28,253 nt of DNA from a virus (Duplodnaviria > Heunggongvirae > Uroviricota > Caudoviricetes). Location of the stretch: the IMG/VR virus record IMGVR_UViG_3300027608_000017; one strand, given 5' to 3'. The translations under genes and the position numbers were made by a program. This document shows, piece by piece, positions 1-28,253 of this stretch (within the stretch, counting starts at the first letter, position 1; every line of letters starts with the position of its first letter). Under the pieces are notes generated by a model. That model had not been told where the DNA came from. It was given only the letters and a program-made list of their open reading frames with translations, and ran no database searches.

Positions 1-1
1 A

Positions 2-385
2 GCAGAATCAGGGCAGTTGGTGTTCAACAAAGAGTTGACATGGCAGGCGTTGTGTTTGGCGAAACATTACAACGCCGATGCGGATTACATGTACCACATC
101 GTTTACGGTGACAAGGACACTTTCCCTGCTGCGATGCACCGACTCGGCTTGCCTTACTCGCGAATGAATCTGAAGTGCAGGTTCAACGGGCCGGGAATCC
201 AACAACTCGACCAAAATGGCGAGACGCTGTTCAACCATCGAATCCATGACAAGTTCAGAATCTTCTCAACAAAATTTGACAGCACCAGTCAGCGTGGCGT
301 GTCGCATCAGTTCGCCACCGGGTGGCTTCACGAACATTTCTGCCACGATGTCCTGAAGGAGTTGAGCAAAAAATGGGGGAACTGA
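2..385 (+). CDS. Glycosyltransferase, GT71/MNN2-like mannosyltransferase, C-terminal part (5' truncated by window edge)
   Basis: Frame is open from base 2: AESGQLVFNK...YHIVYGDKDTF...LFNHR. ESGQL and GDK[DE]TF are motifs of MNN2/Mannosyl_trans3-like enzymes. Confidence 0.65.
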   Translation, partial: AESGQLVFNKELTWQALCLAKHYNADADYMYHIVYGDKDTFPAAMHRLGLPYSRMNLKCRFNGPGIQQLDQNGETLFNHRIHDKFRIFSTKFDSTSQRGVSHQFATGWLHEHFCHDVLKELSKKWGN

Positions 386-711
386 TTCAGAAGCCGTGGG
401 GGAACTACGTCGATCACCACCGCTCACCGGAGTGCGTCTTCAAAATCATCACGGTGAATCCTCACGCTCGTTTGTCGCTGCAATATCATCTCGGGCGATC
501 TGAGGTTTGGCTGTGCCTATCCGGTGTCGGCGAAGCGGTCGCAGGTCATCAGACACAGCAACTCCAATCAGGCTGCAAGATCGAGATCGGTATTGGTGAA
601 ACCCATCAGTTGCGAAACGTCGGAGACGGGCCGTTGATTGTTGCAGAGATGCAGTGCGGTGAGTGCGACGAAAACGATATCGTCCGCATCGAAGACGATT
701 ACGGAAGGTGA
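373..711 (+). CDS. Mannose-6-phosphate isomerase type II-like cupin (standalone ManC C-terminal domain)
   Basis: KPWG, LSLQYHLGRSEVW, HQLRN, EMQCGECDENDIVRIEDDYGR match the PMI/GMP C-terminal cupin. ATG at 373 overlaps the upstream gene end. Confidence 0.85.
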   Translation: MGELIQKPWGNYVDHHRSPECVFKIITVNPHARLSLQYHLGRSEVWLCLSGVGEAVAGHQTQQLQSGCKIEIGIGETHQLRNVGDGPLIVAEMQCGECDENDIVRIEDDYGR

Positions 712-717
712 CTGACA

Positions 718-1371
718 GTGGGCGACAACACTTCATCGCAAGATCACTTCACATGGCAGCAGCAGCATGTCGTCGATGTCCGAGATTCGGCTTTCGCGGC
801 ACGCACTTACATCGAGCATCGTGATTTGCGGCGAGTGATCCTACAAGCACTCGGGCACGTCCCAGTCCGCACTCGTGCCGCTGAGTTTGGCTCTGGCTTC
901 GGCCGCATCACTCCCGTACTGACGGAATACGCTCTGTCGGTCACTGGCTTCGAGCGTGAGGCCGCGTTCATTACAGAGTCCAAGTCGCTCTTCCCCGATA
1001 TCTCCTTCGATCACGTTGAGTCCCTGTCTCGCGTCCCGGCTCCAGACGCATCATTCGACCTCGTTCTCACATTCACCGTACTCCAGCATTTGACGGACGA
1101 GTCCCTGCGACTCGTAGTGGCGGAAATCATCCGAGTCCTGCGTCCGTCAGGCGTGCTGATTCTGTGCGAAGAGACCGATGTCTCCCAGCGGACGGGCGAT
1201 GTGTTCGACCCGAACGGCATCTGTACGATAGGTCGTTCTGTAGACACGTATGCGAAGCTGCTCCAGCCACTCACGTTGTCTGCGACACACCCACGCCGAA
1301 TCGAGCCAACATATCCGAGATCGGAAGTTGGCACGTATATGACGTTTGTTAGACCGAGTCCACCAGTTTGA
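718..1371 (+). CDS. Class I SAM-dependent methyltransferase
   Basis: EFGSGFGR motif I, then FDLVLTFTVLQH and VLRPSGVLILCE, typical of Methyltransf_11/25. Confidence 0.85.
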   Translation: MGDNTSSQDHFTWQQQHVVDVRDSAFAARTYIEHRDLRRVILQALGHVPVRTRAAEFGSGFGRITPVLTEYALSVTGFEREAAFITESKSLFPDISFDHVESLSRVPAPDASFDLVLTFTVLQHLTDESLRLVVAEIIRVLRPSGVLILCEETDVSQRTGDVFDPNGICTIGRSVDTYAKLLQPLTLSATHPRRIEPTYPRSEVGTYMTFVRPSPPV

Positions 1372-1381
1372 AAGATTGAAG

Positions 1382-2182
1382 ATGCTCTCGCTCAATAAGG
1401 TCGCCAACGTCAACGACTTCGCCGATCAGGACTTCCTCAACAGCCTGCGAAAGTACGGCGCGTGCTGCGTGGCTCAATACCCGCTCATCCCGATTGAGCA
1501 GCAGCACCGCAAGGCATGGGAGGTGGGCATGGTCGTCCACGCCCTCGACCGACTGGGAGCGATCACGCCGACAGCGGAAATCCTCGGCATCGGTGTCGCG
1601 AAAGAGGAAACGATCAGCCTCTTGTCGCCGCACGTTAAGCGGCTGTTTGCCACGGATATCTACTGCGATCCGAACTCATGGGGTGACTGGCACGGCACAG
1701 ATTTGATGATCGACGCGAGTCGGTTTCTGGGTCAACCCTACAACCGACGCCGCGTCGTCTGGCAGCACGTTGACGGTCGCAGCCTGCCCTACGAAGACAA
1801 CTCGTTCGACGCGATCTTCTCTTGCAGTTCGTTTGAACACTTCGGGAGCGAGGCTGATATTCGACAGGCCATCGGCGAGGCATGTCGCGTCCTCAAGCCG
1901 GGTGGCGTGGCCGTGATTTCGACCGAGTTCAAAATCAGTGGGCCGCGCGACTGGTTTTGTAACGTCCAATTGTTCGACGCCGCGAGAATTCAACGGGTGT
2001 GGCTCGACGGGATCGGCTGGCAACTCACGTCGCCGCTCGATCTGACACTGGATGACACCGCGTACATCGACTACGAGCGCTCGATTCACGACGAGGCGTA
2101 CAAGCTCACTGCTCACCCGCACATCAAGCTCGACAACGGCGAGTTTCGATGGACGAGCATCAACCTGACACTCGTGAAGTGA
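1382..2182 (+). CDS. Class I SAM-dependent methyltransferase
   Basis: ILGIGVAKE, DGRSLPYEDNSFDAIFSCSSFEHFG, RVLKPGGVAVISTE. ATG at 1382 is preferred over TTG at 1346. Confidence 0.85.
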   Translation: MLSLNKVANVNDFADQDFLNSLRKYGACCVAQYPLIPIEQQHRKAWEVGMVVHALDRLGAITPTAEILGIGVAKEETISLLSPHVKRLFATDIYCDPNSWGDWHGTDLMIDASRFLGQPYNRRRVVWQHVDGRSLPYEDNSFDAIFSCSSFEHFGSEADIRQAIGEACRVLKPGGVAVISTEFKISGPRDWFCNVQLFDAARIQRVWLDGIGWQLTSPLDLTLDDTAYIDYERSIHDEAYKLTAHPHIKLDNGEFRWTSINLTLVK

Positions 2183-2410
2183 GTCAGACTCGAAGGCAAT
2201 TCGCTGAATCACAACCCGATCAGCGATCTGCACCAGCCCGCATTGCTTGCACGAGATGATCGGTGACGGAGCCGCTACCTGGGGGAGCTGGCACCGGCGG
2301 CACCTAATCACGACATCTTCGCCCGTCGAGGTCCGGACGATCTGGATCGTGACCGCGACCCCCCACGAAACGAGCATGGTTGCGAGGACGGCGAGGAGCG
2401 GCTTGAACAT
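1676..2410 (-). CDS. Possible membrane-anchored Zn-ribbon protein; the 3' two-thirds overlaps the methyltransferase gene antisense
   Basis: The first ~75 aa have a hydrophobic N-terminus and CRRC...CKQC. The remainder looks like a shadow frame. Confidence 0.25.
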   Translation of the reverse strand: MFKPLLAVLATMLVSWGVAVTIQIVRTSTGEDVVIRCRRCQLPQVAAPSPIISCKQCGLVQIADRVVIQRIAFESDSLHECQVDARPSKLAVVELDVRVSSELVRLVVNRALVVDVRGVIQCQIERRRELPADPVEPHPLNSRGVEQLDVTKPVARPTDFELGRNHGHATRLEDATCLADGLSNISLAPEVFKRTAREDRVERVVFVGQAATVNVLPDDAASVVGLTQKPTRVDHQICAVPVTP

Positions 2411-2531
2411 GACGGGCCGACTTGCTTGAGGAGTTTCGCGACGCGCTCACGGGCCGAATGGCGGTGGGCGAGGGCGCGATACTGCTCGCGGAAAGCAAGT
2501 AAACCGACAAAATCCAGACTTTCGGAAAAAA

Positions 2532-2945
2532 CTACCACTTGCCGATCGGGCACTTGGCGGTGGGATGTGCAACCTTGGCCATCCAGCGCGAAGTGTTCTC
2601 TGCAATGCACTTGCAGCCGCAGAGCGTGCAGTGGGCGTCCACCAGCTTCGGGCAGGCGTTGCAGATGTCGAGCCGGGGCTGCATCTCCTCGTTCGTCAGC
2701 AGGCCGGGCCGGAGCGTCACGTAGCGCCAGACAGTCTGGGCCGAGACGCCAAGGAACGACGTGATCATCTCGCCCGTCGTCAGCGACCTGACGAGGACCG
2801 GCGGTGCCTCCTTCTCCGGCAAGGCGTCCAGCGGCGCGAAACCCCAGAGGGCGCGGCGCTTGTTGCACTTTTCCAGCGTCAGCCCTTCGCGCGTGCATTC
2901 GCAGATGTCGCGCACATGCCGGTGAATGTGATCGCAGTCGCCCAC
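2532..2945 (-). CDS. Cys-rich phage protein, DUF6171-like C-terminus
   Basis: RLDICNACPKL..CTLCGC...KCPIGKW pattern. GTG start at 2945 inferred; the upstream part of the listed 333-aa ORF is a shadow of + strand genes. Confidence 0.7.
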   Translation of the reverse strand: MGDCDHIHRHVRDICECTREGLTLEKCNKRRALWGFAPLDALPEKEAPPVLVRSLTTGEMITSFLGVSAQTVWRYVTLRPGLLTNEEMQPRLDICNACPKLVDAHCTLCGCKCIAENTSRWMAKVAHPTAKCPIGKW

Positions 2946-2989
2946 GGTGCGTCCCCGCCCTGTTGATTTCTTCTGAATAAAAGAAGATT

Positions 2990-3032
2990 CTACGCGATTC
3001 TGTTGAACCTGAAAGTGGAATCGGCGTAGTAA
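2990..3032 (+). promoter_or_regulatory. Inverted repeat (ctacgc-gattc ... gaatc-g-gcgtag) overlapping a candidate promoter TTGAAC-N18-TAGTAA
   Basis: AT-rich divergent intergenic region between 2945(-) and 3314(+). Hexamers at 3003-3008 and 3027-3032. Confidence 0.4.
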
Positions 3033-3111
3033 GGGGTCAGTCAGCCCCGGTGAGCCGCACGAGCCTTGGCGAGAGGATGCCCTCCCTGTTCCTCGATCTT
3101 TCAGTCGCTGC

Positions 3112-3151
3112 CCCACTCCAGCGATGCCCATCGGCGGCGAGTGGGTTTTTT
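3112..3151 (+). terminator. Intrinsic terminator-like hairpin
   Basis: CCCACTC...GAGTGGG stem with inner CGAT/ATCG pairing, followed directly by TTTTTT. Confidence 0.6.
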
Positions 3152-3313
3152 CAAAATGGTGGATTCGGCAAAGGCAAAGCGTCGGTTTGCTAATGCCGTC
3201 TGTGTACCGCGTCCACGCCTGCGAGGATGCACAGTCGCCACCGCCCGTTTGGCTGGACCGGATAAACAGCCGTTTTTTCAGTCGAAAGTCGCCCCAAAGA
3301 AAGGAATCGTCGC

Positions 3314-3670
3314 GTGGATTTTTTCGACGCCCTCGCCAGCCTGTTCGGCTACGTCCCCAAGGCCGACTCCGACGACCAACTGCGGCGGCTGCGCGAGTCG
3401 CTCGCCTCACTGGCGGACGCGGAGTCACGGGCCTGCCGCGCGGAGGATGCCCTCTTCGCCAAGAGCGCCGTGATCGACTCGCTCTACGAAGCCCTCCTGC
3501 CGGGAGAGGAGGCCCCCGAGCAACTCGGCGCACTCGTAGCCGACATCAAGGATCAGTGGCGGGCCATTCGCCACGAAGCGGCCGAGATGCGGTCTCGTGC
3601 GCTGTCTGTCTCTCAGATCGCAGCCGACATCGCCCAGATCAAGCAGCAAGTCGCCCTCATCGTCTACTAA
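3314..3670 (+). CDS. Hypothetical coiled-coil protein
   Basis: AAGGA RBS upstream of GTG; helical, amphipathic 118-aa product. Confidence 0.7.
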   Translation: MDFFDALASLFGYVPKADSDDQLRRLRESLASLADAESRACRAEDALFAKSAVIDSLYEALLPGEEAPEQLGALVADIKDQWRAIRHEAAEMRSRALSVSQIAADIAQIKQQVALIVY

Positions 3671-3684
3671 ACGGAGTTGCCGCT

Positions 3685-4026
3685 TTGTCCACCACTCACA
3701 AGCCCTGCGAAGCCGTCTGGCACAACAAGGTCCGTCTCGACTGCTGCCCCGCTTGGCAGGACTTCACCACGTTCTCTGCATGGGTGAAGACGAGCCGTGA
3801 CTTCCGCTCACTGCGCAGGCGAAACGAGTCGCTCCCTTACTCGCCGGGAAATTGCTTCTGGGCAAACAACACGCCGCGCGGTGACGCCTTCATCGAGAAG
3901 GTGATCGCGTTGCGGGAGTCGCTCCTCGGCGAGTCTCGCGAGCAGGCGGAAGACTGGTTCGTCACTGTGTCCCATCAGCGGCGCTACTTCTGGTTCAACG
4001 AGAACAAAGGCAAGGTGGCATCGTGA
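3685..4026 (+). CDS. Degenerate HNH/homing-endonuclease-related phage protein
   Basis: CPAWQDFTTFSAW...SLRRRNESLPYSPGNCFWA resembles the C..W..F..F...S[IL]DRIDN...Y.P.NC.WA family. GGAG RBS before TTG 3685. Confidence 0.55.
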   Translation: MSTTHKPCEAVWHNKVRLDCCPAWQDFTTFSAWVKTSRDFRSLRRRNESLPYSPGNCFWANNTPRGDAFIEKVIALRESLLGESREQAEDWFVTVSHQRRYFWFNENKGKVAS

Positions 4027-4340
4027 CACAAAATACGTTCGGAGAACACGCTTGGGCGTTCGCCGAGGAAGCGATTGCAGCATTACCTGACGGAATTCTG
4101 TCGGCCGGGATCGGGAACGATCTCGTGAAACAAAGCGGGTTCTCGCACCGTGAGGTTCTCGGCCTGATGCAGCCAGTGATTGAGCATTTGATCGACGGAG
4201 GAGCAAACAAGCTGGGGCTGGGCGACCTGGATGTTTACGCGAGGCGGCGAGGCAAGGCGATTGATTTTGGAACGCGGCTGGATTTCGAGGAACTGGGGTG
4301 GTCGATTTTGTGCGACACACTTGATGCGGGTGAAGCATGA
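4023..4340 (+). CDS. Hypothetical protein
   Basis: GTGA and ATGA overlaps couple it to both neighbours; protein-like composition. Confidence 0.65.
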   Translation: MTQNTFGEHAWAFAEEAIAALPDGILSAGIGNDLVKQSGFSHREVLGLMQPVIEHLIDGGANKLGLGDLDVYARRRGKAIDFGTRLDFEELGWSILCDTLDAGEA

Positions 4341-4810
4341 AGCGCGGCAAGCGCACGGAACGACAGTCGTCCCTCGTGGCACTACGTCGCCAGCAGTGCT
4401 GTGCGTACCGCGAGCAAAGCGAGGGTGAATGCGAAGTCGCGCACGTCCTTGAGAAGTCGCCCGAGTACGTGAAGTTCTCGGCCAACCACTGCCTGCCGTG
4501 GCTGGAGGTCCACCATCTCTACGGCCGCGGCAACGAGGCCAGCGAGTGCTTTGAAAACTACCTGCTCGTCGAGAAGTCCTGTCACGACTTCGGACATGAC
4601 CTCTCACCCCGAGGCTTCGAGTTGGCCTGCCTCTACGTGAAACTCGTCGAGCAGCGGGCTGACAGAACCGTCCTCGAAAAGCTGTGCGGCATGGCCAGCC
4701 TCGAAGGTCGGATCGCCTATCTCGCGAACGACCAGACCGAGTTCTTCACCGGGCTGGCGAAAGATTTGATGTGGTTTCTGGAAGGCGGTGGCGAGCGTCA
4801 TGGCAAATAA
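4337..4810 (+). CDS. HNH-like nuclease domain protein
   Basis: LEVHHLYGRG...ENYLLVEKSCHDFGH fits the beta-beta-alpha-metal H-N-H pattern. Confidence 0.6.
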   Translation: MKRGKRTERQSSLVALRRQQCCAYREQSEGECEVAHVLEKSPEYVKFSANHCLPWLEVHHLYGRGNEASECFENYLLVEKSCHDFGHDLSPRGFELACLYVKLVEQRADRTVLEKLCGMASLEGRIAYLANDQTEFFTGLAKDLMWFLEGGGERHGK

Positions 4811-5453
4811 CACGAACACGCTTTTCGACAGAGATGAGTATCGAGTGAAGCCTGATGTTGTGCGTTCGCTCTATTGTGAGCAGGACGACATCCTGTTTGC
4901 GATCCGAGACCTGCATTGCCCTGACGGCTTTGATTGTGACATGACTTTCGGAAACGGCATGTTTTGGAAAAACCTGCCTCGCCCGAAACACTGCTTCGAC
5001 GTGACGCCATTGCATCACGGCGTGGTTCAGGCGGATTCACGCGCCCTGCCGTTGCCCAGAGAGAGTCTTTCGAGTGCCGTTTTTGATCCGCCGTTCTTGA
5101 CCTACGTGAAAGAAGGACGGGACCACAAAGGCGGCGCGGTGGCGATGACGGCCCGCTTCGGCGGGTACTACAGCTACGCAGACCTAGAGGACCACTACCG
5201 CGACACGATCAGCGAGGCGTACCGCGTGCTGAAGCGGAAAGGCAAACTGATCTTCAAGTGTCAGGACATCGTTCATAATCACCGGCTGCACTGCACGCAC
5301 GTCAAGGTCATCAACATGGCCGAGAGCGAGGGCTTTCGGGTGCGAGACATGTTCGTGCTTGGGGCAAAGTCGCGGATGCCGGGTCCGCAAGCTGGCCAGC
5401 AGCGACACGCGAGGGTGTGGCATTCGTACTTCTTGGTTCTGGAGAAGAACTAG
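4800..5453 (+). CDS. Small phage amino (N6A/N4C) DNA methyltransferase
   Basis: DMTFGNG (motif I-like) and AVFDPPFL (motif IV DPPF), followed by EAYRVLKRKGKLIFKCQD. Confidence 0.75.
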   Translation: MANNTNTLFDRDEYRVKPDVVRSLYCEQDDILFAIRDLHCPDGFDCDMTFGNGMFWKNLPRPKHCFDVTPLHHGVVQADSRALPLPRESLSSAVFDPPFLTYVKEGRDHKGGAVAMTARFGGYYSYADLEDHYRDTISEAYRVLKRKGKLIFKCQDIVHNHRLHCTHVKVINMAESEGFRVRDMFVLGAKSRMPGPQAGQQRHARVWHSYFLVLEKN

Positions 5454-5484
5454 CAGGCGACTCTCTTAATGAAGGCGGTGCCGC

Positions 5485-5688
5485 GTGAAACTCGAAGAAA
5501 TCATCGTCGGGCAATACTACTGGTGCTGCGACCGTATCGCTGGTGGCGAAGCTCGGCGGTCTCTCGTGAAAGCCGTCATTCCGCCGCGCGAACACTCCGA
5601 GTTCCACTCGGGCGGTTTTGTCGTCCTCCAAGGCCGGTCTGCCCGAGCGATCCCGGTGGCCTGCGTCATGGCGAAGGTCGTGTGGTAG
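5485..5688 (+). CDS. Small hypothetical protein
   Basis: 67-aa ORF in operon orientation with GAAGG upstream; beta-rich, possibly SH3-like. Confidence 0.5.
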   Translation: MKLEEIIVGQYYWCCDRIAGGEARRSLVKAVIPPREHSEFHSGGFVVLQGRSARAIPVACVMAKVVW

Positions 5689-5692
5689 CCGA

Positions 5693-6184
5693 TCACGTCA
5701 CCCCGGCACAAACCACAATCGTCACTGAGGCCGTGGCGTGAGCGCTGGCGAGATCGAGCGTTCTGAGGGAGGCCGAGATCGCGGCGCTCGAAGGGTTGTG
5801 GATCAATGCCTCGCCACCCGGTGTGAGCGACAGCCCCAAGCCCAGCGCGGCGTAGCCGTTCGCGGCCCCCGGCACGATCGTCACCAACGCCGTGTTCGTA
5901 GACGCGGCCTTGATGTGGATCGACCGCACCTTGAGTCCCGTCAGGTTCACCGTCGGCAGCGAGGTCCGCGTCAGCGCCGCCAGATTCACCGTGGCGACAC
6001 CGGCCGCGAGCGTGATCGTGTTCGACCAGCCCTGTGTGACATCGACCGCCGAGCTGGCGCTGTAGTTGTACGGCATCCCCGTGATTCCGTAGGTGATGAC
6101 GGGATCCGTGGCGGCGACCGCGTTGTCGAGTACGATGGTTTCTTTGACAAGCAGTTGGATCGCAATCGAGGCTTTGGCCGACAT
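5693..6184 (-). CDS. Ala/Thr/Val-rich beta-strand protein, possibly virion structural
   Basis: Composition typical of phage structural proteins. GGAG spacing favours ATG 6184 over 6193. A TAGAAT -10-like hexamer lies at 6235-6230. Confidence 0.65.
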   Translation of the reverse strand: MSAKASIAIQLLVKETIVLDNAVAATDPVITYGITGMPYNYSASSAVDVTQGWSNTITLAAGVATVNLAALTRTSLPTVNLTGLKVRSIHIKAASTNTALVTIVPGAANGYAALGLGLSLTPGGEALIHNPSSAAISASLRTLDLASAHATASVTIVVCAGVT

Positions 6185-6249
6185 CTCTGGCATCTCCGCA
6201 GGCGGGCTTCGTTCAGAACAGTTTCTGGGATTCTACTACGCAAGCAGCG

Positions 6250-9200
6250 TTACGACACCGCGACTTTGACGCCGAACAGGAACTCGTGCGCCGTGGCGAG
6301 GTCGCGGCTGAAGTTGAACTTCTGCTTGGCTGGGTCAAACGTCTTGTTGAACGGCGACTTGACCTGATGCGGCTGGAACGGAATCCAGACGCTATGCTCG
6401 CGCTGGTTGTACTTTCCTCCGTTGTCCCGAATGCCGTCGTAGCCGTGCTGCTGGAGCGTCTGCGTCACCCAATCGGGGATGCTCGTCCAAGCGTGGGTCG
6501 TGTTGTTGGCTCTGTCGTCCGCCAGTCGCGACATGAAGTCTTTACCGCTGACGTGCCGCTTGTCCCATTGATCGGCCCCGCTCCCCTTCTTGCCTCGCTG
6601 TCGCTTCGCGGCTTGCGCGATCGCCGCGTGAACCTCGTCAGGAATCGCCGTCGTGTGGAGCGGGTTCTTGATGCTGAGGTGCATCGGGAAAATGGCCGGG
6701 TACTCGGCGTGTGGGTCGTGATGCTGCGCGCCTTCGACTCCGGCGTGCTTGAGGACATCCAGAAAACGATGCTCCTGCCCGTACAGCGAGCCGCTGTCCA
6801 GCCATGAGTCAACCAGTGCCTTCAGGGCGTTGCCGCGATGCTCCTTGATGGCGTGATCGTATCCACCGTTCCCCCTGAGATGGCCCTCGGGTCTGACCTC
6901 AAAGTTCTCGCCGGTCTCATCGTCGGTCGAAATTCGCGGCGCGAGTGCGGCAATCTTCGCCCGCTGTTCATGCGGCATCGAGTGCCAAGCGCGGTCGATG
7001 TCCATTGGCTGGCGATAGCCCTGAACGGGCAGCTTGAAGTGCTGCGCGTAATTGTCGGGCATCTCCATGCTGGTGTCTTGCTTGCCCGTGGCGTAGCCCT
7101 TGGCGATTTCCGGGTCGTCAGTGAAGAACGCCATCGGCCCCGAGGTGGCCCGCTTAGGATCGAACTTGCCGGAACCGGAGATACGATCCGCGCGTCTGGC
7201 CCCGTGGTACACCATTTTGGGCGTCCCGTCTTCGTTAATGACTTGGCTCCCGTGGTGCCACGACTTGAACTCGGGGGCTTGCGTGTAATGCACCTGCGGC
7301 GGACTGATGTCCGGCAACTTCACTCGCGACTGGCGCGGCTTCTTGGTGGGTGCTGGCGTCGCCGGGGCTGCGGGGGCGGGTTGCGGCGCGGGCTGCGGCA
7401 TCACGGGCGCTGATCCAGCGGGAACCACGGCCTCATTGCGTGCGAACTCGACTCCGGGAAGGAGCGTGCGCAGGGCGGCGAACAACGCGCGGGAAAAGCT
7501 GGTCGTGTCGTCGCCCGTGACCTTAAACGCCTTACCGGGCTTCTCGCTGATGTGGGCGTGCAGCTTGTCCAGCGGCCAATTGCTGTTCACGGTGTAGAAC
7601 ACGGCCGAGCTGCCCTTTTTGTTGATGTGAACCACGCCTTCCCGGCTCCCGATCTTCCGCTTCAGCGAGGCCAACTGAGCTTCCGTCGCTCCCTTCGACC
7701 CCCAGTGCCCGCCCCAGGTGCCGTCGTCCTTGCGGAGTGACCGGACTTCGGGGCGTTTGGTGGACTCGCGACTGCCCGACAGTTCGTGCGACGACAGCAC
7801 GCCGAACAGGTTGTCGAACGCCGCGTTGATCGACTTCCGTTCGTCACCGCTGGCTTCCGGGTACGGCTTGACGCCGAACATGCGGTACTCAGGCAAATCA
7901 TTGTGCTTCTCGTAGGCGAGGAAGTCATCGCGACCCTTGTTGCCCTTGATCTTGTCGTAGATGTACGACTCGAAGGCGCGGGCCGCCAATTCGTGGTCTT
8001 TGGCCCAGTAGTCCGCCTTGGTCCCGCGATCCATCTTCTCGGCTTCGCTCAGGAACTCGGAGCGGACGCTCTTGGTCTTCTCCTTCTGCTCGGCCGCATC
8101 CGCCAGACGGCCCTTGGATGTGGCATGGCTGGTCCGCGCCGACTCGATCTCGGCGACAAGGCCACTGAGTTTCCCGTCCGTAGCCGAGTAGCCCTTGTTG
8201 CCCCGCAGTGCCTTATGGAGATCGGACAGCTTGGCGACGTTGGCAGCCATCGAATGACCCCACTTCAGCGAGCGGCTGTTGGCGGGGGTGTCTGCGGAAC
8301 TCTGCCCGTGACGGATCATCTCGCCGCCTTCTCCCGCCAGAATCTTCGCCGACAACTCATCGACCTGCTTCAGTACCTCGTCGCTGGCCGGGAGACCGCG
8401 CTTGCCCTTGTAGTGCTGATAGCCGGTGGTCTTGCTGTAGTCGAAGGCCATCTGCCTGCGGAACTCGTCCAGCTTCCGCTGGATCGTCTCCAGATTCTGG
8501 GTGTGGTACTTCTCGTGACTGCTCGCATCTTCCTTGTACTTCATCGGCCGCGTCTTGATCGCGGACATGACCTGCGTCATCGCCTCGGCGACTTCCTTGC
8601 GGAAACCTGCCTTGGAGCCGTAAGCCCGCAGCCCACTCGATGCGTAATCGTCCTCGGCGGCCCCGCCCGTCTTGACCGTCGCGGCCCCGTCCTCGCCCGC
8701 TGTCCAGTCGCTCGACGCCTTGCCGTTCAGCCGTCCCACCCAATGGTCGAGCGCGTGCATCCACTCGTGAGCCAGCGATCCAGCCCCGTGCATCTTCGTC
8801 AGGTTGATCACGACGCCCTTGCGGTTGTAGTGCGCCCGTGCCCCAGTCAGCCCCTTGCCGTGTGAGCCGAACCCGAGACCCAAGTCCCCATCCAGTGACA
8901 GCGACTTCGCCGGAACCCCGAGGATGTCGGCCATGTCGGTGAGCGAGTCGTAGGCATGGTTCAGGATGTGTTGCCGTTCGGGCGAGTTGTTCCAGTTGCC
9001 GAACGTGACGCCCCGGAAGCCGAACTTCTGGAAGTCCGACACGTCGGCGTCTTTGCCACCCAGCCGATGCGTCTGGCCCTCGCGCACGATCTCTTCCAAG
9101 CGGGGATGGATCGAGTCCGTCAGGGCCGTCTTGGTCTCGATCAGCGACTTGGCGTTGAACGCCATGTACTTCATTGCCTCATCCTTGGACGCGAACCCGT

Positions 9201-12200
9201 CCTTCAGAACGGGCTGCTTCCGGTGAGTGATGTTGCGGTAGATGCCGTAGTTCGGCGCGTCGTCAGTGCCGTAGTTCTTGACCGAGTGTGCCCGTGCGAC
9301 TTCCGCCATCGGGATCATCGCTTCGGCTTGCTCTGGTGTGTCGAACGTCGCGATCTGCCGCTGTCGTCCGCCACCAGTGCCATCGTGGATGACCGCGTAC
9401 TTACCGTCCTTCGTCACGTTGACCGAGTAGCCCTTGCGCCAGGCGGGCTGGTCGCTTTTCTTCTTGCCGCTGGCTCCTTCGCCAACACCGGTCCACTTCT
9501 GGTCCTTCCGCGCCCCAGCCAGCTTCTCACCGAAGTCCGCGAGCCGCGACACAGTGGCGTTCTGCTCGTCTTGCGGCAGGCTCTCGGCCTCACCTTTGTC
9601 GGACGCCCCTTCGTAGCCCGGCTGATCGCCAGCCGGTGCCCTGATCGGTGCCTCGGCGGCCACGGGTGGCTTGGCGGGAGGTTCGGGTTTGTCGTCGCTC
9701 GGCCCGTAGCCCGCTGGCGTGACATCCGTGACCGACGCCCCCTTGAATCCCTTGGCTTCCATCTTCGCGACGAGGCTGGCGATGTGCTTGGCGCGGGCCT
9801 CCCCTTCTAGCCACGTCGCGTTCGATGCGGCCTTCGGTTCTTCCTTGGCAGGAGCCTCAGCCGGTGCGTCGGCGATCGACTCCAGCGGCGTCGCGTCCCC
9901 TTCCCTCTGTGGCTCATGCCCGCGTTCCCGAATCGCCTCTTCCGCCATCCGTCGAGCTTCCTTCGGATCGGGATCCGAGCGAGTGACATCCGTCCCGTCC
10001 GGCAGTGTTGCCAAGGCGTACCAGCGGTTTTTCTGCCCGTAGTTCTCCAGCGTGATCGGGATGCCGCCCGGTTTCGTTTGTTGCGGTTGCGGCGTCTCTT
10101 CGACGGTCTCCGCAGCGGCCTCTTGCGACTCGTTCTTCGGTGCGAACTCGCCCGGCTTGTACTGGTCGTGCGCCGTCTTCACCCGCACCACCTTCGACTC
10201 GTCCCACCCGAAACTCTTCTGCGACTTCACGGGCGCAACTGGCTGGTCTGCGTAGCCACCCTTGGCGTCAGCTTCAGACTCGAACGCGAACCCGACCTGA
10301 CCTTTGGAGGGCTTGATGCGGCTGAACTCGTGCGTCGCCAAGAGCCGCTTGCGCATGGTCTCGGTGGCCTTCTTGAGGTATCCGCTGACGGCCTGACGCG
10401 AGATGCCCCGCTCGTCCGCGTAGTCCGAAGCCGACTGGCCGTTGACGTGAACCCCCACGAAGGCATCTCGCTCACTGGGGGGCAGCGTCATCAGTGCCCG
10501 GTGGATGTGCTGATGCTGGCCCTCGGAGAGCTTGATGCTCTGCCGGTGCGTGTCCTTGAGGTTCGCGGCCATCGTGCTGCCGTCATCCCCGGCGATGTCG
10601 ATGCTCACCGTCTTGGCGCGCGCATTCCGTCGCGCCGACTTCTGGTGCTTGCTGTGCGCGACGTTGGTCGCCACCACATGCAGCCATGTCGAGAACTTCG
10701 CCTTGGCGGGATCGAAGCTGTCGCGGTTCTTCCAGACGCGGGTTTGCACGTCGGCAATGAAGTCGTCGAGATCAGAGTCCCGGTAGCCGAAATTCCGGCC
10801 AATGTGAGCGATCAGGCCGGACGACTTCACGAGTTGGTCGCCGACATCGCCAGCGGATGCCTCGCCCTGCACCGGAGCGGGGGCTTCCGGCTTGGGATCA
10901 CTCTTCGTCGGTGACGGTGCGGCGTGAGTCGCCTTCGGGGCGAACTCTCCGGGCTTCTTGCCGTCGTGGGCGGACGTTTCCCGCTCGATCGACTCTTCGT
11001 CGAACATCGACTTCTGATTCCGAGCGGGTTTGACGCGGGTGAATTCCAACACCACCGCCATCGCGTCGAGTTCCGCGCGCGAGAACGCCTGCACGCCTTG
11101 GGACCGCAGATGAGCCAGCCCCTGCGCGAGAGCCTCTTGGTCCGCCCCCTTGTGGTCGATGTGCAAAAAGTTGTCGTAGAGATTGACCTTCGCCCCGGAT
11201 TGCTTCAGGGACTCCACTGCGGCCCGGTGACGCTTCTGCACGCCCGTGAGTCGCACGGCACGCGGACCCACCGAATTGATGACATCCCGCTCGTGGCTCC
11301 CGGTCGTCGGCTGAATGCTGGGACCGTCGTACTGGCTGGCCACGGCCGCAATATGCTTGTGGTGCTTTGGATCGACCTGGCTCGTGTGCCGCGACAGGAT
11401 CGACGCCATCTCGCGGAAGTGATCGTCGGAGGGGTCTTCGTACTGGCTCAGTTGCACGCCACGCAGCCGATCCGCATTGAGGAAGCCGCGACCGAGCTTT
11501 TGATTGCGAGGATCACGGTCCTCGTGCGCCAGCGACCTGATGTGATGCGCGAGAACCTGCTTCTGGACATACTGGAGCGGCGTCGCCTCGGGCCGGGCTG
11601 GCGGTTTAGGGGCGGACTCCGCACCCATGTCAGGGAACGACTGTTGCCGCATCGCGCCATCCGAGAACTGCATCGCCAGCAGGAAGTTGGCCGCTTCCGT
11701 GAACTCACGGCTGAAGTGGGTCGCCCCTTCGTCGCTGTTCTGCATCCGGGCACGCAATTCGGCGGCGGCTCGCTTCTGGCCGTGCTGCTCCAGCGTGGAG
11801 ATCACCGAGGATGCCTGTGCGGCGGGAACCCGCTTCCCGGCCATGATCGCGTCCGACCACTGCTTGACCTGCTGCAACTTCTCCGGCGAGGCCGGTGCCT
11901 TCCTGAATCGGTTTGTGACAGACTGCGCGGCACGACCTACCGCATCCCCAACGGGCGCGAGCGTCCTGTCGATGGCATTGAATCCCGGCTCCAGCCGCTT
12001 GCCAACGGCGTCGGCCTTGTCCAGAAACTTGTTGCCGTACTCGTCGAACTTCTGGAAGAAGTTACCCAGCCCGCCCTCCAGATGCTCTTTCAGCTTCCCT
12101 TGCTTGGCGGCATCGAGCATCGCGGCAAAACGCTCGCGCGTCGTCGGCTTGGCGGCAGACTGCGGGTTGGACTGGTGGTAATTGCCATAGGCTTGGTCGA

Positions 12201-14220
12201 TACGTTTCCACACTTCCTCCTTGGGTATCCCCTCTTCCATCGCCCCGGCGTGTTCGAGATACTCCTTGCTGTCAGGGTGATTCAAGAACGCATTGATGGC
12301 GCTCTTTCGGGCAGCGTCGCTAAACATGCCCTTGGCGACATGAGGGCCAATCGGAGCAGACGGCGCGGACTGGTCGCCAACTGAGCCGGGCGGCGCGGTA
12401 TTTCTACCGCCGTGTTGGGTTAGCTTGGTTGCGAACAAGCCTTGATCTCGCAACTGGTCTCGCGCGTGTTCTTCATGGTCGGCGTAAATGTGCCCATTGG
12501 TTTCGAGTCCAGTGTTATCCATCGCCTCGTATTTGTAGCCGGGCTGTTTCCGTGTCGGTGGTCCCGTCTTCGCGGCCGCCCCGTAGCCCTGCGCTGTCGC
12601 TCCGTTCATGCTGCCGGAGAGAGTGCCGCTGCCGAACTCGTCGCGCATGCGATCTACTTCCGATGAAGCTGGCGCGGGCGAGGACGCTGCTGCCTTCAAC
12701 TCCGTGGCTTCAAACTTGCCGCGTCGCTCCCGTGGCTGACGAACTGCCGCCTGCTGTTGGCGCTGGCCAAGATTCCCCAAGGCGTGCATCACGTTGCCGA
12801 ACGTCGGCTGAACGAGGCCGCGCTGTTTCGATTGCCGCTGTGATTGATTCGAGGCGGGAGCCTTCGCCTGCATGTAGGGCTTGCCGTGGAAGTCCGCATA
12901 GGCGTCGAGCAGCCGCGCGTGTTGCTCCTCGGTCGAGGTCGCGTCGTTCACGCCGTGGTGTTCGATGTGCTTCTGTGCGTCGGGATGAACCGCAAACCGC
13001 CGGAGCCGATTCGGCTCAACGAGTGGCGAATACGCATCGACTGGCTTGCTCGCGCTCTTCTCGGCTGCGGTTGGCTTTGCCGATGCAATCCCGAGATACC
13101 TTGCCATGTCCGCAGGCGGCGACTCCTCTCCGGACAGCCATCTCGCCATTTGGTCGCGATGCACCGTGTTCTTGACACCCGTCTCGCGGGTGTCATCGGG
13201 TGACGATTCAATTTTCTGGCGAAACCCGTCGCGTTCTTCCTCCCTCTCGTCATCACTAAGTGAAGGGAAGTAGCCATCAGGCCGCTTCACGCCGGGCATC
13301 CTCCCTGTTGTCGGGTGGTCGCCAAGAAACTCCCGTGCATAGCGTCGATATTCGGCTGGCAGTAAAAAACCCTTGCGAGGCACCTCGCCATCCGCGACCG
13401 TGACCGGCTGCGTCGCTGGTGACACCGCCACTGGCGAGGATGGTGTCTGAGCTTGCGGCTGGGCGGAACTGGAGGCCATTCGCCGAGGGTCACGCCGTCC
13501 AGTAGCTGCCCGCGATGCCATCGCCTGCGACGGCAACACCGCCGCTTGAGTCGGCAAGGAGGGATGCGTGGCGTCAGGCGAGGCCGCTGGCGGTGTCGCA
13601 GCAGCGGCTGGTACGGCAGCTTGACTTGCGTGATGCGCCATGAAGGCCGCTTCCGCCCGCTTGTTCCATTCCTTCTTGTCGATCGAGGGGTCGTTGGCTC
13701 CGTGAGCCTGCATCAGCGACGCCGCTGCGGGGTGCGTGGCAAACGCGGCAATCGCCTTCCTGCGTTGCTCGGGCTGGCCATGCGAAACGAACCCCGGCAC
13801 CGGCACGTTCGCTGCCATCTTCGCGTTCTCGTCCACCCCGGCCTGAACCGAAGCGGCGGCATTTACCGCAGATTGTGCCGCCTTCTGGGCCTCATGCGCC
13901 TTGAGGTGTGCGCCGATTTGATCGGCGGCCTGACCGAACTGCGGGCGTTTCACCGGATGCGACTGCTGCGAAAGAATTATCTGCGCCGCCCTCATGGCGT
14001 GAATGTCGCCATCGAAAGCCTTGCCGATGTCGCCGCTGTGCGATGCGATCTGGTCAACGTGCGATTGCGCGTGCGGGATGCCGCCCCTAAACGGCGCTGC
14101 CACGGGGGCTGCTGCGGCAGCCGCCGGAGTCTTGGCGACCTGCTCTCCCGGCAAAGCAAACTCAATCGGATACGAAAATAGCGCACGCGCGGCAGCGCGA
14201 TCTTCAGGCGACAGATTCAT
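6250..14220 (-). CDS. Giant polyvalent protein B (2656 aa): 3 helical repeats, PilC/GspF-N-like motif, ECF sigma factor, LPD5-like region, HExxH peptidase, LPD1-like region, ART-PolyVal
   Basis: Uninterrupted 8-kb ORF with recognisable motifs: DFGEKLAGARKD, FRGVTFGNW, SLAHEWMHALD, ELAARAFESY, VYHG...FFT...GYDGI. Confidence 0.9.
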   Translation of the reverse strand: MNLSPEDRAAARALFSYPIEFALPGEQVAKTPAAAAAAPVAAPFRGGIPHAQSHVDQIASHSGDIGKAFDGDIHAMRAAQIILSQQSHPVKRPQFGQAADQIGAHLKAHEAQKAAQSAVNAAASVQAGVDENAKMAANVPVPGFVSHGQPEQRRKAIAAFATHPAAASLMQAHGANDPSIDKKEWNKRAEAAFMAHHASQAAVPAAAATPPAASPDATHPSLPTQAAVLPSQAMASRAATGRRDPRRMASSSAQPQAQTPSSPVAVSPATQPVTVADGEVPRKGFLLPAEYRRYAREFLGDHPTTGRMPGVKRPDGYFPSLSDDEREEERDGFRQKIESSPDDTRETGVKNTVHRDQMARWLSGEESPPADMARYLGIASAKPTAAEKSASKPVDAYSPLVEPNRLRRFAVHPDAQKHIEHHGVNDATSTEEQHARLLDAYADFHGKPYMQAKAPASNQSQRQSKQRGLVQPTFGNVMHALGNLGQRQQQAAVRQPRERRGKFEATELKAAASSPAPASSEVDRMRDEFGSGTLSGSMNGATAQGYGAAAKTGPPTRKQPGYKYEAMDNTGLETNGHIYADHEEHARDQLRDQGLFATKLTQHGGRNTAPPGSVGDQSAPSAPIGPHVAKGMFSDAARKSAINAFLNHPDSKEYLEHAGAMEEGIPKEEVWKRIDQAYGNYHQSNPQSAAKPTTRERFAAMLDAAKQGKLKEHLEGGLGNFFQKFDEYGNKFLDKADAVGKRLEPGFNAIDRTLAPVGDAVGRAAQSVTNRFRKAPASPEKLQQVKQWSDAIMAGKRVPAAQASSVISTLEQHGQKRAAAELRARMQNSDEGATHFSREFTEAANFLLAMQFSDGAMRQQSFPDMGAESAPKPPARPEATPLQYVQKQVLAHHIRSLAHEDRDPRNQKLGRGFLNADRLRGVQLSQYEDPSDDHFREMASILSRHTSQVDPKHHKHIAAVASQYDGPSIQPTTGSHERDVINSVGPRAVRLTGVQKRHRAAVESLKQSGAKVNLYDNFLHIDHKGADQEALAQGLAHLRSQGVQAFSRAELDAMAVVLEFTRVKPARNQKSMFDEESIERETSAHDGKKPGEFAPKATHAAPSPTKSDPKPEAPAPVQGEASAGDVGDQLVKSSGLIAHIGRNFGYRDSDLDDFIADVQTRVWKNRDSFDPAKAKFSTWLHVVATNVAHSKHQKSARRNARAKTVSIDIAGDDGSTMAANLKDTHRQSIKLSEGQHQHIHRALMTLPPSERDAFVGVHVNGQSASDYADERGISRQAVSGYLKKATETMRKRLLATHEFSRIKPSKGQVGFAFESEADAKGGYADQPVAPVKSQKSFGWDESKVVRVKTAHDQYKPGEFAPKNESQEAAAETVEETPQPQQTKPGGIPITLENYGQKNRWYALATLPDGTDVTRSDPDPKEARRMAEEAIRERGHEPQREGDATPLESIADAPAEAPAKEEPKAASNATWLEGEARAKHIASLVAKMEAKGFKGASVTDVTPAGYGPSDDKPEPPAKPPVAAEAPIRAPAGDQPGYEGASDKGEAESLPQDEQNATVSRLADFGEKLAGARKDQKWTGVGEGASGKKKSDQPAWRKGYSVNVTKDGKYAVIHDGTGGGRQRQIATFDTPEQAEAMIPMAEVARAHSVKNYGTDDAPNYGIYRNITHRKQPVLKDGFASKDEAMKYMAFNAKSLIETKTALTDSIHPRLEEIVREGQTHRLGGKDADVSDFQKFGFRGVTFGNWNNSPERQHILNHAYDSLTDMADILGVPAKSLSLDGDLGLGFGSHGKGLTGARAHYNRKGVVINLTKMHGAGSLAHEWMHALDHWVGRLNGKASSDWTAGEDGAATVKTGGAAEDDYASSGLRAYGSKAGFRKEVAEAMTQVMSAIKTRPMKYKEDASSHEKYHTQNLETIQRKLDEFRRQMAFDYSKTTGYQHYKGKRGLPASDEVLKQVDELSAKILAGEGGEMIRHGQSSADTPANSRSLKWGHSMAANVAKLSDLHKALRGNKGYSATDGKLSGLVAEIESARTSHATSKGRLADAAEQKEKTKSVRSEFLSEAEKMDRGTKADYWAKDHELAARAFESYIYDKIKGNKGRDDFLAYEKHNDLPEYRMFGVKPYPEASGDERKSINAAFDNLFGVLSSHELSGSRESTKRPEVRSLRKDDGTWGGHWGSKGATEAQLASLKRKIGSREGVVHINKKGSSAVFYTVNSNWPLDKLHAHISEKPGKAFKVTGDDTTSFSRALFAALRTLLPGVEFARNEAVVPAGSAPVMPQPAPQPAPAAPATPAPTKKPRQSRVKLPDISPPQVHYTQAPEFKSWHHGSQVINEDGTPKMVYHGARRADRISGSGKFDPKRATSGPMAFFTDDPEIAKGYATGKQDTSMEMPDNYAQHFKLPVQGYRQPMDIDRAWHSMPHEQRAKIAALAPRISTDDETGENFEVRPEGHLRGNGGYDHAIKEHRGNALKALVDSWLDSGSLYGQEHRFLDVLKHAGVEGAQHHDPHAEYPAIFPMHLSIKNPLHTTAIPDEVHAAIAQAAKRQRGKKGSGADQWDKRHVSGKDFMSRLADDRANNTTHAWTSIPDWVTQTLQQHGYDGIRDNGGKYNQREHSVWIPFQPHQVKSPFNKTFDPAKQKFNFSRDLATAHEFLFGVKVAVS
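6300..7310 (-). other. ART-PolyVal-like ADP-ribosyltransferase domain with an insertion (protein B C-terminus)
   Basis: TQAPEFKSWHHGSQVINEDGTPKMVYHG...MAFFTDDPEIAKGYA...HLSIKNPL...HGYDGI...FQPHQVKS. Confidence 0.75.
7795..9545 (-). other. LPD5-like / zincin HExxH / LPD1-like module
   Basis: DFGEKLAGARKD at ~9500-9545, HEWMH at 8755-8769, YWAKDHELAARAFESY...ERKSINAAFDNLF at ~7800-8010. Family numbers are recalled, not searched. Confidence 0.65.
10345..10848 (-). other. ECF-type sigma-70 domain (regions 2 and 4) inside protein B
   Basis: Region 2: DDFIADVQTRVWKNRDSFDPAKAKFSTWLHVVATN. Region 4: ALMTLPPSERDAFVGVHVNGQSASDYADERGISRQAVSGYLKKATETMRKRL. Confidence 0.8.
12421..12540 (-). other. PilC/GspF N-terminal-like motif inside protein B
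   Basis: GYKYEAMDNTGLETNGHIYADHEEHARDQLRDQGLFATKL. Confidence 0.65.
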
Positions 14221-14264
14221 GCTCGGCCCCGAATCCAGTGGAAATGTCTTGACGATTCCGCCAG

Positions 14265-14292
14265 ATCATACCACGCACGGGGCGGCAAACAA
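14265..14292 (-). promoter_or_regulatory. Candidate sigma70 promoter for protein B (extended -10 TGGTATGAT, weak -35 TTGTTT)
   Basis: Lies in the 88-bp gap upstream of ATG 14220. Confidence 0.45.
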
Positions 14293-14308
14293 TTCGAGGT
14301 TTTCCAGA

Positions 14309-14533
14309 TCAGTCGCCGTCGAACGGATAGAACACGACGCCGCCATAGCCGCTGTCTGGCTCACCCGCACCGCACTCAGGGCAGGTCTCCCACGAAAACG
14401 ACAGGTGGTCTCGGATGGAGTATTTGATGTGCGTCAGTTCAGATTCATTCGCCAGAACAACGGCCCCGCACGAAACGCAATCGCCGCTCCACGCCTCGCC
14501 CGTTTCCGGTTGTCCTTCTCGCAACACTCGCAT
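14309..14533 (-). CDS. Small Zn-ribbon protein
   Basis: CVSC...CPEC. AAGGAAAGG RBS before ATG 14533. Confidence 0.7.
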   Translation of the reverse strand: MRVLREGQPETGEAWSGDCVSCGAVVLANESELTHIKYSIRDHLSFSWETCPECGAGEPDSGYGGVVFYPFDGD

Positions 14534-14550
14534 CCGCCAAACACCTTTCC

Positions 14551-14826
14551 TTAATCGCCGTCGCCGGACTTCCAATCGTCCGTCTCGTGCTGCTCAAACC
14601 GCTGGAGTGCGTCTGCCAGCTCGGCCAAGTAGCCTCCGGGGGCACGGTCCAAGACCTGCAACGCGATCTGAATCCGGTCCACAATCGGGACTTTTTGCCA
14701 GCACTTCTGGCAGATTTCCACGCCCGCCGCGCCGCAGTGACTGGATTGGTTCAGCGGCTGCTGACAGGACCAGCACGCGGGGTCTCCGTGCGGATTCTGC
14801 GGCGGCGGCTTGCGGTGGTGAAACAT
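14551..14826 (-). CDS. Small Zn-finger-like protein
   Basis: CWSC...CQKC followed by a helical tail. Confidence 0.6.
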   Translation of the reverse strand: MFHHRKPPPQNPHGDPACWSCQQPLNQSSHCGAAGVEICQKCWQKVPIVDRIQIALQVLDRAPGGYLAELADALQRFEQHETDDWKSGDGD

Positions 14827-14856
14827 GGTGTGATCGTATGGCGGCGAGAACCGAAG

Positions 14857-17800
14857 TCAATCCCTCGCCGCCGCATCGGCGAGCATCAACTCAAATGCCT
14901 CGATCTCGTCCCGAGAAAACTCCCTCGGCGTCTTCGGCTTCCGAAAGAACGAGGCCACCTTCGAGATAAGCGAAGAGGTCTTCGACGGCGCTGGCGGCTG
15001 GGGTGTCGCTGGCTTCGGCAGTGACGGACTGGGCGGGGACGGCTTGAAGGTCAGCTTGCCGGGGTCGTATCCGTCCAGTCTTTCGGCGGGCCTGCCGGTG
15101 GTGGTGCCCGGCGCGAGTTCCGATTTGCGGCCCTGAAAACTGCGCTCGATGTAGTGTTCGCCCTTGAACCCGCGCCGCAACGACGCCGCGCGAGGAATGT
15201 AGTCCGTCGCGCCGGTCCCGGCCAACGAGAACGGGTACTGATGAGCGACCTTGCTTCCGCGCACGCGGAGCCGATCCCACACGAATCCGCCCTTGCTCGG
15301 GGCCGCTTCCATCCCCTCATAGACCGACTTTGGCGTCCCGATGTACCGATAGACCGGGCCGCTGCCGCCCTCCTTGTTCTTGTACCGGACGATCATGTTG
15401 CCTTGACCTTCGTTGCCCTGTTTTTCCCACGAATAACTGTGGACGTTACTCGATTCGACCGGGACTTCCGGCGACCACTTCGACTCGTGGACCTGCTCCG
15501 GCTCGTCTCCCGCCGGGGCCGAGGAAGGCGGCGTCTGTGGCGTCGGCGGTGTCGGCTTCTTGCGGAACCAGTCCATCAACCCGAACTCGACCGGCGCAAA
15601 GTCGGCGAGATCGCGGGAGAACTCTTCCGAATCGGCCGCGAACTCCACCGGGCCGATGCTGTCGAGCGAGCGCGAGAACTCGGCGGGCTTGATCGCGTCG
15701 CGAACCTGCTCGTCGGTGAACGTCTCGTACTTGCCGTCGGCGTTCTTCTTGACCCAGCCGTCGCCTGCCTTGACCTTCTTGCCCTCGGCGGTGCGTCCGT
15801 CGAATTTGTTGCCGAAGTAGCCGTGCTGACGGGCCTCGGCGGGGCTGATGAGCGGAGCCGGAACGAGCGCGGCGAGCATGTCCGAGTATTTCTTCAGTCG
15901 CGGAATGAACCCTCCTTTGTCCTGCTTGTGCGTATCGTTCATCAGCTCCGAGAGCAGTTCCTGAACGTAGTGCGAACCGGGGACGAGCTTTTCGTGGGCC
16001 TTGTATATCCGTGGCTTGCCGCTCGCCCATCTGTCGGCTCGATTGTGGAGTTCGTTCTTCTCCCATTCAATGTCGTCGGCGGATCGCCGAGACCCGTAAT
16101 GCGACTTTTTCCATTCCTCATCCGTGATCGCCGCATCTCGTTCGATAATAGGCTTCCATGCTGCTTCCATGCTGCTGTGGACCTCTGGCTCAAGTCGATC
16201 CTTCAGCTTCGCGATCCCCTCCTTGCCGATCTTCTCCGCAAGACGCAGCCACTCATCGAGAATCGGTGTGGCCCCCTCGTATCGAGGCTCGGCCTTCAGG
16301 TCGAGCAACCGCCCCAGTGGCCCGCTGGCGATCTCGTTCCACTGCCGCTGTTCTTCCCGTCGCTCCTTCTCGGCGGCGATCTCATCGGGGGTCATCTCCA
16401 CCCGCTTCTCGCGCTGGCGTCCGTTCTCGTTCGGCTTCGGTGGCGTGAACAAGTCGCCCTTGGACTTCTCCCGCTTCGGTTTGAGCTTCTTGGCCGCTTG
16501 GCTGTCGATGCCGTGGATCGGCATGAACCTGCCGCCGATGTAGAACACGCCGTTGACTTCGGAGACCTTGCCACCGATCGGTGCGCGGAGCTGCCAGTCG
16601 CCGTTCTTGAGACGGCGCACTTCCCCGCCGCCGTGCTTGGCTGACAGGGCTTTGGCTTCCTCGTGATGCTCGGGCGGCACGTCCGATTCCTGCACGTCGA
16701 AGAGTTGGTCTTGCTTCGTGGCGACGTTCTCACCGGGTGCGTCGTCGAGGTGTGATTCGACCGGGGACTCGAAGTCGAACGCGACCTGCCCCTTGGCGGG
16801 CTTACGGGCGAACTCGACGGGACCGAACTCTTCGGAATCTCCGAATAGTTCAACCGGCCCAAAGTCGTCTTCGCGAGAGAACGACTGCGGCTTCTCTGCC
16901 TTCTTCGACTCCGGAAGCGACCGCAGGATCTCGTCCACTTCGCCGATCAGCTTGCGGGCCTCTTCGGCATTCCGCTTCGTCCATGCCGTGATCGCGGCGT
17001 CCTTCGAGGCGTCATAGTGGGCCGTGCTGTCCTTGTAGCCGCGCGTCGCGTCGATGTAGTTCCGGCTCACGATCTTCTTGCCCGCGTGCGTCACCGGCGC
17101 ACCCGACGAGTTGTAGAGCAGCTTCTTCAACTGCCCGTAGACCGTGTTGATCTTGGCAGCGGCGGACTCGAACGCCTTGCGCTGCGCTGCCGTGATTTCG
17201 TTGTGGTTCTTCACGCCCGACTCGGCCATGATCTTCCAGAACGGTGCGCTGGAGCCGAGGTGCGTGTGGTGCTGGCCGTGCTTGTCGGTGTCGCCGAACC
17301 GATGCCCCAGCGTGTCGAACGTCTCCCACACATTGGAGAGGAAGTCGCGATTCGCGGCCCAGACCGCCTTCTTGGCGAGGCGTTCCCCGGAATCTCCTTC
17401 CCCGAACTTCGTGACGCATTCCGAGCCGACGCCCATCGTCCACTTCTCGGCATCGTTCTGGATGTAGTAGATGTTTTTGATGTCGTGCCCACACAGTCCG
17501 CAGCAGGCGGATTGAGGGCCACCGTCCCAGACCACGGGAACCGGCTTGTAGCCCGATGGCATCTCGAATTCGGGGACGGTGACGCCCTCGCCTTTGTCGC
17601 CTTCGACTTCCTTCATTCCCTTGACCGCCACGGCGGACCAGCCCTGTGGAGCCGTTCCGGTGTAGAGGTACGTCGCATGAACCATCTCGTCGTGACTCAG
17701 GCCTTTGTCGCCCGACTTGTTGGCCGACGCCTTGGCAATGGCCTCGCGCTTCGTCAGCCCCGCCGGGCCAGCTTGCGGTTTCTCTTCTGGCTTTCCGTCA

Positions 17801-20800
17801 GACTTTGCGTCACGTTTTTCTGACGCAAACCCCGACGCCTCGTGCTGCTCGCGCTGCTCGTCCGTCAGGTAGAACCGCACGTTGTGGTGTTCCGGCCCCG
17901 TGCGGCTGATGGCATCCGCATCCACCAGCGACTTGAGGGCGCGTGTCGTCGGGTTAGCCAGTGGGTCGAGCGCGTCGTGATCCGTGTGCCCCGTGTGGTG
18001 GTGGATGTCGGGCAGGCCAAATTGCCCGCCGTTCATCAGGTAGTTCTTGATCTGGTGATGCAGCTTGTCCGCGAACCGCCCTGCATCGTCGCGCGGGTGG
18101 GCCTCTTCGTCCCAATCGAACGCGCCTTGGCCGGTGGCGGGTTTGCGCGAGAACTGGTTCGTCTCTGCGTCGTGAGGAATCGTAATTCCGAACTTCTGTT
18201 GCAGTGGGACGACTCCACCAGACTCATCCCGATCAAATGCGTAGGCGGACTTGCCTTCGTAGTTGGCGGGGTGGCGAATCATCGCCTCGCGTGTCCGGAA
18301 GTCCTTGTTTCGACCAGCGTTTGCGTGGTATCCGAGTCCGCCATAGAACCGCTTCAACCTGCCGACCGACGACGCACCGAATGAATCGTCCGGCGTCAAC
18401 AAGACGCGCATTCCGTGCTTGTCGGCAAACCCATGCAGGTCATTCATGTAGGCCGTCCCTCGCCCTTGTCCGCGATGCTCCTTGGGCACCTTGACTGAAT
18501 GGAGTGTGATGTCTCCATTCTTGGCGCTCGCGAAACTTTCGACACCCGCCTCGCCCCACTTATCTCGGTGCGACTTGAGGGCGACGTTCGTTGCGTGGTC
18601 AACGTGTTTTTGCGCCGCGTGATTATCTCCGCTTGCCACTGCGTCGGAGTATCTCTGCTCGAATGGATGCGGAACCTCACTGTCACGCGACATCTGGACG
18701 GTTGACGGCGGACGTTGCGAAACCTGATACGTGGGTTTCCCAGACCACTTTTCTAGCTGCTCCCGCGCGGCGTCGTGCATCCCCCACTCGTCGTGTCCTT
18801 CCGGGTCTTGGGTCTCCGTGGCACCGCCGAACCCCTTCGGTTTGATGCTCAACCCCCTCGCGGACGAGTGTAGTTTATGCTGCGACTGCCAGGCTTCCTC
18901 TGGCGTCATGCCCTTCGAGTCTAAGACATCATGGAGCATCTGCCTGTATTTCGAGGCTTTGTCGAGTTGCTTCGGCCTCGTGTATTTGATGCCGTGCTTC
19001 TCAGCCAGTCTGCTCAGTTCGCTGAAGTCGTCGTCTTCGCGGTTGTGGCCATACGCGCCGTCCCGTTCAGGATCGAGCGCACTCACGCTGCCGACATCGT
19101 AGATCGCCGCGTTGCCGTTGTGGTCGAGTCCGGCCTGAACTTGATCGCCCAGCCTGTACCCGGCGCTGTGCATCCCCGAGAGCGTGTCCTGCAACTGCTG
19201 GATGTGCTTTTCGGTGAGCGGCGATGTCGTGTCCACCTTGGGCATCACAGCGAACGACCGCCCGTCATGGTTGACCCCGTACTGCGGCAGAATCCCGAGA
19301 ACGCCCTTGGAGCGGAGGTGCTTCGTGGCCTTGACTGAGTTGTCGATGATCGCGTTCGCTGCGTCTGGACTGCGTAGCCCGTTGCCCTCATGGTACGGAG
19401 TGATGACCGCCGCCTTCACGACCGTGCCGTTTCCGGCATCGTAGACCGCGTTGTCGTTCCCCTTGCCGATGTACTTCCCGCCGCCCGACAGGACGTGGTC
19501 GAGTGTCTTGTGGCCCGAGTTGGCGGGATGGCCCAGGTGCCCGTGGAGTTCATCCAAAAATCGCTCGACGTGCTGCGTTGGCGCGCGGAACTTCGACCAG
19601 TCCTTCCCGGCGTGGTCGAGGGTCACAAAATGCGTCAATCCGTCAGTCTTGCCCGTCTTGAGCGTCGCTCGGAACGGCGCGTTGGTGCGAGTCTCGGGGA
19701 TGTCCACTTGCCGCGTGCCGTCGTGTGCCGTCTCAATCTGCGGGCGTTTCGACTTCACGGCGTCGAACGGCAATTCCTGCTGCCCCGGCAGTGGCGATCG
19801 CCCGAACTCGACCGGCCCGAAGTCGCGGCTGAAGGTGATGCGGTTGTCCTGCGGGTCGAACGCCCCGCTGTTGCCGATGGCGGACTTGATCTGGTGGGGA
19901 TGGAAGGCGATGTGAAAGTCGTGTTCGCCAGATCGAGGGGCAAGCGGAGCGTCCATCTGCGTCTGCTTAATTGTGATTCCATCGAAGCCCTTCTTCGCCA
20001 TGTGCTGCCTGAAGTTCGCGAAGTCGTCTCGCGTCAGATGGCGAGGATGCGTGGCGGTGCTGCCGAAATGCTGTTGCACGACGGGAAGAATCCAGTCCCG
20101 CTTCATGGCGTGAAACGGGTCTTTCTCAAGGTCGCCACGCGTGTCACCGTCGTTGTAAACGCGAACTCGCTGGCCGTTGAGGTTCTCGTGCCTGTAGTCG
20201 CCCGCGTGCGGCTCGATAATGAGCGGCTTCTTAACGCTCAGGTAGACCGGCTTGATGTGCTGCCCGTGGCCTTGTCCGAACTCGCCAGCGACCTCTGGTT
20301 TGTTTGTGAAATAGTGCCCAAGCGCCGTTGTGCTGGCGGATGTCGTCCCGCCGAGCGCGTCGTCACTGAACTCGTCAAACAGCGCGTTCGTCCCGTGATA
20401 GACCACCTTGGGCGTCCCGTCTTCGTGAACCACATGGCTCCCCTCGTGCCACTTCTTGAACGCTGGTGTCTGCGTGTGGTGGACCTGACTCGGCGGATCA
20501 GCGCTAAACTCCACCGGCCCAAAGTCGCGGCTGAAGTTGGTCGAGTTTTCGCTCACCGTGTCGATTTGCTTCGGGTGAAACGCGACGATTTCATTGCGGC
20601 GAGCCACCCCCTCTGGTGACACCGAGTGGGAGATAACGCCGTCGTGTCCGTGTTTCGTCAGTGCATCCGTGAACTTCTGTGGCCCGTAGTGAAGGATCGC
20701 GAGTCGCAAGTTGCCCTTCTGCTTCAAGGCCGCAGAGAACTCAGGGTCTCCGATGGCGTTATCAACATGCGAGTTTTCCGCTGCCTCTCGTTTCTTCCAT

Positions 20801-23800
20801 TCGGGGTGCAGGGAGGATGTCTCGTGGATATTAAGTGGGGTTTGTAAGCGAACCTTCGCAGCAATGACTCGGTTTCCCCACTGCTTTGGATTCCCACCCT
20901 TGGCATAGAAGTAGTGACCGAATCCGAGATGCCCAAGGTTTCCGCTTCTGGCCCCCGCGCGGGATGCGTCGAAACCACTAAAACTTGCGTTCGTGCCGTG
21001 GTAAACAACAGACGGCGAACCGTCTGGCTCAACGAGCGCCCCGTGGTCCGAGACGCTGAACTCCACCGGCCCGAAGTCGCGGCTGAAGGTGATCCGGTTG
21101 TCCTGCGGGTCGAACGCCCCGCTGTTGCCGATGGCTGACTTAATCTGGTGGGGATGAAAGGCCGCGATTGTCTTGTTTTCACCGCTCCCGAGTATCATCC
21201 CGTCGTGCCCCTGCTTCTCCAGATGCGCGCGGGCATCCGCGTGTCCGTGTGCCCCAAACTGGCGGATCAATGGGCCGAGGCTCTCGGCGCGGTACGGATT
21301 CTTCAGGCTCAAATAGGCGGGGATCACATTGCCGCCCTCTTCGGCGTTCGTGGTGCCAGCGTATTCGTTCGCGAGCGATGGTGTTTCTGAGAAAAAGAAC
21401 GAGCCGCCCACGCTGTGCCAGCCGGGGCTTGTTTTGCTTTTGTCGAATGCTTCAATCGGAGACCGCGTCCCGTGGTAGACCACCTTCGGCTTTCCGTCCT
21501 CGTGAACCACATGGCTCCCCTCGTGCCACTTCTTGAACGCTGGTGTCTGCGTGTGGTGGACCTGACTCGGCGGATCAGCGCTAAACTCCACCGGCCCGAT
21601 CTCATCCAGTGACCGACTGAACTGGCCGACAGAACCGCCCACATGCCCGCGTCGATCTCGAAACGTCGCGCGGTCGTGGCCGTGTGTCGCCGTACCCAGA
21701 AAGCGCGAGTTCCCGTCGCGGAAGGTCAGTTGGTTCCCGTTCCGTGTGACGTAGCCGATGACGTGGCCTTCCCGGCTGCGGACCACTCCCCGACGTGACG
21801 GATCGCGGGCGAGGCGGGCGAGTGAGGCGAGACCATCCGCGCGACTGCCAGGCATGTCCTGAATCACCGCCTGAATCGCCGAGACCGAGACGCCGAGCGC
21901 CGCCGCAATCGACTCGACGGAATCGGAGCGGCTCCACGAACTCGGGTCGAAGGAGGTCTCGGCGGTATCTCCGGCCGGACTCCACTCGTCGGAATCAGAC
22001 AGCGACTCGTCCTCACTGTCGTCGCGGAAGTGAATCCCCTCTGTGCTGAAATCGCGAGGACGGCCACCGACGACCATTGATGCGGCTAGGTCCGCGATCT
22101 CACTGGATGTGCGCGACGGCATCTGCGCTGACCCTTCGCGAATCAGTTCCACCATCTTCCGCTGGTTGTCGGTGTCCCCGTATTGCCAGCCAAGCTCCGG
22201 GTGCGTGCGGAGCAGTGAGTCAGCCTTAATGTCCCCGTCGGGAATCTCGTCCTCGACGCTGCGGATCGTGTGCGCGTTCAAGCCCGTCAATCGCCGCGCC
22301 TCAGCCTTAGCGGCCTCCAATGGGAAGTTCGCCTCCGCGTAGGCCACCATCGCCCTGGGGATCGACGCAATCACCTCGTCGATGTCGGCCCCGTACACCT
22401 TGGCCGCGCGTCGAACCGCGCTGTCTTCCTCGGCCCCACGCTCCCATAGCCGCCGTTCCACTTCCTTGTGCCGGGCGATGTCTTGCTGACGCTGGTAGTC
22501 CGGGCGTGTCTGGCGGAGGTAGTCGTCCAGTTGCGCTTTCACCGTGTTGCGGGCCTCAACCAGCGGCTCCAGCTTATTGTTGAGCGCCTCCTTCACTCCT
22601 GCCTGCGCAATCTCGGCGCTGGAGTAGCCATTGGCCTTCAGGGCGGCGATGTCCACTCTTTTGGAGAGGAACGCATCGCGCAGTTCGCGGATGCGGGCGA
22701 TTTCGGCTTCCATCTGCTCAAGCTGAGGCTCCAGCTTCTCACCCGCTGCGTGGTCTGGCTGCGGCCTGTCCCCCAACCAGCTTGGGCGAGGCAGATCGTT
22801 CCCGAGAATCTGACTCAGGGGATTCTGCTTCCAGAACTGATAAGGCTTGGCTCGCGGGTCCAGTTCGGGCGCGGGCTGAAACGTCTCGGCGGGCTGCTGC
22901 GCAAGCCGCTCCTCGGTCTCCGCAGTGCGGGCGTCGTCCTCGATCCGCAGTTCGTGGCCGTTGCCGCCGTCTCGCGGGACGGAGTGCGCGGCAGTCACCG
23001 GCCGCGACGTGATCGGCAACCCCGTCTGGTCGTCGAACCCACGCGCCACGTCGATCGCCGAGACCGTCGGCACGGGATGCGTCTTCGCTGCCGCCATGTC
23101 GCGACGATAGGCCGCCACATGCTCGTCGCTGCCGAGCGCCTTGGCTTGGGCGGGTGTCAGTTCATGCCCGCGCACCCCCGCCGCGTAGGCGTGATGCTGG
23201 CGAGCTTCCCGTCGTTCCCGAGATTCGTCCGACTCGTCGATCAGGTCTTCGACTTCCTCGCCCAGCAGGCCGGGACAGCCCTTGTCGATCACCCCGTCGT
23301 CGTCCACATGCACGGATGAGCCGCCGACTTTCGTCCAGCCCGATTCCCCGTTGTCCGTCGGGGCTTTCTTCTTTTTCCCGGCCTTTTCTTCTTCCTTGAG
23401 AACGTCGTGGTGCGTCCGCTTCTTGTCGATCAGGCGTCGAAACGGCTGCGTCGGCAGGGTGTGCGACCGCCCGAATTCGACAGGACCGAACTCGTCATCG
23501 CGGGAGAAGGATTGCGTCTCGTGATCTTTCGCGGCACGCATGATGTCCCCGTAGTTGAGTGGGTTGCCCGTCTCGGGGTTGGATGTGCCGTGCCAGCCCG
23601 TGATCGACTTCGCGCCAGACATCTGCGCGGCGAGAAGTCTTCGTCGATTCGAGGACTGCATCACGCCGGGCTTACCATCCACGTCGTACACGCTGATCGG
23701 GGGCGGCTTGTGGCCATCCTTGAGCCAGTTGACGTAGGCCGTGACGGAGCCGCTTTTCTTCATGTGGGCGCGTTCGTAATCCGCCGACTGCTCATGTTCG

Positions 23801-24339
23801 CTGCTATTGAGCTTTGAGGGATCGAACTCTCTCAGGAAATCCACATAGGCTTCGTTGGTGTTACCCGTGGAGTGTCGAGGCCAGCCGATTCTCGCCGTCC
23901 CGAGTGGATGATCCTCGTAGTCAAGCGTCGGCCCCACGACATCGTGCATCTGGCTGCTGGGGGCGACATATCTGGCGCGCCGCGCCAGTTCGTCCGGATG
24001 CGTCTCCAGCACACTCTTGACGGCGGCGGGCGGGATGTTGAACCGCTGGGCAACAGCGTGATGCACCGGCGAGAACTCTTCGGCCTGTTCGTGAAACGCG
24101 AACTCCCCCTGCCCCGGCAGCGGCTTGGGCTTCTTCGCCTCCTCATCGGCGATTGACTCCAGCAGTGACGGCCGGGGAGCCACTGGCGTCTTCGGACGAC
24201 CCGGCGACGGCGCGCGTGGGGCGGCACTCGCCCCAAACAGCGACTTCTGCCCCGGCAGTGCGCCTTGGGAGAACTCCACAGAATCGCCCGTACAGTTCTG
24301 AAAAACAGCGGCGAGGGCGTCGAGATCGAGGTGGCTCAT
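14857..24339 (-). CDS. Giant polyvalent protein A (3160 aa): ParB-like, 3x ART-PolyVal, kinase, GNAT, wHTH-like, Zn site, KTSC
   Basis: Uninterrupted 9.5-kb ORF with domain motifs separated by FSR..GPVEF linkers. Confidence 0.9.
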   Translation of the reverse strand: MSHLDLDALAAVFQNCTGDSVEFSQGALPGQKSLFGASAAPRAPSPGRPKTPVAPRPSLLESIADEEAKKPKPLPGQGEFAFHEQAEEFSPVHHAVAQRFNIPPAAVKSVLETHPDELARRARYVAPSSQMHDVVGPTLDYEDHPLGTARIGWPRHSTGNTNEAYVDFLREFDPSKLNSSEHEQSADYERAHMKKSGSVTAYVNWLKDGHKPPPISVYDVDGKPGVMQSSNRRRLLAAQMSGAKSITGWHGTSNPETGNPLNYGDIMRAAKDHETQSFSRDDEFGPVEFGRSHTLPTQPFRRLIDKKRTHHDVLKEEEKAGKKKKAPTDNGESGWTKVGGSSVHVDDDGVIDKGCPGLLGEEVEDLIDESDESRERREARQHHAYAAGVRGHELTPAQAKALGSDEHVAAYRRDMAAAKTHPVPTVSAIDVARGFDDQTGLPITSRPVTAAHSVPRDGGNGHELRIEDDARTAETEERLAQQPAETFQPAPELDPRAKPYQFWKQNPLSQILGNDLPRPSWLGDRPQPDHAAGEKLEPQLEQMEAEIARIRELRDAFLSKRVDIAALKANGYSSAEIAQAGVKEALNNKLEPLVEARNTVKAQLDDYLRQTRPDYQRQQDIARHKEVERRLWERGAEEDSAVRRAAKVYGADIDEVIASIPRAMVAYAEANFPLEAAKAEARRLTGLNAHTIRSVEDEIPDGDIKADSLLRTHPELGWQYGDTDNQRKMVELIREGSAQMPSRTSSEIADLAASMVVGGRPRDFSTEGIHFRDDSEDESLSDSDEWSPAGDTAETSFDPSSWSRSDSVESIAAALGVSVSAIQAVIQDMPGSRADGLASLARLARDPSRRGVVRSREGHVIGYVTRNGNQLTFRDGNSRFLGTATHGHDRATFRDRRGHVGGSVGQFSRSLDEIGPVEFSADPPSQVHHTQTPAFKKWHEGSHVVHEDGKPKVVYHGTRSPIEAFDKSKTSPGWHSVGGSFFFSETPSLANEYAGTTNAEEGGNVIPAYLSLKNPYRAESLGPLIRQFGAHGHADARAHLEKQGHDGMILGSGENKTIAAFHPHQIKSAIGNSGAFDPQDNRITFSRDFGPVEFSVSDHGALVEPDGSPSVVYHGTNASFSGFDASRAGARSGNLGHLGFGHYFYAKGGNPKQWGNRVIAAKVRLQTPLNIHETSSLHPEWKKREAAENSHVDNAIGDPEFSAALKQKGNLRLAILHYGPQKFTDALTKHGHDGVISHSVSPEGVARRNEIVAFHPKQIDTVSENSTNFSRDFGPVEFSADPPSQVHHTQTPAFKKWHEGSHVVHEDGTPKVVYHGTNALFDEFSDDALGGTTSASTTALGHYFTNKPEVAGEFGQGHGQHIKPVYLSVKKPLIIEPHAGDYRHENLNGQRVRVYNDGDTRGDLEKDPFHAMKRDWILPVVQQHFGSTATHPRHLTRDDFANFRQHMAKKGFDGITIKQTQMDAPLAPRSGEHDFHIAFHPHQIKSAIGNSGAFDPQDNRITFSRDFGPVEFGRSPLPGQQELPFDAVKSKRPQIETAHDGTRQVDIPETRTNAPFRATLKTGKTDGLTHFVTLDHAGKDWSKFRAPTQHVERFLDELHGHLGHPANSGHKTLDHVLSGGGKYIGKGNDNAVYDAGNGTVVKAAVITPYHEGNGLRSPDAANAIIDNSVKATKHLRSKGVLGILPQYGVNHDGRSFAVMPKVDTTSPLTEKHIQQLQDTLSGMHSAGYRLGDQVQAGLDHNGNAAIYDVGSVSALDPERDGAYGHNREDDDFSELSRLAEKHGIKYTRPKQLDKASKYRQMLHDVLDSKGMTPEEAWQSQHKLHSSARGLSIKPKGFGGATETQDPEGHDEWGMHDAAREQLEKWSGKPTYQVSQRPPSTVQMSRDSEVPHPFEQRYSDAVASGDNHAAQKHVDHATNVALKSHRDKWGEAGVESFASAKNGDITLHSVKVPKEHRGQGRGTAYMNDLHGFADKHGMRVLLTPDDSFGASSVGRLKRFYGGLGYHANAGRNKDFRTREAMIRHPANYEGKSAYAFDRDESGGVVPLQQKFGITIPHDAETNQFSRKPATGQGAFDWDEEAHPRDDAGRFADKLHHQIKNYLMNGGQFGLPDIHHHTGHTDHDALDPLANPTTRALKSLVDADAISRTGPEHHNVRFYLTDEQREQHEASGFASEKRDAKSDGKPEEKPQAGPAGLTKREAIAKASANKSGDKGLSHDEMVHATYLYTGTAPQGWSAVAVKGMKEVEGDKGEGVTVPEFEMPSGYKPVPVVWDGGPQSACCGLCGHDIKNIYYIQNDAEKWTMGVGSECVTKFGEGDSGERLAKKAVWAANRDFLSNVWETFDTLGHRFGDTDKHGQHHTHLGSSAPFWKIMAESGVKNHNEITAAQRKAFESAAAKINTVYGQLKKLLYNSSGAPVTHAGKKIVSRNYIDATRGYKDSTAHYDASKDAAITAWTKRNAEEARKLIGEVDEILRSLPESKKAEKPQSFSREDDFGPVELFGDSEEFGPVEFARKPAKGQVAFDFESPVESHLDDAPGENVATKQDQLFDVQESDVPPEHHEEAKALSAKHGGGEVRRLKNGDWQLRAPIGGKVSEVNGVFYIGGRFMPIHGIDSQAAKKLKPKREKSKGDLFTPPKPNENGRQREKRVEMTPDEIAAEKERREEQRQWNEIASGPLGRLLDLKAEPRYEGATPILDEWLRLAEKIGKEGIAKLKDRLEPEVHSSMEAAWKPIIERDAAITDEEWKKSHYGSRRSADDIEWEKNELHNRADRWASGKPRIYKAHEKLVPGSHYVQELLSELMNDTHKQDKGGFIPRLKKYSDMLAALVPAPLISPAEARQHGYFGNKFDGRTAEGKKVKAGDGWVKKNADGKYETFTDEQVRDAIKPAEFSRSLDSIGPVEFAADSEEFSRDLADFAPVEFGLMDWFRKKPTPPTPQTPPSSAPAGDEPEQVHESKWSPEVPVESSNVHSYSWEKQGNEGQGNMIVRYKNKEGGSGPVYRYIGTPKSVYEGMEAAPSKGGFVWDRLRVRGSKVAHQYPFSLAGTGATDYIPRAASLRRGFKGEHYIERSFQGRKSELAPGTTTGRPAERLDGYDPGKLTFKPSPPSPSLPKPATPQPPAPSKTSSLISKVASFFRKPKTPREFSRDEIEAFELMLADAAARD
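15265..15470 (-). other. KTSC domain
   Basis: VESSNVHSYSW...IVRYK...VYRYIGTPKSVYEGMEAAPSKGGFVWDRLR. Confidence 0.75.
18265..18565 (-). other. GNAT acetyltransferase domain
   Basis: ITLHSVKVPKEHRGQGRGTAYM (motif A)...LKRFYGGLGY. Confidence 0.8.
19080..19500 (-). other. Protein-kinase-like domain
   Basis: YIGKGNDNAVY (Gly loop), VVK, MHSAGYRLGD (catalytic Asp), IYDVG (DFG-like). Confidence 0.65.
19804..19907. repeat. 104-bp direct repeat, copy A (copy B at 21058-21161)
   Basis: 5 mismatches, all at synonymous third codon positions. Encodes FHPHQIKSAIGNSGAFDPQDNRITFSRDFGPVEF. Confidence 0.95.
20423..20520. repeat. 98-bp perfect direct repeat, copy 1 (copy 2 at 21500-21597)
   Basis: Identical DNA encoding GPVEFSADPPSQVHHTQTPAFKKWHEGSHVVHE. 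Confidence 0.95.
21058..21161. repeat. 104-bp direct repeat, copy B
   Basis: See 19804-19907. Confidence 0.95.
21500..21597. repeat. 98-bp perfect direct repeat, copy 2
   Basis: See 20423-20520. Confidence 0.95.
23590..23800 (-). other. ParB/Srx-like domain (degenerate)
   Basis: KDGHKPPPISVYDVDGKPGVMQSSNRRRLLAAQMSGAKSITGW resembles P.PI.V......[DN]G.[HR]R..AA...G...I. Confidence 0.5.
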
Positions 24340-24345
24340 CGGGTG

Positions 24346-25326
24346 TCAGTCCTGCTGGGTATCTTCTCGGAACCAGTCTTCAAGCGTCGCTGTGACATCG
24401 CCAACCGGCAGGATGATCTGGTTGGCTGATGTGGCCCACGAGAATCCGCCGCTGCTCGCGTTGTGACGCCTCTCTTCAGATTCGGGGACGTAATGGTCGG
24501 AGACGCGGAACCTGTGCCCCGTGTCGCGATTCTTGTAATAGCGGGAAGACCCGCTTTGGTTCTCCAATTCGTAGCCTCTAGCGACGAGCCAGCCGTTCGC
24601 CTCTTGCTGCTGCCGAGATAGCTTCTCGGATTCCCGCCGCTCTGCCTCGGCACCAATTAGCGCATTGCCCATTATGTGCCGATAGTGCATTCCAGCGCGG
24701 CCGGATTTCATGACCTCGTAGGCAGCTTCTTTGACGGGTCCGGTTGCGTTTTCCATGACGTGCGAAAGTGCCGAGTCGCTCGCCGAGCGAAGCGATTCGG
24801 ATGCTGCGGAGACTTTGTTTTTCCGCCCGCTCGCCAGCGAGGCGGCTTGATTGGCGGAATCTAGGGCTGACGAAAACTCCCCCGCATTCTCCGGCTGCCC
24901 CCGTGGATGATCGGCTTCGTTCCACGCCGAGAACTCCACCGGCCCGATCTCGTCGAGGGAGCGAGAGAAGGACTGCGGAGTGGCGGGCTGCGTTCGGCTG
25001 AACTGGACGCAGCGCAAGTGACGCGCCGCTTCGTGTCGTTCACGGATGCCGTCCATGAGCGCCGAAATTCGCACCAAAGGATCATGGTCGCGACTGAACT
25101 GCCGCCCACCGTTCACGATCAGGCCGATCCGGTCGATCAGGTTCAATCGCTCCGGCGGCAGGACATCGGGATTCCGTCCGTTGTGCCAGACCGCCTTGTC
25201 GTAGGCGTGCATCTCGTTTCCGAGTTTCAGGTACGCCGCCTTCTGCTGCGGGTCATCGCGCGCAACCTCCCAGAGGGCTTCATAGTCCTCTCCATGAAAA
25301 ATCGGATACGTGTCTTCGCCAGCCAT
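24346..25326 (-). CDS. 326-aa protein sharing the FSR..GPVEF linker and WNEADHPR..GEF motif with the giant proteins
   Basis: AAGGA RBS before ATG 25326. The listed TTG start at 25383 overlaps a promoter-like sequence. Confidence 0.8.
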   Translation of the reverse strand: MAGEDTYPIFHGEDYEALWEVARDDPQQKAAYLKLGNEMHAYDKAVWHNGRNPDVLPPERLNLIDRIGLIVNGGRQFSRDHDPLVRISALMDGIRERHEAARHLRCVQFSRTQPATPQSFSRSLDEIGPVEFSAWNEADHPRGQPENAGEFSSALDSANQAASLASGRKNKVSAASESLRSASDSALSHVMENATGPVKEAAYEVMKSGRAGMHYRHIMGNALIGAEAERRESEKLSRQQQEANGWLVARGYELENQSGSSRYYKNRDTGHRFRVSDHYVPESEERRHNASSGGFSWATSANQIILPVGDVTATLEDWFREDTQQD

Positions 25327-25355
25327 TTTGCGTCCTTGAGTTCGTGAATCTGGCA

Positions 25356-25383
25356 ATTCTACCGCCGAGTCAGTCGCGATCAA
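25356..25383 (-). promoter_or_regulatory. Candidate sigma70 promoter TTGATC-N16-TAGAAT
   Basis: About 30 bp upstream of ATG 25326, at the head of the polyvalent gene block. Confidence 0.5.
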
Positions 25384-25392
25384 ACGCGGGAT

Positions 25393-25695
25393 TTAGTGCC
25401 GAATCTTCGCCTTCCGCTTCCGGACCTTCTTGGGCGGCACCACGGCATTGGGATCAACCACCACCGGAATCATCGCCGTCCCCATCATGCGGCAGCAGGT
25501 CGGACACCAGCGCCACCCCGCCTCGCCCGTCTTGTCGTAGTGCTTCCCGTGATCCCCCAACGGGATGTAAGGCAGCATCTGCCCCGGCGTCGCCCCGCAG
25601 ACCGTGTTCTGGATCCCGCTCCCCACGTAGTGGATCGGAGGGTTCGCGTCCGGGGTGAACGCCGAATAGCAAAATGAATCATCGTCGCGTTCCAT
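25393..25695 (-). CDS. Small Cys/His-containing hypothetical protein with basic tail
   Basis: H...CG...WCPTCC and a KKVRKRKAK tail. AGGA upstream of ATG 25695. Confidence 0.6.
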   Translation of the reverse strand: MERDDDSFCYSAFTPDANPPIHYVGSGIQNTVCGATPGQMLPYIPLGDHGKHYDKTGEAGWRWCPTCCRMMGTAMIPVVVDPNAVVPPKKVRKRKAKIRH

Positions 25696-25755
25696 CGCCT
25701 GGTTCCTGTCTGTCGTTGAAAGTGCCAATAAAACGTCTTGAAAGTTCTGCTGTAA

Positions 25756-27084
25756 CTACATGCCGCTCATGGCATCTTCTCGCTCGCGATCCAGCGTCTC
25801 CGCTCGCTGTCGAGCAAAGTTAATCTTCATCATCACCAAGTCTTCGCGGATGCCTCGGTTGCGGTTCTTGCGGCAGTAGATGCGATATTCGCTCGCGTCT
25901 TGGTAGGTGTCGTCGTAGCGCTTCGGCCAGAACGGCATCAGGACCACATCGGCATCCATCCCCATCGCGGCCGAGTCGCGAATGTCGGCCAGTTGCGGAG
26001 TCGGGTCGGGGCGTTTGTCGATGTCGCGGTTCAGCTGCGCCAGCAAGATCACGCGAATCCCATGCTTCATGGCGACCCCCTTCATGCGGGCGGATACGTC
26101 CGCAACCTTCTCCTGCTTGTTGAAACCTTCCCCGACCAGAATCTGGGCGTAGTCCACGCAGACCACCTTCACGCCGTGCTTTTTGACGGCTTCCGCGATC
26201 TCGCGCTCAGCGCGGCCGATCGTGTGGCACTTCTCCGTCACCCAGATCGGGGCCGAATTGGCAAAGTGTTCCTTGGCTTCAAACCGGAGTTGCTTCGAGG
26301 ACTTCATCCACTCGGAGTCAGGCATCGCCGAGACCATCGCCATCGTTCGTGACGCCAGCATCGCCGAGGCCATTTCCTCGGAGACGATCATGCCAGGGAC
26401 GCCGTGAGAGGCCGCGGCGTGCAGCCACTGGAGGCCCAGCAGCGTCTTCCCGATGCTCGTCGAGGCGGCAATCACAATCAACTCGCCAGGGGCCGACCCG
26501 CGAATCAGCAGGTCGATGTCGCCGATCCCATCGTACAGCGACGGGCTGATGCCCGCCTCAAGATCGTCGATCATCTCATCGACCAATTCGGACAGGGGCC
26601 GGAGGCGGCGGACGGCCGTGTCTGATGCCATCTCCCCGAGTGACGCCGCCGCCTTGAGCGCGGCTTCCACAACCTCGCCCTCGTCGGAGGTGGCGTTGTA
26701 GGACGACTCGATCAGCTTGCGGCCGATCTCAATGGCCTTGCGCCTGTTCGACCGAGACACCACGACGCTCGCGTAGTAGGCCGCGTGGGCTGAGTGCGGG
26801 ACGGTTTCGAGGATTTCCATCAGGTACTGCGGGCCACCCACTTCAGCCAGTGACCCGCGAGACTCCAGTTCCTGCGCCAGCATCACGACATCCACAGCGG
26901 AGTCGGACTCAGACAGGGACACGATCGCCGAGTAGATCGCGCCGTGAGTGTCGGCGTAGAAGTCCGCCGCCTGAATCAGCGGCTGCACCTCGGCAAGCCT
27001 GTTCGGATCGAGCATCAGTGCCCCGAGCAGGCTGCGCTCGGCGGTCAGGTCTTGCGGGGGTAGTCGGCAGTCGTTCGGTTTCAT
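25756..27084 (-). CDS. dnaB: Replicative DNA helicase, DnaB family
   Basis: LPPQDLTAERSLLGALM N-domain, AASTSIGKT Walker A, SEEM, VDYAQ, LAQLNR, DADVV, KNRN. ATG at 27084. Confidence 0.95.
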   Translation of the reverse strand: MKPNDCRLPPQDLTAERSLLGALMLDPNRLAEVQPLIQAADFYADTHGAIYSAIVSLSESDSAVDVVMLAQELESRGSLAEVGGPQYLMEILETVPHSAHAAYYASVVVSRSNRRKAIEIGRKLIESSYNATSDEGEVVEAALKAAASLGEMASDTAVRRLRPLSELVDEMIDDLEAGISPSLYDGIGDIDLLIRGSAPGELIVIAASTSIGKTLLGLQWLHAAASHGVPGMIVSEEMASAMLASRTMAMVSAMPDSEWMKSSKQLRFEAKEHFANSAPIWVTEKCHTIGRAEREIAEAVKKHGVKVVCVDYAQILVGEGFNKQEKVADVSARMKGVAMKHGIRVILLAQLNRDIDKRPDPTPQLADIRDSAAMGMDADVVLMPFWPKRYDDTYQDASEYRIYCRKNRNRGIREDLVMMKINFARQRAETLDREREDAMSGM

Positions 27085-27086
27085 GT

Positions 27087-28151
27087 TCAAAATGGGGCGT
27101 CCTGTGAGAGTTGGGCGAGAAGTTCATCACCAAGATTCAAGTGCGGTCGTGCTGGAGTCAGTGGCGGATTTTCCGTCGTGCGCCGCGTTTGGAGTACCTT
27201 CGATGGGTCGGGCGCGGAGACTCGCGGCTTGGGGGGATGGCCAGACAGACCACGCGACTTTTCCCACACATCGACGCCCCACTCGGCCGGGTCTTCTGCG
27301 TATCCCCCGGACTTCAGCCACGCCGCAGGTGCCGGAATTCCTGTTCTGGGAGAAGTCGCGACAAACTTGGACGCCCCGTATTCCGCTGCCTTGGCCAACA
27401 GGTGATCTACGCACCGTTGATCGTCCCAGCCGTGCCTGTCGCGGAGATTGACCATCTCGACTTCCAGTGCCTCATCAACGTCATTCGGCTTAACTTTCTT
27501 CGGATACGCTGCGATGAACTGATCGACCCATTTGTTCAGTGGAGTCATGAGCATCAGTCGGTCAGCTTTCGCCTGGTCTTCCTTCGATAGCCCCACCGGA
27601 AGGGATCGCCACTCGGAACCGTCATGAGCGGCTGGGTCATGGCCTTTCAGAATCGAAGATGCAGGGAGAGAGAAATCTTCTTTTTCTTTCTTTGAAGCTG
27701 ATTCTGATTCTGAAGCTGCTTCTGATGTACTGACAGTGCTGACATTCTCTGACATTCTCTGACATTCTCTGACATCCTCTGACGCTTTCTTTCGTTCTCT
27801 CGTCTGTCGCTGATGTTCGGCGTTCTTGATCTTTCTGTCTTCCGCGTCAAGTTTTTCGCGGTATTTTCCGTGGTTCAGCAGGCACCAGCCACCATCGACG
27901 GCCTTGATGCGTCGGCCATCAAAGTCCTTGGTGCGCGAGTATTTGTCGGGGGACAGCAGGCGATTCAAGCTCTCCTCGGTTTCCTCAATTGTTAGCCGCG
28001 CGATGGTAGCGAGGCCCGGAATCGACGACTGGACCTCTCCGTACTTGTCCGCCATCGCGAGCATCGTGATCCAGAGGACTTTGGTTTCCTTCGACTCGCC
28101 CCAGATCGTGGAAGCGAGAATTGAACCAAACAGCTTCGTGTAACCGTTCAT
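27087..28151 (-). CDS. Phage replication initiator / replisome organiser
   Basis: YTKLFGSILASTIW...LWITMLAMAD HTH-type N-terminus, KNAEHQRQTRERKK linker, internal repeats, directly upstream of DnaB. Confidence 0.8.
   Translation of the reverse strand: MNGYTKLFGSILASTIWGESKETKVLWITMLAMADKYGEVQSSIPGLATIARLTIEETEESLNRLLSPDKYSRTKDFDGRRIKAVDGGWCLLNHGKYREKLDAEDRKIKNAEHQRQTRERKKASEDVRECQRMSENVSTVSTSEAASESESASKKEKEDFSLPASSILKGHDPAAHDGSEWRSLPVGLSKEDQAKADRLMLMTPLNKWVDQFIAAYPKKVKPNDVDEALEVEMVNLRDRHGWDDQRCVDHLLAKAAEYGASKFVATSPRTGIPAPAAWLKSGGYAEDPAEWGVDVWEKSRGLSGHPPKPRVSAPDPSKVLQTRRTTENPPLTPARPHLNLGDELLAQLSQDAPF
27730..27783 (+). repeat. 10-bp tandem iteron-like array (CTGACATTCT x3, CTGACATCCT, flanking partial copies); candidate origin
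   Basis: Units start at 27739, 27749, 27759 and 27769, next to an A/T- and pyrimidine-rich tract at ~27672-27725 inside the initiator gene. Confidence 0.7.
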
Positions 28152-28163
28152 GTGAACCGCTCC

Positions 28164-28200
28164 GTCAGGTGATGTCAGGTGATGTCAGGTGATGTCAGGT
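28164..28200 (-). repeat. 10-bp tandem array GTCAGGTGAT x3.7 upstream of the initiator gene
   Basis: Reads CTGACATCAC on the - strand, the same CTGACAT core as the internal array in the opposite orientation. Confidence 0.85.
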
Positions 28201-28253
28201 TTTTTCGTGACGCCCAACGAGTCTGGCCCGCGCGTGAAAAAAGCGTCGCGAAA

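Follow-up and report, generated by a model that had tools for sequence, protein, structure and literature searches.

A recurrent joint peptide in the giant polyvalent proteins of an uncultured tailed phage and in its putative head protease-scaffold protein

In the 112,930-bp genome of an uncultured phage, a short peptide, Phe-Ser-Arg (FSR), usually followed by Gly-Pro-Val-Glu-Phe (GPVEF), connects the modules of giant proteins, and this joint peptide recurs in the protein encoded by a head protease-scaffold gene. Because of this recurrence in the head-maturation protease/scaffold protein, we favor the reading that the joints are maturation-protease sites and leader peptides of head-packaged polyvalent cargo, a tentative reading to which we give nearly an even chance. 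Coordinates refer, unless stated otherwise, to the window, i.e., the whole stretch of 28,253 nt that was analyzed, and all features located in it here are on the minus strand.

The genes P1, P2 and P3 are neighbors on this strand. P3 (24346..25326) encodes 326 aa from its ATG, with the ORF extending up to a TTG at 25383 (345 aa), and consists of a conserved N-terminal domain of about 95 aa, three FSR and a variable C-terminal cassette. P2 (14857..24339) encodes a 3160-aa polyvalent protein with ten FSR, one WSR and one MSR, three ART-PolyVal domains (Pfam E-value 3e-63; best match at aa 1306-1494) and a KTSC domain (aa 2962-3021). A GNAT module named in the preliminary description did obtain a Pfam match, albeit a weak one (E 0.005-0.04), and a "kinase" module found no support in either Pfam (E<=1) or PDB sequence searches. 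P1 (6250..14220) encodes a 2656-aa polyvalent protein with five FSR, sigma-70 regions 2 and 4 (aa 1135-1285), the motif HEWMH (aa 1818), an LPD1 domain (aa 2064-2144; E-value 1e-16) and an ART-PolyVal domain from aa 2329. A third giant, encoded outside the window in the same genome, carries a DarA_C domain, a domain of a head-packaged protein from phage P1 (the phage, not the gene P1). Both P1 and P2 combine several unrelated effector or associated domains in one polypeptide, and they are phage encoded, as their contig carries genes for an E-like capsid protein, a D-like decoration protein, a Mu-like portal, PhoH and DnaB. With ART-PolyVal and LPD1, and with DarA_C in the third giant, P1, P2 and the third giant are predicted to be polyvalent proteins of the cargo type.

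The giants are located outside the head module, in one minus-strand string of genes with DnaB and a DUF1376 gene, and this order is kept in relatives; their place among replication genes agrees better with expression at an early or middle stage than at a late one. A scan of 13900-28253 for promoters and terminators found sites no more numerous than in shuffles and is therefore uninformative on the timing of expression. Fusion of P3 to P2, which share a frame, by stop-codon read-through was rejected, as the relative L012 has these two genes in different frames. A PHROGs search returned no match for P3, the small neighboring ORFs or the protease-scaffold protein, and an IMG/VR search with P3 matched only a generic W-x-E-x-x-HPR word.

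A recount on the translated ORFs gave 18 FSR tripeptides (10 in P2, five in P1 and three in P3), the number reported in the preliminary description, with positions agreeing within 1 nt. By chance, about one would be expected in all (P2, 0.58; P1, 0.40; P3, 0.07), and none of 2000 residue shuffles per protein matched the observed counts; similarly, PVEF occurs eight times in P2 versus 0.04 expected. The earlier statement that FSR usually leads to a [GA]PVEF or EF-type ending also holds, with [GA]PVE[FL] found within 8 residues after FSR in 9/18 copies and EF within 14 residues in 13/18. The genome-wide enrichment check that had been proposed, run as a six-frame scan of the 112,930-bp genome for FSR.{0,12}EF, yielded 13 matches confined to five genes, i.e., P1, P2, P3, the third giant and the head protease-scaffold gene; no joint site was found in the capsid and decoration proteins. 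All eight copies of GPVEF in the six-frame translation are in one single frame.

The conserved entity is the joint peptide and not its DNA, as had been suggested, since the Ser codons of the 18 FSR copies are split between AGY (9) and TCN (9). At the two occurrences of FSRSLDEIGPVEFSA (24925-24969 and 21577-21621), 15 identical residues are encoded with 8 differing codons, including TCN/AGY switches for Ser. Recent DNA duplicates are represented only by the ART arms (153 nt at 90% identity and 105 nt at 95%). Moreover, conservation was higher at motif residues than elsewhere in the protein (72% vs 49%, 87% vs 71% and 93% vs 84%); the exact back-translated FSRDFGPVEF pattern had no match in IMG/VR. 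In line with the domain-boundary position claimed earlier, none of the 18 FSR falls inside a Pfam match, and both linkers in an AF2 model of P2 residues 1255-1530 are coil with a pLDDT of about 46-59 beside a confident ART core. A single MSR at P1 aa 2563, inside the P1 ART region, is probably due to chance.

A leader of about 20 residues ending in xEF opens P1, P2, the third giant and a stand-alone homologue of one module. The leader of P2 (24271..24339) has 23 aa ending in DSVEF, followed by SQ..PGQKSLF, and is conserved in relatives; that of P1 (14158..14220) has 21 aa ending in PIEF, followed by AL, and the P1 homologue L018:14909-21553 has the same kind of start, ending in SIEF. In P3, one FSR (25090..25098; aa 96) closes the conserved N-terminal domain, another is found at 24994..25002 (aa 128), and the joint FSRSLDEIGPVEF (24931..24969; aa 139-151) is followed by the start of a WNEADHPR module. 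P3 homologues of 327, 457 and 687 aa differ in their cassettes.

The series of joints in P2 begins with FSRDDEFGPVEF (23473..23508; aa 278-289) and a WSR (21928..21936; aa 802), at which relatives have FSR and a different upstream module, ParB-like by eye, terminates. A second copy of FSRSLDEIGPVEF (21583..21621; aa 907-919) precedes ART1, and FSRDFGPVEF separates ART1 from ART2 (21058..21087; aa 1085-1094), separates ART2 from ART3 (20506..20535; aa 1269-1278; coil in the AF2 model, pLDDT 46-57) and follows ART3 (19804..19833; aa 1503-1512; GPVEF with pLDDT <50). The GNAT cassette, missing in the relative L012, has an MSR at its upstream edge (18685..18693; aa 1883) and, at its downstream edge, an FSR (18145..18153; aa 2063) followed by KPATGQGAFDWDEEAHPR. 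The triple joint FSREDDFGPVELFGDSEEFGPVEF (16810..16881; aa 2487-2510) is a point of insertion in relatives, which carry an additional ART cassette behind its FSR and an extra 340-aa module behind its last VEF. The double joint FSRSLDSIGPVEF-AADSEE-FSRDLADFAPVEF (15583..15678; aa 2888-2919) represents an "empty site", as an ART cassette sits between its two halves in L012. P2 ends with an FSR and a 17-aa acidic amphipathic tail (14860..14919; aa 3141-3160).

In P1, an FSR (11707..11715; aa 836) is followed by the joint FSRAELDAMAVVLEF (11041..11085; aa 1046-1060), which precedes the sigma-factor cassette; in L018, the next segment (P1 aa 1058-1143) has its homologue in a gene of its own, whose product opens with a leader terminating in NPVEF. 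Another FSR (10318..10326; aa 1299) is located 14 aa past sigma-70 region 4, the joint FSRALFAALRTLLPGVEF (7444..7497; aa 2242-2259) precedes the ART domain, and the C-terminus is formed by FSRDLATAHEF and a tail (6253..6312; aa 2637-2656). Across relatives at 81%, 72% and about 50%, gains, losses and swaps of cassettes, i.e., GNAT, three ART, the 340-aa module and the ParB-like module, have borders exactly after xSR or after VEF. Insertions and deletions at the joints reveal how giant polyvalent proteins diversify.

The proposed reader of the joints is encoded outside the window (genome 7738-9048), by a gene that precedes those for the decoration and capsid proteins and is newly described here, on the basis of its structure model, as an assemblin-fold protease fused N-terminally to a helical scaffold. 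The gene order protease-scaffold, decoration (HDPD-like) and capsid (E-like) is also found in L036 and L038, and 645 homologues, all metagenomic, were identified. The AF2 model of residues 1-157 has a pLDDT mostly >90, and its top structure matches are nearly all herpesvirus proteases or gp21 (VZV protease 1vzv, Z 9.6 over 112 aa at 2.9 A; 5jbl and 4v08, Z 9.0 each), T4 gp21 being matched at Z 9.0. In an alignment of 50 homologues at 21-59% identity, H54, S114 and H135 show no variation; they presumably form the catalytic residues. The features of the assemblin/gp21 type found here are the fold, a conserved Ser with two His, and a position in the head module beside the capsid genes. For Mu-like_Pro (PF10123), the protein itself gave no match and 1/50 homologues matched at E 1.8e-4. 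In 50,697 cultured-phage records, tblastn found no match to the protease-scaffold protein.

The scaffold part holds three FSR, one MSR and one EFSA; 0.04 FSR would be expected in this protein, and three were reached in 0/5000 shuffles. Three of the scaffold sites (aa 309, 365 and 400) coincide with a conserved [MLF]-Ser of 119 homologues. These homologues do not conserve Glu, and the "cut after Glu" rule of T4 and phiKZ, which had been applied to the joints in the preliminary description, gains no specific support. LAFSR lies 2 residues past the protease domain and TEFSR 34 residues before the C-terminus, a placement that resembles the R and M sites of herpesviruses, which are cut between A and S of (V/L)-x-A-S. 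Site 365 lies in a confidently folded helical hairpin of the AF2 model, where an [MLF]-Ser followed by a helix could represent a helix N-cap with hydrophobic staple, and its conservation may be structural. Among 150 family representatives, multiple FSR were found in this clade only and 136 had no FSR at all; GPVEF was absent from 117 other ART-bearing giants. Scaffold and cargo thus share a clade-specific signature, a co-occurrence (covariation) based on one single clade. No ART-PolyVal was found in five IMG/VR records with protease homologues, and metagenome contigs with P0014 and P0016 were too short for giants. Diversity in the homologue alignment A2 was too high for a pattern search, and modelling the protease domain (alignment A3) in complex with a 45-aa linker of P2 scored 0.01, which bears neither way.

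Outside this lineage, the FSR tail is found on ART-PolyVal and other cassettes of many unrelated giants, including one in Pseudomonas phage F116, and the ART cassettes of many of these giants terminate in ...PDIRFSR. As far as the sequences indicate, the GPVEF half is specific to this lineage and the FSR half is widespread. One FSR-bearing giant adjoins KfrB, TrwB-like and Wadjet genes and may belong to a conjugative element without a capsid. Taking into consideration that the FSR half occurs in many lineages, one of them maybe capsid-less, FSR cannot everywhere be a prohead-protease site.

The mechanism that we propose is as follows. P1, P2, P3 and the giant elsewhere in the genome would encode polyvalent cargo proteins made of exchangeable cassettes, each ending in [F/M/W]-S-R, and most cassettes would be preceded by a short acidic/hydrophobic stretch terminating in x-E-F, the next residues being a small one and R or A. 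Both halves of the joint would be read by the phage's own head-maturation protease, a scaffold-fused Ser-His-His enzyme of the assemblin fold. We infer that the giants enter the procapsid, where the leaders ending in xEF, or the C-terminal tails past the last FSR, may serve as scaffold-like targeting peptides, that the protease cuts the joints, probably beside Ser or the small residue after Phe, and that the freed ADP-ribosyltransferases, sigma factor, acetyltransferase and other modules are injected with the DNA. By analogy with assemblins, a cut beside Ser appears at least as likely as the cut at VE/F considered earlier. The idea of head-packaged polyproteins or docking put forward in the preliminary description is therefore partly supported, by the polyvalent cargo type, the selected joint peptide, its recurrence in the head protease-scaffold and the xEF leaders, and gains no specific support with regard to cleavage after Glu. 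A more far-reaching version, in which the giants are true polyproteins cut in the procapsid between F and S of F-S-R and between F and the small residue after E-F by this assemblin-fold clade, releasing more than 20 effectors that include an injected sigma factor and four ADP-ribosyltransferases, and in which ...PDIRFSR is a general cut mark of polyvalent proteins in phages of many lineages, seems rather doubtful.

The joints could instead remain uncut and act as docking or packaging signals, with FSR capping an amphipathic helix that ends in VEF and binds the scaffold, the portal or the inside of the capsid, which would provide each giant with many low-affinity anchors. The long joints do read as amphipathic helices (e.g., FSR-AELDAMAVVLEF, FSR-ALFAALRTLLPGVEF and FSR-DEIEAFELML) and resemble the N-terminal leaders of the giants, the scaffold MSR and one scaffold FSR are at helix starts in the AF2 model, and the C-terminal tails of giants and scaffold are both acidic and amphipathic. 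However, FSRDFGPVEF, the commonest joint, has too few residues and too much Gly and Pro for a helix and was modelled as coil, and its strict position at each cassette border would be required of a processing site but not of a docking signal; we consider docking unlikely. An inert linker, kept as a standard "plug" since compatible flexible ends survive in-frame shuffling, with no dedicated reader, would account for cassettes gained and lost exactly at joints, for ART arms that are near-identical in DNA and for the widespread ...PDIRFSR tail that moves with ART cassettes. This explanation also appears improbable, as the 15-residue identity with 8 differing codons and the 9/9 split of Ser codons point to selection of the exact peptide rather than to flexibility or DNA homology, and an inert linker would be unexpected in a scaffold protein or at the ends of N-terminal leaders.

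A protease other than that of the head could be involved, namely a zincin metallopeptidase within the polyvalent proteins, acting in the infected or recipient cell and independently of a capsid. Iyer et al. 2017 (PMC5512222) predicted that MPTase domains split polyvalent proteins into units, and P1 carries a possible zincin motif, HEWMH (8755..8769), 246 aa upstream of LPD1, a domain that the P1 homologue of a relative also has. The FSR-type cassette ends in many lineages, possibly including conjugative elements, and the shared operon of giants and replication genes would be in keeping with such an enzyme. Nevertheless, this P1 domain was not recognized by Pfam (E<=1) or PDB sequence searches, an Atlas search gave LPD1 only, and a metallopeptidase leaves the clade-specific peptides in the head protease-scaffold and the xEF leaders unexplained; we regard it as quite unlikely. 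The preferred reading, cleavage of head-packaged cargo by the maturation protease, can be compared with several known systems.

Among these, the herpesvirus assemblin-scaffold fusion (pUL26-type) has a release (R) and a maturation (M) site, both (V/L)-x-Ala-Ser cut between Ala and Ser. The protein described here is similar in its fold, its invariant His, Ser and His, the N-terminal protease fused to a helical scaffold, and the position of one Ser site right after the protease domain and another about 34 aa from the C-terminus. It differs in belonging to a bacterial virus, in having Phe, Met or Leu rather than Ala before Ser, and in the proposed reuse of the site in cargo that is not scaffold. 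In T4, the internal proteins IPI-III and Alt carry a capsid-targeting sequence and are cleaved by gp21 after (L/I)-x-Glu. Likenesses to T4 include the protease fold, head cargo with an N-terminal leader terminating in a protease site, and an injected ADP-ribosyltransferase, as proposed here. In contrast to T4, the leaders of 21-23 aa end in PIEF, SVEF or HEF with P, S or E, not L/I, two residues before Glu, and the protease's own scaffold conserves [MLF]-Ser rather than Glu as the core of the site. The joint is also repeated inside the proteins, with as many as 12 internal copies in one of them, and the substrates would accordingly be true polyproteins. Judged by sequence, the leaders of the giants thus appear to be an arrangement analogous to the T4-type capsid-targeting sequence and not a member of it. 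The I/LxE motif of gp21 is quoted in 10.64898/2026.03.04.709575.

The phiKZ-like giant phages resemble our proposal in that large head cargo is matured at short motifs. Their protease motifs end in Glu (AxE or S/A/G-x-E). Their prohead protease is reported to mature large head-packaged ejection proteins such as SPN3US gp245 (PMC10052503, PMC7411985). These ejection proteins are not known to be ART-PolyVal polyvalent proteins and belong to jumbo myoviruses, whereas the genome described here has 113 kb, a lambda-E-like capsid protein and a Mu-like portal. In the Dar system of phage P1 (DarA, DarB and DdrB), large anti-restriction proteins are head-packaged and at least DdrB is processed first (PMC5512222). 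The DarA_C domain in the third giant is the sole domain homologous to this system. To our knowledge, no repeated joint motif is known for the Dar system of phage P1.

A further comparison is with the polyvalent proteins of phages and conjugative elements, for which DNA co-delivery and proteolytic processing into units have been predicted (Iyer, Burroughs, Anand, de Souza, Aravind 2017, PMC5512222). Like those, the giants string together unrelated effector domains (ART-PolyVal, LPD1, DarA_C and GNAT). By comparison, that paper contains neither the word "linker" nor a named inter-domain peptide and assigns processing to MPTase domains, while the giants described here have a two-part joint that is tied to a head protease-scaffold gene; they also carry a sigma-70 module and KTSC, and the paper mentions neither word.

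Phages and conjugative elements commonly encode polyvalent proteins, whose processing into separate effectors, predicted in 2017, has hitherto lacked a defined site. With a conserved joint peptide and the head protease as its candidate reader, that prediction becomes directly testable. If the reading favored here is true, the motif could be used to divide giant phage ORFs into functional units in silico and to recognize head cargo in metagenomic data, and a polyprotein strategy would be in use in a tailed phage whose protease-scaffold layout resembles that of herpesviruses.

Repeated joints, consisting of the peptide FSR and usually a following GPVEF, link the modules of the giant proteins of this phage. 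Our analyses show that this observation is real and non-random, and that, in the polyvalent proteins of this phage lineage, the joint is a two-part, peptide-level element that bounds exchangeable cassettes. The window spans positions 25973-54225 of one 112,930-bp contig. This contig is a tailed phage, encoding a major capsid protein that is lambda-E-like and a D-like decoration protein as well as a Mu-like portal, PhoH and DnaB. On the minus strand of the window, a 354-aa gene (with DUF1376 in its homologue in relatives), DnaB, a 111-aa gene, P3 (326 aa; window 24346-25326), P2 (3160 aa; 14857-24339; three ART-PolyVal domains and KTSC), a 91-aa gene and P1 (2656 aa; 6250-14220; sigma-70 regions 2 and 4, LPD1 and ART-PolyVal) follow each other in near-gapless order. 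A third giant, P0004 (2655 aa), which carries DarA_C, is encoded outside the window at genome positions 91768-99735. P1, P2 and this third giant fit the definition of polyvalent proteins given by Iyer et al. (2017, PMC5512222). P1, P2 and P3 share one minus-strand reading frame (window 6250-25383), and the gap from the P3 stop to the P2 start is only 6 nt. A P3-P2 read-through fusion is unlikely because the frame identity is not kept in a relative's contig, L012.

The FSR counts and nucleotide positions of the preliminary description (10 copies in P2, 5 in P1 and 3 in P3) were reproduced; residue shuffling predicts 0.58, 0.40 and 0.07 copies, respectively, and the observed counts were reached in 0 of 2000 shuffles. 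Nine of the FSR copies are followed by [GA]PVE[FL]. In the six-frame genome translation, eight GPVEF occurrences were counted, always in the P1/P2/P3 frame, and FSR-x(0-12)-EF has 13 matches, none of them outside P1, P2, P3, the third giant and a single gene of the head module. The suggestion that the peptide rather than the DNA is conserved also held, as the two copies of FSRSLDEIGPVEFSA are the same in 15 residues and differ in 8 codons. The Ser codons of the 18 FSR copies are split between AGY (9) and TCN (9), and recent DNA duplicates are confined to the arms of the ART cassettes; selection therefore acts on the peptide.

The first half of the joint is [F/M/W]-S-R, which closes a module, while the second is an acidic/hydrophobic stretch of 2-14 residues that ends in x-E-F and precedes a small residue and R or A; the linker peptide FSRDFGPVEFSA carries such a joint. 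In its long versions, the second half looks like an amphipathic helix and is similar to the N-terminal 21-23 residues of each of the three giants, which end in PIEF, SVEF and HEF. The C-termini of both P1 and P2 are formed by FSR and a 17-residue tail. In the third giant, a joint of the P1/P2 type, FSREETATEF-AR-KAKPAAGQKSMF, is found at aa 304, in addition to an N-terminal leader ending in HEF-SA and one FSR 85 aa from the C-terminus. Consistent with the initial placement of the joints at domain boundaries, no FSR lies inside a Pfam match. When P2 1255-1530 was modelled with AF2 on the basis of 35 ART cassettes, the ART core came out confident and both linkers as coil (pLDDT about 46-59), with moderate confidence only for the ...RITFSR tail.

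Through homologues of P3 (81% and 72% identity), contigs were reached whose P2 homologues measure 3324, 3162 and 2759 aa, and comparison of these relatives shows the joints to be cassette borders. The GNAT cassette of P2, bounded exactly by ...VQMSR and ...NQFSR, is absent in L012. Conversely, L012 has an ART cassette inserted immediately after the FSR matching P2 aa 2487, a 340-aa module inserted directly behind that joint's last VEF, and another ART cassette between the two halves of a double joint that is "empty" in P2 (aa 2888-2919). In relatives, the FSR/WSR at P2 aa 802 marks the end of a different upstream module. In L018, another relative's contig, a homologue of P1 aa 1058-1143, the segment behind the joint that precedes the sigma module, stands alone as a 448-aa gene and begins with a 22-residue leader ending in NPVEF, then ARKPAKNQ.... 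Across homologues, conservation is higher in the motif residues than in the remainder of the protein.

The module that follows a joint often opens with KP-x-x-GQ-x-x-F-x-F-[DE] or W-[DN]-E-x-x-HPR. Many modules open directly after the joint with the former or with NQKSMF / GQKSLF (first nucleotide of the match at window 24114, 19785, 18132 and 16791 in P2 and at 11019 and 10302 in P1, all on the minus strand). These starts resemble the bacterial sliding-clamp-binding motif, QL[SD]LF, and could represent a second short linear motif, e.g., a tether of released modules to the host clamp. The opening W-[DN]-E-x-x-HPR-x(3,5)-G-x-F lies directly after joints at window 18114 (P2 aa 2076) and 24924 (P3 aa 154), and also at aa 356 of the third giant. 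The W-[DN]-E-x-x-HPR word also follows ART tails in the unrelated giants P0167 and P0174; apart from this word, an IMG/VR search with P3 recovered no part of that protein. In P1, [ST]AHD-x-x-KPGEFAPK flanks the sigma-factor cassette, with one copy on either side (window 10956 and 10158; aa 1089 and 1355), and it also opens the stand-alone homologue at L018:13126-14472.

The FSR half is old and widespread. ART-PolyVal cassettes of other giants end in GNxGxF-DPxxPDI[R/T]-[F/Y/A]-S-[R/...], several of these giants carry 6-9 FSR versus about 0.5 expected, and FSR also closes non-ART modules (e.g., ...GQPMFSR in three lineages). In Pseudomonas phage F116, gp60 (L023:24251-29200; 1649 aa) has an ART-PolyVal domain flanked by ...GQAFSR before and ...PDILFSR after, and gp59 (L023:17839-24228) contains ...AEFSR. 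The 3560-aa giant P0172 (L033:10001-20683) contains FSR nine times, including seven times as ...PDIRFSR; its neighbours include a KfrB/DNA methylase, DUF87/TrwB-like and ankyrin genes and a complete Wadjet (JetABCD) cluster. P0172 is probably encoded in a plasmid or integrative element rather than a phage, and this may be a conjugative element.

A candidate reader of the joint is the protease-scaffold protein, whose gene (genome 7390-9048; probable start 7738) precedes the decoration and capsid genes, an order kept in two relatives. Pfam and PHROG searches gave no match for this protein, and 645 metagenomic homologues were found; H54, G80, S114 and H135 are invariant in a 50-sequence alignment. 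Its AF2 model has a mean pLDDT of 78, with values mostly above 90 in the N-terminal 157 residues; it matches assemblins of herpesviruses (VZV, Z 9.6) as well as T4 gp21 (Z 9.0). The rest of the model is helical or disordered, in keeping with a scaffold. It contains three FSR, one MSR and one EFSA, with 0.04 FSR expected and three reached in 0 of 5000 shuffles. Three of these five sites are conserved as [M/L/F]-Ser among 119 aligned homologues, with Ser in 104/120, 108/120 and 68/120 sequences. LAFSR lies two residues past the protease domain and TEFSR 34 residues from the C-terminus. Herpesvirus protease-scaffold fusions carry release and maturation sites, cut after Ala in (V/L)-x-Ala-Ser, and the layout seen here resembles that of these sites. 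The (E)FSR spelling is limited to this clade (FSR is absent in 136 of 150 family representatives) and GPVEF was not found in another 117 giants that bear ART (about 380,000 residues), so that scaffold and cargo have a signature in common that is specific to the clade. Just before its low-complexity C-terminal tail, the Mu-like portal contains FQSRDFEF (aa 354-361 of 423; L002:2895-2918, genome 20895-20918), which nearly copies the joint FSRDF..EF. Mu portal gpH is processed, and the portal peptide may mark C-terminal trimming. A 102-aa protein encoded outside the window (genome 102717-103025, minus strand) starts with the leader-like MTDTTIEAVDLAREFSR..., which ends in EFSR, and may be another small cargo protein.

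The best-supported mechanism, to which we give slightly less than an even chance, is that the head-maturation protease would recognise and cut the joint, with the xEF-ending leaders serving as head-targeting peptides. The cleavage reading is weakened by the occurrence of the FSR half beyond this lineage, by the possible location of the FSR-rich P0172 on a conjugative element, by the position of the giants in an operon with replication genes and by the fact that a hydrophobic residue and Ser before a helix form a common helix cap. Moreover, one scaffold site lies within a hairpin that is confidently folded in the AF2 model. Prediction of a complex between protease and linker gave no verdict in either direction. 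Docking at the joint without cutting, the other possibility raised initially, appears unlikely, and a linker that has no reader at all is about equally improbable. Slightly less probable still is processing by an embedded metallopeptidase. A metallopeptidase has been proposed as the processing enzyme of polyvalent proteins (Iyer et al. 2017, PMC5512222), and the HEWMH motif in P1 could represent this enzyme, but the HEWMH region was not confirmed by any profile search.

That polyvalent proteins and head cargo are processed is established or predicted; in the literature searched, no defined joint was found to be shared with a protease-scaffold protein of the assemblin type. F116 is a cultured podovirus, and this phage could provide an experimental model for the FSR half of the joint.

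Follow-up and report, generated by a model that had tools for sequence, protein, structure and literature searches.

We found that a giant protein encoded by an uncultured, temperate phage contains a complete ECF-type (group 4) sigma factor, with both sigma-2 and sigma-4 domains, at residues 1125–1295 of its 2,656-aa chain. This protein, P0001, is encoded in one uninterrupted frame on the minus strand (6250–14220) of the window, by which we mean the whole 28,253-nucleotide stretch of DNA which was analysed; positions are those of the window unless given as genome positions, and the features of P0001 described below all lie on the minus strand. The phage genome (112,930 bp, ~113 kb) is complete, with direct terminal repeats, and encodes a large terminase, gpD-like and gpE-like head genes, a tail fibre and an integrase. 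The best explanation as a whole, which we put forward tentatively, is that short joint peptides on either side of the sigma would be cut by the prohead protease of the phage, and that the sigma would be a head cargo which redirects the host polymerase.

An ECF sigma factor within a polyvalent protein

An earlier note on this DNA had described a complete ECF sigma factor at 10345–10848, inside the giant protein, and profile, fold and AlphaFold evidence all agreed with this description. These positions correspond to residues 1125–1292 of P0001, with the folded sigma extending to residue 1295. In the sigma profile searches which the note had proposed, two models scored above their cut-offs: Sigma70_r2 (Pfam PF04542; 41.2 bits, cut-off 24, residues 1135–1197) and TIGR02937 sigma70-ECF (NCBIfam; 62.5 bits, cut-off 42.9, profile positions 11–165 of 165), the latter giving 63.4 bits when repeated in the genome profile search. 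Sigma70_r4_2 (Pfam PF08281; residues 1239–1285) fell just under, with 24.5 bits being 1.2 below the cut-off of 25.7, and the Sigma70_r4 profile gave 18.5 bits on sigma domain 4; in the relatives P0007–P0009 Sigma70_r4_2 was over its cut-off, at 31–40 bits. The AlphaFold2 model (mean pLDDT 84) consisted of two helical domains, residues 1125–1202 and 1233–1295, both with pLDDT > 90 and connected by a floppy linker. The best 25 Foldseek matches in the PDB were all ECF sigmas (SigH, RpoE/sigmaE, CnrH, SigL, AlgU and SigW) and not group 1–3 sigmas.

Sigma domain 2, the core-binding and −10 part (10615..10848, residues 1125–1202, pLDDT 95–98), includes DLDDFIADVQTRVW and FSTWLHVVATN and could be aligned to CnrH, SigW and SigG1. 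The 30-aa linker to sigma domain 4 (10525..10614, residues 1203–1232, pLDDT 55–65) is spanned by the single, ECF-length TIGR02937 match. Sigma domain 4 (10336..10524, residues 1233–1295, pLDDT 90–97) contains the HTH for the −35 and reads LPPSERD...ISRQAVSGYLKKA; its recognition helix, AVSGYL, is without the usual K/R pair, the equivalent in SigW being VKTRI. Region 1.1 and a sigma-3 domain are absent, and the length is within that of ECF sigmas (~170–200 aa). The sigma does not have the usual ECF arrangement of a separate gene with an anti-sigma beside it, being embedded in a 2,656-aa frame. It should be noted that a separate gene and an anti-sigma neighbour are usual, not defining, features of the ECF family.

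P0001 is a polyvalent protein, with the sigma, a zincin HExxH, LPD1 and ART-PolyVal in one chain, encoded by a complete virus genome. The LPD1 domain (PF18796, 61 bits) lies at 7789..8031, and a C-terminal ART-PolyVal ADP-ribosyltransferase module (PF18760, 47 bits) at 6301..7236, ending in an FSRD...EF tail which is common to P0001, P0002 and the distant P0007. P0007 is known from 4.9 kb of sequence only. An LPD5-like region (8041..9543, dN/dS 0.07) contains the zincin motif HEWMHALDH (HExxH at 8743–8769) and is a predicted metallopeptidase; its tblastn matches were LPD5/LPD1/LPD38 proteins from phages and plasmids. Ahead of the sigma is a module of ~220 aa (11050..11709, residues 838–1057, dN/dS 0.18), placed between an FSR at residue 836 and an EFTR, which precedes the sigma in all five relatives; this module had no match in Pfam, and its best Atlas score (0.78) was uninformative.

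Two further proteins of this kind are encoded upstream on the same strand. P0002 (14857..24339), a sister polyvalent protein of 3,160 aa, has 10 FSR joints bracketing each of its three ART domains, as well as a KTSC domain and a weak GNAT-like match below threshold (13.7 bits, cut-off 30). The third FSR protein, P3 (24346..25383, ~330 aa), contains three copies of FSR, GPVEF and WNEADHPR...GEF.

Joint peptides and a candidate prohead protease

The sigma had been described as lying between EFTR and EFSR, each followed by a ..DE.S...AHD..KPGEFAPK motif, and we recovered both peptides and both motifs. The upstream joint E-F-T-R (11035..11046, residues 1059–1062) is part of VVLEFTRVKP, which was invariant in 5 of 5 relatives with a synonymous GAA/GAG change. 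In the downstream joint E-F-S-R (10318..10329, residues 1298–1301) FSR was invariant and preceded by E or Q, with codon changes AGC CGC / AGT CGA; FSR is retained in the relatives despite these synonymous codon changes. Between the joints (residues 1063–1301) the predicted fragment is 239 aa long, in line with the ~240 aa claimed earlier, and has a mass of 26 kDa and a pI of 9.3. Direct repeats in the DNA on either side of the sigma cassette, a sign of recent duplication, were looked for and not found, and the conservation of the two flanks is therefore at the peptide level. No convincing internal translation start was found ahead of the sigma, the sole Met (M1072) being without a Shine-Dalgarno.

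The first module-leading motif, FDEES..AHD..KPGEFAPK (10933..11004, residues 1073–1096), is a degenerate form of DE..HPR...G.F and in relatives reads FDEESHPR...GEF. It is followed by a Pro/Ala-rich spacer (10849..10932, residues 1097–1124, pLDDT 52–74) which is the most variable part of the relatives' alignment. The second motif, WDESK..AHD..KPGEFAPK (10135..10206, residues 1339–1362), likewise degenerate, heads the next module, and its position is a module junction because the relative P0003 carries a different module, an N6-methyltransferase, in place of all sequence past WDESK. The DE..HPR...G.F motif is widespread, being also found after joints in P0002 and P3 and flanking the sigma domains of the distant P0011, P0012 and P0105. 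Within the three linked proteins P0001, P0002 and P3, the joint peptides were far more numerous than in shuffles: 18 FSR were observed (1.0 expected), 9 PVEF (0.04 expected) and 9 EF[STAG]R (0.30 expected), and joints bracket every ART domain.

FSR also occurs in a candidate prohead protease-scaffold ORF (genome 7735–9048), which immediately precedes the gpD-like and gpE-like head genes. The Atlas look-alikes of this ORF carry PF10123 Mu-like_Pro (score 0.94) and its BFVD matches are named peptidase, maturation protease and scaffold. An unbiased fold scan of residues 1–142 ranked T4 gp21 (Z 7.7) first and the VZV protease (Z 7.0) second, from a model of low confidence (pLDDT 58) for which all fold Z scores were < 8. 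There was no match to Pfam, either singly or across 15 homologues, none to PHROGs and none by tblastn against phage records. Judged on its sequence and on the modelled fold, this ORF is a putative gp21/assemblin-like prohead protease-scaffold. Its three FSR sites were invariant across the 15 homologues (47–98% identity), and the third alternates between E and Q in the same way as the downstream joint of the sigma. A GCYVSPKF motif with a conserved Ser is also invariant. As FSR is common to the joints and the protease-scaffold, the linkers are tied to capsid maturation. G001, a relative which carries the same protease and is 55% complete (64.7 kb), has four copies of FSR in that protease; neither a giant FSR protein nor a sigma was found in these 64.7 kb, which is uninformative on this point.

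The sigma cassette is probably cut free, because the peptide which flanks it also punctuates the prohead protease/scaffold, and on balance we expect that the prohead protease would cut P0001 at its EF[ST]R / FSR..PVEF joints, freeing a basic 26-kDa sigma (residues 1063–1301). If the enzyme behaves like the Glu-specific gp21-type proteases, it may cleave E|F on the C-terminal side of the Glu. We give slightly less than an even chance to the next step, in which cutting would take place inside the prohead and the sigma would therefore be a head cargo, ejected with the DNA. More doubtful is the final step, in which the sigma would join the host core RNA polymerase and direct it to a class of phage promoters. 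FSR could serve in docking or targeting instead of being a scissile site, and the zincin of P0001 itself could perform any cutting, within the infected cell.

Lineage, genomic context and possible roles of the embedded sigma

The closest relatives of the P0001 sigma, in a phmmer search of 1.8 billion proteins, were likewise embedded in long proteins, with architectures including Portal_Mu+sigma, InPase+sigma+TopoIB, sigma+LPD1, DnaJ+sigma+LPD38 and sigma+MTase+ddrB-ParB. Four of these relatives are portal-linked in a head module, one as a portal-sigma fusion and three as giant genes which immediately follow the portal gene. In the tree, 12 of the 13 embedded domains formed one clade (SH-aLRT 96), separate from 44 free cellular ECFs, and the embedded/free label required 5 changes compared with 12 in shuffles, with none of 500 shuffles being as low. 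Members of this lineage are 27–40% identical. The lineage of embedded sigmas to which the P0001 sigma belongs is an old one, and it is recurrent (with portal fusions and post-portal genes on unrelated contigs) and not a one-off. When the sigma was searched by tblastn in 50,697 phage records, no embedded relative was found, and the only matches, all weak, came from the free sigmas of Lak megaphages and two gut contigs. One eukaryotic Ki-67-like protein in the match list (P0028) was rejected as a low-complexity false match.

The P0001 gene itself is found in a different setting. The giant genes occupy the 3′ end of a block of 32 kb on the minus strand, which runs RecE/RecT, DnaB, P3, P0002 and P0001, and this locus is of an early/middle type, in a replication/recombination block and not in a head module, which counts against the head-cargo reading; the packaging or late-gene context of polyvalent proteins is instead seen in the distant sigma-bearing relatives, directly after the portal gene. 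P0001 could accordingly be an intracellular polyprotein, transcribed after infection together with the replication genes and either cut in the cytoplasm by its zincin or a host protease or left uncut, with its sigma switching transcription to middle or late genes. The position downstream of the co-directional RecE/RecT and DnaB, the copy of an ECF-like promoter which heads the block, the HExxH peptidase of P0001 and the fact that the phage already has a free sigma all favour such a polyprotein, as does the precedent of phiEco32 gp36 and 7-11 gp47, which are middle products driving late transcription (PMC8948821, PMC4281155). We nevertheless consider it possible but rather unlikely, since the joint peptide is specifically common to the prohead protease/scaffold, where it is invariant, since relatives in the sigma lineage are either joined to the portal protein or encoded by the gene which follows that of the portal, and since a sigma made in the cell would have no evident need for a chain of 2,656 aa that includes an ADP-ribosyltransferase.

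A TGAACC-N-CGTA arrangement at 3004–3028 had been said in the earlier note to loosely resemble ECF promoters. We found that this plus-strand element, TGAACC-N15-CGTA (AAC-N16-CGTA), is one of three copies, the second and third being on the minus strand just outside the window (genome 55472 and 55900). Each copy matches at ≥ 21 of 25 positions, is intergenic and is co-oriented with the downstream genes, and two of the three are then followed by a Shine-Dalgarno and an ATG. As the sole candidate promoter found, T[GT]AAC[CA]-N15-CGTAGTA precedes the replication/giant-protein block and a methylase operon, and it matches the ECF promoter grammar tgaAAC..CGTA, which is the AAC-N16-CGTA of SigW (PMC5758882). 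Copies 2 and 3 are 428 nt apart and share upstream coding-derived sequence, which indicates a local duplication and leaves effectively two independent copies. A promoter motif shared more widely upstream of early genes, for which the note had also suggested a search, did not emerge: dyad enumeration (5-mer, N14–19, 4-mer) in 71 upstream regions reached a maximum of 5, compared with 4–6 in shuffles, and k-mer enrichment of the upstream regions gave no promoter class. The k-mer enrichment did recover a palindromic operator-like element, and only this.

The same phage encodes a second, free-standing ECF sigma (genome 88216–88782), the sigma-4 helix of which (EVKRRSL) is more canonical than the embedded AVSGYL. 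The AAC..CGTA element could be read by either sigma, and from its sequence the free one may be its reader. The embedded sigma might not read promoters at all, and might instead tether P0001 effectors such as the ADP-ribosyltransferase to the core polymerase, or compete with host sigmas to stop host transcription. This would fit a recognition helix without the usual K/R pair (AVSGYL vs VKTRI in SigW), promoter searches which tied no class to the embedded sigma, the presence of ART-PolyVal in the same chain and of three more ART domains in the neighbouring P0002, and the example of T4 Alt, a packaged ART which modifies the host polymerase (PMC5512222). We judge it improbable, because sigma-4 is conserved like sigma-2 and modelled with pLDDT > 90, because the partners of the sigma differ among relatives (InPase, TopoIB, DnaJ, methylase and portal) with no constant effector, and because the genome contains a co-oriented ECF-type promoter element.

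Measured against two relatives, the sigma core had a dN/dS of 0.13 (dS 0.30, 171 codons), which is similar to the enzyme modules of P0001 (0.07–0.09); the tested modules of this protein each had a dN/dS of 0.04–0.18 against a relative. The folded sigma core was almost invariant among the five relatives, with the linkers varying, and in the relatives' alignment sigma-4 was conserved to the same degree as sigma-2. The sigma domain is maintained by purifying selection. That it is a host ECF sigma recombined into a mosaic gene and functionless there, as might be supposed from the visible mosaicism and module swapping of the giant genes, is highly implausible given this dN/dS at a dS of 0.30, the near-invariant core beside variable linkers, and the age of an embedded-sigma lineage with 27–40% identity.

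Returning to the sigma as an injected head cargo, the interpretation offered in the earlier note has thus held in part. A complete ECF sigma under purifying selection does lie between conserved joints; against that interpretation, the free sigma is the more canonical of the two and the gene is in a replication block. Stated in full, the claim would be that this phage, and a wider lineage of phages whose sigma domains lie in portal-linked giant proteins, packs an ECF sigma into its capsid within a polyprotein, that the prohead protease dices this at E-F-S/T-R and that the injected sigma re-aims the host polymerase before any phage expression; we regard the claim at this full extent as somewhat unlikely.

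Significance and comparison with known systems

Two phage routes to early transcription are known: the injection of the phage's own RNA polymerase (N4, phiKZ) and the injection of enzymes which modify the host polymerase (T4 Alt). To our knowledge, a sigma which travels with the phage DNA to re-aim the host polymerase has been shown for no phage. If our preferred reading is true, an injected sigma subunit would be a third and cheaper route, would explain how the programme starts in a phage without sigma-70-like early promoters, and would place a basal transcription factor among the cargoes which polyvalent proteins are known to carry. The FSR joint would be a concrete and testable candidate for the cleavage code of a phage polyprotein, and potentially a tool for capsid targeting and the programmed release of cargo. 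The embedded and free sigmas in one genome would offer a natural two-sigma cascade for dissection.

The polyvalent proteins described by Iyer, Burroughs, Anand, de Souza and Aravind in 2017 share with P0001 a giant chain of unrelated activities, LPD1, ART-PolyVal, a zincin HExxH and mosaic modules, and the framework of these authors includes zincin-mediated processing (PMC5512222). For such proteins the authors predict processing and co-delivery with the DNA, the declared purpose being to jump-start transcription; the take-over of transcription is ascribed to N4-type RNA polymerase and protein-modifying enzymes, and "sigma", as a word or a Greek letter, is absent from the main text (PMC5512222). 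P0001 differs from the described polyvalent proteins in having a regular short joint peptide which is common to the prohead protease/scaffold. The N4 virion RNA polymerase gp50 is likewise part of a giant virion protein with a zincin, and after injection it transcribes the early genes (PMC5512222). However, N4 brings a whole single-subunit polymerase, whereas the present phage would bring the promoter-recognition subunit only and borrow the host core, and the N4 vRNAP is packaged unprocessed whereas P0001 is proposed to be cut at its joints.

There are precedents for head cargo which an assemblin-fold protease trims at a short consensus in the prohead, before its ejection (PMC10052503, PMC7411985, PMC9026906), including T4 Alt and the internal proteins (cut by gp21) and the ejection proteins of phiKZ/SPN3US (cut by gp245). 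In T4 and phiKZ/SPN3US each cargo receives one or a few cuts close to an end, whereas in the present phage 5–10 putative joints per chain would split a polyprotein into individual enzymes, and the candidate consensus E-F-[STAG]-R, FSR..GPVEF differs from that of T4/phiKZ/SPN3US.

Phage group-4-like sigmas which re-aim the host core at phage promoters are known in phiEco32 gp36 and 7-11 gp47, and the promoters of Salmonella phage 7-11 are bipartite with a 16-nt spacer (PMC8948821). Unlike the P0001 sigma, these are small, separate middle products for late genes, neither embedded nor provided with joints. Such sigmas have been traced in virions only as a single peptide in SU10 particles, among many non-structural proteins (PMC4281155). 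Compared with cellular ECFs, the P0001 sigma has the same two-domain length, fold and FSTWL..ATN signature as B. subtilis SigW, E. coli sigmaE, C. metallidurans CnrH and M. tuberculosis SigH. It differs from them in being neither a separate gene nor adjacent to an anti-sigma gene, so that its control would be by proteolytic release, and in belonging to a separate clade which consists mostly of embedded phage domains.

A complete ECF sigma factor within a polyvalent protein

The virus genome is complete (112,930 bp, with direct terminal repeats) and the window corresponds to its bases 25973-54225. Most of the window is taken up by two giant ORFs on the minus strand, encoding P0001 (2,656 aa; 6250-14220) and its sister P0002 (3,160 aa; 14857-24339), with a ~330-aa ORF and dnaB upstream of both on the same strand. 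The P0001 gene forms the end of a replication/recombination block and lies outside the head module. Elsewhere in the genome, outside the window, we found the large terminase gene (genome 110171-111811), gpD-like decoration, gpE-like major capsid and Mu gp36-like genes (genome 9117-12109), and tail fibre, integrase and RecE/RecT genes. The sole Portal_Mu-like signal in the genome was weak (20.1 bits vs a cut-off of 23.9; G000:C1:19836-21107, +) and its position, ~9 kb past the capsid gene in the downstream direction, suggests a split or rearranged head module.

P0001 and P0002 are “polyvalent proteins” as described by Iyer et al. 2017 (PMC5512222). Besides the sigma cassette, P0001 carries an LPD1 domain, a HEWMHALDH zincin motif in an LPD5-like region and a C-terminal ART-PolyVal ADP-ribosyltransferase, and P0002 contains three copies of ART-PolyVal, further modules and, close to the C-terminus, a KTSC domain (residues 2962-3021; 15277-15456, −). 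Separate KTSC-domain genes were also found between terminase and portal in two distant phages with sigma-bearing giant genes (loci L024 and L026). The N-terminal third of P0001 (residues ~150-700; 12700-13800, −) contains at least three copies of a ~40-residue unit, F..HP....(Y/H)(L/I)E.(H/A)G...... and then an acidic/aromatic helix with H as its last residue. Both giant proteins start with a ~20-residue leader ending in (I/V)EF[AS] and then LPG(E)Q (14140-14220 and 24240-24339, −), which recalls the short capsid-targeting leaders removed by T4 gp21. The interval between the two genes holds a pair of small Cys-rich ORFs (88 and 91 aa; 14309-14826, −) which overlap and have CxxC pairs, the 91-aa one being kept in the related loci L001 and L002.

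The earlier note had proposed that 10345-10848 (P0001 residues 1125-1292) encodes a complete ECF sigma factor, and on this Pfam, TIGR02937, AlphaFold2 and Foldseek concur. The Pfam model Sigma70_r2 matched at 41 bits (cut-off 24), Sigma70_r4_2 fell slightly below its cut-off (24.5 vs 25.7 bits) and the ECF superfamily model TIGR02937 scored 62.5 bits (cut-off 42.9) across profile positions 11-165 of 165. AlphaFold2, using a 63-sequence alignment, gave helical domains at residues 1125-1202 and 1233-1295 (pLDDT > 90) joined by a disordered 30-residue linker, and all of the top 25 PDB matches by Foldseek were ECF sigmas; free hinging between the two domains is the sole cause of the low overall TM-scores. 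The flanking peptides EFTR (11035-11046, −) and EFSR (10318-10329, −) are exactly where the earlier note had placed them, each followed by ..DE.S..AHD..KPGEFAPK.

The same cassette was found in four relatives from ENA metagenomes, at 88–90% identity, in giant proteins of 1,690–3,014 aa. Compared with two of these four, the sigma core showed a dS of 0.30 and a dN/dS of 0.13, with values of 0.07–0.09 for the zincin and ART modules of P0001; in the alignment the folded sigma core was near-invariant and changes clustered in linkers. P0001 thus contains a complete, constrained ECF sigma.

Joint peptides and a likely prohead protease-scaffold fusion

The sigma flanks belong to a family of short peptides which join the modules of these proteins. 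Across the two giant proteins and the ~330-aa protein, FSR occurs 18 times and PVEF 9 times, compared to 1.0 and 0.04 expected from shuffles. In full the joint reads FSR[DS]-x-GPVEF[SGA]; beside the sigma it is contracted to E-F-[ST]-R, and each ART domain of P0002 is exactly bracketed by joints. We found no DNA repeat common to the two sigma flanks, and FSR is kept in relatives despite synonymous codon changes; selection therefore acts on the joint peptide itself. A motif of the form KP..GQ..F.[WF][DE]E..HPR...G.F often follows a joint, with FDEESHPR...GEF in relatives corresponding to FDEES..AHD..GEF in the phage, and the HPR motif is also found beside the sigma in the distant proteins P0012 and P0105 and, in P0011, in the stretch that separates the portal domain from the sigma. 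In the relative P0003 (1,690 aa) an N6-adenine methyltransferase module (NPPF motif) substitutes all sequence past WDESK (residues ~1480-1690) and is followed by the common FSRDLATAHEF tail. As this swap occurs exactly at the WDESK joint, joints are also sites of module exchange.

When all ORFs in the genome were scanned for joint peptides, one additional ORF stood out (genome 7390/7735-9048), with three occurrences of FSR and two of EFSR. This ORF (G000:C1:7735-9048, equivalent to L003:7735-9048; +; outside the window) is immediately ahead of the gpD-like and gpE-like head genes. In lambda-type modules the protease/scaffold gene sits directly before the decoration and capsid genes. Its look-alikes in the Atlas carry PF10123 Mu-like_Pro (score 0.94, 63/100 matches), and its BFVD structural matches were named as peptidase, capsid maturation protease, scaffolding protein and prohead protease, while Pfam and PHROG families gave no match to the protein. 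A fold scan of 48,161 PDB chains with residues 1-142, independent of Foldseek, ranked the T4 prohead protease gp21 first (Z 7.7, rmsd 3.4, 106 residues) and varicella-zoster assemblin second (Z 7.0). With a low-confidence structure model (pLDDT 58) and neither Z score reaching 8, we regard a prohead protease fused to a scaffold as a likely rather than established identity for this protein.

Its three FSR sites (LAFSR just past the protease domain, KYEFSRQ, and (E/Q)FSR near the C-terminus) are invariant in 15 homologues of 47–98% identity. An (H/Q)EFSA site is likewise conserved, four homologues have an extra EHEFSREEF insert, and the E/Q alternation ahead of the third site mirrors the downstream joint of the sigma. 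The joint peptide is thus common to the giant proteins and the protease/scaffold. In T4, phiKZ and SPN3US, proteases of the gp21 type cleave themselves at domain borders and also recognise a short consensus at which they cut the scaffold and the head cargo (PMC9026906, PMC10052503, PMC7411985). Most simply read, FSR/EF[ST]R would be the cut sites of the prohead protease, and the giant proteins would then be located in the prohead. Alternatively the peptide may be a capsid-docking signal; the proteins would still be tied to the capsid, but the sigma would not be freed.

A candidate promoter element and a second sigma factor

The TGAACC..CGTA element, which the earlier note had loosely likened to an ECF promoter, is present at 3004-3028. 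It proved to be real, with two further copies matching at 21/25 positions (genome 55472, −, 1.2 kb past the window end; and genome 55900), but general motif searches found no larger promoter family. All three copies are intergenic and oriented toward downstream genes, and a Shine-Dalgarno sequence and ATG come after both copy 2 and copy 3. Copy 1, which stands before a small operon that includes a DNA methylase-like gene, is kept in two relatives, as is the whole region around it. Copy 2 stands at the head of the block that includes dnaB and continues into the giant genes. It forms a local duplication with copy 3, and the two also have upstream sequence in common. The consensus T[GT]AAC[CA]-N15-CGTAGTA, or AAC-N16-CGTA, matches the grammar of Bacillus subtilis ECF promoters, in which sigmaW reads tgaAAC...CGTA and family spacers are 14–17 (PMC5758882).

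The phage also encodes a free-standing ECF sigma of 188 aa (G000:C1:88216-88782, equivalent to L010:1489-2055; −; TIGR02937 62.9 bits), which shares only 33% identity with the embedded sigma over 54 residues. Its gene is flanked by genes for an exonuclease and a sliding-clamp-like protein and heads into two small genes. In the sigma-4 recognition helix the free sigma (EVKRRSL) keeps the basic residues of AAC-reading ECFs such as SigW (VKTRI), and the embedded sigma (AVSGYL) is nearer to CnrH (AVEGRI). On this weak cue the free sigma is at least an equal candidate reader of the element, and the phage may have a two-sigma programme.

Other putative regulatory sequences were also observed: a candidate sigma-70-like pair, TTGTTT-N16-TATGAT (14235-14270, −), ~40 nt ahead of the P0001 start codon and not listed by the automated scan; and, outside the window, two divergent intergenic regions (G000:C1 ~19150-19175 and 89664-89690) that each contain an operator-like inverted repeat, AATGGAA-N10-11-TTCCA(T), with CAATGGAA at four places in the genome, each of them upstream of genes.

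Embedded sigmas, portal genes and competing readings

We searched 1.8 billion representatives exhaustively by phmmer with P0001 residues 1100-1300. Beyond close kin, the best matches were long proteins with an internal sigma (27–40% identity) and architectures typical of polyvalent proteins: a Mu-type portal and sigma in P0011; InPase, sigma and topoisomerase IB in P0012; sigma and LPD1 in P0008; DnaJ, sigma and LPD38 in P0062; and sigma, methyltransferase and ddrB-ParB in P0033. In a maximum-likelihood tree of 63 sigma domains (quick search method, midpoint root), one clade of 17 (SH-aLRT 96), including five short members which are possibly fragments, took in 12 of the 13 embedded domains, leaving outside it 44 free cellular ECFs and the phage's own free sigma. 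The “embedded” label required 5 changes on the tree vs 12 in shuffles, and none of 500 shuffles was as low.

P0011 is the portal gene itself, flanked by terminase and a Mu gpT capsid gene, and the genes for P0012, P0008 and P0033 are each directly 3' of a Mu-type portal gene, in the head module. This slot is where head-internal, ejected proteins of the MuF/gp7 type are encoded. The P0062 gene is at the end of the structural block, adjoining an integrase. The embedded-sigma lineage is thus tied to portal genes, its sigma having been repeatedly associated with the capsid.

We consider it slightly favoured that the giant protein is cleaved at its joints; that the sigma is packaged and ejected falls somewhat short of an even chance, and an early re-aiming of host polymerase at the candidate AAC-N16-CGTA promoters is rather unlikely. 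The main evidence against this mechanism is that the P0001 gene closes the replication/recombination block and is not found in the head module. This position suits the chief rival, an intracellular polyprotein with an ordinary middle or late phage sigma, against which stand the portal context of the lineage and the peptide in common with the protease/scaffold. Next comes a polymerase-docking or decoy module. A dead passenger is unlikely beside the constraint on the sigma core.

Packaging and ejection of the sigma would accord with the predictions of Iyer et al. that polyvalent proteins undergo processing, in many cases by their own zincin domains, and accompany the DNA on delivery so as to protect it and to “jump-start transcription or replication” (PMC5512222). 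“Sigma”, as word or Greek letter, is absent from the main text of that paper, and in our searches of the literature we met no virion or polyvalent protein described as containing a sigma.
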